From: Thermoanaerobaculia bacterium
GTDB lineage: Bacteria; Acidobacteriota; Thermoanaerobaculia; UBA5066; Gp7-AA6
Reading direction: 5' to 3'
DNA length: 63,290 nucleotides
NCBI GenBank assembly: GCA_038229875.1
Contig: JBBROA010000005.1
Coordinates: 1-63,290 of the forward strand
Under the pieces are notes generated by a model that made no database searches, had not been told where the DNA came from, and saw only the letters and a program-made list of their open reading frames with translations. Shown piece by piece: positions 1 to 63,290 of the stretch (position 1 is the stretch's first letter; each line of letters begins with the position of its first letter). The translations under genes were made by a program, and so were the position numbers.

Positions 1-42
1 GAAGGCACGTCCCGCAGCGAGCGGAGGCGACGGTTGGCGACG
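1..42. repeat. Right end of the ~250 bp structured repeat (cut by window edge)
   Basis: ggcacgtcccgcagcgagcggaggcgacggttggcgacg matches the right ends at 6943-6984 and 22051-22095; abuts the TAA of the gene at 43. Confidence 0.8.
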
Positions 43-1914
43 TTACTTTCCCACAGCCCCGCCGTACACGGGCAGCGAGCCCGGCAACGACGGGGGGGCG
101 GGTGGGCGGCCGAGCGGGCTCGGGACGGTCTGTCCGGGCAGCGTCGGCAGGGGCACGCTTCTTCCGCGCGCGTAGACCTCGTGCCGGCCATTCTTCTTGT
201 ACCAGTCAGCCAGCGAAGCGGTCTGGAACATCTCTTCGATGATCTTCCGCCAGCCCACACCCGTGTTGTACGCGCAGAAGGAGATCTCCCCCATCTGCGT
301 CGCGTACGGGATGATGCACATCTCGGTGCGGCGGAAGTCGTAGTTGAAGAGATCCTGGAACCACATGCCGCCGATGAAGAACACGCGCCAGTCGTAACGC
401 TTCTTCTTCGAGAACCCGAGCTTGCCGCCGGTGTGGCCGTCCATGATCTGGACGACTTTCCACGGAGAGAGGCTTTTCGGGATCCCGGCGGGCTTCAAAT
501 TCCGAAGAATCGAAAGCGCCGTCTGGAACGCGGTCCACTTCTTCTGGCGCGCGGAGTCCGTGATGCCTTTGATGTCGGTCAGCATCTGGTCGACGTTCAG
601 CATCGCCGGCACGGGAACCGATTCTTTGGTCTTCGAGTCGACGAGAAGCATCGTCCCGATCCCGCAGTTGGGATGGCATCCGCACTTTAAGGACCCCCAC
701 TCGGACTCGAGCCCTCCGAGGAGGTCCTTGAGGTCCGAGAACGGGCCGGAGGCGGACAGCGGGTACCAGTCGCGCATCGGCTCGCCGATTCCTGCCTGGG
801 TCTTCGCGTCGTGCGCGAGGTGCGAGAGGGTGTAGCGCTGCTTCGCGCGGGTTTCGTCGTCGATTTCCTCGTCGCGCCCGGTGAAGGAGACTGGCTGGAA
901 CGAGACGGTGTTGATCTTGTCGATGTTCTGGATCGCGAACTTCAGGATCTCGCCGACCTGGTGGTCGTTGACGGTGTTCACGATCGTGGTCACGAGCGTG
1001 ATGTCGACGCCCGCCTTGTGGAGGTTCTCGATCGCGCGCTGCTTCACGTCGAACAGGTTCCCGACCTTGCGGTGCTCGTTCGCCGCGTTGTCGACGCCGT
1101 CGAACTGGAGATAGACGAACCGCAGCCCCGCCTCGGCGGCCTCGCGGGCGAACTCTTCCTCCTGGGCGAACCGGATTCCGTTTGTCGCCGCCTGCACGGA
1201 GAAATACCCGACCTGGCGCGCGTACCGAACCGCCTGCAGGAAATAGGGCGAGATCGTCGGCTCGCCTCCGGAGAACTGGACGGAGAGCTGCCGGCGCGGC
1301 TTGATCGACACCGCGTCGTCGAGCATCTTCTGGATGTCTTCCCACTCGAGCTCGTGGACGTAACCGACCTGATTCGCGTCCATGAAACAGGGGTTGCACA
1401 TCATGTTGCAGCGGTTGGTGAGGTCGATCGTCAGGACAGCGCCGCGGCCGTACTTGATCGACGAGGTGCCGTGCTCGTGGAGCCCGTCCTTCGGGATCAC
1501 GAAGTCGCGCCCCGGATAGAGGGACTCGAGCCGTTTGAAGAACGCGGGATCGGTGGACATGACGTCTTCGAAGTGGCCGTGCTCGGGGCAATCCTTCTTC
1601 ATGAGGATCTTGCCGTCTTCCTCGACGATCTGCGCCTTGATCTCCCCGGGGTTCCCGTCGACGAGGACCTTCCAGTCGGCCTCGCCGGACAGAATCTTCG
1701 TTCGCACTTCCGTCACGCACTTCGGACATAGGGAGTCCGTCTCGCGGGGAAACCCGAACGTCGGAAAGCTCCGTTCCTTCTGCTTCAAAAGGGGCGCAGG
1801 CGCCCATTTGGGTTGAAAGGAGTTCTGCTCGAAACGTCGATCGACGGCGCGCGTGGCGCGCCAGAATGCGTCCGCAGTGAGCCGGAGTCCTGAATAGATA
1901 GCGTTCCGCATCAT
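43..1914 (-). CDS. Radical SAM protein, tetraether synthase (Tes/GDGT-MAS, MJ0619) family homolog
   Basis: CNMMCNPC radical SAM motif, N-terminal CPKC...CPEH, FSGGEPT, YLQFDG, CHPNCG, MWFQD..NYD, C-terminal CIIPYATQMGEISFCAYN; start placed at MMRNAIY. Confidence 0.85.
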   Translation of the reverse strand: MMRNAIYSGLRLTADAFWRATRAVDRRFEQNSFQPKWAPAPLLKQKERSFPTFGFPRETDSLCPKCVTEVRTKILSGEADWKVLVDGNPGEIKAQIVEEDGKILMKKDCPEHGHFEDVMSTDPAFFKRLESLYPGRDFVIPKDGLHEHGTSSIKYGRGAVLTIDLTNRCNMMCNPCFMDANQVGYVHELEWEDIQKMLDDAVSIKPRRQLSVQFSGGEPTISPYFLQAVRYARQVGYFSVQAATNGIRFAQEEEFAREAAEAGLRFVYLQFDGVDNAANEHRKVGNLFDVKQRAIENLHKAGVDITLVTTIVNTVNDHQVGEILKFAIQNIDKINTVSFQPVSFTGRDEEIDDETRAKQRYTLSHLAHDAKTQAGIGEPMRDWYPLSASGPFSDLKDLLGGLESEWGSLKCGCHPNCGIGTMLLVDSKTKESVPVPAMLNVDQMLTDIKGITDSARQKKWTAFQTALSILRNLKPAGIPKSLSPWKVVQIMDGHTGGKLGFSKKKRYDWRVFFIGGMWFQDLFNYDFRRTEMCIIPYATQMGEISFCAYNTGVGWRKIIEEMFQTASLADWYKKNGRHEVYARGRSVPLPTLPGQTVPSPLGRPPAPPSLPGSLPVYGGAVGK

Positions 1915-1991
1915 TCGGATGCCCGGAAAGTGCCCGGGACGATCTCCTTCATTGTCGGCGGGGGAATCCCGACCGGTTTCGTTCTGCCATT

Positions 1992-3134
1992 CTATCCGAA
2001 AACTTCCAGATTCTCCGGCCGCCCGGCCATGTTCGACGCTCCCTCGAAACGCTCGGGCGAAAACGGGACCAGCTCTCGCGGCGAGACACCGAGGATCGCC
2101 TCGGCGACTCGCCGGGCCGTCACGGGAGCGAGAAGGATGCCATTGCGGAAATGGCCGGTGGCGAAAAAGAGGCCCGGTCTCCCCGACGCGCCGAGGATCG
2201 GCTGCGCGTCCTGACTGGCGGGCCTCAAGCCCGACCAGGCGTCTACGAACTCCGCTTGACGGAGCGAAGGGACCAGCCGGAAAGCCGCCTCGCACAGCGC
2301 GGCGACGGCCTCCGCGGTGACCTGTTTATGAAACCCGACGTCCTCTTCCGTGGACCCGAGGAGAAGCGACCCGTCGGCGCGGGGCACGATGTAGACGTCT
2401 GCGGACTGGACGACGCACGGCAGGGACGGCGGCCTTGCGGCCAGACGGACGATCTGTCCGCGCAGCGGCCGGACCGGTACGGGCGCCCTCTCCGGGTCGA
2501 AAGCGGCCCAGGCGCCCGCCGCATCGACGACCGCGTCCGCTTCGAACGAGCCCTGGTCGGTTTCGACCCCGGAACAGCGGCCACGCCGGATTAGAAAACG
2601 GGAGGCCGTCGCGCCGAGCACGAACCGCACGCCCCGACGTTCCGCCGAGATCCACAGCGCCCGCGTCAGGCGGCGCGGGTCCACGGATCCGTCGCGCGGG
2701 AAGAAGACGCCGCGTTCGGCGCGCGCGGAGGCGAGCCCTCCGGTGATCTGCCGGATGCGGCGCCCGTCCACCTCTTCGACCGGAAATCCAAGCTCCCGCT
2801 GAAAGAGGAAGGAGGCGAAGTCCGCCCTGCCGTCGAGATCGCAGCGGAGGACTCCCCTGTCACGCCATTCGACAGAAAGCCCGGTTTCCCGCTCGAGCTC
2901 GGCACACCATTCGGGGTAGAGGCCACGGCTCTCGGCCGCGAGGTCGAAGAACGGTCCCGGCGGCACGCCTTCCGCCTGCGGCGCGATCAATCCCGCCGCG
3001 GCGCCGGAGGCCTCCGCTCCAGGCGCGGCGCGCTCCAGAACCGTGACGCTCGCGCCGCGACGGGCGAGCTCGCGGCCGAGAGAGCATCCGATCACGCCGC
3101 CGCCGACGATCAGGACGCTCCGCGGGGAGCTCAC
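1992..3134 (-). CDS. thiO: Glycine oxidase / D-amino acid oxidase family
   Basis: GGGVIG FAD motif, ASGAAAG, WSGLRP, GHFRNGILLAP; GTG start overlaps upstream TGA. Confidence 0.85.
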   Translation of the reverse strand: MSSPRSVLIVGGGVIGCSLGRELARRGASVTVLERAAPGAEASGAAAGLIAPQAEGVPPGPFFDLAAESRGLYPEWCAELERETGLSVEWRDRGVLRCDLDGRADFASFLFQRELGFPVEEVDGRRIRQITGGLASARAERGVFFPRDGSVDPRRLTRALWISAERRGVRFVLGATASRFLIRRGRCSGVETDQGSFEADAVVDAAGAWAAFDPERAPVPVRPLRGQIVRLAARPPSLPCVVQSADVYIVPRADGSLLLGSTEEDVGFHKQVTAEAVAALCEAAFRLVPSLRQAEFVDAWSGLRPASQDAQPILGASGRPGLFFATGHFRNGILLAPVTARRVAEAILGVSPRELVPFSPERFEGASNMAGRPENLEVFG

Positions 3135-3643
3135 CGCCGCCGGCGGCGCCGCCCGAATGCGTCGCCCGCGATCCTTCCCGCGGCCCAAGCCGCGAGCGCG
3201 CCGGAAGCCGCGCCGGCAATGGCGCCCGCGTAAGGAAGGAGACCGGGCGCGCGGCGGCGGAACGAGGCGCGCGCGCCCTTCAGAAACCCGCTGCGAAACA
3301 CGAGCGCCGCACTGCCCAGAGCCAGCGCTCCCACGGCCGCGGCCGCCCTTTCGACCGCCGTCGTCTCGCGCTCGTGCGCCCGCGCGATGGCGAGGGCGAG
3401 CCGATTCAGTGTGACGACCTGAAAGGACAGGTCCGCGGCCAGCGGAATTGCGGCGAGAAATCCGGCGGGAACGGATGCGACCGCGCCCACGGCCGCGCAC
3501 CGCAGGGCGGCGCCGGCCACCAGCCGGTCGGCGACCTCTTCCGGGTCGGCATCGGGATGCCGTTCGACGATCCTGCGGATGTCGGCGTCGAGTCGTTCCT
3601 GGTCGGGTCCGAGGAGCACCGCGCGTGCGAGGTCGGCGTACAT
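3131..3643 (-). CDS. Hypothetical membrane-associated protein, possibly EcsC-like
   Basis: Ala/Gly-rich hydrophobic helices, coupled to thiO, TAAGAT 7 nt before the ATG. Confidence 0.6.
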   Translation of the reverse strand: MYADLARAVLLGPDQERLDADIRRIVERHPDADPEEVADRLVAGAALRCAAVGAVASVPAGFLAAIPLAADLSFQVVTLNRLALAIARAHERETTAVERAAAAVGALALGSAALVFRSGFLKGARASFRRRAPGLLPYAGAIAGAASGALAAWAAGRIAGDAFGRRRRRR

Positions 3644-3843
3644 GGAGGGAATCTTAACGGAGGAAAAGACGAAGCGGTGAAGGCGAAGGGCGGACAGCTC
3701 AAGGCGGGAAGGGAGTCCCAGGGAGCCTGGGGCGTCCCCCAACCCTTCGCCCTTCGCCGTTTGCCCTGCTGCTTTCGCCCGTCTCTCTCATGCGCAACCG
3801 CGTGTTATGTTTTGAAACGAGTTCTCGAAAGGAGCCTGAAACG

Positions 3844-4476
3844 ATGAGAAAGCTCGGATTTGCCCTGATGCTGCTGTGCGCGCTACCGCTCGCGCTCGCG
3901 GCGGCGCCGGCGGCGAGAAAGGGAAAGGCAAAGAAAACCGTGTCTTCCGCACCCCGCGACTACTCGAACACGCTGGCCACTCTGCAGACCGAGGCCGGCG
4001 ACATCACGATCAAGTTCTTTCACGACAAGGCCCCGAAGCACGTCGAAAACTTCATCGACCTGGCGTCGAAGGGCTTTTACGACAACACCTTCTTTCACCG
4101 CGTCATCCCCGGGTTCATGATCCAGGGAGGCGACCCCAACACGAAGGGCGCGGAGGACGCCGCGCACCGGTACGGAACCGGCGGAAACGTCGTCGGCGGC
4201 AAGGAAGCGCAGCTGAAGGCCGAGTTCAACGACACCTCCCACAAGCGCGGAATCGTTTCGATGGCGCGCTCGCAGAATCCGAATTCCGCGTCCTCGCAGT
4301 TCTTCGTCGTGGTGAAGGACTCGACATTCCTCGACAATCAGTACACGGCCTTCGGCGAAGTGGTCGCGGGGATGGACGTCGTCGACAAGATCGTCGCCGC
4401 TCCCAAGAACGCGAACGACCTGCCGAACCAGCCGACACGCGTCAAGAAAATCATGCTGACCCAGGCCAAGGGTTGA
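3844..4476 (+). CDS. Cyclophilin-type peptidyl-prolyl isomerase with signal peptide
   Basis: FHRVIPGFMIQGGDP, SMARS, SQFF, YTAFGEV; AAGGAG RBS. Confidence 0.95.
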   Translation: MRKLGFALMLLCALPLALAAAPAARKGKAKKTVSSAPRDYSNTLATLQTEAGDITIKFFHDKAPKHVENFIDLASKGFYDNTFFHRVIPGFMIQGGDPNTKGAEDAAHRYGTGGNVVGGKEAQLKAEFNDTSHKRGIVSMARSQNPNSASSQFFVVVKDSTFLDNQYTAFGEVVAGMDVVDKIVAAPKNANDLPNQPTRVKKIMLTQAKG

Positions 4477-4611
4477 GGGCTGAGGGCCGAGGGGTTGCGA
4501 GGTTGAGGCGCTGATCCTTTCAAAAAGCGGGAGGAGGTTCGAGCGGGGGACGCCGGAAGCCCGGCTCCCCCGGACGGGCCGGTTGCAATTTCCGGTCTTT
4601 CCCATTCCCCG

Positions 4612-5598
4612 GTGACCCTCCCGACCGTCCTCCCTCCCGAGTTCTCACTCCTCGCCGCGCTCGCGGAGCGCACGCATTACGAGCCGGTCTCGTGCGAGGT
4701 GCTTCCGGGCGACGTCGGCCGGAGGCGCTACGTCCGGCTCCTGCTCGCGGACAACCGCTCCGTGCTCGGCGTCGTGTATCCGCAGGAGGAGGCAGACTCG
4801 CGACGCCGCTGGTCCGCCGCGCGCGCTGCGCTCCGCGACAGGATCCGCGTGCCTCTGTTGATCGCGGACGACCAGGCGGGCAACCAGATCGTCGAAGACT
4901 TCGGCCGCATGGACCTCGCTACGAAATTCCTCCAGAGTCCCGAAGAACGGAAGGTCTGGTTGCAGCTCGCCGTCGCGGCGGGCTCGATCTTCGCCGAGAC
5001 GGAGGATCCGGGCATCAATTCCCCGTTTGACGCCGCGCTCTTCCGGCGAGAGCTGAATCTGGCCCGCGAAGCCGTTTTCGACCTTTACCTGCAGCAGCCC
5101 CTCACTGCGTCCGAGCGCGAGGTCCACGACCGCTGGGCGGAATCGCTCGCGCAGGAGATCGCCTCTCATCCTCGGGCGCTCTGCCACCGCGACTTCCACG
5201 GCAACAACCTCTTTCCCCTGGACGGGGCAGTGGCGGCGATCGACTTCCAGGACCTGCGGTCGGGCCCCGACTCCTACGACCTGGCATCTCTTCTCTGGGA
5301 GAGGACAACGCTCGACTGGATGACGGCGGAAACGGCGGAAGAGGCGATCGACGGGTTCATCCGCGCCAGAGGCATCCAGAGGGGGCCGTTTCGGCGCCGA
5401 TTCGATCGGGTCCTCCTCCAGCGGGCCTGGAAAGTCTGCGGGACCTTCGCGCGGGCGGTCGCGCAGGGCCGGGGCGAGGCGTACAAGCGGTACCTGCCGG
5501 GCGAAATCGCCCTCGTGGGGCGGCTCTTGAGCGACACCGTCGAAGATGCCACCTTCGCCCGCCTCTTTCAGGCCCGGCTGGCGCCTCTGTTAAGCTGA
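4612..5598 (+). CDS. Aminoglycoside phosphotransferase-family kinase (AmgK-like)
   Basis: GDVGRRRYVR, HRDFHGNN, IDFQD, YDLASLL. Confidence 0.8.
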   Translation: MTLPTVLPPEFSLLAALAERTHYEPVSCEVLPGDVGRRRYVRLLLADNRSVLGVVYPQEEADSRRRWSAARAALRDRIRVPLLIADDQAGNQIVEDFGRMDLATKFLQSPEERKVWLQLAVAAGSIFAETEDPGINSPFDAALFRRELNLAREAVFDLYLQQPLTASEREVHDRWAESLAQEIASHPRALCHRDFHGNNLFPLDGAVAAIDFQDLRSGPDSYDLASLLWERTTLDWMTAETAEEAIDGFIRARGIQRGPFRRRFDRVLLQRAWKVCGTFARAVAQGRGEAYKRYLPGEIALVGRLLSDTVEDATFARLFQARLAPLLS

Positions 5599-5626
5599 CG
5601 ATCCATCCTGCGAAGGAGAACCATCG

Positions 5627-5806
5627 ATGTTTGGCTCACTCGGCGTTCCCGAACTTCTGATCATCCTGCTGATCGTGATCATCATCTTCGGCGCGAACAA
5701 GCTGCCGCAGCTCGGCAAGGGAATCGGGCAGGGCATGCGCAACTTCAAGGACTCGATCAAGGACGCCGGTGTGGACGAGACGAAGCCGACGCCGCCGAAA
5801 GCGTAG
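5627..5806 (+). CDS. tatA: Twin-arginine translocase TatA/E, 59 aa (not in the ORF track)
   Basis: MFGSLGVPELLIILLIVIIIFGANKLPQLGKGIGQGMRNFK; AAGGAG RBS. Confidence 0.95.
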   Translation: MFGSLGVPELLIILLIVIIIFGANKLPQLGKGIGQGMRNFKDSIKDAGVDETKPTPPKA

Positions 5807-5810
5807 AGAA

Positions 5811-5846
5811 CCCTCCCTCTCCCTGCGGAGAGGGCTGGGTGAGAGG
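5811..5846. repeat. REP-like palindrome (CCCTCTCCC/GGAGAGGG type)
   Basis: ccctctccctgcggagagggctgggtgagagg; reverse-orientation relative of the motif at 6729-6769. Confidence 0.5.
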
Positions 5847-5963
5847 CGCTCCCGCCGACCGACTAGCGATTGAGCCGATAACCGCCGGGCCCGTCGCCGC
5901 TGCCGCACTCCGCGATTCCGCATCGCTCCTCCACCACGCGAGGAGCGAGCATCGAACGAAGGG

Positions 5964-6224
5964 CTATTTCTTCTTCTGAATATCCGGCGAGACGCGGTGC
6001 TGCTGTTTGTCGCGCGGCAGTCGGATGTTTAGGATCCCGACCTTGTTGCGGAGAGTGTTGCGGTGGATGCCGAGTGAGGAAGCGGCCCGGCCGAGGTTCC
6101 CGGAGGACCGTCGCACCGCGCCGACGATGTACTTTTTCTCGAACTCCTTCTTCGCGAGATCGAGGGAGATCCCATGCGCGAGAAGCTCGTCGATGATCTG
6201 CTGGAGTTGCCCATCCAGGTTCAC
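5964..6224 (-). CDS. Stand-alone Fis-family helix-turn-helix protein
   Basis: FEKKYI..GNLGRAASSLGIHRNTLRNK (HTH_8 pattern). Confidence 0.85.
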   Translation of the reverse strand: MNLDGQLQQIIDELLAHGISLDLAKKEFEKKYIVGAVRRSSGNLGRAASSLGIHRNTLRNKVGILNIRLPRDKQQHRVSPDIQKKK

Positions 6225-6569
6225 GTCCGCCTCCGATTAATTTTCACGCCGGGAGAGAAGGCGCGCATCTTAGCAAAGTCAGAACGCGCGACGATAGGTC
6301 GCATCCGTCATATCGCACAGGAATTTTTCGTGCCATCCGTTCGTCCGATTCCGCGAATCTGCACATGCGAAACGCGAGCCGAACGCGAGTGACCTGGACG
6401 AAAAATTTCGGGATGCGACCTCATCGCCTCACTGGGAAAGACTCGATCGGAAACCAAATAAATTTGAGAAGGCCCGCCAAAGGAATCAGCCGCCCCTCGC
6501 CGAAGAAAATCACGAGGTCGCTCGCCCAGGACATCGCGGGTCACAGCTCGAGCGTTCAGGAAATCGTCA

Positions 6570-6716
6570 CCGACAAGTCGTCCCTTGCGCCTGATCTCTT
6601 CGCACCCCACTCTCGTCGCAAAGGCCTCTTGAACCTCAGCAGGCACGGAGCACTCGTCCTGCGGCCTCACGACCCCGACCCCTAGAGGAGAGTCGGTATC
6701 GCTCAAGGCTTGTCAG
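6570..6716 (-). ncRNA. Candidate structured non-coding RNA of unknown class
   Basis: Nested stems CUGACAAG/CUUGUCGG and CUUGAGC/GUUCAAG enclosing three hairpins, one with a GUGA tetraloop; wobble pairs work on the minus strand. Confidence 0.4.
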
Positions 6717-6728
6717 GCTGGATGTCCC

Positions 6729-6984
6729 GCCCCTCACACCGGCCCTCTCCCCGGCGCGCGGGGAGATGGAGCAGAGCTGCGCTTCGGGCGAGATGGTGGT
6801 TAAGTTCGTCACGAGAGGAGTCTCCTGACCGAAGGGAAGGAGGAGCCTCTCGTGACGGGAGCCGCAGCGAACGAAGGGACGAGGCGGGCGGTGGAGGCCG
6901 CATCCGGCCGACCCGCCCGCCGGTGCCGTACGCGGCGCGAACGGCACGTCCCGCAGTGAGGGGAGGCGACGTTAGGCGACGGCC
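6729..6984. repeat. ~250 bp structured repeat, full copy A
   Basis: Colinear with 21847-22095; REP-like left end, long hairpin, multibranch stem. Confidence 0.9.
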
Positions 6985-7920
6985 TTACTTCAGTTCGACT
7001 TCGTCGCCGACCTGGAGCATCCGGCTCGAATCCGTCAGGCGGACCACGGACCAGCGATCGCCTACGTTCAGCACGGCGCCTTCGCCGAGATATGTCCGGG
7101 GAATGGACACTCCAGCCGGCGGGGGGAGCGTGACCCAGTAGGTCCCCATCGCTTTGATCCCGTACTCCCGCCCGGAGGAATACCGGTACAGGGTCAGGAA
7201 GTCGCCGGGTTGCACGCCGTCGGCGGCGCCGAGGTCCACGATCACCATCTGGTCCGCGCCGAGGGCCACGACGCCGTCGCGGCTGAACACGATCCGCCCA
7301 CGGGCTTTCCCGGACGGAAGATCGCCCGATTTCGCCATGGGCGACCTGCGGGCGAGAGGAATCGGGATCGGCTCGAACTTTTTCAAGGACGCGAACATCG
7401 GGATGTCGGTGCAGGCGCTCGTGACGTGGACGATCGCCGTCCTCGGCTCGACGCTCGACACCACAGCGCGCCCGCGATACTGGTAGAACTGCCCCATCGA
7501 GCGTTCCGTGACGGGATGGATGACGTCCTGCTCCGGCGTCACGATCCAGTACTGGTCGCCGATCCTCAGGCCCGCGTCGTATCCGCCGTCGACGTAGAGG
7601 ATGTCGTCGGTGATGTAGTCGGTCTGCTCGAAGAGATTCTCCGCGCCGTGGATGTGCAGCGGGAAGTGCTCGCGCGGTGCGCCGATGTAGCCGAAGCAGT
7701 AGACGTCGCTCTCGAAGCCGATCGGCTGCGGAGCGGACTCCGTCGTGACGGGAACGTGCCGCGGGCGCTCAACCCTCGTGACGACCGGTGTCGCACTCTG
7801 CGTCTCGGGCCCGAGCTTCGCGCCGCCGAGCGGCGCGGGTCTGGCGGTCTGCGCAATTCCCGGCGCCGACCAGATCATGGCGAGAGACAGCAGGACGTAA
7901 GAACGCGCGGGGAGGCGCAT
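6985..7920 (-). CDS. Secreted beta-rich hypothetical protein (resembles C-terminal region of LysM/TsaP-like or FlgT-C proteins)
   Basis: Signal peptide, DILYVDGG, VIVDLGAADGVQPGD, QVGDEV; AGGAG RBS. Confidence 0.65.
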   Translation of the reverse strand: MRLPARSYVLLSLAMIWSAPGIAQTARPAPLGGAKLGPETQSATPVVTRVERPRHVPVTTESAPQPIGFESDVYCFGYIGAPREHFPLHIHGAENLFEQTDYITDDILYVDGGYDAGLRIGDQYWIVTPEQDVIHPVTERSMGQFYQYRGRAVVSSVEPRTAIVHVTSACTDIPMFASLKKFEPIPIPLARRSPMAKSGDLPSGKARGRIVFSRDGVVALGADQMVIVDLGAADGVQPGDFLTLYRYSSGREYGIKAMGTYWVTLPPPAGVSIPRTYLGEGAVLNVGDRWSVVRLTDSSRMLQVGDEVELK

Positions 7921-7930
7921 GGCGGCTCCT

Positions 7931-7964
7931 AAAAAATTACGGTCAAACAGGGATTGTACCGTAA
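7931..7964 (-). terminator. Hairpin plus U6 tract after bamD
   Basis: Minus strand TTACGGT-acaatccctgtttg-ACCGTAA followed by TTTTTT. Confidence 0.45.
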
Positions 7965-7991
7965 ATTACTCGCTCTTCCTCCCGCTGTCAA
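7963..7991 (-). promoter_or_regulatory. Sigma70-type promoter in the bamD 3' end
   Basis: TTGACA-17 nt-TAATTT on the minus strand. Confidence 0.6.
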
Positions 7992-8790
7992 CGGAAGCCG
8001 TGGCCGGAGGGGGCTGCCTGGGCCCTTTCCCTCTGGCTTTCTTGACGAATTCGCTCGCCGGAAACTCCTCGAGGAGCCGGGCGTAGTACCGCGAGGCCTC
8101 CTCCTGACGGCCCAGGCGGCGCAGAACCTCCCCCTCGTAAAAGAAGAGCTTGTCGCGCCGTCCGTATTCCGGGAACCGCTCCTCGAGCGAGGCGAAGCGG
8201 GCCAGCGCGGCCCCCGGGGCTCCCTTGCGCATATAAAAATAGCCGACCGCAAACTCGTGCTCGGCGAGCAGGTCGACCAGGGCGTGGATGCGGGCATTCG
8301 CCGCCGCCGAGTGTCCCGTGTTGGGAAACTCCCGCAGGAGCGCCCGGTACTGGTCGATCGCCTCGCGGGTCGAGGTCTGGTCCCGATCCGGCTTCTCGTG
8401 CTCGCGGTCGTAGCAGACCGCGAACTGGTAGCGCGCGTAGTCGCGCTCGCTCGCCCCGGGATAGCGGTTTAAGAAGTCCCGGTAACGGAATCGCGCCTCG
8501 GTGTAGCCGGTGGTGCCTCCCTGCCGGAAGAAGGAGTCGGCGACCATGAGGAGGGCCTGCCGGCCGAGAGGGTCGTTCGGGTAGGTCTCGAAGACGAAGC
8601 TCAGGTACTTGCGCCCGGCGTCGAATTTCTTCTTCTCGATCAGCGCCTTGCCCTTCTCGAAGAGCCCCTCCTTCGGGGTCGAGAGCAGCTCGGTCGTGAT
8701 CTTGTCGGGTTTCTTGTTGCCGCTCGAAGCGCAGCCCGCGGCGATCAGCACCGCCGCCAGGATCGCCGCGAGTCTTCCTCGGATGTTCAA
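7966..8790 (-). CDS. bamD: Outer membrane assembly lipoprotein BamD
   Basis: Lipobox-like IAAGC, TPR helices, RDQTST, LAEHEFAVGYFY; TTG start with GGAGGAG. Confidence 0.9.
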   Translation of the reverse strand: MNIRGRLAAILAAVLIAAGCASSGNKKPDKITTELLSTPKEGLFEKGKALIEKKKFDAGRKYLSFVFETYPNDPLGRQALLMVADSFFRQGGTTGYTEARFRYRDFLNRYPGASERDYARYQFAVCYDREHEKPDRDQTSTREAIDQYRALLREFPNTGHSAAANARIHALVDLLAEHEFAVGYFYMRKGAPGAALARFASLEERFPEYGRRDKLFFYEGEVLRRLGRQEEASRYYARLLEEFPASEFVKKARGKGPRQPPPATASVDSGRKSE

Positions 8791-9458
8791 ACTCTCACTC
8801 CTCCCCGGGCAGCCGCCCGGAGTCTCTCGATGGCGGCTCTCGGGTCTTCCTGACCGTAAACCGATGTGCCTGCAACCAGAATTTCCGCCCCGGCCGACGC
8901 GAGGTCCGCGGCATTCGTCGAGTCGACTCCCCCATCCACCTCGATCTCGGCCCCGCTGCGGAACTCCAGGACCGCCTCGCGGAGGCTCCGCACCTTCGCG
9001 ACGGAGTGCGGCAGGAACGCCTGCCCTCCGCGGCCGGGGTTCACGGACATGACCACGGCGTAGTCCAGGTCTCCCCACGAGTCCGAAAGCGAAGCGACCG
9101 GAGTCGCGGGATTCATCACCGCGCCGGCGCGGGCGCCTCCCCGCCGGATCACGTCCAGGCACCTCTGGAGATGCCGGGTCGCCTCGACGTGGACGGAAAT
9201 CCAGTCGGCGCCGGCGTCCAGATACCGGTCGAGCGTCTGCTCCGGGTTCTCGATCATCAGGTGCACGTCGAGAGGCAGCCGCGTAGCCCGCTTCAGAGCC
9301 TTCACGACGGGAGGCCCGAGCGTCAGGTTCGGGACGAAGTGGCCGTCCATGACGTCGACATGGATGAGGTCGGCTCCCCCCTCCTCGGCGATCGCGAGAG
9401 CGTCCGCCAGGCGCGCGAAGTCGGCAGACAGGAGAGACGGCGCGATCCGGACCTTCAT
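8787..9458 (-). CDS. rpe: Ribulose-phosphate 3-epimerase
   Basis: IAPSLLSADF, HVDVMDGHFVPNLT, MSVNPG, VDGG. Confidence 0.97.
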   Translation of the reverse strand: MKVRIAPSLLSADFARLADALAIAEEGGADLIHVDVMDGHFVPNLTLGPPVVKALKRATRLPLDVHLMIENPEQTLDRYLDAGADWISVHVEATRHLQRCLDVIRRGGARAGAVMNPATPVASLSDSWGDLDYAVVMSVNPGRGGQAFLPHSVAKVRSLREAVLEFRSGAEIEVDGGVDSTNAADLASAGAEILVAGTSVYGQEDPRAAIERLRAAARGGVRV

Positions 9459-10201
9459 CGGGCCGCCGGGGGGAATGAGGTGTCAGACGCGCGGGACACC
9501 GTCACCGAAACGACTTCCTTCGAGGACAGCGCAGATCCCGCCGTCGGAAACTGCTTCAGGATCGTGTTGGGTGGCACCCCTTCGTACGACTCGAAGCGCG
9601 CGCTTCCCACCCGGAAACCGTAGGCCTCGAGCCGCGAGCGCATCAACTCCGCGTCCTTTCCGACGAGATCCGGCATCACGTAGCGGGTCTCCGGGAGGCC
9701 GCGATTGGTGAGAACCGCGATCGGCGCGTTCTTTCCGACGGGAAATTCCGGCTCCGGGTCCTGGGCGACTATGCCGATCCGGGCGGTCGGATCGCGGTAC
9801 CAGGAGAGCGCGCCGAGCTGAAGCGTCTCCTGCGCCAGCCGCAGCGCGGCCGCCCGTGGAGGCAGTCCGGAGAGGTCCGGCACGCGCAGCTCCCGGGGCC
9901 CGAGGGACAGGACCACGCGGACGAGCTGCGAGGGCTTCGCGAGCGAGCCGCTCTCGGGAGACTGGGTCAGAACCAGGTTGCGAGGGATTTTGTCGTCGTT
10001 CCGGGCCCGTCCGGCCTGCTCGTCGACCTGCAGGCCAGCGTCGTGCGAGATCCGGATCGCCTCGGGGAGGGACTTTCCCACGAGATCCGGGACGGTCACC
10101 GAACGGCCCACGATCGAGCTCTCGAAGGCGAGCCAGGCGCCGCCTAAGAAGATGACGACGAGCAGAAACAGGTAGACAACCCGAAAAAGGACCCGGCGCA
10201 T
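9455..10201 (-). CDS. Membrane-anchored protein with three PASTA domains
   Basis: N-terminal TM; repeats beginning VPDLVG, VPDLSG, MPDLVG. Confidence 0.9.
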   Translation of the reverse strand: MRRVLFRVVYLFLLVVIFLGGAWLAFESSIVGRSVTVPDLVGKSLPEAIRISHDAGLQVDEQAGRARNDDKIPRNLVLTQSPESGSLAKPSQLVRVVLSLGPRELRVPDLSGLPPRAAALRLAQETLQLGALSWYRDPTARIGIVAQDPEPEFPVGKNAPIAVLTNRGLPETRYVMPDLVGKDAELMRSRLEAYGFRVGSARFESYEGVPPNTILKQFPTAGSALSSKEVVSVTVSRASDTSFPPAAR

Positions 10202-10289
10202 CGAGAAAACGTAGCACAGGGGGGGTAGCTCTCAGCGGACCGCTGGCACGTTTGACCTACGGCTCATGATTTGCAACCCTAGGCCTTCA

Positions 10290-11297
10290 ATGGACTATCC
10301 GACGCCAACGCCGAAGCCGAAGCCGGACGACGACGAGATTCCCGCCTGGTTCTCGGACGCCCGGTTCAAGAAGGCGGATCTTCACTGCCACTCGGTCTAC
10401 TCGACCTTCAAGTACTTCCGAATCGCGAATACCCGCGATTCCTACAACCGGCCGGAAGAGGTTTACCGGGTGGCCAAGGAGAGGGGCATGGATTTCGTCA
10501 CGCTGACGGACCATGACTCGATCGACGGCTGCCTCTACCTCTTGAATCAAAACCCGGACCTCGACGATTTCTTCATCTCGGAAGAGGTCGAGACGTGGTT
10601 TCCCGACACCCGCCAGCGCATCCACGTCAACGTCTTCGACATCGACGAGCGCCAGCACCGGGAAATCCAGCGGCTGCGGGAGAACATCTACGACCTGCAT
10701 GCCTGGTTGAAGCAGGAAGGGATCCTCGCCTCCGCGAACCACATGTTCCAGAACTACAGGATGCGGAATTCGCCGCGGCAGTACTTCGAAGAGATGCTCC
10801 GGATGTTCGACGTCTTCGAGGTGAAGAACGGCGCGATGGCCTCGCAGCACAACCGGCTGATCGAGGACCTCATGGCGGTCGTCCGCGAGAAACGAGGCGC
10901 GGTGTCGCTCGTCGCGGGCTCGGACGCCCATACTCTCGCTCCGCTCGCCAAGGTGTACACCGTGGCCGAGGCGGAGACCCCTCGCGAGTTCCTGGCGCGC
11001 ATCCGCTCGGGCGAGTGCTTCGTCTGGGGAAGCGAGATGGGTTTCCGGGTCCTGCTGTCGGACGTGTACCAGATGGTGTTCCGGTACTACGGCAGCGTGC
11101 TCGACTGGCGCAATCCCGAATTCACCCGGGGCGAGAAGGCCCGGCACCTGGCGCTCGCCGCGATGGGCGCGCCGTTCTCCGCCGCTGGAGTTCCGTTCGC
11201 GCTGACCTCGCTCAACTACCTGAAGCAGATCTTCGTCTCGCGCCGGATCGGGCAGGAGCTCCTCGAGAAGATCGCGGACCCCGAGAAGCCTTCCTGA
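10290..11297 (+). CDS. PHP-domain metal-dependent phosphoesterase
   Basis: DLHCHS, TLTDHD, EVKNG, GSDAH; alternative start 10266. Confidence 0.85.
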   Translation: MDYPTPTPKPKPDDDEIPAWFSDARFKKADLHCHSVYSTFKYFRIANTRDSYNRPEEVYRVAKERGMDFVTLTDHDSIDGCLYLLNQNPDLDDFFISEEVETWFPDTRQRIHVNVFDIDERQHREIQRLRENIYDLHAWLKQEGILASANHMFQNYRMRNSPRQYFEEMLRMFDVFEVKNGAMASQHNRLIEDLMAVVREKRGAVSLVAGSDAHTLAPLAKVYTVAEAETPREFLARIRSGECFVWGSEMGFRVLLSDVYQMVFRYYGSVLDWRNPEFTRGEKARHLALAAMGAPFSAAGVPFALTSLNYLKQIFVSRRIGQELLEKIADPEKPS

Positions 11298-12256
11298 TTC
11301 GGAGAGCGGACGCTCCGCCGGCCGAAGCTCTGGGGAGTCCCGCGCTCCGCGGGGCCGGGCGAAAAGGAGAAACCTCCGCCGCGGGCGCGGACCTCCTGAT
11401 CGGCGCTCACCATTCGATCGCGGGAGGAACGCCGCGCGCCGTCGAGCGCGGAATCTCCACCGGCTGCCGCGTCCTGCAGATTTTCGTCAAGAACAACAGC
11501 CGCTGGGTGGGCAAGGAAATCACGGACAGAGAAGCTCGGCAGTTTCGGCGGACATCCCGGGCCGCGTCGTTCTCCCACGTCGTCGCGCACGCCTCCTATC
11601 TGATCAACCTCGGCTCCCCGGCCGCCGCGCTTCGCGCCCGGTCAGCGGCGGCGCTCGCGGACGAGATCGCTCGCTGCGGCCGCCTCGGCATTCCGGCCCT
11701 GGTGCTCCACCCGGGTTCCCACGGCGGAGAGGGCGAAGCCGTCGGTATCCAGAGGATTGCCGACGGTCTCGACGAGGCGCTCGACCGCACGGCGGGCGTG
11801 CGCGTGCGCGTGCTCCTCGAGACCGCCGCGGGGCAGGGCAACTCCGTGGGCCACCGGTTCGAGCATCTGAGGGACATCCTCGGAGCCGTCCGGCGCCCCC
11901 GCCGCGTCGCGGTCTGCTTCGACACGTGCCACGTCCACGCCGCCGGCTACGACGTCGTGTCGCGCCGCGGCTGGGACGAGACGGTCTCTTCTCTCGCGGC
12001 CACGGTAGGGCTCGATCGCCTCCACGCGATCCACGTGAACGACTCGAAGCGCCCGCGCGGCTCCCGCGTCGACCGGCACGAGCACATCGGACGCGGCACG
12101 ATCGGAGAGGCGGGGTTTCGCAATCTGCTCTCCGACACGCGGCTCTCGGCGATCCCGAAGTTTCTCGAGACGCCGAAGGATGAGGCCCTCGACTTCGATC
12201 GGAGCAACCTCGAGACGCTCCGCCGCCTGGCGGCGTCCGGGCCGCCCGGCGACTGA
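11294..12256 (+). CDS. nfo: Endonuclease IV (start uncertain)
   Basis: GAHHSIAGG, HASYLINL, HPG, ETAAGQG, DTCH, HVNDSK, DRHEHIG, ETP; no nearby ATG/GTG/TTG. Confidence 0.9.
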   Translation: MIRRADAPPAEALGSPALRGAGRKGETSAAGADLLIGAHHSIAGGTPRAVERGISTGCRVLQIFVKNNSRWVGKEITDREARQFRRTSRAASFSHVVAHASYLINLGSPAAALRARSAAALADEIARCGRLGIPALVLHPGSHGGEGEAVGIQRIADGLDEALDRTAGVRVRVLLETAAGQGNSVGHRFEHLRDILGAVRRPRRVAVCFDTCHVHAAGYDVVSRRGWDETVSSLAATVGLDRLHAIHVNDSKRPRGSRVDRHEHIGRGTIGEAGFRNLLSDTRLSAIPKFLETPKDEALDFDRSNLETLRRLAASGPPGD

Positions 12257-12300
12257 GGGGGTACGCCGCGCGAAAGCGCCCGAAGTATCCTTCCCGTCGC

Positions 12301-13322
12301 ATGCACGACGGCCACGAACCGCCCACCAACTCGACGACGGCGGTTGCTGAACAGTTCTGGGATCATCACCACGGGAACACAGAGAGCCCCCGGTTCTGGA
12401 TGGCGCAAGCACTCTGCCGCTCGGCGATCAATCGCAGAGTCACCGGAAATCCGAACGAGTGGCCCCTGGAATGGTTCGCGCGCCTCTACGGACCGCTGTC
12501 GAAGGGCCTTTCGCTGGGATGCGGGGTCGGGAACCTCGAGCGCTCCATGCTGGACATCGGAATGTGCGAGGAAATCACGGGCATCGACTTTTATTCGAAG
12601 TCTATCGAGATCGCGCGGGAACGCGCTCAAGAAGCGGGATATGGCGATCGGCTGAACTATCGCGTCGGAGATCTTAATCACCTGCGGATTCCGTCAGCGA
12701 CATACGACGTGGTGTTCATCCACCAGGCGTTGCACCACGTCGTGGCCATCGAACGACTCCTCGCGCGCGTCGCTCGGTCGCTCAAGCCCGAGGGACTCGT
12801 ATTCGTAGATGAGTGGACGGGCCCTTCCATGACGGGGTGGACTCCGGAGATGGTCGCAGTTCAGTCCGCGCTCTATCGCGAGGTTCCTCGGGAGTGGCGA
12901 CGCTACTCAGAATTCGTGCTTCCGATTTCGGCGGATGATCTCACTGAGGGAATACGGTCGGCGGCGTTTTTGCCGGCGGTCCGCAATTTTTTTGGCCGGT
13001 CGAGGTCCGTCCCTACGGCGGTCACGTCGCGGCGCTTCTGATGTCGCAGATCGACACTGCCCCGAGTGAAGCGCTGGACCCATTTCTGAAGCAGTGGTTC
13101 GGGATTGAGGACGATGAACTTCGATCAAACCCGTCCTGCGGTTACCATCACGTGATCATCGGACGTCCTCGCCGCGGTCTGGCCGCGCAGATGGCCGCTC
13201 TTTTCGGTCTGGCTCTCCACGCCCGGATGGGCGTCGCATACAGAGTCGCCGCGGCAACAAACCTCGTGAAGCATCTCGCCCACCAGAGTCCGGTCTGGAA
13301 AGTCTTTCGACCGCCGCCATAA
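12301..13322 (+). pseudogene. Class I SAM methyltransferase split by one frameshift at a T7 run
   Basis: LSLGCGVG, QALHHV, DEWTGP; family-like tail VEVRPYGG... continues in the -1 frame after 12993. Confidence 0.75.
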
Positions 13323-13336
13323 CTCGGGGCGACGAG

Positions 13337-15715
13337 TCAGGAACCTGAAGCTTTGTTCATTGCTCGGCGACGAACCGCGCCCCACCCAATCAGTCCCAGG
13401 AAAGAAGCCGCGCTCAACGCGGCGCCGACCACGAAACCCGCCGGCATATAGCGGAGCTCGACTTCGTGCTGGCCGGGGGCCGCGGCGAACCCCAGAAACG
13501 CGTGGTTGTATCGCAGCAGGGTCGCTGGCACACCGTCGATTCGGAGCTGCCAACCCTTCCACGCGGTGATCGAGGTCCCGATCAACGAGGGGGATTGAGC
13601 CACTACCCTCATCGCGAACTTTTGAGGCGAATAGGAGCGGGTCTCGACCGCAGCCTTGCCGTTCGGGATCCAGACTCCTGGCTGCATCCCCGCGAGACTT
13701 TCCACGATCCCCTGATGCTCGAAGTTCTTTATATCGCCCAGCAACCTCAGCCTCTTCTGCCCCTCCGGCTCGACCAGGAATTGCTCCGGGACGAAGACAC
13801 GCGGCAACACGTTCGGGTTCTCGGCCAGCCGCAACCCGAGTTCTTCTCGGATCGTTCGCCATCCTGCAGGGATAGGAGTGATTCCCGGGATGAGGAAGTA
13901 CTTCACGTTCAGGAATGAAAGAAAGGGTTTGGACGGGTCGTCGACGCGGTTGAACCAGATCGGCTGTGGGACACACCACAGCGGGTAAGTCTCCTGGAGG
14001 GGCTTGAACGTCATCGCCTCGTAGCCCCTGACGTCTTCGAGCTCGTACAGCGCCGAAATGTTCGGCACAAAAGTGAACCCTACGGAAGTCGTTCGAAACG
14101 GTTGGTTGCGGGGTATCCCGTCGAGAAGATGGAGCGGCGGGTAAAAAGCTTTATTCGGCGCGACGGGGTACAGCGAGGACGCTTCCGACGACCTCTGGAT
14201 CATGACGATGCCGAGAAGGATGACGCCAGCGGCCCTCGCGCTCGCGCCCGCGGCAGACTTCGCGGACCACCACGCAAGAGCGAGACAGAGAGGAAGGAAC
14301 TGCAGCAGGAATTGCGCGTGAAGGTAGTCGAGAGGCATCTGCAACGAGATGAGTCGGCCCTCCATGACGAGGTAAGCCGCAACGAACAGCGACACAGCAG
14401 CGACGAGGAGGAGCCGAAAAGCCCGGTCGGACGAACCCTCCAGAATCCTTTCCATCCCGAGCGCTGCGAGACCCGCAATGGCAAACGCCGCGAGAAATAC
14501 GAGGCGTTCGTTCAGCGCTATGTCGAAGAGCGGCAGAGCGGAGATCGCATCGGTAATCACCGGCGCCGAAGACCAGAGCGCCAGTCCCAATGCCCCGAGT
14601 CCCACCAGGGCCCATTTGAGTCGTCTCCTCGAAACGAGACCGAGAGCCGCCATCGGGAAAAGCACCGAACCCACGTAGGCGGTCGAAATCGACTGCCCCT
14701 CCGTTGCCCCTCCGTGACCCGAGCTGCCGAAAGCGTATGGGATGAAGAGCTGCTGAAGGCGAAAAATGGCCTTCGGTAGCGACACGGACTTCCTGATGTG
14801 GGCGTACCACGCATGGCGGAAGAAGTATTCGAAGGTCTGCGGCAGTGCCTCGAGATGCGGGAGAAGGATGACGGCTGTCAGACTCAGGGTGATCAGGCCC
14901 GCAAGCCCGGACAGAAGAATCGCTCGAATCCGGCTCCGACCTGTCTCCCCCTTGAGTACGAAGAGGAAATAGAGACCGGCGGCAGCGACGGCGTGTAGCA
15001 ACGTTTCGCTGTGACCTCCGGTCACGATCAGCAGGAGCGAAACCGTCGTTATGCCGACCCCCCGGGCGCTCCTCTGCTTCGCCAGAGTCGAGAGCCCCAC
15101 CAGGAGAAGCGGGAAAGGCGCTATCGCAGGAGACAGCGGATAGCCGAGAAAGAATAGAACGTAGTCGCTAAAGGCCCATCCGACCGCTCCAACGCAACAG
15201 GCCAGAAGAGGGAGCCCGAGGTCGGCGAAAAACAGCAAGGCGCACAGCAAGGCCATGAAAAGGGTGAAGGTCATCTCGAAAGTCCATGCCTGAGCGAGAG
15301 GCAGGAGCATCCCGATCCAGGTAGATGGGTGCAAGACGACGGGTTGCTGCATCGCAAGCAGTGGCTCGCCGGCGAGGATGTAACGATTCCAGAGCGGAAG
15401 ACGGCCGTTCTTCACGGCGTCCCGAACCGCTTTTCGCCACGGAATCTCCTGAGAGACGACATCGCCCAGGATGGGAGTTCTCGTCGGTCCGATTCCGACA
15501 TCGCCCGCGATCGCCGCAAGGGGATGCGCCTGATATGCGATGTCGAGAGGGGCGTATACCCCGCCGGTGAACATGGCCCGACCGGTGACGAGAAGAGGGG
15601 CGCAGGCTACAAAAATGCACGCTTGCCAGGGAATCCGCCGTACGTAGCGCCGCGCGAGAAATAGGCCTCCGCCTGTCGCGGCGAAGTACACCGCGAACGA
15701 CCTGAGAATCAACAT
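13337..15715 (-). CDS. YfhO-family (GT-C fold) polytopic membrane protein
   Basis: LPLWNRYILAGEPL, GGHSET, EDVRGYE, NPNVLPR, GW..RIDG, HEVELRY. Confidence 0.85.
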   Translation of the reverse strand: MLILRSFAVYFAATGGGLFLARRYVRRIPWQACIFVACAPLLVTGRAMFTGGVYAPLDIAYQAHPLAAIAGDVGIGPTRTPILGDVVSQEIPWRKAVRDAVKNGRLPLWNRYILAGEPLLAMQQPVVLHPSTWIGMLLPLAQAWTFEMTFTLFMALLCALLFFADLGLPLLACCVGAVGWAFSDYVLFFLGYPLSPAIAPFPLLLVGLSTLAKQRSARGVGITTVSLLLIVTGGHSETLLHAVAAAGLYFLFVLKGETGRSRIRAILLSGLAGLITLSLTAVILLPHLEALPQTFEYFFRHAWYAHIRKSVSLPKAIFRLQQLFIPYAFGSSGHGGATEGQSISTAYVGSVLFPMAALGLVSRRRLKWALVGLGALGLALWSSAPVITDAISALPLFDIALNERLVFLAAFAIAGLAALGMERILEGSSDRAFRLLLVAAVSLFVAAYLVMEGRLISLQMPLDYLHAQFLLQFLPLCLALAWWSAKSAAGASARAAGVILLGIVMIQRSSEASSLYPVAPNKAFYPPLHLLDGIPRNQPFRTTSVGFTFVPNISALYELEDVRGYEAMTFKPLQETYPLWCVPQPIWFNRVDDPSKPFLSFLNVKYFLIPGITPIPAGWRTIREELGLRLAENPNVLPRVFVPEQFLVEPEGQKRLRLLGDIKNFEHQGIVESLAGMQPGVWIPNGKAAVETRSYSPQKFAMRVVAQSPSLIGTSITAWKGWQLRIDGVPATLLRYNHAFLGFAAAPGQHEVELRYMPAGFVVGAALSAASFLGLIGWGAVRRRAMNKASGS

Positions 15716-15779
15716 GGGGCCGTGAGAGTAGTTTACGGCTCGCCCTGGCGCAACGATTTGCCGCCGGCGGTCACGCCGA

Positions 15780-16633
15780 TCATCGGGCGACGATCACCGC
15801 GTAATAGGGAGGAGACCCCCGCGCGAGCGCTGATCTCTCGCATTCAATGAGATGAGCAACGACCTCCGCGCTCGGTTTCCGACGAGCGGGAAAAATCAAC
15901 GTGAGGGTAAATCACCGACAGAAACGTGCCGCCGTAATTGCGTTGGAGCTCGATCGAAAATCTCAGCGAAACTTCCCGAACGATTTCAGACGAATCGCCT
16001 CGCTCGGATCCTTCCCATCCACTGATAGTGAAGGCGGCGTCGGCGGCGCGCTCCCGCCGGGAGTTTTCGGTAGACTTCGTCGGCATCCCGCAGGAGATCG
16101 CGTCTCCATTCCATTTGGGAAGGCCCGATGTATTCGTCCATGTACACCAGCCCTCCCGGACGGAGCGCAGCGCGAACGACGTCGAGGCAACTTTCCAGAT
16201 TCGATACGTGAAGGAGAGACTGCTGGAAAAACGCGCCGTCGCAAGACCCTTTCTCGAGCGTGAGCCGATTCAGGTCGCCCAGGACGTACCTCATTCGCGT
16301 GAGTCCCCGTTCCGATGCCCGCCGGCGCGCGACCTCGAGCGATCTGGAGGCGATGTCGATTCCGGTCAGCGATGCGCAGATTCCGCCTTCGCGAAGGTGC
16401 CGATCGAGAGTCCCGTTTCCGCGACCCAGGCTGACAGCGTGGTCCATCGAGCCGAGTCCCGGGGACAGGCCTTCGAGCAGCCAGAGGTTGGGATCCCCGG
16501 TGACGGACTCGTTCACGTAACGTCGTACGGCCGGCTCGTGAAGCCAGGTCGTCAGCGGCTCACCTTCGGAGAAACGGCCCCAGAACCGCGCCGTTTTGGC
16601 GAGCCGCAGGCGCTTCATCATCTGGAAAGCCAC
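15780..16633 (-). pseudogene. Class I SAM methyltransferase relic, paralog of 12301-13322, three frameshifts
   Basis: YVNESVTGDP, SLGRGNG, DEYIGPS, then DPSEAIR, SSEIV..RNYGGT and EVVAHLIECE..YYAVIVAR, each after a frame change. Confidence 0.8.
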
Positions 16634-16701
16634 GGGGCCTCGATCACCTCAGATTGTTCGTGGATCAGACTGGATGGCATGACGATGGGCAACCGCGTCT
16701 G

Positions 16702-17145
16702 ATGTCCCGGTTCTTCAGTTCCGTTGCCCGGGATTTCATACTGCTGACCGGCGCGATCTTGATGGCGGGGCTCTCGGTGGCGAAGCTGCGACCGTTTCAC
16801 GACGTTTTCCACCTGCCCGAGAGTCCTTTGGATAGATCGCACCCGACCTCCGCTCCGGCGTTCCTTTTTCTGCAGGCCGTCGAACGGGAGATCCCTCCCG
16901 GAGAAAGCGTGACGCTCATCACGGAACCCCGGGACCCGGGCCGAGAGACGGCACTTTTCGGCATGTCCGTCGCGCTGCTTCCCGGCCAGACCCTGCTCCC
17001 CTCGTCGCAATGGAGCGCCTTTACGCCGGAACTTTCCGCCGGCGCCCACTACCTCATCGTGCTGGGGAGTCGCCCCGACTCGCCTCCCGGCACTTTGATT
17101 TACGAGGACTCCCGGGGTTCGGTTTGGAAGCGAGCACTCAGATGA
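16702..17145 (+). CDS. Small membrane-anchored hypothetical protein
   Basis: N-terminal hydrophobic helix; ATGA overlap with next gene. Confidence 0.6.
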   Translation: MSRFFSSVARDFILLTGAILMAGLSVAKLRPFHDVFHLPESPLDRSHPTSAPAFLFLQAVEREIPPGESVTLITEPRDPGRETALFGMSVALLPGQTLLPSSQWSAFTPELSAGAHYLIVLGSRPDSPPGTLIYEDSRGSVWKRALR

Positions 17146-18485
17146 GGACCGGGTTCATCTGGCTCGCAACTTTTCTTGCTTTTCCATTGGCTGGTTGGCC
17201 TCTCCTCTCTCATCGGGCCTATCGCCGCCTCGGATTGACGTCCCGGTTCGTGCTCTCCGGTGCGGTCGGGTGCGTCACCGTCACCACCGTCATGACCGTC
17301 TCAACAGTCCTGGGTATCCGCTGGTACCCGCCTTTGATCCTGCTTTCGGCCGCACTCGTATCGGGCGCGGCCCGGCTCCTCGTCGGAGACTCCCAAGACC
17401 GGCTACGCGTTGCCGAACAAGGTCGCCTTCAATGGGCGGAGGGGGTCGCGCTCGGTGTCATCTTCGTCTCGGTGTCCGCCGCGACCCTCGCCGCCAGTTC
17501 CGCCGCTGTCACCTCCGCCGATCTCTTCCTCTTCTGGGGCCCGAAGGCCATGGCGTTCGCAAGAGCGCGCGGCATCGACTCGGCATACCTCGGCGATCCC
17601 GTGCTCCGATACCAACACTTTTCTTACCCGCCTCTCGTGCCAAACGCCTATGCCTTCGCTACTCTCGTGGCCGGCCGTTTTACATGGATGTCCGCGGTGA
17701 TGACGTTTCCGCTGCTCCTGGCGTCGCTCGTTCTCGCGTTGCCGGGAGTTCTTGGGTCATGGTGTTCGCGGAGAAGCGCTTTCGTCGCTACCGCATGTAT
17801 GGGAGCGTCGCTTGCCCTGATCGGTCAGGAGTACCTGGTCGGCGGCAACGCGGATTTTTCGCTCCTGTTGTTCGAGGTTCTTGCCGTCGCGCTGCTCTCG
17901 GGAACGCAACCAGTTGATCGGGCCTCCGCTTTTCTGGCAGGGATTCTTCTCGCCGGCGCTTCCGCCGCGAAAGTCGAAGGTCTTCCGTTCGCCATCTGTG
18001 CGGGGCTGTTGTTCGTTGCATTCGGGAGACGAGGGGGATCGGGACGTCTCGCCGCTTCCGCCCTCGTTCTTGGCCCGAGCGTGTTCGTTACGGCCCTATG
18101 GTTCGGATTTGAAAAGGCGCGGCTCGGATTCTTCGGGTACGAAACGTACGGCCCGTTCCTCGCCGCCGACTGGAAATCTCTCGGACTGGTTCTCTGGAAA
18201 ACGGCCGCGGCTCTCGCGGATGCCGGGCGGGGCTTTCCCTGGATTGTGCCTGTGGCGGCGATCGCAGTCGCCTTTCGGCTCCGGCGCGAAGCACTCGTAG
18301 CCTTCGGGACGGCGATGACTCTCGCGGCCTTTTTCGTCTTCACATACCTGCACGGCGGAGGCGACCCGACTCTTTGGATCATCTGGTCCGCCGGACGGAT
18401 TTTTGCCGTGATCTCACCGATGCTGGTCATCAGTTCACTCCACGGCAGGGAAAAGACCTTCACCTCTGACACGCCGTCCATCTAA
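17142..18485 (+). CDS. Polytopic membrane protein, probable GT-C glycosyltransferase
   Basis: DLFLFWGPKA, HFSYPPLVP, AKVEG and many TM helices. Confidence 0.7.
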   Translation: MRTGFIWLATFLAFPLAGWPLLSHRAYRRLGLTSRFVLSGAVGCVTVTTVMTVSTVLGIRWYPPLILLSAALVSGAARLLVGDSQDRLRVAEQGRLQWAEGVALGVIFVSVSAATLAASSAAVTSADLFLFWGPKAMAFARARGIDSAYLGDPVLRYQHFSYPPLVPNAYAFATLVAGRFTWMSAVMTFPLLLASLVLALPGVLGSWCSRRSAFVATACMGASLALIGQEYLVGGNADFSLLLFEVLAVALLSGTQPVDRASAFLAGILLAGASAAKVEGLPFAICAGLLFVAFGRRGGSGRLAASALVLGPSVFVTALWFGFEKARLGFFGYETYGPFLAADWKSLGLVLWKTAAALADAGRGFPWIVPVAAIAVAFRLRREALVAFGTAMTLAAFFVFTYLHGGGDPTLWIIWSAGRIFAVISPMLVISSLHGREKTFTSDTPSI

Positions 18486-18491
18486 GGCCAT

Positions 18492-20837
18492 CTAACGGTC
18501 AACCAGCAGGCTGGGTGGGCGCATCCCGGCACGCGTCTTGGCGGAGCGACGTCCGCCCGCGAGCGCCGCTGCCACCCCGAGGCCGCATGCCAGGAGTCCG
18601 GGGAGGAAGGAGGGCGGGCGATAGGTCACGCGCATGTGGTGCGTCCCCGCCGGTACGCGGATCCCGACGAACGCGTGGTTCACCGTCTCGATCGGATACG
18701 CACGGCCTTCCTCCAGCGCGCGCCAGCCGGGCCAGTCCGGAAGGGATGTCGCCGCGAGGAACGGCGCGTCGGACGCGCTGTCGAGGAGCAGGTCCGGCCC
18801 GGATTCGCGCGCGAAGATCCGCGCCGGCGGGTTCTGATCGGAGCGCGGCGCGCCGCGGACCCACACGGTTTCGGAAAACTCCGACGCCGCGCGCATCGCC
18901 GAGAGAACCGACGCCCCGTCGGGAAATGAGATCACGCGCGCCGGCACGAACGCGCGCGGAAGGGCGCGAGGGTTCTCGAAGACGGCGGTATCCCCGGAGC
19001 GGGCGTGCACGTCCCAGCCCGGCGGAAGCGGCGCGTCGGGGGCGTCGATGGCGTATCGCAGACCCAGAAAGGAAAGGAACGGCCGGTTGAGGTCGTCGAT
19101 TCGGTTGAAGGAAGCGTGCTGCGGGACGCACCAGAGCGGAAACGTGTCGGCGAAGCGGTCGAGCACGATCGACTCGTATCCGCGCACGTCTTCGAGTCCG
19201 AGGAGGGCGGCGCCGTTCGGCTCCAGGTTCGCACCGGTCGCTCCGACGCGCGCCCCGTGGCGGAGACCCGCGAGCACGGACGAGGACGGCGAGAGAGCGC
19301 GCGCGTCCACCGTGGGATAGGTCCCGCTCATTTCGAGAGCACGCTCGGAAACGAGCAGAGCGAGGGCCGCCGCCGCGAGCTGGGCCGCGCGGTTCCGCCA
19401 GAAGAGCGCGGCCGCCCCGAGCAGCGCGACAGGAAAGGTCTCGAAGAAAAAGTGCGAACGAACGAAGGCGGAGGGAAGCGCGCGTGCGTTCAGGACGCCC
19501 GCTGCGGCGAATCGGACCACGATCAGGCCGAGGAGAACCGCCCCCGCCGCCGCGGCGAGGCGCCGCGAACCGCCGGAACGAAGCTCGTCGGTGCCGAGCG
19601 CGGCGAGTCCCGAAATCCCGAGCGCCGACAGAAATACCAGGCGGTAGTTCAACGCGAGCGAGAACCCGGGCAATCGGGAGAGAACGTCGAGCAAGCCCGG
19701 CGCGCTCGCGCCGAGGAGCAGGCCGGCGGCGAGGAAGCTCAGGGAGAGGGCGCGTCCCTTCCGGCGGCGCGACGCGCCGAGGGCCGCGAGGGGAAAGAGC
19801 ACAGCTCCCGCAAAGGCGAGCGGCATCCCCGAGCCGTCGCCACGCTCCTGCACCGGGCTCTTGCCGTAGATCCCGTGCGCGAACGGGAGAACCGCGGGCA
19901 GGAGGCGGCGGACGGCCTGCGAAAGGGCCACGGACTGGCGCTCGACTCCCTTTTCGAGCTGCGCGCGGCGGTCGCGGTACTCCGCGGAATGGGGGATCGC
20001 CTCCAGCAGCGGGAAGAGCTGTGGCGCCGCGAGCAGAAATGCGAGCGCGGCCGCCGCGGCTCCACGGAGGAGGGCGCGGCGGACGTCGCCCCCGGCGCCC
20101 CGTCGCGCTGCGACGACCAGGTCCGCAACGAAGACCGCCGTCCCCGCCATCGCGGTGTGGAAAAAGGTTTCGGGGTGCCCGCCCGACAGCGAGAGGAGGA
20201 GCGCCGCCACCGTGATCGCCCGGCCGTTCGCGCCGTTTCGCGCGATCCGCCTGAGGCCGAGCAGCAAGAGCGGGAACGTCGCGGTGGACGGGCCGACGCT
20301 CCACCCGTTCCAGAAGACGAGGTAGGTGGAAAACCCCCAGCCCACCGCGCCCGTCAGCGCCGCGGTCAAAGAAAGATCCCAGTCTCGAAAGTAGAGGTAT
20401 CCGGACAGGAGCCCGAGGAACAACGTGAAAGCGCAGGAGAACGTCCACGAGAGCGGCAAAGGCAGGAAGATGCCCGCCCAGGTGGCGGGATGGAAGACCC
20501 CCGCCTGCGCGGTCGCGAGGAGAGGGTTTCCGGCGAGAACGAACCGATTCCAGAACGGAAGACGCCCGTTCGTCAGGGCCTCGCGCACCGCTGCGCGCCA
20601 CGGGATGTTCGCAAACGCGAGGTCCGAGAGAACCGGGTTCGCGGGAGGGGAAGGGACCGCGCCCGCGTGGCGCCACGGGACGAGCGGCGGGTAGAGATCC
20701 GCCGGGCCGTACACCGCTCCGGAAAACATGGCCCTGCCGGTGAAGACGAGCGGCAGCAGGAGAAGCAGGAGGCCGGCCGTCCGGGAGACCTGCCCCGCGT
20801 AGCGGCGCGCCAGCCAGAGCGAGCCGGTGGCCGCCAC
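18492..20837 (-). CDS. Second YfhO-family membrane protein
   Basis: LPFWNRFVLAGNPL, GGHPET, EDVRGYE, NPRALPRAF; start may be an in-frame CTG at 20876. Confidence 0.85.
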   Translation of the reverse strand: MAATGSLWLARRYAGQVSRTAGLLLLLLPLVFTGRAMFSGAVYGPADLYPPLVPWRHAGAVPSPPANPVLSDLAFANIPWRAAVREALTNGRLPFWNRFVLAGNPLLATAQAGVFHPATWAGIFLPLPLSWTFSCAFTLFLGLLSGYLYFRDWDLSLTAALTGAVGWGFSTYLVFWNGWSVGPSTATFPLLLLGLRRIARNGANGRAITVAALLLSLSGGHPETFFHTAMAGTAVFVADLVVAARRGAGGDVRRALLRGAAAAALAFLLAAPQLFPLLEAIPHSAEYRDRRAQLEKGVERQSVALSQAVRRLLPAVLPFAHGIYGKSPVQERGDGSGMPLAFAGAVLFPLAALGASRRRKGRALSLSFLAAGLLLGASAPGLLDVLSRLPGFSLALNYRLVFLSALGISGLAALGTDELRSGGSRRLAAAAGAVLLGLIVVRFAAAGVLNARALPSAFVRSHFFFETFPVALLGAAALFWRNRAAQLAAAALALLVSERALEMSGTYPTVDARALSPSSSVLAGLRHGARVGATGANLEPNGAALLGLEDVRGYESIVLDRFADTFPLWCVPQHASFNRIDDLNRPFLSFLGLRYAIDAPDAPLPPGWDVHARSGDTAVFENPRALPRAFVPARVISFPDGASVLSAMRAASEFSETVWVRGAPRSDQNPPARIFARESGPDLLLDSASDAPFLAATSLPDWPGWRALEEGRAYPIETVNHAFVGIRVPAGTHHMRVTYRPPSFLPGLLACGLGVAAALAGGRRSAKTRAGMRPPSLLVDR

Positions 20838-20995
20838 GGTATAGGTCGCGCACAGGGCGACGGTCTCGAGTCTCAGGATGGCGGATGTTACTTGACCGGG
20901 AAGGTTGAGAGTCGAGTTGAGTTCACGGCGGCAGTCGGGAGTCGAGATTCGAGATTAGACTCACGGTCGAGTTCTGACCTTCAGGTCCCTGAACC

Positions 20996-21811
20996 ATGAA
21001 CGTTCAACCCTCTCCCCGGATCTCGCAACCCGCTCTCTTCATTTCCCACGGCGCGCCGACGCTCGCGCTCGAAACGGAGGGTGAGTACGCCGGGGCTCTC
21101 CGCGCATTCTGCGCCGCGCTTCCGCCGCCCCGCGCGCTGGTCGTTTTCTCGGGACATTTCCAGGAGCCGGCACCGATCCGGATCACGTCCGGCGCGCGGC
21201 CGCCGCTCCTCTATGACTTCGGCGGATTTCCCGAAGAGATGTACCGGATCCGATACGACGCGCCGGGAGACCCGGAGCTCGCCTCCGAAATCCGCGTTCT
21301 TCTCGATCGAGCGGGGATCGGCGCCGCGCTCGACCCCGGCCGGCCGTGGGACCACGGCGCCTGGGTCCCTCTTCGCCTCGCGTTTCCGGATGCGCGAGTG
21401 CCTGTCGTCGAGGTGTCGATCCCGTCGGGCGCCTCGCCCGAGAAGCTGCTGCAGGTGGGAACGGCGCTCGCGCCGCTGCGCGAAAAGAACGTCCTCGTGA
21501 TCGGAAGCGGGGGCATCGTTCACAACCTGCGGCGCGTGAGCCACTCGAGCACCAGCGCGCGGGTCGAGCCGTGGGCCGTAGAGTTCGATCGATGGGTGGC
21601 GGACCGGCTCGCCGCGATGGAAGTTGAGCCGCTCCTCTCCTACGCCAGCCTGGCGCCAAACGCCGTCCTCGCCGTGCCGACGCCGGAACACTTCGACCCG
21701 CTCTTCGTCGTCCTGGGAACACGCAACGAATCGGACCGCGCGGTTCCGATCTACGAAGGGTTCCAGTACGGGACGCTCTCGCTGCGATCCTTCGCGTTAC
21801 AGCGGGGTTGA
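20996..21811 (+). CDS. LigB-family (DODA/YgiD-type) extradiol dioxygenase
   Basis: FISHGAP, YDFGGFP, DHGAWVPL, GSGGIVHNL, PTPEHFDPL. Confidence 0.92.
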   Translation: MNVQPSPRISQPALFISHGAPTLALETEGEYAGALRAFCAALPPPRALVVFSGHFQEPAPIRITSGARPPLLYDFGGFPEEMYRIRYDAPGDPELASEIRVLLDRAGIGAALDPGRPWDHGAWVPLRLAFPDARVPVVEVSIPSGASPEKLLQVGTALAPLREKNVLVIGSGGIVHNLRRVSHSSTSARVEPWAVEFDRWVADRLAAMEVEPLLSYASLAPNAVLAVPTPEHFDPLFVVLGTRNESDRAVPIYEGFQYGTLSLRSFALQRG

Positions 21812-21846
21812 AGATCGCGTCGGCCTGTCATCTTCAGCCCGGCTGA

Positions 21847-22095
21847 GCCCCTCACCCCTGCTCCCGCCGGGCGAGGGAGCGGAGGTGCGCTTCCGCCGAC
21901 ATGGTGGCTAAGCTCGCCACGAGAGGAGTCTCCCGACCAGAGGGAGGGAGGAGCCTCTCGGGGCGGGAGCCGCAGCGAACGGAGGGACGAGTCGAGCGGT
22001 GGAGGCCGCATCCGACCGACCCGCTCGGCGGTGCCGTTCGCGGCGCGAACGGCACGTCCCGTAGAGAGCGGCGGCGACGGCAGCGGAGGCGACGA
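21847..22095. repeat. ~250 bp structured repeat, full copy B
   Basis: Colinear with 6729-6984; ends at the TAG of rseP. Confidence 0.9.
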
Positions 22096-23457
22096 CTAAA
22101 ACGGCCACCACTTCGCGGGGATGTTCTTCGCGATGTCGTTGTAGAGCACGACCGTCATCAGAGCGAGGATCATCAGGAACCCGAGCTGGAGGATCCGTTC
22201 CTTCACCCGCAGCGAGAAGTCGCGGCGGACCAGCCCTTCGATCGTCAGAAGGAAGAGATGCCCGCCGTCGAGCACGGGGATCGGCAGCAGGTTGAAGATC
22301 CCGAGCTGGAGCGACACGGCGGCCATCAGCGCGACGAGCGGAACGGCGCCGGTTCGCGCGGCGTCGCCGGAGAACTTCGCGATGTCGAGCGGGCCGGACA
22401 TCGTCTTCATGCTCGCCCGGCCGCGGAAGAGGCGACCGAGGACCGAGAACGTCGTGCGCGTGTCCGTCCCGATGCGGCGCCACGCCTCGACGACCGCCTG
22501 CTGCAGCGGGAACCGCTCGAGAACCTCAGGCAGATTCGCGCCGACCTGAACGCCGACCTTCCAGCTGTCCCCTTCCTTGCGCGGGGCGACGGACACCACG
22601 CCCGGCTTCCCGTCGCGGTGAAACGCGATCGGGAAGGGCCCGGGCGCGGACGCCGAAACGGCGGAGACGAACTTCTCGAAGATTTCCTCGGGCGCGCCGC
22701 GGATCGGGCGGCCGCCGATCGAGTCGATGACGTCGCCCGGCTTCAACCCGCCCTTCGCGGCGGGAGACCCGGAGACGACGACCGCGACCCGCGGCTGAAC
22801 GTTTCGGCCGGCGTCGGGCAGGAGGCCCACGTCGCCGAGATCGTGAGAGCCGACCGCGCGAGGCACGACCGTCAGGAACACGCCGGACCCGTTGCGGTCC
22901 ACTTCCACGTCGAGCTTCTCGCGGGCATTCATGAGGAAGGCGTACTGCGCGTCCCGCCAGCGGGGAGTCTCGCGCCCGGCGATCGAGACGATGCGGTCAC
23001 CGGGGCGGAACCCCGCCGCGGCGCCGGCCGACTTGTCCTCGACGATCTTCACGACCGCCGGCTGCAGCTCGTACGCGGGCACGCGCACACCGAGCGCAAA
23101 GACGGCCGTGTGGAGCACGAGCGCGAGCACGAAGTTCATGAGCGGACCCGCGAGCAGGATCAGCCCCCGCTGCCACCGCTTCCCGACGGGGGGAGCCTCG
23201 GTCGACGAGCCCTCGGCCAGAGTCGATTCGTCGGGCCCGAGTCCGACGACGCGGACGTAGCCTCCGAGAGGAATCGCCGAAACACGATAGTCCGTGCCGC
23301 GGCGCTTGAATCCGAAGAGCCGCTTTCCGAATCCGATCGAAAACACCTCGACGGGAAAGCGAAAGAACTTGGCGACGGCGAAGTGCCCGAACTCGTGCAC
23401 GACGACGAGCACCGAGAGGACGACGATCAATGCCAGTGTGTTCCCGACGATGGTCAA
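22096..23457 (-). CDS. rseP: Site-2 metalloprotease RseP with two PDZ domains
   Basis: HEFGH, IPLGGYV, NLLPIPVLDGGH. Confidence 0.95.
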   Translation of the reverse strand: MTIVGNTLALIVVLSVLVVVHEFGHFAVAKFFRFPVEVFSIGFGKRLFGFKRRGTDYRVSAIPLGGYVRVVGLGPDESTLAEGSSTEAPPVGKRWQRGLILLAGPLMNFVLALVLHTAVFALGVRVPAYELQPAVVKIVEDKSAGAAAGFRPGDRIVSIAGRETPRWRDAQYAFLMNAREKLDVEVDRNGSGVFLTVVPRAVGSHDLGDVGLLPDAGRNVQPRVAVVVSGSPAAKGGLKPGDVIDSIGGRPIRGAPEEIFEKFVSAVSASAPGPFPIAFHRDGKPGVVSVAPRKEGDSWKVGVQVGANLPEVLERFPLQQAVVEAWRRIGTDTRTTFSVLGRLFRGRASMKTMSGPLDIAKFSGDAARTGAVPLVALMAAVSLQLGIFNLLPIPVLDGGHLFLLTIEGLVRRDFSLRVKERILQLGFLMILALMTVVLYNDIAKNIPAKWWPF

Positions 23458-23481
23458 GCGACTGCTCCGTTTCTCGTTTTC

Positions 23482-24663
23482 CTAGTTGGCCACCGCGGCG
23501 CGGGACAACCGGTGGATGATCTCCGAGGCCCGGCGGCGCGCCATTCCGTCTATCTCCTCCGCTTCGTCGAGGGTCGTCGGGGCGCCGACCGGTCCCGCCG
23601 CCGCGGCCGTCTCTGAGACGACCGAAACGATCTCGGGGAACGAAATCTTCCCCTGAAGAAATGCGGCCACCGCGACCTCGTTCGCTCCGTTGACGATCGC
23701 CGGCATCCCCCCGCCGACGCGCAGCGCTTCCAGGGCAACTTCGACGGCCGGATATCGCTCCGCCTCGAGCTCGAAGAATTCGAGCCGCTTGATGGAGACG
23801 AGGTCGAGGCGGCCGAAGCGATTCGGGAGCCGGTCCGGATAGTCGAGGGCGTACGCGATCGGGAACTTCATGTCGTTCTTCGCGAGCTGGGCGAGCAGCG
23901 ATCCGTCCTCGAACTCGACGAACGAGTGAATGACCGACTGCGGGTGGAGGACGACCCCGATCCGCTCCGGCGGGAGTCCGAACAGAAAATGCGCCTCGAT
24001 GATCTCGAGCCCCTTGTTCATCATCGTGGCGGAGTCGATCGAGATCTTCGGCCCCATCTTCCAGGTCGGGTGCGCGAGCGCGTCCTCGACGGTGATCGAA
24101 TCGAAGGTCGAGAGGTCCCGCTCGCGGAACGGCCCTCCGGACGCGGTCAGGATGATCCGCTCGACTTCGGACGCGCGGCCCCCGCGCATCGCCTGGTGGA
24201 TCGCGCTGTGCTCCGAATCGACCGGAAGAATCTCCGCGCCGCTTTTCTTCGCTTCCCGGAGGATGAGCTCGCCCGCGACGACGAGGGTTTCCTTGTTCGC
24301 CAGCGCCAGCCGCTTGCCGGCCTTGACGGCGGCGTACGCGGACCGGAGCCCGAGCGCGCCGACTAAGGCGCCGACGACGACCGATGATCCGGGGTCCGAC
24401 GCGACCTCTTCGAGCCCCTCAGCGCCGGTGACGATGCGAACGCCGTTCTTCCGGGGGAGAAGGGCCTTCAGGCGGGCCGCCTCCTCGGGGCCCGACACCG
24501 AAACGAGCTTCGGGTGATGGGTCTCAATCTGCTCCGCCAGCTTCTCGACGGACCGCCCGGCGGCCAACGCCACGACCTCGAATCGGTCCGGCGAGGCCGC
24601 CGCGACGTCGAGCGCCGAGCGCCCGATGGAACCGGTGGATCCTAAGACCGCCAGCGTTTTCAT
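23482..24663 (-). CDS. dxr: 1-deoxy-D-xylulose-5-phosphate reductoisomerase
   Basis: LGSTGSIG, LANKE, PVDSEH, TASGGPFR, HPTWKMG, NKGLE. Confidence 0.98.
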   Translation of the reverse strand: MKTLAVLGSTGSIGRSALDVAAASPDRFEVVALAAGRSVEKLAEQIETHHPKLVSVSGPEEAARLKALLPRKNGVRIVTGAEGLEEVASDPGSSVVVGALVGALGLRSAYAAVKAGKRLALANKETLVVAGELILREAKKSGAEILPVDSEHSAIHQAMRGGRASEVERIILTASGGPFRERDLSTFDSITVEDALAHPTWKMGPKISIDSATMMNKGLEIIEAHFLFGLPPERIGVVLHPQSVIHSFVEFEDGSLLAQLAKNDMKFPIAYALDYPDRLPNRFGRLDLVSIKRLEFFELEAERYPAVEVALEALRVGGGMPAIVNGANEVAVAAFLQGKISFPEIVSVVSETAAAAGPVGAPTTLDEAEEIDGMARRRASEIIHRLSRAAVAN

Positions 24664-24797
24664 GGAACCGGAGATTATAGGCGGCGGCGGAGCCGGCGGC
24701 GGCGGCGGCGGCCGGGCGAAAGGCGACGGGAACGGGACGAAACGCGAGGAAAGGGACGATACCCATCCCGGGATGCAAGTCCTTTAAACTCCCCGGA

Positions 24798-25607
24798 ATG
24801 ATCGACCGCGAGATTCTGGCTCTTCCGGGCACCCGGGAACGGGCGCTCTTAGACGACATGGACCTGACGCGTATGCCGCGTCACATCGCGATCATCATGG
24901 ACGGCAACGGACGGTGGGCGAAGCAGCGCGGGTCCCCTCGCGTCGAAGGGCACCGGGCCGGGATCGCGTCGGTGCGCGAGGTCGTCGAGACCTGCGCCCG
25001 GCTGAAGCTCGACGCGCTGACCCTCTATGCCTTCTCCGTCGAGAACTGGAAGCGGCCGCGATTCGAGATCGTCACGCTCATGTCGCTCTTGAAGGAGTAC
25101 CTGAACCGGGAGCTCGCGAATCTGCTCAAGAACGACATCCGCTTCCGGGTCGTCGGCCGGATGAACGAGCTCGATGCGTCCGTGCAGAAGGAGCTCTCGA
25201 AAGGACTCGCGGCGACCTCGTCCTGCCGCGGGATGACGTTCAACATTGCGCTCAACTACGGCGGGCGCACCGAGATCGTCGACGCCTGCCGCTCGCTCGC
25301 GCACGACGTCGGCGCCGGCCGCCTCTCCGTGGACCAGATCGACGAAGAAACGCTCGGGTCCCGCCTCGGAACCGCGGGACTGCCGGACCCCGACCTTCTG
25401 ATCCGCACGAGCGGCGAGATGCGGGTCTCAAATTTTCTGCTCTGGCAGATCGCCTACAGCGAAATCTGGGTGACTCCGACCCTCTGGCCGGATTTTCGAA
25501 AGCTCCACCTCTTCGAGGGAATCCTCGAGTACCAGAAGCGCGAGCGGCGTTATGGCGGCGTGATCGACGGCGGGCGTCAGCCGGAATCGGGGGAGGCGGC
25601 GGGGTGA
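24798..25607 (+). CDS. uppS: Undecaprenyl diphosphate synthase
   Basis: HIAIIMDGNGRWA, FSVENWKR, NYGGR, RTSGEMRVSNFLLWQ. Confidence 0.98.
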   Translation: MIDREILALPGTRERALLDDMDLTRMPRHIAIIMDGNGRWAKQRGSPRVEGHRAGIASVREVVETCARLKLDALTLYAFSVENWKRPRFEIVTLMSLLKEYLNRELANLLKNDIRFRVVGRMNELDASVQKELSKGLAATSSCRGMTFNIALNYGGRTEIVDACRSLAHDVGAGRLSVDQIDEETLGSRLGTAGLPDPDLLIRTSGEMRVSNFLLWQIAYSEIWVTPTLWPDFRKLHLFEGILEYQKRERRYGGVIDGGRQPESGEAAG

Positions 25608-25707
25608 AGGAATACGTGAGGGGTCAGGCGGAAGGCGTCAGGCGGAAGAGACGACTCGATCGTGCTCCCGCTTCACATCTGACGCCTCACGCCTCGCGAC
25701 TCCGGCC

Positions 25708-26535
25708 TTGAAGCGGGAGCTCGCGGCGGCGGTCGCGATCCCGATCGTCCTCGGCGTCCTCTTCTTTCTTCCCGCGCTCGTCTTCGACGCTCTCGTCGCG
25801 GCCATTGCTCTGGGGGCGCTGTGGGAGTTCTACCGGATGGCGGAAAAGACGGGGCATCCCGTCGCCAAGAGCGTCGGCCTCGCGGGAGGAGCCGCCACGC
25901 TCGCGGCGCTGACGGGCGCGACGATCGCCGGCCACGACCGCGCGGCTTCCTACTGGCCGCTCTTCTTTGCAGCCCTGCTCCTGGTTTTCCTCGCTTCGAT
26001 GGCGCCGCTTTTCGCGGCCGTGCCTTCCCCGGAAGCGCTCGCGGGAGCCGGTTCCACCCTCTTCGGGATCGTGTCGATCGCGCTTCCCGCCGGCGCGATG
26101 TGCTACCTCCGGGCCTTTTCCCCTCGCGCCGTGCTCTTCCTCTTCGTCATCGTCTGGGGATGCGACTCGGCGGCGTACTACACCGGTCGGCGCCTCGGCC
26201 GCCGCAAGCTCGCCCCGGTCGTCTCACCCAACAAGACGTGGGAGGGCACGATCGGAGGGCTCGTGGGCGCTACGGCGATTGGCGCGATCGCGGGAACGTG
26301 GTGGCTGCTGCCCGAGCTCGGCCCCGCCTTCGGGGCGCTCGCGGGAGCCGTCGCCTCCTCGGCCGGTCAGATCGGGGACCTCGTCGAATCCCTCTGGAAG
26401 CGCGGGGCGGGAGTCAAGGACTCTGGCGCTTTCCTTCCGGGCCACGGAGGCTTCTACGACCGGATCGACTCCCTGCTCTACGCGGGTCCAGTGCTGGCGG
26501 CCATCCTGATGGCGGTAGTTTCCGGCCGGCGCTGA
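25708..26535 (+). CDS. cdsA: Phosphatidate cytidylyltransferase
   Basis: DSAAYYTG, SPNKTWEG, GDLVES, KDSG..LPGHGG..DRIDS. Confidence 0.95.
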   Translation: MKRELAAAVAIPIVLGVLFFLPALVFDALVAAIALGALWEFYRMAEKTGHPVAKSVGLAGGAATLAALTGATIAGHDRAASYWPLFFAALLLVFLASMAPLFAAVPSPEALAGAGSTLFGIVSIALPAGAMCYLRAFSPRAVLFLFVIVWGCDSAAYYTGRRLGRRKLAPVVSPNKTWEGTIGGLVGATAIGAIAGTWWLLPELGPAFGALAGAVASSAGQIGDLVESLWKRGAGVKDSGAFLPGHGGFYDRIDSLLYAGPVLAAILMAVVSGRR

Positions 26536-26708
26536 CTTCTTCGCTCGTCGCCGATATGGGAGAGGACGAGATTCTGGGGCGAATACAGGGCCCTGTCTTG
26601 ACCCATTGCCCGATCGCGAACGGCTCGATTCGCGCCCAGGCGCAGCAATTCGGGCGTCCCGAGCTGGCCGGCCTCCCGGAACCGTGTATCCTTTCTCCTG
26701 TCACCAAA

Positions 26709-28376
26709 ATGATCAGATCTCTTCTCCTGCCTCGCCGCGCGTTCCTGTGCGCGAGCCTCGTTCTGCTTCTCCCCCTCGCCCTTCCCGCACAGAGCGTGAC
26801 GCGGGGTCCGTACCTGCAGCTGCAGACGCCCGTGAGCGCCGTCGTCGCCTGGAGAACGGACGTTCCCACCGACAGCCGAGTCCTCTACGGGACGGCGGTG
26901 TCGGCCTTGACCTCCTCCGCCTCCGACCCGACGCCGACGACCGAGCATCGCTTGACGCTGTCCGGCCTCGCGACGGAAACGCGCTATTACTACTCGGTCG
27001 GAACGAGCTCCGTCCCACTCGCCGGAGCGGACGCTTCGCACTATTTCTCGACCGCGCCTCCCGCCGGGGCGGCGAGGCCCGTGCGGATGTGGGTCACGGG
27101 CGACTCCGGTACCGCTGACGCGAGACCGCGCGCCGTGCGCGACTCCTATCTCGCCTTTGCGGCGGGCCGCGCGACGGACGTGTGGTTGATGCTGGGCGAC
27201 AACGCCTACGTCAACGGGACCGACTCTGAGTACCAGGCTGCCGTGTTCGACGTCTTTCCCGGCATTTTGCGCAACACATTCCTGTGGCCGACGCTCGGCA
27301 ACCATGACGGGTACAGCGCGAACTCCGCCACGCAGACGGGTCCCTACTTCGACATCTTCACGCTTCCGGCGGCGGGACAGGCCGGCGGCCTTGCGTCGGG
27401 GACCGAGGCGTACTACTCCTTCAACTACGCGAACATCCACTTCGTCTGCCTCGACTCGTACGGGAGTCCGCGCGGACCGGCTGATCCGATGCTGACATGT
27501 CTCGCGGCCGATCTCGCCGTCAACACCCGGGACTGGACCATCGCCTACTGGCACCATCCGCCCTACTCCAAGGGCTCGCACGACTCAGACGTTGAGGGCG
27601 AGCTCGTCGAGATGCGGCAGCAGGCCCTCCCGGTGCTCGAGGCGGGCGGAGTCGATCTCGTGCTGGCCGGCCACAGCCACGCCTACGAGCGGTCGTTTCT
27701 TCTCGACGGCCACTACGGCGCCTCGACCACTCTGGTTCCGTCGATGAAGAAGGATGGCGGCAGCGGGCGGGAAACGGGCACGGGCGCATATCGCAAACGG
27801 GCCGGCGTCCGCCCGCGCGAGGGAACGGTCTACGTGGTCGCCGGAACTTCGGGGCAAATCGGGGGGGGCACCCTCAACCACCCTGCGATGTTCTACTCCC
27901 TTGCGGAACTCGGATCCCTGGTCCTCGACGTCGAAGGCGACCGGCTCGACGCCCGCTTTCTGACTTCGACCGGAGCCATCGCGGATTCCTTCACGATCTT
28001 GCGTTCGACACAGTTCCATACCGTGACGCCGTGCCGCCTGCTCGACACACGGCTGCCCGACGGGCCCGGCGGCGGACCAGCCGTGACCGCCGGATCGGAC
28101 CGGACGGTGGCCGTCACGGGACGGTGCGGGGTCCCCGCTTCGGCACGAACGCTCTCCGTCAACATCGCCGTGACGCGCCCCACAAACGCCGGGTATCTCG
28201 TCGCGACGGCGGCCGCCGCCCGGCCGGCGCCAACGAGCACGATCAACTTCCGCGCGGGCCAGACCCGCTCCAACGGTGCGCGGGTCCCACTCGGGCCCGG
28301 CGGAGCGCTCCTGCTGCGTTCGAGCGATCCGGGGACCGTCGACGTCGTGATCGACGTCGACGGCTACTTCGAGTAG
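26709..28376 (+). CDS. Secreted purple-acid-phosphatase-like metallophosphoesterase with FN3-like and C-terminal beta domains
   Basis: Signal peptide, RGPYLQ, GDSG, GDNAY, GNHD, HHPPY, GHSHAYER; tail PCRLLDTR...DVDGYF. Confidence 0.9.
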   Translation: MIRSLLLPRRAFLCASLVLLLPLALPAQSVTRGPYLQLQTPVSAVVAWRTDVPTDSRVLYGTAVSALTSSASDPTPTTEHRLTLSGLATETRYYYSVGTSSVPLAGADASHYFSTAPPAGAARPVRMWVTGDSGTADARPRAVRDSYLAFAAGRATDVWLMLGDNAYVNGTDSEYQAAVFDVFPGILRNTFLWPTLGNHDGYSANSATQTGPYFDIFTLPAAGQAGGLASGTEAYYSFNYANIHFVCLDSYGSPRGPADPMLTCLAADLAVNTRDWTIAYWHHPPYSKGSHDSDVEGELVEMRQQALPVLEAGGVDLVLAGHSHAYERSFLLDGHYGASTTLVPSMKKDGGSGRETGTGAYRKRAGVRPREGTVYVVAGTSGQIGGGTLNHPAMFYSLAELGSLVLDVEGDRLDARFLTSTGAIADSFTILRSTQFHTVTPCRLLDTRLPDGPGGGPAVTAGSDRTVAVTGRCGVPASARTLSVNIAVTRPTNAGYLVATAAAARPAPTSTINFRAGQTRSNGARVPLGPGGALLLRSSDPGTVDVVIDVDGYFE

Positions 28377-28377
28377 T

Positions 28378-28616
28378 CGGGAACGCGGTGGCCGCTCCCG
28401 GAGCTCGGCCCCGTGGCGGGCGCCCTCGCCGGCGCGCTGGCCTCCTCGGCCGGACAGATCGGAGACCTCGCCGAATCGCTGTGGAAATGGGGACCCGGCG
28501 TCAAGGACTCGGGGATGTTTCTTCCCGGCCACGGCGGGTTTTATGACCGGATCGACTCGCTGCTTTTTGCCGGGCCGGTGCTCGCGGCGATCCTGATGTG
28601 GGGCGTCCGGCGTTAG
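28378..28616 (+). pseudogene. cdsA: Orphan 3' fragment of cdsA (about 80 codons, diverged)
   Basis: LASSAGQIGDLAESLWK..GVKDSGMFLPGHGGFYDRIDSLLFAGPVLAAILM mirrors 26290-26513. Confidence 0.9.
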
Positions 28617-28634
28617 GTCGAGGCTCGAAACGAT

Positions 28635-31286
<2,652 letters not shown>

Positions 31287-31371
31287 GTTGTGCGGGGATT
31301 CTACCCGCGCAACCCGCGCATCCGCCGGATGAGTCGGTCCTGGCCTCGAGCAGCCTGGCGAGGAGACTCGA

Positions 31372-32160
31372 TCAGGATTCCGGGTTCAGGGTCTCGGGAT
31401 GCGCCTCTTCGTAATGCACCCGCGTGAGTGTCAATCCGCGCGCGGCCGCTTTGGGAGCGAGCAGCGCGCGATCACCGGTTCGGAGGAGCTCGGCGATCCG
31501 ATCCGGGGGCGCCTTTTCGCGGCCCACGTGGGCGAGCACTCCGCAGATGGAGCGGACCATGCCTCGCAGAAACGCGTCTCCCCGGATCAGGAAACGGATC
31601 TCCTCGCCGACCTCGTTGACTTCCGCGGCGTAGATGCGGCGAAAGCCGCCCTCGGCCCCGGCGGCCCGGACGCCGAAGATCGAGAAATCCTTTCGCCCCG
31701 TGAGGGCTCTGGCCGCGGCGCGCATCGGCGCGGCGTCCGCCGTCCCGGCGATCGGCGCGACGAAGAGCGAGTCCTTCGGCGGGATGACGGCGGCCCGGCT
31801 CCAGCGGTACAGATATTCCTTCCACGCCGCGTCGCGCCTCGAGAGAAATCCCTCCGGCGCGGGGGCGGCATCGAGCAGCCTCACGTCCCAGGGCAGGAGC
31901 GCGTTGACTCCTTCCCGGATCCGCACGGGCTCGCGCGGCGTCCAGAGATCGAAGTGGATGACCTGCCCGTCCGCGTGCACGCCCGCGTCGGTGCGGCCGG
32001 CCGCATGCACCCGAACCGGGCCCTCCCCAGCGAACGCCGCGATGGCGGTCTCGAGCACCGCCTGGACCGTGCGTTCCGCGTTCTCCTGAAACTGGAAGCC
32101 CTTGAACCAGGTGCCCGCGTACGCGACGGTCGCCCGATAGCGATGCGCCGCGCGGGTCAT
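31372..32160 (-). CDS. truA: tRNA pseudouridine(38-40) synthase
   Basis: AGRTDAGVHADGQ, FLRGMVR, GLTLTRVHY. Confidence 0.95.
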   Translation of the reverse strand: MTRAAHRYRATVAYAGTWFKGFQFQENAERTVQAVLETAIAAFAGEGPVRVHAAGRTDAGVHADGQVIHFDLWTPREPVRIREGVNALLPWDVRLLDAAPAPEGFLSRRDAAWKEYLYRWSRAAVIPPKDSLFVAPIAGTADAAPMRAAARALTGRKDFSIFGVRAAGAEGGFRRIYAAEVNEVGEEIRFLIRGDAFLRGMVRSICGVLAHVGREKAPPDRIAELLRTGDRALLAPKAAARGLTLTRVHYEEAHPETLNPES

Positions 32161-33494
32161 GGTACGAGGGACACCGCGCGGCGGCGCGCAAGAGACCAAG
32201 CGAGCAACACCGCGAACGGAACGTACTCGAGCAGGTACACCGCGGCCGCCGGCAACCCCGGCGTCTTATAGAGGAGCCCGTACGCGAGCGGCGCCGCGGC
32301 GGCGAGCCAGAGAAACGCGGGTTCCCGGCGCGCCGCGGCGAAGGGAAGCACCCAGAGCAGGTACCAGGGGTGAAGCGTCGGCGAAAGAAGCAGCAGCGCG
32401 CCCGCCGACGCGAGCACGGCGTCCCACACGTCGGTGACCCTCCAGGCGATCAAAACAAGAAGAAGGGCGAGAACGATCCCGAGGAAAGCGCGCGCGAAGA
32501 ATCCGGAATAGAAGAATGGGAAGACACGCGCCGTCCACGGCGGATCACGATGCCGCGCCTTCCACGCGATGAAAGCTTCCTTGGCCCGCTCCGGGACTCG
32601 CGCCCTCTCCATCCCCGCGAAGACGGCCGGATACGCCACCGAGTTGAACTCCCAGCGCGTCGCGTACTGGTCGAGGCCGCCCGCCGGAGACGTCCCCAGG
32701 CGCGCGGCCGCGGCCCAGAGCGCGAACGCGGCGGCGGCGGCGGCCAGAAAGGTCCGCCAGCCTCCGCGGCGGGCGATAGGGAGGGCGGCCGCCGCGGAGA
32801 CGTACTTGCAGAGCGCCGACAACGCGAGCGCCAGACCCGCCGAGACGCGGCGTCCGCGCGATACGTGCAGCACCGATGCGAGGAGCAGCGCAACGCCTAG
32901 AGAGTCGAGATGCCCCTGCCCTGCCGTCTCAGTGATCGGCAACGGGTGGAACGCGTAAAGAGCGGCCGCCCACGCTCCCCATGGGACCCCCGACGCGGCG
33001 AGGAGAGCAACCACCGCGACGTCCGCCCCCGCAAAGAAGCCCTTGAGCACCACCGGGGCCCCCGCGTATCCGAACGCGCGAAACACCGCCTGCGACGCGG
33101 GCGGGTACACGGTCCGGATCTCGGGATGGGCGACGCGAGCGTTGAGCGGTCGGTCGAGCCCCGACACGGCCGGATCGGCGGGAGCGTGGGCCCAGGGTGA
33201 GATCCCGGCGCGGGCGACCCCGCCGTCCCACAGGTACCGCCAGAGATCGTCGGAAAGGTCCGGCGAGCGAAAGAGGAGCGTCAGCCGGAATGCGGCGGCG
33301 CACAGAATCAGGAAAGACGGACCCGATCCGGATAAACTCCGGGCCGCAATGAAGGCGAGCAGGGTGCCCGCTAGGAAAAGAGACAGGTACGGCAGCAGAT
33401 GAACCCGAGCGTCCGGCAGAAAAACGAAGCCCAGGGCGACCGCCTCGCCGGCGCCAAACAGCGCCCAGCGGGCTGACGCGCGCGCGCGGAACAC
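32157..33494 (-). CDS. GT87/DUF2029-like membrane glycosyltransferase (GT-C)
   Basis: LSDDLWRYLWDG, TVYPP, GHLD, WEFNS, PTLHPWYLLW. Confidence 0.8.
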   Translation of the reverse strand: MFRARASARWALFGAGEAVALGFVFLPDARVHLLPYLSLFLAGTLLAFIAARSLSGSGPSFLILCAAAFRLTLLFRSPDLSDDLWRYLWDGGVARAGISPWAHAPADPAVSGLDRPLNARVAHPEIRTVYPPASQAVFRAFGYAGAPVVLKGFFAGADVAVVALLAASGVPWGAWAAALYAFHPLPITETAGQGHLDSLGVALLLASVLHVSRGRRVSAGLALALSALCKYVSAAAALPIARRGGWRTFLAAAAAAFALWAAAARLGTSPAGGLDQYATRWEFNSVAYPAVFAGMERARVPERAKEAFIAWKARHRDPPWTARVFPFFYSGFFARAFLGIVLALLLVLIAWRVTDVWDAVLASAGALLLLSPTLHPWYLLWVLPFAAARREPAFLWLAAAAPLAYGLLYKTPGLPAAAVYLLEYVPFAVLLAWSLARRRAVSLVP

Positions 33495-33500
33495 CGACCG

Positions 33501-35018
33501 ATGACGTCCCACACCGCCGAAATCGCCACGCTCGCCGTCTATTACTTCGTCCTTGGCGTACTTGCCGTCTATGGGGCCCACCGCATCCTGATGGTCCGCC
33601 TCTATTACCGCCATCGCCAGGACGCCCCCCGTCCGATGGGCGAGCTGGCCACTCTCCCCCGCGTCACGATCCAGCTTCCGATCTACAACGAAGTCTACGT
33701 CGTGGATCGATTGATCGATGCCGCCGCGCAGATCGACTACCCCCGTGAGCTCCTGGACATCCAAGTCCTGGACGACTCGACGGACGAGACCGTCGAGCTC
33801 GCCCGGCGGGCCGTTGAACGCCACCGGCTTCGGGGCATCGACATCGTCCACGTCCGCCGCGGATCTCGCGACGGATATAAGGCCGGCGCCCTCCAGGCGG
33901 GCCTCGCCACCGCGAAGGGCGAGTTCCTGGCGATCTTCGACGCCGACTTCGTTCCGACTCCGGGGGTCCTCCGCCAGTCGCTCGCCTACTTCTCGGACCC
34001 GGGAGTCGGGATGGTGCAAGCGCGCTGGGATCACCTGAATCGCGAGTACTCGCTCCTGACCCGGATCCAGTCGATCTTCCTGGACGGGCACTTCGTCATC
34101 GAGCACACCGCCCGCCACCGATCGGGCCGCTTCTTCAACTTCAACGGCACGGCCGGCGTGTGGAGACGGAAGGCGATCGAGGACGCCGGCGCGTGGCAAT
34201 CGGACACGCTGACCGAGGACCTCGACATCTCGTACCGCGCGCAGCTCGCCGGCTGGAGGTTCGTCTATCTCAAGGACCTCGTGGTTCCGGCCGAGGTCCC
34301 GGTCGACATGAACGGCTTCAAGTCGCAGCAGCACCGCTGGACGAAGGGCTCGATCCAGACCGGGATGAAGCTCCTCCCGTCCATTTTCCGCAGCCGGCTC
34401 CCCTGGCGGATCAAGCTCGAAGCCTTTTTCCATCTCACCAACAACATCTCGTACCTGTTCGTCGTGATCCTGGCCCTTTTGATCGTGCCGGCGATCGTGA
34501 TCCGCGAGCGCATCGGGTGGCAGCGGCTGGCGATCGTCGATTTTCCCCTCTTCTTTGGCGCCACCTTCTCGTTCATCGCGTTCTACATCTCCTCCCAGAA
34601 GGAGATCGGCCGCGACTGGCGCCCGACCGTCAAGTGCATGCCGTTTCTGATGTCGCTCGGGATCGGCCTGTCGCTGAACAACCTGCACGCGGTCCTCGAA
34701 GGACTGTTCGATCGCAAGAGCGAATTCACGCGCACACCGAAGTACTCGATCGAGGGGGGCTCCGGCGAATGGCGCACGAAGAAGTACCGCTCACCCGGGA
34801 ACGCCTCGCTCCTCGGGGAGATCCTCCTGGCCGGATACTTCCTGGGCGCCACCGTCTTCGCCGCCGTCCAGAATTACTGGGTCGGCGTCCCGTTCCTCCT
34901 GGTCTTCTTCAACGGGTTCGCTTACACCGCGTTGCTCTCGCTCCATTCGGGCAACGGGCGGCGCGGGATCTCGCTCGGGTCCTCCCGCGGGCCGGCGCAA
35001 CCCGTCACCGGGGCGTGA
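33501..35018 (+). CDS. GT2 glycosyltransferase, cellulose-synthase-like
   Basis: QLPIYNE, LDDSTD, KAGAL, FDADF, TEDLD, QQHRW. Confidence 0.93.
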   Translation: MTSHTAEIATLAVYYFVLGVLAVYGAHRILMVRLYYRHRQDAPRPMGELATLPRVTIQLPIYNEVYVVDRLIDAAAQIDYPRELLDIQVLDDSTDETVELARRAVERHRLRGIDIVHVRRGSRDGYKAGALQAGLATAKGEFLAIFDADFVPTPGVLRQSLAYFSDPGVGMVQARWDHLNREYSLLTRIQSIFLDGHFVIEHTARHRSGRFFNFNGTAGVWRRKAIEDAGAWQSDTLTEDLDISYRAQLAGWRFVYLKDLVVPAEVPVDMNGFKSQQHRWTKGSIQTGMKLLPSIFRSRLPWRIKLEAFFHLTNNISYLFVVILALLIVPAIVIRERIGWQRLAIVDFPLFFGATFSFIAFYISSQKEIGRDWRPTVKCMPFLMSLGIGLSLNNLHAVLEGLFDRKSEFTRTPKYSIEGGSGEWRTKKYRSPGNASLLGEILLAGYFLGATVFAAVQNYWVGVPFLLVFFNGFAYTALLSLHSGNGRRGISLGSSRGPAQPVTGA

Positions 35019-35114
35019 GCGGGGCGGTCCTGACCGCCGCTGTGCCGCTTCTCCGCCGAACGAAAGGCGCCCGACGCCCCGCGACTTCCTCGCGGCTTCG
35101 AGCGTAGTTCCGCC

Positions 35115-37628
35115 GTGGCCCTCATGACCGACCCCGTCTGCGGAATGCCCGTCGAACCTGCGCGGGCGCCCGCGAAGCGGCGGCACGACGGCCGGGACTT
35201 CTTCTTCTGCGCGCCCGGCTGCGCGGCGCGCTTCGACAAGGACCCCGACGGCTTCTCGAGCGGGCGGCGAGCCCGCGAGCCGATGAAGGCGTCGCCGGCC
35301 TCCCCCTTCCTCCGCCCGGGGAAGACCCTGCCGCTCTTCGGCAGTCCGGGAGTCGGCGCGCCAGCGGCTGCCGCCCGCCCCGAGACGCCGCCTCGTCCCG
35401 CCGCTCCGCGTCTTCCGCGACGCGAGAAGGGCGAAGTCCTGTCGCTCGCCCTGGACGGGATGCACTGCGCATCCTGCGTCTCGACGATCGAGCAGGCGCT
35501 CACGGCGGTTCCGGGCGTCCACGAGGCGTCGGTGAACCTCGGGACGGGACGCGCGCGAATCCGCGGAGAAAACCTGCGGGCGAACAGCCTGATCGAAGCG
35601 GTGCGCGCCAGCGGGTACGAGGCGCGGCCCGCATCCGAGGTTTCGGGAGCGGACGACGAGCGCCGGGCCCGGGACGAGCAACGGTCCCTGCTCCGGCGCA
35701 CGGCGGCCGCTGCAGCGCTCACACTCCCCGTGATCGTGCTCTCGATGACGGGCGTCCGTTTTGCCGGACGCGACGTCGTTCTGCTGGCCCTGACGCTCCC
35801 CGTCTACCTGTGGGCGGGGTCGCCGTTTCTTTCGGGAATGGTGCGGACGCTGCGCCATCGAACCGCGAACATGGACACGCTCGTCGGGCTCGGCACCACT
35901 GCGGCGTTTCTCCTGTCCGCCGCGGGAACTTTTTTCCCGTCCGCGTTTGCAGCCGCCGGCGCCGCAGGGCACGTGTACTACGAGGCCGTCGGCGTGATCA
36001 TCACGCTCATCCTGCTCGGCCGGTGGCTCGAGACCCGGGCGCGCGGGCGAACGTCGGCCGCGATCCGCAAGCTCCTCGACCTCTCTCCGAAGACGGCGCG
36101 CCTGATCCGCAAGGGCGTCGAGCTGGAGGTCGCGCTCTCGGAGGTCTCGGTCGGCGACCGGCTCGCGGTCAAGCCCGGCGACGCGATCCCGGTCGACGGG
36201 GTCGTCCGATCCGGCTCTTCCGCCGTCGACGAGTCGATGGTGACCGGCGAGTCGCTGCCCGCGGAGAAGAAAACGGGAGACCGGGTGATCGGAGGCACTC
36301 TCAATCAGCAGGGGGCGATCGAGATCGAAGCGACCGCGGTGGGGGCCGACACCGCGCTCGCCCACATCGTCCGTCTCGTCCACGAGGCGCAGGCCACCAA
36401 GCCGCCGATCCAGAAGCTCGCAGACCGGATCGCGGGCGTGTTCGTCCCGGTCGTGCTCGGCATCGGAACGGTGGCGTGGGTGGCGTGGTACGTGTTCGGC
36501 CCGGAGCCCCGCGCTCTCTTCGCGACCGTCGTGCTCGCTTCCGTTCTCCTGATCGCGTGCCCCTGCGCGCTCGGTCTGGCGACACCCACCGCGATCCTGG
36601 TGGGCACCGGGCGCGGCGCGGACGCCGGGATCCTCTTCCGCAACGCGAACGCGCTCGAGCGCGCGAGATCGATCACCGACGTTCTGCTGGACAAGACCGG
36701 CACCGTCACCGAAGGGCGTCCCCGCCTGACCGACCGGGTGCGGCTCGCGCGCACATCGGATGCCGAGCTTCTCGGCGTCGCGGCGGCGCTCGAGAAAAGC
36801 TCGGCGCACCCGCTCGCCGCGGCGTTAGTCGCCGCCGCGGCGGAGAAAGGCGTCTTGCTGCCCGCGGTGTCGAGTTTCGAGTCGATAACGGGCCGCGGCG
36901 TCGTGGGAACAGTGGGCGGCAAACGCGTCCTCGTCGGGAACGGACGCCTGTTCGAGGAGGAGCGCGTCGACATTTCCGAAGTCGCGGAGGATGCCGAGCG
37001 GTTCGCCGCGGAGGGCAAGACGCCCGTTCTCGTCGCGGCGGACGGGAGCGTCCTCGGCATCCTCGTCGTGGCGGACCGCGAGAAACCGGGCTCGGCGGAG
37101 GCGGTCGCGCGGCTGAAGGCGCAGGGGCTTCGGGTGATCCTCGTGACCGGCGACCGCGAGCTGGCCGCCCGGGCGATCGCCGCGCGGGTCGGCATCGACG
37201 AGGTCTTCGCCGACGTCCTTCCCGCCGACAAGGCGTCGAAGGTCGTCGAAATTCAGCGGCGAGGGGGGGTCGTGGCGATGGTCGGCGACGGCGTCAACGA
37301 CGCTCCCGCCCTCGCCCAGGCAGACGTCGGGATCGCGATCGGCGCCGGAGCCGACGTTGCCATCGAAGCGTCGGACGTGACGCTCGTCGGCGGGGACCTG
37401 CGATCCGTCCCCGACGCGATCGCGCTCGCCCGCGAAACGCTCGCCACGATCCGGCAAAACCTCTTCTTCGCCTTCGCCTACAACGTCGTGGGAATCCCCG
37501 TGGCCGCGGGCCTTCTCTACCCGTTCACCGGCTGGATGCTCACGCCCATGCTCGCCTCCGCCGCGATGGCGGCGTCGTCGGTCTCGGTCGTCGTGAACAG
37601 CCTGCGGCTGGCGAGGCGGCGCCGGTGA
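35115..37628 (+). CDS. copA: Cu(I)-type P1B ATPase with YHS/TRASH and HMA domains
   Basis: [40 protein letters not shown]. Confidence 0.93.
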
Positions 37629-38035
37629 TCACATTCACCTGGACCGCTGACCGGATTGCGGCGATCCTGCTGGGGGCCGCGTTTCTGGCTTTTCTCTACG
37701 TCTATTTCTTCCGGGCCCGGCGCCGGGAGGTCCTCTCGGTCCCCGCGCCGGCGCCGAGTGCGGGCGCGGCCGAGCAGGAAGCGACCATCACGGTCTCGGG
37801 CGGCTACGATCCCGAAGTGATCGTCGCGAAGAAAGGCATTCCGCTGACCCTGGTGTTCGACCGCAGGGAATCGAGCCCCTGCAGCGACGAGGTCGTGCTG
37901 CCCGAGTTCGGAATCCGGCAGAATCTCGCGGCCCACGCGAAGACCCGCATCCGCATCGTCCCGGAGCGCGCCGGCGAGTTCCCCTTCGCGTGCGGTATGA
38001 ACATGCTGCACGGCCTGCTTCGGGTCGAAGAATGA
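37625..38035 (+). CDS. Membrane-anchored cupredoxin (CupA-like)
   Basis: TM helix, [22 protein letters not shown]; GTGA overlap with copA. Confidence 0.88.
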
Positions 38036-38685
38036 ACGCCCCCGTGGAGACAGTGCGCGTCACCGAGATCTTCCGCTCCCTCCAGGGGGAGTCCTTGCGC
38101 GCGGGGTTTCCCTGTGCGTTCGTCCGGCTCACCGGCTGCGCGCTGCGCTGTGTCTGGTGCGACTCCGCGTACGCGTTCTCCGGCGGCGAGGAGATGGAGG
38201 TCGTGGAGGCCGCCCGCCGCGTACTGGACCTTCAGACTGAGCTCGTCGAGGTGACCGGCGGCGAGCCTCTCGAGCAGGAGGGCGTCTACCCGCTGATGGG
38301 GCTTCTTCTCGACGCCGGGCGCACGGTCCTTCTCGAAACCGGCGGCCACATCCCGATCGACCGGGTGGACCCCCGCGTGATCAAGATCGTGGACGTCAAG
38401 GCGCCCGGGAGCGGCATGGAGACCGCGAATCTGCCCGAGAACCTGGACCGCCTGGGCGCCCGCGACGAGGTGAAATTCGTCCTGGCCGACCGGCGAGACT
38501 TCGACTGGGCGCTCACGCTCGTGCGCGAGCGGAACCTCGATCGCGCGCACGCCGTCACCTTCTCACCGGCGTCGGGGAGCGTCGAGCCCGGAACTCTCGC
38601 CGAGTGGGTCCGAGACAGCGGCCGCAACATCCGGCTCGGGCTCCAGCTTCACAAGGTCCTCTGGGGAGATGTGCCGGGAAGATGA
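38032..38685 (+). CDS. queE: 7-carboxy-7-deazaguanine synthase
   Basis: EIFRSLQGE, CALRCVWCD, TGGEP, QLHK. Confidence 0.93.
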   Translation: MNAPVETVRVTEIFRSLQGESLRAGFPCAFVRLTGCALRCVWCDSAYAFSGGEEMEVVEAARRVLDLQTELVEVTGGEPLEQEGVYPLMGLLLDAGRTVLLETGGHIPIDRVDPRVIKIVDVKAPGSGMETANLPENLDRLGARDEVKFVLADRRDFDWALTLVRERNLDRAHAVTFSPASGSVEPGTLAEWVRDSGRNIRLGLQLHKVLWGDVPGR

Positions 38686-39407
38686 GCGCACCCGCTCAGA
38701 CGCCGACGAAACCGATGAACCGTTCCTGTATCGTCCTTCTCTCCGGCGGGCTCGACTCCGCGACATGCCTCCTGATCGCGCGCACGGAAGGGTTCGACGT
38801 GCTCGCCCTCTCGTTTGAGTACGGACAGCGGCACGCGATCGAGCTCGAGCGGGCGCGCGCGCTAGCCGCCCGCTACGGCGTGCGCGAGCATCGGGTCGCG
38901 CGGATCGATCTTCCGGTGCCGGCCGCGTCGGCGCTGACCGACGCGGCGCGCGAAATCCCGAAGGACAGTCTCGGAGCCGAGGCGATCCCGGCGACCTACG
39001 TCCCGGCGCGGAACACGCTTTTTCTGGCGCACGCGCTCGCCTGGGCGGAGGCGGCGGAGGCGCGCGACATCTTCATCGGGGCGAACGCGCTCGATTATTC
39101 GGGGTACCCCGACTGCCGGCCGGAGTTTCTCGCCGCGTTCGAGACGATGGCGAACCTCGGCACCCGTGCAGGGGCCGGCGGGGAGACCTTCCGAATCCGT
39201 GCGCCGCTCCTCGCGATGACGAAGGCCGAGATCGTCGCGACGGGCGCGGCGCTCGGCCTCGATTTCGCGCTGACGTCGTCCTGCTACGACCCCGGCCCGG
39301 ACGCTCGCCCCTGCGGCCGCTGCGACTCGTGCCTCCTGCGCGAAAAGGGCTTCCGGGAGGCCGGCGTTTCTGACCCGGTCCGGTCGCGCGGATCTCAACT
39401 GCTGTGA
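38682..39407 (+). CDS. queC: 7-cyano-7-deazaguanine synthase
   Basis: SGGLDS, YGQRH, YVPARN, YPDCRPEF, SCY..CGRCDSC. Confidence 0.97.
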   Translation: MSAPAQTPTKPMNRSCIVLLSGGLDSATCLLIARTEGFDVLALSFEYGQRHAIELERARALAARYGVREHRVARIDLPVPAASALTDAAREIPKDSLGAEAIPATYVPARNTLFLAHALAWAEAAEARDIFIGANALDYSGYPDCRPEFLAAFETMANLGTRAGAGGETFRIRAPLLAMTKAEIVATGAALGLDFALTSSCYDPGPDARPCGRCDSCLLREKGFREAGVSDPVRSRGSQLL

Positions 39408-39413
39408 ATGCAG

Positions 39414-39443
39414 GGTGACACTTCTCCGCTCATATTTTATCTT
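39414..39443 (+). promoter_or_regulatory. clpB promoter with overlapping HAIR-like dyad
   Basis: GTGACA-17 nt-TATCTT; ggTGAca-N7-gcTCAta resembles CTTGAGT-N7-ACTCAAG. Confidence 0.5.
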
Positions 39444-39503
39444 TCGACTGCGCGATGAGCAGTGCGGGCCTGAGCCCGCCCGTTTGCGCGGAAAGAGACC
39501 GCA

Positions 39504-42143
<2,640 letters not shown>

Positions 42144-42215
42144 GGGGCCGTCATTTCAGAAGTCAAAAGCGTTCAGCGCCCATGTTGCATGTTGCATGGT
42201 GCATGTTGACTGCTG

Positions 42216-42237
42216 AACCGTTTCGGCGGGTCTTTTT
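42216..42237 (+). terminator. Possible intrinsic terminator after clpB
   Basis: ccgt-TTCG-gcgg hairpin followed by tcttttt. Confidence 0.35.
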
Positions 42238-42315
42238 GGTGGCGCGCGGGCGCCTGTTGACGTCGGGACCGCCGTCCGCAGGAATGCCGGAGTCGCCCGG
42301 CCCGTTTCGGGTGCC

Positions 42316-43650
42316 GTGAGACGAGCCGTCGGGACCTGCGCCGCCGTGGCCCTCCTCTTTTCGACCGTCGCATACGTCGCTTCCGCCGCTCCTTTGCCCT
42401 CCCGCCGGAGCGAGATCGTCGAGGTTGTCGATAAGGTTTCGCCGGCCGTCGTGAACATCGCCGCGGAGCAGCTCGTCACCCGCCGCACCGGATCGTGGGA
42501 CGACTTCTTCTTCGGTCTCGATCCGCGGCCCCGCCGGGAAACCGCGCAGTCGCTGGGGTCGGGGGCGATCATCGACCCGAAGGGCATCATCCTGACGAAC
42601 GACCACGTCATCTCGGGCGCATCGAGGATTCTCGCCACGACGAAATCCGGTGTCGAGCTCGAGTGCGAGGTGGTCGGCTCCGACGCGGACAACGATCTGG
42701 CCGTGCTCCGCGTCAAGAAACCCGGAGCGCCGCTTCCAACCCTGAAGCTCGGAACCTCGAGCGACATCCTGATCGGCGAGACGATCGTGGCGATCGGAAA
42801 CCCGTTCGGCTTCTCGAACACGGTGACGGCCGGCGTCGTTTCCGCGATGGGCCGGAGCGTGCGCGGCAACGACAATCAGCGGGTCTACACGGATTTCATC
42901 CAGATCGACGCCCCGATCAACCCCGGAAATTCCGGCGGCCCTGTCGTCAACATCCAGGGCGAGATGATCGGCATCGCGACCGCGATCATCGGCGGAGCGC
43001 AGGGCATCGGCTTCGCGATCCCGGTGGACCGGGCGAAGCGGATCGTCGCGGACCTGCGCCAGTACGGATCCGTGCGCGCGGTGTGGATCGGCGCGCGCGG
43101 CCGCACGCTCACGGCCGGCGAAGAAAGGGCCGGCCAGCGCCGCCCGCGGGGGTTCCGAATCCGCTCGGTGGAGTCGGCCTCACCGGCGGAGCGCGCGGGC
43201 ATCAAGGCAGGAGACACGGTCGTCTCGATCGATGGCGCCCCGATCGACTCGCAGGAGGCGTTCGAGACCGCGCTTTCGACCCGCGGCCCCGGCAAGCCGA
43301 TGAAGCTCGTGCTTCGGAGCGGGACTGGCGAGCGCGAGCGCGACCGCACGGTCACGATTTCGGGCGAGCCGCCGCCCGGCGACTACGGCATCCGGCGGCT
43401 CCGGACCGACCTCGGGATGACGGTGCGATCCGGCGGTACCGGGCTCAGGATCACGATCGTGGATCCTCGCGGCGGCGCCGCGAAGGCGGGCCTCGAGAAC
43501 GGCGACATCCTGATCGGCTTAAACGGCACGGAAGTTCGAGATCCCGAGGACGTGAACAAGATCTTCGCCCGGGACCACAACCGCAGCACGCTGGTCATGG
43601 AAGTCGCGCGCGGCCGGTTCTCCTATACCCTCACGTTCCCGCTGGCGTAA
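42316..43650 (+). CDS. HtrA/DegP-family serine protease with two PDZ domains
   Basis: Signal peptide, TNDHV, DLAVL, INPGNSGGP. Confidence 0.93.
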   Translation: MRRAVGTCAAVALLFSTVAYVASAAPLPSRRSEIVEVVDKVSPAVVNIAAEQLVTRRTGSWDDFFFGLDPRPRRETAQSLGSGAIIDPKGIILTNDHVISGASRILATTKSGVELECEVVGSDADNDLAVLRVKKPGAPLPTLKLGTSSDILIGETIVAIGNPFGFSNTVTAGVVSAMGRSVRGNDNQRVYTDFIQIDAPINPGNSGGPVVNIQGEMIGIATAIIGGAQGIGFAIPVDRAKRIVADLRQYGSVRAVWIGARGRTLTAGEERAGQRRPRGFRIRSVESASPAERAGIKAGDTVVSIDGAPIDSQEAFETALSTRGPGKPMKLVLRSGTGERERDRTVTISGEPPPGDYGIRRLRTDLGMTVRSGGTGLRITIVDPRGGAAKAGLENGDILIGLNGTEVRDPEDVNKIFARDHNRSTLVMEVARGRFSYTLTFPLA

Positions 43651-43675
43651 ATCCGACTTGGAGGCCCGTGACCGG

Positions 43676-44611
43676 TCACGGTCTCGGGGAAGCCGGCTTC
43701 CGGATTCGTAATTCCGAAACGACGATCCCCGCCAGCACGAGCGCCCCTCCGATCATCCCGCGCGTCCCGAGCTTGTCGTGCAGGAGCCAGGCTCCGAAGA
43801 TCGCCGCCATGACGGGCTCGAGCGCGAAAATGATCGCGGCGTGCGTCGCGGACATTTTGCCCTGCGCCCACGTCTGCGAGAAGAACGTCCCGACGGTCCC
43901 GACAGAGCCGAGATAGAGCACGCTCCAGAGAAAGGTGCCTCCCCAGACAACGCGGCGCGCCTCCGCGGCCGCTTCCGGAAGGCCCGACAGTGCCGGAATC
44001 CGCAGGAGGAGAGAGGCGAGGCCGGACACCACCACCACCGTCGCGAGCTGGACGGCGGTCAGCCACACCGCGTCCTGACGCGCCGAGCGCTCGGAGAGCT
44101 CGACGATGTAGAAGGCGAAGACGACTCCGCAGCCGAACACGAGGACGTCCCCGCGGCCGATCGCGCCGCCGTCCGTCGGGAAGGTGAGCAGCAGAAAACC
44201 GACTGCCGCCAGCGCGAAGCCCGCCGCGTTTTCGAGGGACGGCAGCCTCCGGTTGCGCAGATACGCGGCGAAGGGAGTCAGCACCACGGAGAGGCCCGTC
44301 AGGAACCCGGCCTTCGAAGCCGTCGTTGTCGGGATGCCCAGGACCTGCAGCGTCATCCCTCCCGCGAGCAGGAGCCCGACCACGAGGCCGTCCCGCCAGA
44401 GGCCGGGGCTTCTGCGCCGGAAGAACAGAAGCGGCGCGAGAAGAGCGGAGGCGATTGCGAAACGCCAGAACAGAAACTGGAGCGGCGGTGACGACTCGAA
44501 GGCGTTCTTGACGACCACGAACGAGGAGCCCCAGACCACCGTCACGCCGATGAGCACGGCATCGGCGCGCAGCGATCCCGGCGCCCGAGCGCCCGAGGCT
44601 TTCTCCGTCAT
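43676..44611 (-). CDS. EamA/DMT family transporter
   Basis: WGSSF, TTASKAGF, LEPV; about 10 TM helices. Confidence 0.9.
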   Translation of the reverse strand: MTEKASGARAPGSLRADAVLIGVTVVWGSSFVVVKNAFESSPPLQFLFWRFAIASALLAPLLFFRRRSPGLWRDGLVVGLLLAGGMTLQVLGIPTTTASKAGFLTGLSVVLTPFAAYLRNRRLPSLENAAGFALAAVGFLLLTFPTDGGAIGRGDVLVFGCGVVFAFYIVELSERSARQDAVWLTAVQLATVVVVSGLASLLLRIPALSGLPEAAAEARRVVWGGTFLWSVLYLGSVGTVGTFFSQTWAQGKMSATHAAIIFALEPVMAAIFGAWLLHDKLGTRGMIGGALVLAGIVVSELRIRKPASPRP

Positions 44612-44689
44612 GGCGGCGACAGGCTAGCAGCTGGCATCCGGGCGGCGAATTCGCCTCGCGGCGTCCGGCAGCCTGCTAGCATCGGCGGC

Positions 44690-46147
44690 TTGCACGAGTC
44701 GAGCTCTCCCCCGCGCGTCCGCTTCGCGCCGTCTCCGACGGGATCCCTGCACGTCGGCGGCGCACGGACGGCCCTCTACAACCTTCTCTTCGCGCGGCGC
44801 GAGAAGGGCACGTTCATCCTGCGCATCGAGGACACCGACGTCGAGCGCTCCCGCGAAGAGCTGTCCGGCCAGATCCTCTCGGCGATGGAGTGGCTCGGCC
44901 TCGATTACGACGAGGGGCCGTTCTACCAGTCGTCGCGGATGGAGCTGTACCGGGCGGCGATCGAGCGCCTCATCGCGCGGGGAAGGGCGTACCGCGCGTT
45001 CGAGACAGCCGAGGAGCTCGACGTCGAGCGGAAAAAGGCGGATGCGGCGGGCCGCGCGTACCGCTACTCGGGCGCCGGCCGCGACATCTCACCCGATGAG
45101 AGCGACCGCCGCGCGCGGGCGGGCGAACGGCACGTCGTGCGCCTCAAGATGCCGGCCGGAACGATCGTGGTCGAAGACCTGGTGCGCGGACGGGTCGAGT
45201 TCCCTCCGGAGGCGCTCGACGATTTCGTCCTCGTCCGGTCGGATGGACATCCGCTGTACCACTTCTGCGTCTGCGTCGACGACGCCGAGATGCGGATCAC
45301 GCACGTGCTCCGCGGAGACGATCACCTGGCGAACACTCCGAAGCACGTCGCCCTCTTCGACGCGCTCGGCGTCCCGGTGCCCGCGTTCGCGCACCTGGGG
45401 ATGATCCTGGGGACCGACCGCAAGAAGCTCTCGAAGCGTCACGGCGCCGCCGCGGTCGAGGAGTGGCGCGAAGTCGGCATTCTTCCCGAGGCGCTCGTCA
45501 ACTTTCTCGCCTTGCTCGGTTGGTCGCCGGGCGACGACCGCGAGATCCTGACGAGGGAGGAAATGGAGCGCGAGTTCTCGATCGACCGCATCGGGGCGTC
45601 TCCCTCGGTCTTCGACCCCGAGAAGCTGCTGTGGATGAACGCGCAGTACATCGCGAAGATGCCCGCGGCGGAGATCCTGGCCCGGTGCGTGCCGTGGCTT
45701 CCCGTGCCGCCTCCGCGCGAGGTCGCGCTCGCCGCGATCGAGCTGCATCGCACGCGGGCCCGCACGACCGTCGAGATGGCGCGAGCGGTTGCGACGTATG
45801 CCTCCGACCCGGAGCTCTACGAGCCGGACGGCCTGAAGAAGCAGGTGAAGCCCGACACCGCCGCGCAGATGGGAAAGTTTCTCGAGCGCGTCGCCGCGGT
45901 TTCCGAATGGACCGTGGGCCCCCTCGAGGCGGCGCTGCGGGCGAGCGCCGAGGAACAGGGCATTTCCGCCGGCAAGCTGATCCACCCGACGCGGCTGGCG
46001 CTGACGGGAGTGACGGTGGGCGCACCGCTCTTCGACGTGGTCGCGCTGCTCGGCAAAGAAACAGCTCTGCGCCGGCTCAAGATCTTCCTCGACAGGATCG
46101 CGCCGAAGAGCCCGGAAGGGAATCCGGAAGAATCGACTGACAGCTAG
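44690..46147 (+). CDS. gltX: Glutamate--tRNA ligase
   Basis: RFAPSPTG, HVGG, RIEDTD, KLSKR and C-terminal anticodon domain. Confidence 0.97.
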   Translation: MHESSSPPRVRFAPSPTGSLHVGGARTALYNLLFARREKGTFILRIEDTDVERSREELSGQILSAMEWLGLDYDEGPFYQSSRMELYRAAIERLIARGRAYRAFETAEELDVERKKADAAGRAYRYSGAGRDISPDESDRRARAGERHVVRLKMPAGTIVVEDLVRGRVEFPPEALDDFVLVRSDGHPLYHFCVCVDDAEMRITHVLRGDDHLANTPKHVALFDALGVPVPAFAHLGMILGTDRKKLSKRHGAAAVEEWREVGILPEALVNFLALLGWSPGDDREILTREEMEREFSIDRIGASPSVFDPEKLLWMNAQYIAKMPAAEILARCVPWLPVPPPREVALAAIELHRTRARTTVEMARAVATYASDPELYEPDGLKKQVKPDTAAQMGKFLERVAAVSEWTVGPLEAALRASAEEQGISAGKLIHPTRLALTGVTVGAPLFDVVALLGKETALRRLKIFLDRIAPKSPEGNPEESTDS

Positions 46148-46485
46148 GATTCGTCGAGCCGGTACTCCTCGCGCAGGTGGTGCAGGTCTTTCAAGGCGCC
46201 GCGCAGCACGGTGATCACCCGCGAGACTTCGCGCCCGTAAAACTTCATCTCCGCGTCGCAGTCGGTGAGGCCGTAGATCGCCTCGTCCTTCTCGAGTCGG
46301 TCCTTCTCGAAGTTCAATCGCTCGATCAACTCGTCGAGCTCGGACCGAAGGACGAACGCGACGTCGCGAACGCCCATGAAGCGGCTGCACTGGGGGCAAT
46401 GCACTTCCAGGTTCGCTTCCTCGGGAACGGCGTCGATCACAAACTGACGTTCGCATCGCGGGCATTCGAAGACTTCCGGAATCAT
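46144..46485 (-). CDS. Small zinc-ribbon plus coiled-coil hypothetical protein
   Basis: CPRC-x18-CPQC followed by charged helices; TACACT 10 nt upstream. Confidence 0.7.
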   Translation of the reverse strand: MIPEVFECPRCERQFVIDAVPEEANLEVHCPQCSRFMGVRDVAFVLRSELDELIERLNFEKDRLEKDEAIYGLTDCDAEMKFYGREVSRVITVLRGALKDLHHLREEYRLDES

Positions 46486-46965
46486 GACGAGCCCAAGTGT
46501 ACGCGCCGGCGCCTGGAACTCCGATGCCCATTTTTGGGGACGCCATGGTGGCATCCGTCGAAAGTTTTCCGGCACACGTTCTGCTTGCGCCGACCGGGTA
46601 CGATTCGCCGCGAGCGAAGAACAACTGCGGCAGGGAAAGCTTCCGGCGGGGAAAGCTGGAAGTGTCTGCTCGTTCTCGCCGCAACGCTCGTGGCGTCGCC
46701 GCGGCCGCAGCCGTTCGCGAGCTCGAAGGATCTTTTTGGTTCTCTCAGACGAGGCGTCGCAGCCGTCGACTCTGGAAACCTGGCTGAATCCGCGAGTGAC
46801 TCCTAAACTGGGCGCCGGAGATCAAGTAGCGGTGGTGCGCGCGTTGAGTTCGCCCGGTCCGGAGGCCGCCCGAGCGAAGGCGGCAGAACGGACCGCTCAG
46901 CATAAGATCGACGGCATGACTCCCTCGGCTCCGCTTCGCGCGCCACAATTTTCTTGAGCCGACGC

Positions 46966-48147
46966 ATGGATCGCAGATCGTTCTTAAAGGCAGGTGGCGC
47001 GATCGTCGTGCTGGCGGCGGGAGGAGGAGTTTGGCGGGCATACGATCAGGGCGTTTTCAATGTGGGCGAAGGGCCGGCCTACGAGCCCTGGAAAGACTGG
47101 CGGAGTGGCCCGTCGGATGGCCCCCTCGCGCTGGTGCGTGCCGCGATTCTCGCGGCGAGCCCGCACAACACGCAGCCCTGGCTTTTCAGAGTCGGTGATT
47201 CGGGGATCGACTTGTACATCGACACGAAGCGGAACGTTGGCGCACTCGATCCCTTTCTGCGGGAGGCGCACATCGGGATGGGCTGCGCCTTGGAGAACCT
47301 GATGCTTGCCGCCGCCGCCAATGGTTTCGCGGCAACTGCGACTCTGTCTCCCGGAGAGCTTGGGCCGATTCCCGCTGAGCCGACGCCCAAGCTCGTGGCG
47401 CGGGTCGATCTCGCTCCGGGTCAACGTCAGGAAAACGTCCTCTACGACTCGATTCCGCGCCGTCATACGAATCGCAGCCCCTACGATCCGAAGAAGCCCC
47501 TCCCGCCCGAATTCGTTCAAGCGCTGCAGGCGCTGGTGCGTGACGAGACAGATGTCAAACTGTTTCTCTTCGCGGACGAGGCCGTGCGAACGAAGATCGT
47601 TGCGATCAGCTCCGCGGCGAATACCGAGATCTACTCCGATCCGGAGGTCATGCGCGGCAACGAGCGGTGGATTCGGACCAGGTGGAGCTCAGTCCAGAGG
47701 TTCCGAGACGGCCTGACGATAGACTCCTTCGGACTCCCTTCCGTCACGACCGCGATCGCCAAGATGATCCCCGCGGGGATGTTGAGGCGGGTCGTGTCAA
47801 GCGCGGCGAAGGATGGCTACTCAGAATTGATGCTGAGCGCACCACTGATCGGGATGATTGCGCTGCGCAACCGCTACGATTGTGAGCAGAATCTGCGCGC
47901 TGGGCGAGTCTGGCAGCGAGCGCATCTCTTCGCGACGGCCCGCGGTGTCGCCGGGCGTCCCTGCAACGAAGCGGCAGAAATGGTGGATCACGAGAGGACT
48001 CTGGGCAGGGAGCCACGGCGAGCTGCCCTGTTGGCGGAGATCATCGGCGACGCGGCCTGGCAGCCGACCTTCGTTTTCTATATGGGCGATCCGTTCCTGG
48101 CAGGAAAAGCGAGCCCGCGGCGACCAGTACAGGACGTTGTCGTCTGA
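46966..48147 (+). CDS. Acg-like FMN-binding nitroreductase with twin-arginine signal
   Basis: DRRSFLK, AASPHNTQPW, GCALEN, RHTNR, SPRRP; alternative TTG at 46954. Confidence 0.85.
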   Translation: MDRRSFLKAGGAIVVLAAGGGVWRAYDQGVFNVGEGPAYEPWKDWRSGPSDGPLALVRAAILAASPHNTQPWLFRVGDSGIDLYIDTKRNVGALDPFLREAHIGMGCALENLMLAAAANGFAATATLSPGELGPIPAEPTPKLVARVDLAPGQRQENVLYDSIPRRHTNRSPYDPKKPLPPEFVQALQALVRDETDVKLFLFADEAVRTKIVAISSAANTEIYSDPEVMRGNERWIRTRWSSVQRFRDGLTIDSFGLPSVTTAIAKMIPAGMLRRVVSSAAKDGYSELMLSAPLIGMIALRNRYDCEQNLRAGRVWQRAHLFATARGVAGRPCNEAAEMVDHERTLGREPRRAALLAEIIGDAAWQPTFVFYMGDPFLAGKASPRRPVQDVVV

Positions 48148-48314
48148 GCGCCGGCCTGTCTGCTTCGGATGCAGCCAAACGGTCTGGCCGAGGGCGGTCG
48201 GATTTGGCCCCTGCCTTATTGAGCTCGAGTGAAAGGAGCCGGTGCCCGGCAGCTCAGAGATTCGAAGCGAGGAGCAGGTTTGCCTCGCGGGAGCCGGAGC
48301 GGAGGCAATTGTAT

Positions 48315-48344
48315 CGGCTGGCCACCATGAACGCCTTCCGAACC
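48315..48344 (+). other. Putative att-like site A
   Basis: 24/30 identical to 51298-51327; shares GGCTGG with the antisense tRNA-Gln 3' end. Confidence 0.5.
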
Positions 48345-48487
48345 CTCCGGCCGAGGGAGGCGGAGCGCCGGATCAGCCGACGTGATTGGCTGCGAACCAG
48401 CGAACAAACCCCGAAGGCGATCGCCGACCCATTGAGAGGGAGGATCGAACCCGGCGGGGGTTCACGGCGGGCGCCGGCCGAGGTCAG

Positions 48488-51145
48488 TCACTTGCTGGCG
48501 ACCTCCGCAGTCCAGTTGACGATCACTTCGAGCGGAAGCTCGTCGGCGACAATCTTCGGAACGATCGCGAGAAACCGCTTGCCGTCCGGCGAGACGTCGA
48601 AGGCTTTCCAGTCTGCTCCGCCGAGCGCGAAGAGGGCGGTCGGAGATCCCAGCTCGAGCGAAGGGAAAGTCTTGACCGGTACCGACGTCATGTGCCGGTC
48701 CCCCGAGACGTAGAGAAGCTCGCGACCGTCGCGGCTCCAGCGCAACCCCTTCGCACCTCCGGTCGAGACGCGGATTCTCTCGCCCGGCCCGGGATAGGGC
48801 GTGACGTAAACCTCCGGTTGGCCCGACTCAGTGGTGATCATTCCGAGATAGCGGCCGTCGGGCGAGAAGCGCACGTCGGACTTGCCGAAAGGCGCCTGCA
48901 GAAAAGGAGCGGGCTTTCCGCCACCAGTGAGAGGGAGCACCCAGATGTCGAACCTGCCGTGCTCGCTCGCTTCCCTGAAGAGGAGAGACCCGCCGTCGGG
49001 TGAAACGTCCTCCGCGATCTGGAATTTTCCGTCTGGAAGGAGTTTCTCTTCTTTACCTGTCGCGAGGTCCCTGCGGAAGAGCTGCGGCGAGGTGCCCCGG
49101 TCGACCGAATAGACGACGCTCTTTCCTCCGGGCAGCAAGATGGGATAGACCTCAGTGTCCGGCTCTGAAGTGACAGGCGTCTCCGTCCCTCGCTCGAGGT
49201 CCAGAGACCAGACGCCCCACGTTCCGATCTGCGGGCGGGTTCGATCGGTGAGCGCCCGCCGGCCGTCGGGAGCGATCGAGACGCTCAGGTAATTCCCGGG
49301 CGGACCGACAGAACCCAGGTCCCGACCGGTTCGGTCGAGCCAGGTCAGACGGTTCGCGTCTTCCTGAGACTGATAGGCGAGCGTGCCGGTCCACGATGCT
49401 GCGAAAGAGGCAAAGCCCGTCGTGAGAAAGTACCGAACGTGTTCCGCCATCGAGATTGGCTCGCCCGAGACACGGCCGCTCTCCGGGTCAAAACGCTGCG
49501 CCACCAGGGTTCCCTCTCTGGCGAACACGAGATAGCCAGGGTTCATGTATTGCACGGCGGATTTGACGGCCAGGATGGGGCGGGGCTTTTTCCCCGGCTC
49601 CGCCAGCATCAAGTCGCCGCGGCCGTCTTGATAACGAAGAAGGTAAAGGAATCGCTCGCCGTCCGGGAGGAACCAGGGCCAGGCGACCCGAGCCTCGCCC
49701 CGCGAGAGATCGACCCGGATCATCTCGGCCGGCGCACCGCCCGCTGCGGAAACGCGGAAGACTCCCCGCCCCCTCGAGACTCCGGCAAAGAGGATGTCCC
49801 CGTCGCGGCCCCAGGTCCCCGACCAAAACGGGCCGACGAGGGCCACGTCGCAGATCGACACGGCCGCGCCTCCGGAGAGCTCGACGCGCTTCAACTTGCC
49901 CTCCGCGAAGAAGGCGATGGAGCGGCCGTCGGGCGAAAAGAAGAGCGAATTGGCGCCTTCGGTCCCCGGGATCGGCCGGGCCTCAGGAGCGGACAGTGGC
50001 CGCAGGAAGATGCGCTGGCCGCCCTGCGAATCCGACGCGACGTATGCGAGCCGTGAACCGTCCGGCGAGACGGTGAGAAAAGAGCTCTCCACACCGTGCC
50101 AGAAGGCGCCGTTTGCCGGAGGTGGTAGGGAGAAGCGGATCGTCGGCTGTGGTCGAGCAGGCGGGGACCCTTTTCTGAGCATCGCGACCGCCGCGATCGC
50201 GAGGACGGCGCCGGCCACGAACCACGGCAGCCATCGAGCCCGAGGGGGGTGCGGGAAAGCGCCAGCAACCCGTGGAGCCGATACCCCGTCGGCAATCGCG
50301 TTCAGTTGCAACTCCACGTCGCGCGCCGTTTGCCACCGGTCATCGGGGTCTTTGGCGAGACAAGTCCTCACCAGACGATCGAGCGAGGCCGGGCTCATGG
50401 TCTGGACAGAAGAGATCGAGGGAGGCCCGCTCGTGAGAATTGCCGACACCGTCGAGGCCGGGCTCGTCCCATTGAACGCCCTGGTGCCGGTCGCCATCTC
50501 GTGGAGCACGGCTCCCAACGCGAAGATGTCGGCCCGAGAGTCGGCGTCTTTGCCTCGGAGCACCTCCGGCGCCATATACGGAACCGTACCGAGGATCATG
50601 CCCGGAGATGACAAATCCCTCGCCGCGGTCGGCGCCGAGGTCAGGCTTTCCATCGTCGGAGAGGGCAGGAGGACCTTCGCCAAACCGAAGTCGAGAAGTT
50701 TCAACCCCGATTTAGTGATCATGACGTTGGAGGGCTTCAAGTCGCGGTGAACGATTCCCTTTCGGTGCGCCGCCTCCAGCGCCGATGCCATCTGCGCTCC
50801 GAATCGGAGTGTCTGATCGACGGGGAGCGGCCCTCTCACCACCCGTTCAGCGAGAACCTCGCCTTCGAGCAGCTCCATGACGAGATAGTCCGTACCATCT
50901 GTATTCCCGACGTCGTAGAGCGCGCAGATATGCGGATGGGAAAGTGAAGAGATCGTTTTCGCCTCGCGCTCGAAACGCTGGCGGATTTCAGGAGAAGAAG
51001 AGAGATCCGAGCGCAGGACCTTGATTGCGACAATCCGCTCGAGACGCGTGTCTCGCGCCTTGTACACCTCACCCATCCCCCCCGCGCCGAGAGGCGAGAG
51101 GATTTCGTACGGGCCAAGCCGGGTTCCCGAGAGAAGAAGAGACAT
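48488..51145 (-). CDS. Hanks-type Ser/Thr kinase with TM and TolB/PD40 beta-propellers
   Basis: GAGGMGEVY, HRDLKPSN, DFG, APE; repeated SPDG motifs. Confidence 0.95.
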   Translation of the reverse strand: MSLLLSGTRLGPYEILSPLGAGGMGEVYKARDTRLERIVAIKVLRSDLSSSPEIRQRFEREAKTISSLSHPHICALYDVGNTDGTDYLVMELLEGEVLAERVVRGPLPVDQTLRFGAQMASALEAAHRKGIVHRDLKPSNVMITKSGLKLLDFGLAKVLLPSPTMESLTSAPTAARDLSSPGMILGTVPYMAPEVLRGKDADSRADIFALGAVLHEMATGTRAFNGTSPASTVSAILTSGPPSISSVQTMSPASLDRLVRTCLAKDPDDRWQTARDVELQLNAIADGVSAPRVAGAFPHPPRARWLPWFVAGAVLAIAAVAMLRKGSPPARPQPTIRFSLPPPANGAFWHGVESSFLTVSPDGSRLAYVASDSQGGQRIFLRPLSAPEARPIPGTEGANSLFFSPDGRSIAFFAEGKLKRVELSGGAAVSICDVALVGPFWSGTWGRDGDILFAGVSRGRGVFRVSAAGGAPAEMIRVDLSRGEARVAWPWFLPDGERFLYLLRYQDGRGDLMLAEPGKKPRPILAVKSAVQYMNPGYLVFAREGTLVAQRFDPESGRVSGEPISMAEHVRYFLTTGFASFAASWTGTLAYQSQEDANRLTWLDRTGRDLGSVGPPGNYLSVSIAPDGRRALTDRTRPQIGTWGVWSLDLERGTETPVTSEPDTEVYPILLPGGKSVVYSVDRGTSPQLFRRDLATGKEEKLLPDGKFQIAEDVSPDGGSLLFREASEHGRFDIWVLPLTGGGKPAPFLQAPFGKSDVRFSPDGRYLGMITTESGQPEVYVTPYPGPGERIRVSTGGAKGLRWSRDGRELLYVSGDRHMTSVPVKTFPSLELGSPTALFALGGADWKAFDVSPDGKRFLAIVPKIVADELPLEVIVNWTAEVASK

Positions 51146-51297
51146 CTGGGTGCTGAAGATTCTAGTCGCGGAACGACTGGACTCTGGTCCGCACTCCCGG
51201 ATTCGTGGAAATGCGCGCTGCTCGATTTGGTCATCCGTGAGACCTGTCACCGTCGTGGGCAATTGTGGGTGAAAAACGCGGAGTCTCCGGAAGGAAT

Positions 51298-51327
51298 TGG
51301 CTGGCCATCGTGGACACCTTTCGAACC
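51298..51327 (+). other. Putative att-like site B
   Basis: TGGCTGG identical to 54287-54293; reads WLAIVDTFRT. Confidence 0.5.
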
Positions 51328-51512
51328 GCCGGCTTTCGCTCCCTGGGTAGGGGCCCGGCTCAGAGGGCGTATTCCCAAAGGAGTTTTTCGCCTTCTGGCG
51401 ATCTCGCAGCATCGGCTGTCAGCGGTCCTTTTGCGACCGGAGGCTGCAGGACTCGATAAAATGAATTCGGAAAGGAACCCAAAGGAAGATCAAACCGCCG
51501 AATCGCCGAGAC

Positions 51513-51745
51513 ATGCGTCTCGACTCCAAACGCTGCGTTCTTGACCCGGAAACGAGGGAAGTGCTCCGGGAGGGGACCGTAGTGCCGTTTTCGCCGAAGG
51601 CTTCTCTCCTTCTCAAGTTCCTTTTCGAGAACCGCCCCAGGGCGTTTTCGAAGGCGCGGACCCAACAGCACCTGTGGTCGGAAACTTTCGTTTCGGAAGC
51701 GAATCTCGGGAATCCCGCATCGACGGTCGAAAAGCGGTCAAACTG

Positions 51746-51749
<4 letters not shown>
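51513..51749 (+). pseudogene. Truncated OmpR/PhoB-type winged-helix domain
   Basis: LDPETREVLREG..SPKA..LL..LW.ETFVSEANL, then similarity stops within the recognition helix. Confidence 0.7.
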
Positions 51750-54124
<2,375 letters not shown>

Positions 54125-54286
54125 GTGAGGGGTACCGATTGCGAATCTCGGAGGTTTCCCGGCGTTTCTGCCCCGGTCGCGGCGCACGAAGTCTGCCAGA
54201 GGGGAAGAGGCGCGCGCCGCGGGAGCGAAGCCCCGGAGCTGATGAGCGCGAAGCGAAATCCAAGCGGAGCGGGCGTAGCGACGGTT

Positions 54287-54360
54287 TGGCTGGGAGGCAG
54301 GGAGTCGAACCCCGATTAACTGGTCCAGAGCCAGTGGTCCTACCATTGAACGACCTCCCA
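54287..54360 (-). tRNA. tRNA-Gln (CTG), CCA encoded
   Basis: TGGGAGG acceptor stem, ACTGG-CTCTGGA-CCAGT anticodon arm, GGTTCGACTCC T arm, GCCA end. Confidence 0.97.
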
Positions 54361-54377
54361 GTCGTCAGGGAGAGCGG

Positions 54378-54406
54378 ATTATTCAGGAACACCCGGTTTC
54401 CGTCAA
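54378..54406 (-). promoter_or_regulatory. Sigma70-type promoter of tRNA-Gln
   Basis: TTGACG-17 nt-AATAAT. Confidence 0.65.
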
Positions 54407-54471
54407 ACCCGAGGCCCCGGCCCGTTCTCCCCGGATTCCCCGGCTCGCCGACGCGGACGTAAGATCCCCGC

Positions 54472-54843
54472 ATGGATCCTTCCCGCCTCGTTTCGCGCAA
54501 ATGCGAGCCCTGCCGGGGCGGGGTGCCGCCGCTGGCCGAGGCTAAGGTCCGGGAGTTTCTCGAGCAGACCCCGGAGTGGACGCTCGAAGAGAACGCCTCG
54601 CGACTCGCCCGCCGTTTCGAGTTCGAGAATTTCAAGAGCGCGCTCGAGTTCGTCAATCGCGTCGGAGACCTCGCCGAGCAGGAGGGTCACCACCCGGACA
54701 TCGCGGTCCACTGGAACAAGGTCGAGCTCGTCCTGTGGACCCACGCGATCGGCGGACTCCACGAGAACGACTTCATCCTCGCGGCGAAGATCGACCGCCT
54801 GCTGGAAGAGCCGCGCCGCGCGACGAGCGGTCTCTCGGGCTAG
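54472..54843 (+). CDS. phhB: Pterin-4a-carbinolamine dehydratase
   Basis: CEPCRGG, EGHHPDI, WTHAIGGLHENDFILAAKID. Confidence 0.93.
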   Translation: MDPSRLVSRKCEPCRGGVPPLAEAKVREFLEQTPEWTLEENASRLARRFEFENFKSALEFVNRVGDLAEQEGHHPDIAVHWNKVELVLWTHAIGGLHENDFILAAKIDRLLEEPRRATSGLSG

Positions 54844-54848
54844 GACCC

Positions 54849-55073
54849 CTAGCGGCCCGGCTTGCCCGGAAGGATCACGAGCACCAGCCCGATCACCCCG
54901 GCTCCGACCGAGACCCACCGCGCCGTTTCCCAGAAGTCCTTCTTGCCGCGCTCCTCCTGCGAGAACGTCGATTTCAACGCTCCCTGGACGCTGTCGTAGC
55001 TGCCGCGCTTGCTCGACGCGAAAAGGAACCCCGCGATCCCCAGCACCAGAATGATCAAGCCGATGCGTCGCAT
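54849..55073 (-). CDS. Small two-TM hypothetical protein
   Basis: MRRIGLIILVLGIAG...WVSVGAGVIGLVLVIL; AGGAGG RBS. Confidence 0.75.
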   Translation of the reverse strand: MRRIGLIILVLGIAGFLFASSKRGSYDSVQGALKSTFSQEERGKKDFWETARWVSVGAGVIGLVLVILPGKPGR

Positions 55074-55090
55074 GGCGCCTCCTGAATTGC

Positions 55091-56266
55091 CTAGTACCGC
55101 GCGAGCGAAGAGTCGATCCGCTCCGCCCACGTGTTGATGCCGCCGGCGAGGTTGCGGGCCTTCGCGTAGCCCATCTGACGGAGAAAAGCGACCGCGTGGG
55201 CGCTCCGGCCGCCGACGCGGCAGTACACGACGATATCGTCGTCCTTCGAAAGCTCCGCGAAGCGGACGGGAAGCGCGGCCAGCGGAATCTTGACCGAGCC
55301 GGTCAGATCCGCGATCGCATACTCGTAGGGCTCCCGCACGTCGAGCAGCACCAGTCCTTCTCCGCCGTCGCGCAGCGACTTCAGCTCTTCGACGGAAACT
55401 TCAGGAGGGACGGCCGGCACGGCGCGGGACGATACCACCGGCGCATCGCAATCCGCGTCGACGCCGACTTCGGAGAGCCGGGTGATTATGGGCCGCTCTC
55501 CGCAGAGCGCGCAGTCCGGGTCCTTGCGCAGGCGCATCTCCCGAAACTGCATCGAAAGCGCGTCGACCATGAGGAGCCGCCCGATCAGGGGCTCTCCGAT
55601 CCCGAGGATCAGCTTGAGGGTCTCCGCGGCCTGGATCATCCCGAGGAGTCCGGGCAGCACGCCGAGAACCCCTGCCTCGGCGCACGAGGGAACGGATCCC
55701 GCGGCCGGGGGCTCGGGGTGCAGGCAGCGATAGCAGGGCCCCTTCTGCGCCCAGAACACCGAGGCCTGGCCTTCGAAGCGGTGCACGGACGCCCAGACGT
55801 TCGGCTTTCCGGCGAGCACGCACGCGTCGTTGACGAGGTATCGCGCCGGGAAGTTGTCGGTTCCGTCGGCGACGACGTCGAAATCCCGCACGATCGCGAG
55901 CGCGTTGCCGGCGGTCAGCCGCTGGCGGATCGGCGTCACGCCGACGTTCGGGTTCGCGTCCCCGATCCGGCGCGCGGCCGCTTCGACCTTGGCGATGCCG
56001 ACGTCTCCGGTCCCGTAGAGGACCTGGCGCTGGAGGTTCGAGGCCTCCACGGCGTCTGAATCGACGAGTCCGATCCGCCCGACGCCCGCCGCCGCGAGGT
56101 AGAGCGCGATGGGTGACCCGAGCCCTCCCGCGCCGACCACCAGCACGCGCGCGGATTTCAGTCGCGCCTGCCCCTCCGGGCCGACCTCCTCGAGAGTCAG
56201 GTGGCGCGCGTACCGCCTGGATTCCTCGGGCGAAAGACCGCGCGCGCCGGCCGGCTCGGAAATCAC
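55091..56266 (-). CDS. moeB: ThiF/MoeB adenylyltransferase with rhodanese domain (MoeZ-type)
   Basis: RYARH, GAGGLG, SNLQRQ, CYRC, PSCAEAGV, CALC, DVRE..YCRVGGRS. Confidence 0.93.
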   Translation of the reverse strand: MISEPAGARGLSPEESRRYARHLTLEEVGPEGQARLKSARVLVVGAGGLGSPIALYLAAAGVGRIGLVDSDAVEASNLQRQVLYGTGDVGIAKVEAAARRIGDANPNVGVTPIRQRLTAGNALAIVRDFDVVADGTDNFPARYLVNDACVLAGKPNVWASVHRFEGQASVFWAQKGPCYRCLHPEPPAAGSVPSCAEAGVLGVLPGLLGMIQAAETLKLILGIGEPLIGRLLMVDALSMQFREMRLRKDPDCALCGERPIITRLSEVGVDADCDAPVVSSRAVPAVPPEVSVEELKSLRDGGEGLVLLDVREPYEYAIADLTGSVKIPLAALPVRFAELSKDDDIVVYCRVGGRSAHAVAFLRQMGYAKARNLAGGINTWAERIDSSLARY

Positions 56267-56916
56267 GGCGCCTTCGTCAGCTCGATCCGGAAAGTCGAGC
56301 CTGTCTCGACCGCGCGGAAGTTCTGAAACGGGGAGTCCTCGACGGCGACCCGAACCGGGCCGTCGACCTCCTCCCGCGAAAATCCGTGGCCGCGCATTCC
56401 CTTGCGCATCACGAACACGGGGAGCGGGAGCCAGCCCCACAGAGGGGCGCGGTCCTTTTCGAGCTCTGCACCCGGAGCATCGGGGTTTCCCTCGAAGATC
56501 CAGAAGCGCGCGCCCGGCTTCAACGCGCGATGGACTCCGGCGAGCCCGGCCACGGCGTCGACCCAGTGATGAAACGTGAGCACCGCGATCGCGAAATCGA
56601 ACTCCTCGCGGAACGGCGAATCCTCCGCGCTCGCAACGCGGAAGGAGAGATTGGAAAGCGCCGGTCCCCGGCCGGCCTGCTCGATCATTTCCGGCGACGC
56701 ATCGATGCCGACCACCTCGAGCTCCGGCCGCGCGGCGGCGAGGAGGCGGTCGAGCCGGCCTGGCCCGCACCCGACGTCCAGAAGGCGCCCGCTTTCGATC
56801 GGCACTTCGGCGCCGATCCGGCGGTGCAGCGGCGCGCACATCGGCTCGGCCCACCGGCGATAGAGTCGCGAGGCCATCCAGCCGAATTTCTCCGGCCGTC
56901 CGCCTTTGAGGTTCAC
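56263..56916 (-). CDS. Class I SAM-dependent methyltransferase
   Basis: LDVGCGPG, GIDAS, FHHW, LKPG. Confidence 0.88.
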   Translation of the reverse strand: MNLKGGRPEKFGWMASRLYRRWAEPMCAPLHRRIGAEVPIESGRLLDVGCGPGRLDRLLAAARPELEVVGIDASPEMIEQAGRGPALSNLSFRVASAEDSPFREEFDFAIAVLTFHHWVDAVAGLAGVHRALKPGARFWIFEGNPDAPGAELEKDRAPLWGWLPLPVFVMRKGMRGHGFSREEVDGPVRVAVEDSPFQNFRAVETGSTFRIELTKAP

Positions 56917-57017
56917 ACAGAAAACCTATCAGGAATGGCAGCGTTCCGTTTCGGACGGCAGGGTAGCCCCATCCGAAATTGCCTCTCCTGATAGATTCCG
57001 CAACCCGGAGGAGCGAC

Positions 57018-58565
57018 GTGCTGCCTGAATTCAAAAACGAGCCCTTTACCGACTTTTCCGTGGAATCGAACCGCGCGGCCTTTGCCGGCGCGCTCGCGAA
57101 AATCGAATCGCGCCTTCCGATCCAGGGGACGAACCGGATCGGCGGTGAGCGGGTCTCGGCCGCGAAGCGGTTCGAGTCGGTCAACCCCTGCCGCAAGACG
57201 CAAATCATCGGCAGCTTCCCCGAGGGGACGGTCGAAGACGCGAACCACGCCATCGACGCCGCAGCCAGGGCGTTCGCAACCTGGGGACGGACGAGCCCGA
57301 AGGAGCGTTGGGAGCTGGTGCTCAGAATCGCGAAGATCCTGCGCGACCGCAAGCACGAGTTCTCCGCGATGATGGTCCTGGAGGAGTCGAAGTCCTGGGC
57401 GGAAGCGGACGGCGACACGGCGGAGGCGATCGACTTCTGCGAGTTCTATGCTCGCGACATGGAGCGGCTCGCGAGCCCGGAGCCTCTGACGCCCTACCCC
57501 GGCGAGGAGAACGAGCTCGAATACCTCCCGCTCGGCGTCTGCGCCGTGATCCCTCCGTGGAACTTTCCCCTGGCGATCCTGGCGGGGATGACGACCGCCG
57601 CGCTCGTGACCGGCAACACGGTTGTCTTGAAGCCCTCCTCCGACTCGCCCGCGATCGCGACGATGTGTCTCGACGCCGCCGAAGAGGCCGGACTCCCGCC
57701 GGGCGTCCTGAACTTCGTCACCGGCGGCGGCGCGACGGTCGGAAACGCCCTCGTCGAGAACCCGAAGACCCGGATGGTCGCATTCACCGGATCGCGCGAC
57801 GTGGGCGTCGAGATCAGCGAAAAGACGGGCCGCGTGCCGAAGGGCCAGATCTGGATCAAGCGCGCGATCCTCGAGATGGGCGGCAAGGACTTCATCCTGG
57901 TCGATGAAACCGCGGACCTCGAGGAGGCCGCGAAGGGCGTCGTCGCCGCGGCGTTCGGGTTCCAGGGGCAGAAGTGCTCCGCGTGCTCGCGCCTGATCGT
58001 TCACGAAAAGGTGCACGACGAGCTCCTCGCGAAGGTCGTCGAGAAAACCGCGCAGCTGAAGGTCGGGGACGTTCGGGACCCGGGCACCCAGGTAGGGGCC
58101 GTCATCAACGAGCGCGCGCAGAAGCGGATCCTCGAGTACGTGGACATCGGCCGGCGCGAAGGCAAGATCGTGGCGGGCGGCAGACCCGGGCCGGCTGAAG
58201 GGTTTTTCGTGCTTCCGACGATCGTCGACGGCGTCAAGCCGGGAGCGCGGCTCGAGCAGGAAGAGATCTTCGGCCCGGTGCTGGCGGTCATTCCCGTGTC
58301 GAGCTTCGAAGAGGGCATCGCCGTCGCGAACGACACCGAGTACGGGCTGACGGGCGCCCTGTACTCGAGCGACCGGGAGCGGCTCGACCGGGGGAAGCGC
58401 GAGCTCTTCTGCGGCAACCTGTACCTGAACCGCAAGTGCACCGGCGCGCTCGTCGGCGTGCACCCGTTCGGCGGGTTCAACATGTCCGGGACGGACTCGA
58501 AGGCCGGCGGCCGCGAATACCTCTATCTCTTCACGCAGGCGAAGGCGATCTCGGAAAAGATCTGA
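57018..58565 (+). CDS. pruA: L-glutamate gamma-semialdehyde (P5C) dehydrogenase, RocA/PruA type
   Basis: FKNEP, PWNFP, FTGS, EMGGKD, GQKCSACSR, HPFGGFNMSGTDSKAGG; GGAGG RBS. Confidence 0.93.
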   Translation: MLPEFKNEPFTDFSVESNRAAFAGALAKIESRLPIQGTNRIGGERVSAAKRFESVNPCRKTQIIGSFPEGTVEDANHAIDAAARAFATWGRTSPKERWELVLRIAKILRDRKHEFSAMMVLEESKSWAEADGDTAEAIDFCEFYARDMERLASPEPLTPYPGEENELEYLPLGVCAVIPPWNFPLAILAGMTTAALVTGNTVVLKPSSDSPAIATMCLDAAEEAGLPPGVLNFVTGGGATVGNALVENPKTRMVAFTGSRDVGVEISEKTGRVPKGQIWIKRAILEMGGKDFILVDETADLEEAAKGVVAAAFGFQGQKCSACSRLIVHEKVHDELLAKVVEKTAQLKVGDVRDPGTQVGAVINERAQKRILEYVDIGRREGKIVAGGRPGPAEGFFVLPTIVDGVKPGARLEQEEIFGPVLAVIPVSSFEEGIAVANDTEYGLTGALYSSDRERLDRGKRELFCGNLYLNRKCTGALVGVHPFGGFNMSGTDSKAGGREYLYLFTQAKAISEKI

Positions 58566-58579
58566 GAAGCGGAGCGGGC

Positions 58580-59740
58580 GTGTCAGACGAGATTTACCCC
58601 GCGCCCGCGCGGCGATTCGCGTCGGTCGGATTCTCCGAGATCGTCCAGGTCCGGAATCGCGTTCTCGCGCTGCTCGCGCAGGGGCATCGCGTCTGGCGCT
58701 TCGAGGGCGGCGAGCCGTACATGCCGACCCCGGAGCCGATCAAGGCCGCGATGACCGCCGCTCTCGCCCGCAACGAGACCCGCTATGCGCCCTCCTCCGG
58801 GGTCCCGGAGCTGCGGCGGGCGATCCTGGCGAAGGTGAGGGACAGAAACCAGATCCCCGCGGATGACGAGAGCCCGATCGTCGTGAACGGCGGAATGCAC
58901 GGCCTCTTCGCGGCGTTCGCGACGCTGCTCGATGAGGGAGACGAGGTCCTGATGCTGTCGCCGTACTGGACGCCGATCGTCGACGTCATCCGGTACCACG
59001 GCGCCGCGCCTGTGCTCGTCTCGGCCGAGGAGGCGGGCCGCGACGGCTTGACCGCGGCGCTTTCCAGAAAGCTTTCGAAAAAGACGAAACTCCTTTACTG
59101 GAACTCGCCGACGAACCCGACCGGGCAGGTCTTCTCGCGCGCGCAGGTCGAGGAGGTCGCCGCGTTCGTGAACGACCGGGGTCTCGCGCTGATCTCCGAC
59201 GAGGCGTACGAGGACCTGATCTACGAAGGAGAGGGGCACGTCTCCCCCGCCTCGTTTCCGGGTCTCTCCGAGCGGACCATCTCCGTCTTCACGATGTCCA
59301 AGACCTACTCGATGACGGGCTGGCGCGCCGGGTACGTCATCGTGCCGAAGCGCTGGCGTGCCGCCATTCAGACCGCGGTCCTGTATTCGATCAACGGCGT
59401 GTCGACGCCGACGCAGTGGGCGATGCTGGAAGCCCTGGCGATGCCGCCGGACTTTCTCGAAGAGGCGAAGGCGGGATATCGACGCCGCCGGGATGCTCTC
59501 GTGGCGGGCCTGCGCTCTGCCGGGTTCGAGCTCGAAACCCCGCGCGCGGCGCTCTACCTCTTCCCGAAAATCCCCGCGTCTCTGGGGGCGGGCTCTACCG
59601 CCGCGGCCACCGCACTCCTCGACACGAAGCGGATTGCGACCGTGCCCGGAATCGTCTTCGGACCCGAGGGAGAAGGGCATCTTCGGTTCTCGTTCTCCGT
59701 GCCGGAAGAGACGATCCGTGGGGGGATAGAAGCGCTTTAG
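58580..59740 (+). CDS. PLP-dependent aminotransferase class I/II (aspartate aminotransferase-like)
   Basis: GEP, NSPTNPTG, DEAY, SKTYSMTGWRAG. Confidence 0.92.
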   Translation: MSDEIYPAPARRFASVGFSEIVQVRNRVLALLAQGHRVWRFEGGEPYMPTPEPIKAAMTAALARNETRYAPSSGVPELRRAILAKVRDRNQIPADDESPIVVNGGMHGLFAAFATLLDEGDEVLMLSPYWTPIVDVIRYHGAAPVLVSAEEAGRDGLTAALSRKLSKKTKLLYWNSPTNPTGQVFSRAQVEEVAAFVNDRGLALISDEAYEDLIYEGEGHVSPASFPGLSERTISVFTMSKTYSMTGWRAGYVIVPKRWRAAIQTAVLYSINGVSTPTQWAMLEALAMPPDFLEEAKAGYRRRRDALVAGLRSAGFELETPRAALYLFPKIPASLGAGSTAAATALLDTKRIATVPGIVFGPEGEGHLRFSFSVPEETIRGGIEAL

Positions 59741-59837
59741 CGGCGGCGGGTCAGGGTCGCACGGAGGCCGCTTCAATCGGCGCATCGCGATGTCGGCCTG
59801 GTCAGCTCCAAGTCGAACCAAGACCGCCTATCTGCGG

Positions 59838-59946
59838 GCCCCCGCACCCCCACCCACCCCGAGCGCGGGGAGAGCGAGTAAAGCTGCGCCGCTGGACCGT
59901 GGCTCGCCCGAGCGGTCGCAATGGGCGGAAGCGACGTACGAAAACG
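59838..59946. repeat. Short, internally deleted and diverged copy of the structured repeat
   Basis: Left part ccccgagcgcggggagagcgagtaaagctgcgc resembles copy A; right end including the stop is 23/33 identical to 13-45; ends at a TAA. Confidence 0.6.
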
Positions 59947-60717
59947 TTACCGCTTGTACGAATCCGGTCGCACGTCCTCCAGCGCGGGGAACCTCGCGCG
60001 CATCTGGCTCACGAGCGCCGGCGAGATCTCGCCGAAGAGGACCGTCTCCCCCGCGCCCGCTTCCGCGAGAACCTCGCCCATAGGGTCGATGAGGGCGGAG
60101 TCGCCGACGTAGGAAAGCCCGCCGCCCTCTCCGGCGCGATTCACACCTATGACGTACGCCTGGTTCTCGATCGCGCGGGCTCGCAGCAGCGCGCGCCAGT
60201 GCTCCCGCCGGGAATCGGGCCAGTTCGCGATGACGGCGTACACGTCGGTGTCCCTCGCCGCGAGGCGGAAGGGCTCCGGAAAGCGCAGGTCGTAGCAGAT
60301 GAGCGGCGTGACGCGAACACCCTCCACGGTCGCGGTCACGACGCGCTCGCCATGCGCGTAGTGCCGGGCTTCCCCGCCGAACGTGAACGGGTGGATCTTG
60401 GCGTACCGCGTCACCGCGCCGTTGGGCGACACGAGCAGGGCAACGTTTCTCGGCTTCGGCTGCCCCGCCTCGGGGACGCTCGCGAGCAGCCAGATCCCGA
60501 GGCTCGCCGCCGTTTCCCGCAGGAAGGTCTCCGACGCTCCCCCTTCGGGCTGCGCGACCCGGCCGGGCGCCATCGAAAACCCGGTCGAAAACATCTCGGG
60601 AAGCACGGCGAGCCGTGCGCCCCCTCTCGAGGCCTCGATCGCGAGTCGAAGAGCGCGGCGGTGGTTCTCCTCGACGTCTTCCCACGCGAGGTCCATCTGC
60701 AGGAGGGCTAGGCGCAT
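59947..60717 (-). CDS. Carbon-nitrogen hydrolase (omega-amidase YafV/Nit-like)
   Basis: LPEMFSTG, YAKIHPF, ICYDLRFPE, RAIENQ. Confidence 0.92.
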   Translation of the reverse strand: MRLALLQMDLAWEDVEENHRRALRLAIEASRGGARLAVLPEMFSTGFSMAPGRVAQPEGGASETFLRETAASLGIWLLASVPEAGQPKPRNVALLVSPNGAVTRYAKIHPFTFGGEARHYAHGERVVTATVEGVRVTPLICYDLRFPEPFRLAARDTDVYAVIANWPDSRREHWRALLRARAIENQAYVIGVNRAGEGGGLSYVGDSALIDPMGEVLAEAGAGETVLFGEISPALVSQMRARFPALEDVRPDSYKR

Positions 60718-61865
60718 AACTTCTGTAGCCTCGCGACGGCGGTCTCCAGCGTGTGGTCCTTCTTGCAGAACGCGAACCGGACGTAGCTCCTGCCGAGCCT
60801 CTTGTGATCGTAGAACGCGCTCGGCGGAATCGCAGCGACGCCGCAGGTCTCGATCAGCATCCGGCAGAACTTGACGTCGTCCTTGAACCCGAAGGAACGG
60901 ATGCCGGCGCACACGAAGTACGTTCCCGCCGGAGACTCGACCTCGAAACCGATCCTCGCGAGCTCGCGGACCAGGTAATCGCGCTTGCCGCGATAGGTGT
61001 CGCGCAGGAGGCCTATGTATTCGGTGCCGAGGGAGAGGGCGACGGCCGCCGCGTGCTGCAGCGGCGTCGCGGTCGCAAACGTCACGAACTGGTGCGCGGC
61101 GCGGACCGCTTCCGTCAGCGGAGCCGGCGCGGCGGCCCAGCCGATCTTCCAGCCGGTCAGCGAGAACGTCTTTCCGAAGCTCGAGATCGTGATCGTTCTC
61201 TCGCGCATGCCGGGCAGTGTCGCCATCGGAATGTGGGCCCCGTCGTACACGAGGTGCTCGTAGACCTCGTCGGTAATGCAGATGACGTTGCGCTCGCGGC
61301 AGAGTGCGGCGATTGCCTCCAGCTCTTCGCGCGTGAAGACCTTCCCAGTCGGGTTGTGCGGCGAGTTCACCACGATCGCGCGGGTCTTTGGCCCGAAAGC
61401 CGCAGCCAGCGCGTCGGGGTCGAACCGCCAGCCGGGCGCGTGCAGGGTGACGATCCGCGGCCGCGCTCCCGCCATGCGGACGCATGCCTTGTACGAGTCG
61501 TAATAGGGCTCGAAGAGGACCACTTCGTCGCCCGGGCCGCACGTCCCGCCGATCGCGTCGAAGATGGCCTCGGTGGCCCCGGACGTGACGGTGAACTCTT
61601 CGCCTTCGACGTAGTCGAGTCCGTAATCCCGCCGGTATCGGGCGGCCAGCGCGGAATGGAGGTCGGGAAGGCCGGACCCGCGCGCGTACTGCCCGCGCCC
61701 GTCGCGGATCGCCGCGATCGCAGCTTCCTTGACGAACTCGGGGCCGTCGAAGTCGGGGAAGCCCTGTGCGAGGTTGACCGCGCCGTGCTCGTTGGCGAGG
61801 CGGGTCATCTCCGAGAAGATCGTCGTCCCGAAGCCCTGGAGTCTCCGGGCGATCGGCGGGCGCAT
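60708..61865 (-). CDS. YbdL-like methionine/glutamine-2-oxoacid aminotransferase
   Basis: TTIFSEM, NLAQGFPD, NSPHNPTGK, DEVY, SFGKTFSLTGWKIG, RFAFCK. Confidence 0.9.
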   Translation of the reverse strand: MRPPIARRLQGFGTTIFSEMTRLANEHGAVNLAQGFPDFDGPEFVKEAAIAAIRDGRGQYARGSGLPDLHSALAARYRRDYGLDYVEGEEFTVTSGATEAIFDAIGGTCGPGDEVVLFEPYYDSYKACVRMAGARPRIVTLHAPGWRFDPDALAAAFGPKTRAIVVNSPHNPTGKVFTREELEAIAALCRERNVICITDEVYEHLVYDGAHIPMATLPGMRERTITISSFGKTFSLTGWKIGWAAAPAPLTEAVRAAHQFVTFATATPLQHAAAVALSLGTEYIGLLRDTYRGKRDYLVRELARIGFEVESPAGTYFVCAGIRSFGFKDDVKFCRMLIETCGVAAIPPSAFYDHKRLGRSYVRFAFCKKDHTLETAVARLQKLCA

Positions 61866-62081
61866 CACGGGATCATAGCTTTCGACGCCAGCTGGCAGCT
61901 GTCAGCTGTGAGGTGGTCACCGTCCCGATAACCCGCCGCCATCCCCCTCAGCGGAAACCCGGCACGGGCCCCCCTGAATCCCAGGGGTTCCCGGGGACCT
62001 ATTTGAAATCCGGGTAATCTGTCGCCCGGGCAAACAGGAACCTTCAGCGGCCGACAGCTGGGCGCTGCGAAAGAAAGACCG

Positions 62082-63029
62082 ATGGCATCCAGGAAACTTC
62101 ACTACCGCGTCGCGATCATCGGGTCCGGGCCCGCCGGATGGACGGCCGCCCTCTACGCGTCGCGCGCCGACCTCGAGCCCGTCGTCTTCGAAGGGCCGCA
62201 GCCGGGAGGGCAGCTGACGATCACGACAGAGGTGGAGAACTACCCCGGCTTTCGGAACGGGATCCAGGGTCCGGAGATGATGGAGATCTTCCGGGAACAG
62301 GCGGTGCGCTTCGGGACCGAGGTCGTGCTCGACACGGTCGTCGAAGTGGATTTCGAGGCGCGGCCGTTCCGGATGACGCTCGATGGCGGCGGGCGGCTCA
62401 CCGCCGACTCGATCATCGTCGCGTCGGGCGCGTCCGCCAAGCTTCTCGGCATCGAGTCCGAGGCTCGCCTGATGGGCCACGGGGTCTCCGCGTGCGCGAC
62501 CTGCGACGGCTTCTTCTTCAAGGGCAAGGAAGTGATCGTCGTCGGCGGAGGCGACACCGCGATGGAGGAGGCCACTTTCCTGTCGAAGTTTGCCCCGAAA
62601 GTGACGATCGTGCACCGGCGGGAGGACTTCCGCGCCTCGAAGATCATGCTCGACCGCGCCCGGACGAACCCCCGCATCCACTGGAAGTTGAACGCGGCCG
62701 TTCAGGAGATCCACGCGGACGCGGGGACCGTCACCGGCGTGACGCTGGAGGACACCCGCGACGGGTCGATCTCGCAACTCGCCACGCAGGGCGTGTTCAT
62801 CGCAATCGGCCACTCGCCGAACACCGCGCTCTTCCGAGGAAAGCTCGCGATGAACGACGTCGGATACCTGATCGTGCACCACCCGACTACCCGAACGTCG
62901 GTCGAGGGGGTTTTTGCAGCCGGCGACGTGGCGGACCCGATCTACCGCCAGGCGGTTTCGGCGGCGGGCGAAGGGTGCAAGGCCGCGATCGACGCCGAGC
63001 GATGGCTCCAGTCGCACGGAATTCACTGA
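62082..63029 (+). CDS. trxB: Thioredoxin reductase
   Basis: GSGPAG, ENYPGF, CATCDG, GGGDTA, HRR, YRQA. Confidence 0.97.
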   Translation: MASRKLHYRVAIIGSGPAGWTAALYASRADLEPVVFEGPQPGGQLTITTEVENYPGFRNGIQGPEMMEIFREQAVRFGTEVVLDTVVEVDFEARPFRMTLDGGGRLTADSIIVASGASAKLLGIESEARLMGHGVSACATCDGFFFKGKEVIVVGGGDTAMEEATFLSKFAPKVTIVHRREDFRASKIMLDRARTNPRIHWKLNAAVQEIHADAGTVTGVTLEDTRDGSISQLATQGVFIAIGHSPNTALFRGKLAMNDVGYLIVHHPTTRTSVEGVFAAGDVADPIYRQAVSAAGEGCKAAIDAERWLQSHGIH

Positions 63030-63030
63030 G

Positions 63031-63153
63031 TTGACGTCCCGGGACCCGTACCCGCGCAACACCTCGCTCGGGTCGCTCGTCCTCTACGTGCTCGGCTTCA
63101 TGGCCGCGCTGGCTGCCCTCGCCTTTGCAGCCGCCTGGCTTCTGCGGCGCTAG
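63031..63153 (+). CDS. Putative 40 aa single-TM protein
   Basis: TTG 1 nt after the trxB stop; SLVLYVLGFMAALAALAFAAAWLLRR; GC-rich third positions. Confidence 0.5.
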   Translation: MTSRDPYPRNTSLGSLVLYVLGFMAALAALAFAAAWLLRR

Positions 63154-63290
63154 CAGCCCGTGGAAAAAGGGTGTGGGATGGCGTTGCGAGCGCCGCGGGG
63201 CCGGCTGGGAGGCGACGCGACGAAGGCGATGCTGTTCGCATCGGGGAGGAGCGGCAACGATGCAGACGGCCCCGCGCCGCCGCAACCCGC
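63151..63290. mobile_element. Probable MITE-like palindromic element, cut by window edge
   Basis: Begins TAGCAGCCCGTGGAAAAAG; nested inverted repeats gttgcg/cgcaac, cgcggggccg/cggccccgcg, cgatgc/gcatcg. Confidence 0.45.

Follow-up and report, generated by a model that had tools for sequence, protein, structure and literature searches.

In bacterial genomes, REP-type repeats count with the most frequent non-coding features, and there is no settled account of how their transposase-less classes spread or why these hug the ends of genes. Described REP repeats are tagged and lie less than 20 bp from the 3' ends of ORFs, and in the GTAG superfamily the termini often provide a TAG stop codon (PMC3733652). 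For the CGTC superfamily, the same survey reports no dedicated transposase and describes families with 8-9-bp stems that start with two A.T pairs, loops of 4-5 nt and a CCA tail; it lists five phyla for these repeats, Acidobacteriota not among them, and files dRS3 as CGTC-1 (Di Nocera, De Gregorio and Rocco 2013, PMC3733652). In Escherichia coli, REPs lower translation when they lie within 15 nt of a stop codon (PMC12306157), and the orientation of IS200/IS605 elements is tied to the lagging-strand template (PMC6006769).

Here we describe a repeat family recognized in a window of 63,290 nt (the whole stretch of DNA that was analysed) from an uncultured soil acidobacterium whose genome is 67% G+C. 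Although uncommonly elaborate, the family belongs to the known REP/BIME type and does not constitute a new kind of system. Its signature is unusually readable: one end is invariant and lies flush with stop codons, tRNA ends or -10-like boxes, TAA is in strong excess, stops are apparently made at some junctions, and orientation is linked to replication. These traits make the family well suited to testing the single-stranded-DNA model of REP spread, as well as the effects of stop-adjacent hairpins on translation. The repeat also has practical consequences: it breaks short-read assemblies of these soil Acidobacteriota, with many contigs of genome G000 ending inside it, and it can shift annotated stop codons and C-termini. 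Literature searches on repeats of Thermoanaerobaculia and Acidobacteria, and on stop-codon repeats, turned up no description of the family; the species-wise REP lists that supplement PMC3733652 might bear on this.

Structure and distribution of the family

The element is non-coding, about 170-280 nt long and made of palindromic modules, which run from left to right as a left module with hairpin 1, a long hairpin 2, and a hairpin pair closed by GGGACG/CGTCCC. The full-length copy A occupies positions 6705-6984 of the + strand (6705-6987 by nhmmer; 6729-6984 in the preliminary description) and starts with a left extension, CTTGTCAGGCT..., that bears a TGTC tag. Hairpin 1 (CCCTCTCCCC / GGGGAGATGG, 6743-6769) is the core of the left module, and hairpin 2 (CGTCACGAGAGG...CCTCTCGTGACG, 6805-6859; helix 1, 22 pairs, 98.2% paired) is the module best conserved across genera. 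Module 3 (6876-6952) consists of the GGGACG/CGTCCC closing stem around hairpins 3a (6883-6921) and 3b (6922-6947), and the right terminus (6947-6984) reads CGTCCCGCAGTGAGGGGAGGCGACG, then TTA, a partial repeat GGCGACG, and GCC. A closing helix, seen in minimum-free-energy folds only, pairs its 5' arm CCCCTCAC (6730-6737) with GTGAGGGG (6956-6963); all of these features are on the + strand. Throughout the family the right terminus, ...GTGAGCGGAGGCGACG, is nearly invariant, and tetranucleotide tags mark the left terminus (TGTC or CGTC), both sides of module 3 (GACG and CGTC) and the right terminus (GACG). The stems are G+C-rich and 9-14 bp long, the loops measure 4-21 nt, and there is no CCA tail.

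The preliminary description had placed four copies in the window, in one orientation (+), with right ends at the TAA, TAA, TAG and TAA stops of minus-strand ORFs, and alignment or profile matches and ORF positions bear this out. Copy D (1-42), cut by the contig start, retains the right terminus alone, with a partial terminal duplication GGAGGCGACGGTTGGCGACG (profile positions 235-281); in alignment its final 39 nt are common with copies A and B at 90% and 79% identity. Directly after it comes the TAA stop (43-45) of a minus-strand gene of 623 aa (43-1914), for which orthologues within the genus were compared. Copy A adjoins the TAA (6985-6987) of a 311-aa minus-strand gene (6985-7920), the stop codon of which is unmoved in element-free relatives. 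Copy B (+ strand, 21841-22095; 21841-22082 by nhmmer, and previously drawn as 21847-22095) is full length, has its terminal motif duplicated (GGCGGCGACGGCAGCGGAGGCGACGA), is 87% identical to copy A across 215 nt, and adjoins the TAG (22096-22098) of a 453-aa minus-strand gene (22096-23457) that is docked also in G004 and in G020, a member of a different genus. Copy C (59829-59946, previously 59838-59946) is a short form (GGCGGAAGCGACG, then TACGAAAACG) beside the TAA (59947-59949) of a 256-aa minus-strand gene (59947-60717), with 10 nt separating GACG from TTA. It is absent from the 180 genome-wide nhmmer matches; a local search of its 200-nt stretch matched profile positions 17-84 (E 2.8e-6) and 227-278 (E 0.005), and copy C is therefore a degenerate left module fused to a right terminus.

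Many more copies had been anticipated genome-wide, and indeed 180 nhmmer matches, 94 of them long (at least 180 profile positions), and 167 blastn HSPs were found. All long copies lie between called genes. The left motif has 222 matches across the genome, and the left module (the hairpin 1 core) is also found alone elsewhere in it. Every one of 23 genomes from 11 genera of the host's taxonomic family (Thermoanaerobaculia, Acidobacteriota) contains the repeat, and two sister families gave weak matches in 1/9 and 3/7 genomes. Median pairwise identity among copies is 81%, with no near-identical pairs away from contig ends; the copies are thus old, and recent transposition is unsupported. The genomes used are mostly short-read MAGs, in which independent contigs break within the repeat, and internal mosaics, perhaps together with some orientation flips, could be assembly chimeras. 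Among public contigs over window positions 5500-23500, none spans copy A or B as an empty site; their ends fall within the repeats, where depth is about 20-fold higher, and these breaks and this depth indicate only a multi-copy repeat that is hard to assemble.

Base pairing is retained in 98.0% of alignment cells, as against 88.4% after shuffling and 40-47% in slid controls, and 22 of 55 pairs are compensated by changes on both sides (shuffled, 13.8; none of 500 shuffles reached 22). Module 3 (helices 4-6) has such both-side changes in 16 of its 27 pairs. The proposal that structure is kept through compensatory changes therefore holds well beyond both kinds of control. The hairpins first drawn are real, although the compensation claimed for copy B was partly wrong, since its hairpin 2 (CGCCAC/GGGGCG) retains one A.G mismatch. 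Two T.G wobble pairs are invariant, the stem variants amount to a few common alleles, copy A folds with a z-score of -7.0, and in 24 of 25 copies the G-rich + strand folds better than its complement. A purifying-selection test on orthologous copies of G000 and G010 was dropped because these differ by whole hairpin alleles, which gene conversion or MAG assembly chimerism could explain. With Rfam 15, a tRNA at 54290-54360 alone passes the gathering threshold in the window, and the best match of copy A, PrrB/RsmZ, scores 15.8 bits against a threshold of 44. Membership in a known RNA family was accordingly rejected, and sub-threshold matches to RsmZ, DUF3800-X and HgcE were treated as chance.

Docking of the right end at gene boundaries

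It is the right end that meets the gene. Among 132 right ends, 54 have a converging stop codon at a distance of 0-4 nt, 3 coincide with the 3' end of a tRNA and 37 are no more than 50 nt upstream of a same-strand start, while left ends show no docking (1/87 within 4 nt of a gene). Other public MAGs display the same behaviour, with 34 of 78 right ends flush (TAA 28, TAG 3, TGA 3), as do four other genera: out of 40 right ends there, 15 directly abut long converging ORFs and 3 abut tRNA genes. The 81 long copies with both neighbours called occupy 51 unidirectional, 20 convergent and 10 divergent spacers (genome spacers: 1707, 443 and 467, respectively).

Docked stops are TAA in 42 cases, TAG in 7 and TGA in 5, and stop usage genome-wide is 466, 846 and 2194 (13/24/63%; chi-square p 2e-43). 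A reverse-stop trinucleotide (TTA, CTA or TCA) begins 0-2 nt past the terminal motif at 65 of 161 motif matches, compared with 6.4% of random intergenic positions, and TA occurs 0-3 nt past it at 77 of the 161. The junctions flush with tRNA genes are mostly without TA. In the class upstream of gene starts, the -10-like box TANNNT starts within the first 12 nt in 29 of 38 cases (controls, 11.7%). The earlier proposal that the element targets TAA or TAG was correct insofar as stops of this form are strongly favoured, but stops are one of three kinds of site, beside tRNA 3' ends and the -10-like boxes upstream of same-strand genes.

Conservation and position together raise the possibility that the element is a cis-acting functional module selected at each locus, either a 3' structure that stops exonucleases or ribosomes or a unit of transcription punctuation or insulation, so that docking would reflect function and not insertion preference. 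Persistence in 11 genera, with stems re-coded yet paired (98% of cells, despite 81% median identity), agrees with this, as do the two invariant wobbles, the greater stability of the + strand in 24/25 copies and the start of the first helix, which is no farther from the stop codon than the 15 nt over which REPs reduce translation in E. coli (PMC12306157). However, the same end faces the gene whether the element is antisense to it (at stops) or sense (upstream of starts), and hence no single RNA orientation serves the neighbouring gene. A copy antisense to its docked gene is at the same time sense to the gene downstream of the element, which counts against one fixed 3'-UTR RNA role of the sort previously suggested. 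Moreover, no U-tract follows the hairpins, no Rfam family's gathering score is reached, the few common stem alleles fit subfamilies or module exchange, and in close relatives the same genes are free of the element, with nothing in its place. We regard selection as a local functional module as unlikely, if deserving of some weight.

A folded element directly behind stop codons, with some junctions that read GTTAGGC (copy A, for example), also calls to mind the attC-like recombination sites behind integron gene cassettes. Such an identity is close to refuted: the docked genes are core genes with element-free orthologues (glmS and an EF-G-like gene), the copies are dispersed and not in cassette arrays, the left end has neither an inverse core nor a GTTRRRY-type partner, and attC sites are shorter than the 170-280 nt of this element.

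The asymmetry of the two ends could, in principle, stem from a retro-element-like repeat, in which reverse transcriptase copies an RNA of fixed 3' end into nicked, TA-rich targets; 5' truncation, microhomology at junctions and terminal tandem repeats would be expected. The family does combine a constant right end with variable left starts, its junctions differ by 0-3 nt (GACG(G)(T)(T)|A), and its terminal motif is tandemly repeated. Left starts, however, form no continuum, clustering instead at module borders (profile positions about 2-8, 19-30, 56-80 and 150-160), no target-site duplications were found, and the replication-strand bias described below is not expected of such a process, which we consider highly improbable.

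Turnover, orientation and a proposed route of spread

Relatives without the element exist at loci A and B, and other genes reveal how the junction relates to the stop. At glmS, the site is filled in G000 and empty in G013, where the spot reads TAA-CC. The EF-G-like gene (contig C53) ends ..EV*, ..EG* or ..EGT*, with TAA or TAG, in docked genomes and ..EGA* with TGA in undocked ones (5/6 published genomes); the sequence comparison indicates that its stop is made at the junction. The notion that the stop is always native is rejected by this gene. Equally, the element does not always supply the stop, as glmS, locus A and an FtsX-like permease gene (contig C10, 53150-54436) keep their native C-termini. 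The stop as a pre-existing target, as first conceived, thus applies to some genes, while in at least one, the EF-G-like gene, it appears to be created at the junction. At a single gene, orthologous junctions differ among close genomes, and anything from 0 to 4 nt can separate GACG from the stop; such variation is not what strict cut-and-paste into a fixed target would give. Within the sister genome G010, 2 of 17 loci hold the element reversed, again flush with a gene boundary, and terminal-motif duplications are polymorphic between sister genomes.

Orientation is linked to replication. In three near-complete genomes it switches at dnaA, in agreement with 22 of 25 matches in G014, 21 of 29 matches in G019 and 13 of 16 loci in G022. 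The GC skew of G014 flips at dnaA, and only 56.6% of its coding DNA is on the leading strand. A first GC-skew test in G000, using ±15 kb, gave no bias (40:50) and is superseded by the near-complete genomes and by wider windows, which in G000 divide the copies 59 vs 30, a moderate bias in the same direction. This bias places the C-rich strand, not the better-folding G-rich + strand, on the lagging-strand template.

These observations bear on whether the repeat need ever have moved. An old, immobile repeat could be reshaped by homologous recombination, slippage and adjacent deletions, with purifying selection halting the deletions at the first essential base (a stop, a tRNA end or a -10 box). 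The docking sites, of whichever of the three kinds, mark the functional edge of a neighbouring unit, the copies are old, and the polymorphic terminal duplications and differing one-gene junctions suit such a history. It leaves unexplained the TAA excess, the flushness of the right end alone (left ends 1/87), the opposite orientations at orthologous spacers and the replication-linked orientation, and we judge it very unlikely.

No enzyme came to light. The preliminary description had suggested looking for copies that flank a RAYT/HUH gene, and none was found: at 20 Y1 loci in six genomes (2 in G000 and 18 in G010, G014, G019, G020 and G022) the element lies nowhere within 1.5 kb (nhmmer E <= 1). 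These loci are flanked by other inverted repeats, of the GGGGTCAG form, the TIRYT type (PMC6006769), and a RAYT/Y1 link was rejected for all 20. No TnpB gene or domain was found in G000, which is 96.8% complete, so that absence of a parent element is unproven. Fifteen left-right motif pairs lie 0.3-6 kb apart, and the eight closest, when examined, enclose ordinary genes and no transposase. The left and right termini, tCGAGnCTTGTCAGGCT and GGAGGCGACG, share at most the 4-nt tag, and no duplicated flank was found. The element is consequently, as described at the outset, without long terminal inverted repeats and non-autonomous, with no transposase inside or beside it.

Our preferred reading, probable though with considerable room for doubt, is that of a composite REP/BIME-class element with CGTC-type tags that spread via single-stranded DNA at the replication fork and was joined beside TA(A) sites. 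New copies would arise rarely, by a replication-coupled route. The C-rich strand (the reverse complement of the window + strand) would sit on the lagging-strand template, and its 5' end, CGTCGCC..., would be attached immediately 3' of a site that contains TA, typically TAA(C). Given 67% G+C, such sites should be mostly stop codons and -10 boxes, and the junction would usually read or re-form a stop codon, TAA most often. After insertion, whole hairpin modules may be lost, gained or exchanged and the 10-14-nt terminal motif may slip; module exchange and slippage would yield the short forms, tandem arrays and mosaic look of the family. As the enzyme, the leading candidate is a Y1/HUH-type protein supplied in trans. 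Since a stable hairpin begins 1-3 nt after the stop codon, docked copies could also affect the upstream gene as E. coli REPs do, by reducing translation or changing the 3' end.

Several observations sit uneasily with this reading: no enzyme could be tied to the element, the junction spacing varies, TA is missing from most tRNA junctions, the better-folding strand is not the one on the lagging-strand template, the copies are old, and the orientation bias in G000 is only moderate.

A bolder version envisages a transposase-less, stop-codon-homing element, the CGTC end of which the replication fork joins inside or behind stops, with the stop rebuilt (mostly as TAA) from the element's own tail, and which then became a selected, lineage-wide 'end-of-gene' module of Thermoanaerobaculia, governing translation termination, or how 3' ends behave, in dozens of core genes and tRNAs. 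We hold this to be distinctly unlikely. If true, it would provide a tractable model, with a readable target rule, for the spread of transposase-less (CGTC-type) REPs.

Comparison with known systems

The closest likeness is to the REP/BIME/REPIN repeats and their RAYT (TnpA-REP) proteins in Escherichia coli and Pseudomonas. Those are imperfect palindromes present in many intergenic copies, frequently as inverted pairs or mosaics; they are inherited vertically over long periods, lie mainly after the 3' ends of ORFs, lack terminal inverted repeats and target duplications, and are probably moved by a single-stranded DNA chemistry (PMC3116915, 10.1101/2021.07.10.451892, PMC6006769). Our family likewise consists of many intergenic imperfect palindromes (180 matches, with covariation), mainly in unidirectional or convergent spacers near ORF 3' ends. 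Its unit, however, has 170-280 nt and four or five helices, as against 20-40 nt, or about 100 nt for a doublet, in those repeats; its docking is one-ended and flush, its + strand folds better, and none of the 20 Y1 loci examined is flanked by the element (no REPtron).

With the CGTC superfamily it shares the lack of a known dedicated transposase and a location between unidirectional and convergent ORFs near 3' ends (PMC3733652), and its CGTC/TGTC/GACG tetranucleotides at the element ends and around the inner hairpin pair may correspond to the tag of that superfamily. Compared with families CGTC-1 to CGTC-4 as given there, it has longer loops, G+C-rich stems of 9-14 bp and no CCA tail (PMC3733652). 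Akin to IS200/IS605 elements and PATEs, it has neither inverted repeats nor duplications, has hairpins near both ends and shows a replication-tied orientation (PMC6006769). In contrast to these elements, no matching TnpA or TnpB was found for the family, its junction spacing is variable, and it is far more structured than known IS ends. One end of an IS200/IS605 element always lies beside a short A+T-rich target, TTAC for IS608, to which the TA sites beside many right ends of the family may be comparable.

The Neisseria intergenic mosaic elements, with their dRS3 repeats, and Correia elements are also mosaic intergenic repeats built of modules, but bear no sequence similarity to the family. 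Correia elements use TA as their insertion site and can give rise to -10 boxes and change the expression of neighbouring genes; they possess 26-bp inverted repeats and a TA duplication, whereas the family lacks the terminal inverted repeats and target duplication of a Correia-type MITE. The pneumococcal BOX elements resemble the family in length and in being structured repeats made of modules (boxA, boxB, boxC), with a variable number of modules and no known transposase. They belong to a different phylum, differ in sequence and, to our knowledge, do not sit flush on stop codons.

The preliminary description had reckoned with a match to a described REP or MITE family; the sequence matches none, but the kind is known, that of the REP repeats (PMC3733652). 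What is new here is the one-ended flush docking, the TAA excess, the use of tRNA ends and TAnnnT sites, the junction-made stop, as sequence comparison presents it, and the replication-linked orientation, in repeats of a REP/BIME kind that is itself known.

Copies in the window and extent of the family

The four named copies of the hairpin-rich repeat (the cut copy D at 1-42, copy A at 6729-6984, copy B at 21847-22095 and the short form C at 59829-59946) are all genuine: A and B are 87% identical over 215 nt, and the last 39 nt of the copy at 1-42 are common to both. All four lie on the + strand, and their right ends meet the stops (TAA, TAA, TAG and TAA) of minus-strand ORFs, which confirms what the preliminary description had observed; that observation is also extended here. 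The short form is too degenerate for the genome-wide profile search and was aligned by local search to profile positions 17-84 and 227-278. Left of copy A, about 440 nt (6290-6700) are present in the sister genome G010 and have no counterpart in the relatives G002, G006 and G008, whose spacers measure 108-137 nt. The 221-nt segments at 26291-26511 and 28378-28598, direct repeats with 78% identity, have no relation to the element and probably represent two paralogous stretches of coding sequence.

Many further copies had been predicted, and BLASTN with copy A returned 167 HSPs in the source MAG, G000 (4.33 Mb, 252 contigs, 67% G+C; the window is its contig C5). Three rounds of nhmmer raised the count from 115 to 163 and then 180 matches, 94 of which are long copies that cover 180 or more of the profile's 285 positions. 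Copy interiors are frequent contig ends in this genome; independent public contigs likewise break within the repeat, where depth is about 20x that of the flanks. Pairwise identity among copies has a median of 81% and a 99th percentile of 91.5%; the copies are old.

Within the taxonomic family of G000, 23 of 23 genomes, representing 11 genera, carry the element (20 of 20 when the unpublished G003, G012 and G023 are excluded), and two sister families gave only weak matches, in 1/9 and 3/7 genomes. The usual unit in other genera is shorter (profile positions ~98-270), and head-to-tail arrays occur there, with eight units in G022 and three in G014. The public records in which the terminal 20-mer occurs exactly are MAGs labelled Thermoanaerobaculia or Acidobacteriota; it also occurs in two further public MAGs, L213 (labelled an actinobacterium) and L251 (labelled a delta proteobacterium), with flanks unlike the usual element junctions, and could there reflect chance, a binning error or transfer. 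Literature searches, outside which supplementary lists fell (such as the REP lists by species of PMC3733652), found no published description of the element.

Docking at gene boundaries and the origin of the stop codon

Gene calling in G000 relied on a simple caller based on codon usage, which gave 3670 genes and a coding fraction of 88%. The right neighbour of the 94 long copies is a converging gene in 53 cases, a same-strand gene in 35 and absent in six, at very tight distances; left ends lie 7 to hundreds of nucleotides from genes, and within 4 nt in 1 of 87. Matches to the terminal 16-mer with at most two mismatches numbered 161, from which 29 deep inside genes, which look like chance, were set aside. 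Among the remaining 132 right ends, 54 have a converging stop codon 0-4 nt away, three abut a converging tRNA gene at its 3' end, 37 have a same-strand start no more than 50 nt downstream and 21 have one farther away, and in 12 cases the converging gene is over 20 nt away. A fourth docked tRNA gene, tRNA-Asn, was seen by nhmmer, giving 4 of 46 tRNA genes in the genome. Docked stops comprise 42 TAA, 7 TAG and 5 TGA, against 466, 846 and 2194 genome-wide (p 2e-43). In the upstream-of-start class, 29 of 38 right ends have a TANNNT beginning within 12 nt, compared with 11.7% when matched positions in front of other genes are scored. The claim of docking at stop codons thus holds as to the flush right end and the preference for TAA and TAG, and is too narrow in that tRNA 3' ends and TAnnnT boxes upstream of starts are docked too.

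Elsewhere, 34 of 78 right ends in other public MAGs are flush (TAA 28, TAG 3, TGA 3); in four other genera, 15 of 40 are flush with ORFs of 89-500 codons, and three are flush with tRNA-Asn, tRNA-Arg and tRNA-Gln. The tRNA-Asn gene is docked in two genera (G000, contig C146, 6462-6537; G019, sequence L072, 1664-1739), and the window gene at 22096-23457 has a docked orthologue in the relative G020; either an old insertion common to both genera or repeated docking at one site could account for this.

Comparison of orthologous junctions shows that both native and junction-made stops exist. At the site of copy A, the element-free G002, G006 and G008 stop at the same codon, as do the empty G006, G007 and G008 at the site of copy B; these are the empty sites that had been sought in relatives. 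The docked glmS of G000 (contig C8, 3649-5475) keeps its conserved ...SVTVE end, and the element begins one base past the TAA stop, the junction reading TAA-CCGTCGCC there and TAA-CC in G013, a sister with no element at this site. In other bacteria, Tn7 inserts behind glmS. A TAGAAT box beside the right end on contig C60 is also present in G010, with no element abutting. Junction-made stops occur in the EF-G-like gene on contig C53, which, where docked, ends in ..EV-TAA (G000), ..EV-TAG (G010), ..EG-TAA (G005) or ..EGT-TAG (G001); its undocked published orthologues end in ..EGA or ..ENA with TGA (G002, G006, G007, G008, G009) or TAG (G004), and those in the unpublished G003 and G012 in TAA and TAG. 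For the window gene at 43-1914, docked orthologues carry TAA (G000, G005, G009, G013 and the unpublished G003), the short form in G011 adjoins TAG, and undocked ones carry TAG (G001, G006, G008, G010 and the unpublished G012) or TAA (G002).

Within the G022 array, GACGG is followed by TTA, CTA or TCA at 5 of 7 internal unit junctions, where no gene follows, and in G013 one copy fills an entire convergent-gene spacer with both ends flush (TAA-T-CGTC...GACG-TTA); both are further signs that the tail is the element's own. The mechanism we infer is that the element would have a tail that is short and variable and usually reads TT(A), and that would be joined at TA-containing sites, the stop codon thereby being kept or re-formed.

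Architecture, covariation and orientation

The left part comprises an optional extension tCGAGnCTTGTCAGGCT, then CCCCTCAC, hairpin 1, a linker and the long hairpin 2, followed on the right by GGGACG, hairpins 3a and 3b, CGTCCC and the near-invariant terminus CCGCAGTGAGCGGAGGCGACG. The left module is also found alone (222 matches to its 14-mer motif against 161 to the right motif); short forms lack inner modules and retain the right terminus. The terminal 10-14 nt are tandemly duplicated in 27 of 161 motif matches, and these duplications vary between sister genomes. No long inverted repeats were found at the element ends, in agreement with the preliminary description, nor any target duplications in the flanks of copies. 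The element is non-coding: indels between copies measure 1, 4 and other numbers of nucleotides not divisible by three.

Several G000 copies hold a small second repeat (~25-60 nt, including GTCCACCATGTGTCCGGGCTGAACA or parts of it) in the loop of hairpin 1 (C35:6159-6483; C66; C57:127-364; C106, sequence L012; C4:32749-33008), which suggests another element targeting that hairpin. Tandem heptamers follow genes in many relatives: (TTCTCAG)n, for instance, with inverted (CTGAGAA)n after it, the two sets together forming long hairpins where G000 carries the element; they occur in glmS 3' flanks (L145, L153, L156, L134, L130) and at the site of copy B in G007 and G006 (L047, L048). A similar unit, TGTCAGGC x4, lies in the element's left extension on G000 contig C15.

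RNAalifold on 25 copies predicted 55 pairs, 22 of them changed on both sides. Cells were paired in 98.0% of cases versus 88.4% in shuffles, the covariation score was 0.252 versus 0.089, and 0 of 500 shuffles reached either observed value; when the 3' partners were shifted 1-3 columns, pairing fell to 40-47%. Two T.G wobble pairs are invariant. Copy A has a folding z of -7.0, and its multi-branch fold is closed by pairing between CCCCTCAC on the left and GTGAGGGG on the right. Stem variants are few alleles, each common to several copies, and between G000 and G010 entire hairpin alleles differ at orthologous copies, so compensation need not be repair per locus. Of the compensatory changes first reported, then, the kept structure stands far beyond shuffled and slid controls, while much of the apparent compensation may reflect exchanged modules, subfamilies or, in MAGs, chimeric assembly, and not locus-by-locus repair.

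Of 17 copies examined in G010, most have orthologues among the copies of G000. In two spacers the orientation is opposite in the two genomes, the right end each time being flush with a different gene boundary, and in other orthologues the difference is a precise 60-nt hairpin-2 module or an internal deletion; these flips and mosaics come from short-read MAGs and need long-read confirmation.

Orientation follows replication. In G014, G019 and G022 (dnaA at 2.407, 3.170 and 2.419 Mb), the element's + strand lies on the genome + strand left of dnaA and on the - strand right of it, a rule obeyed by 22/25 hits (p 1.6e-4), 21/29 hits (p 0.024) and 13/16 loci (p 0.021). Across twenty 20-kb samples taken from G014, all 11 windows on the left replichore show negative GC skew, and 7 of the 9 on the right replichore show positive skew; together with the dnaA-linked orientation, this places the element's C-rich strand on the lagging-strand template. 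Gene orientation does not explain the bias, because only 56.6% of G014 coding DNA is on the leading strand. In G000, a first skew test at +-15 kb gave no bias (40:50), and one at +-40 kb pointed weakly in the same direction (59:30; 25:11 for stop-flush copies). Alternatively, the bias may reflect selection keeping the G-rich + strand, the more stable fold in 24 of 25 copies, off the lagging-strand template.

Candidate enzymes and relation to known repeats

G000 has two Y1 (IS200-like) genes, each of 317 aa (C20:1592-2545 and C48:9643-10596), and five relatives have 18 more. The proteins, with a DnaA-like C-terminal domain, are of the TIRYT or subclass 2.1 type set out in PMC6006769. Their loci are flanked by GGGGTCAG-type inverted repeats; those inspected at the C20 gene are GGGGTCAGnCC-TGAAATCCTGA, of TIRYT type, as around most other Y1 loci in the five relatives. 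No copy of the element lies within 1.5 kb of the Y1 genes at these 20 loci, and a Y1/RAYT protein is ruled out as the linked transposase for the loci examined, whose flanking inverted repeats are different. No TnpB domain was found in G000, nor any transposase between paired left and right motifs (the 8 closest of 15 pairs, 0.3-6 kb apart), in keeping with the first reading that none was visible.

In PMC3733652, REPs are sorted by GTAG or CGTC end tags, lie less than 20 bp from ORF 3' ends, often supply a TAG stop through GTAG termini and, in the CGTC class, are without a dedicated transposase. The element resembles these CGTC REPs in tags, placement and absence of a linked enzyme; it differs from the four CGTC families described there in stem, loop and tail, and far exceeds them in size and degree of structure. 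As PMC12306157 recounts, a REP lying no more than 15 nt from the stop codon in E. coli causes ribosomes to stall and reduces translation. A match to a described REP or MITE family had been considered in advance: no described family was matched, and the kind of element, REP/BIME, is already known. The element is unusual in being so large, in docking flush through one end only, at gene boundaries of three kinds, in its TAA signature and in the link between its orientation and replication.
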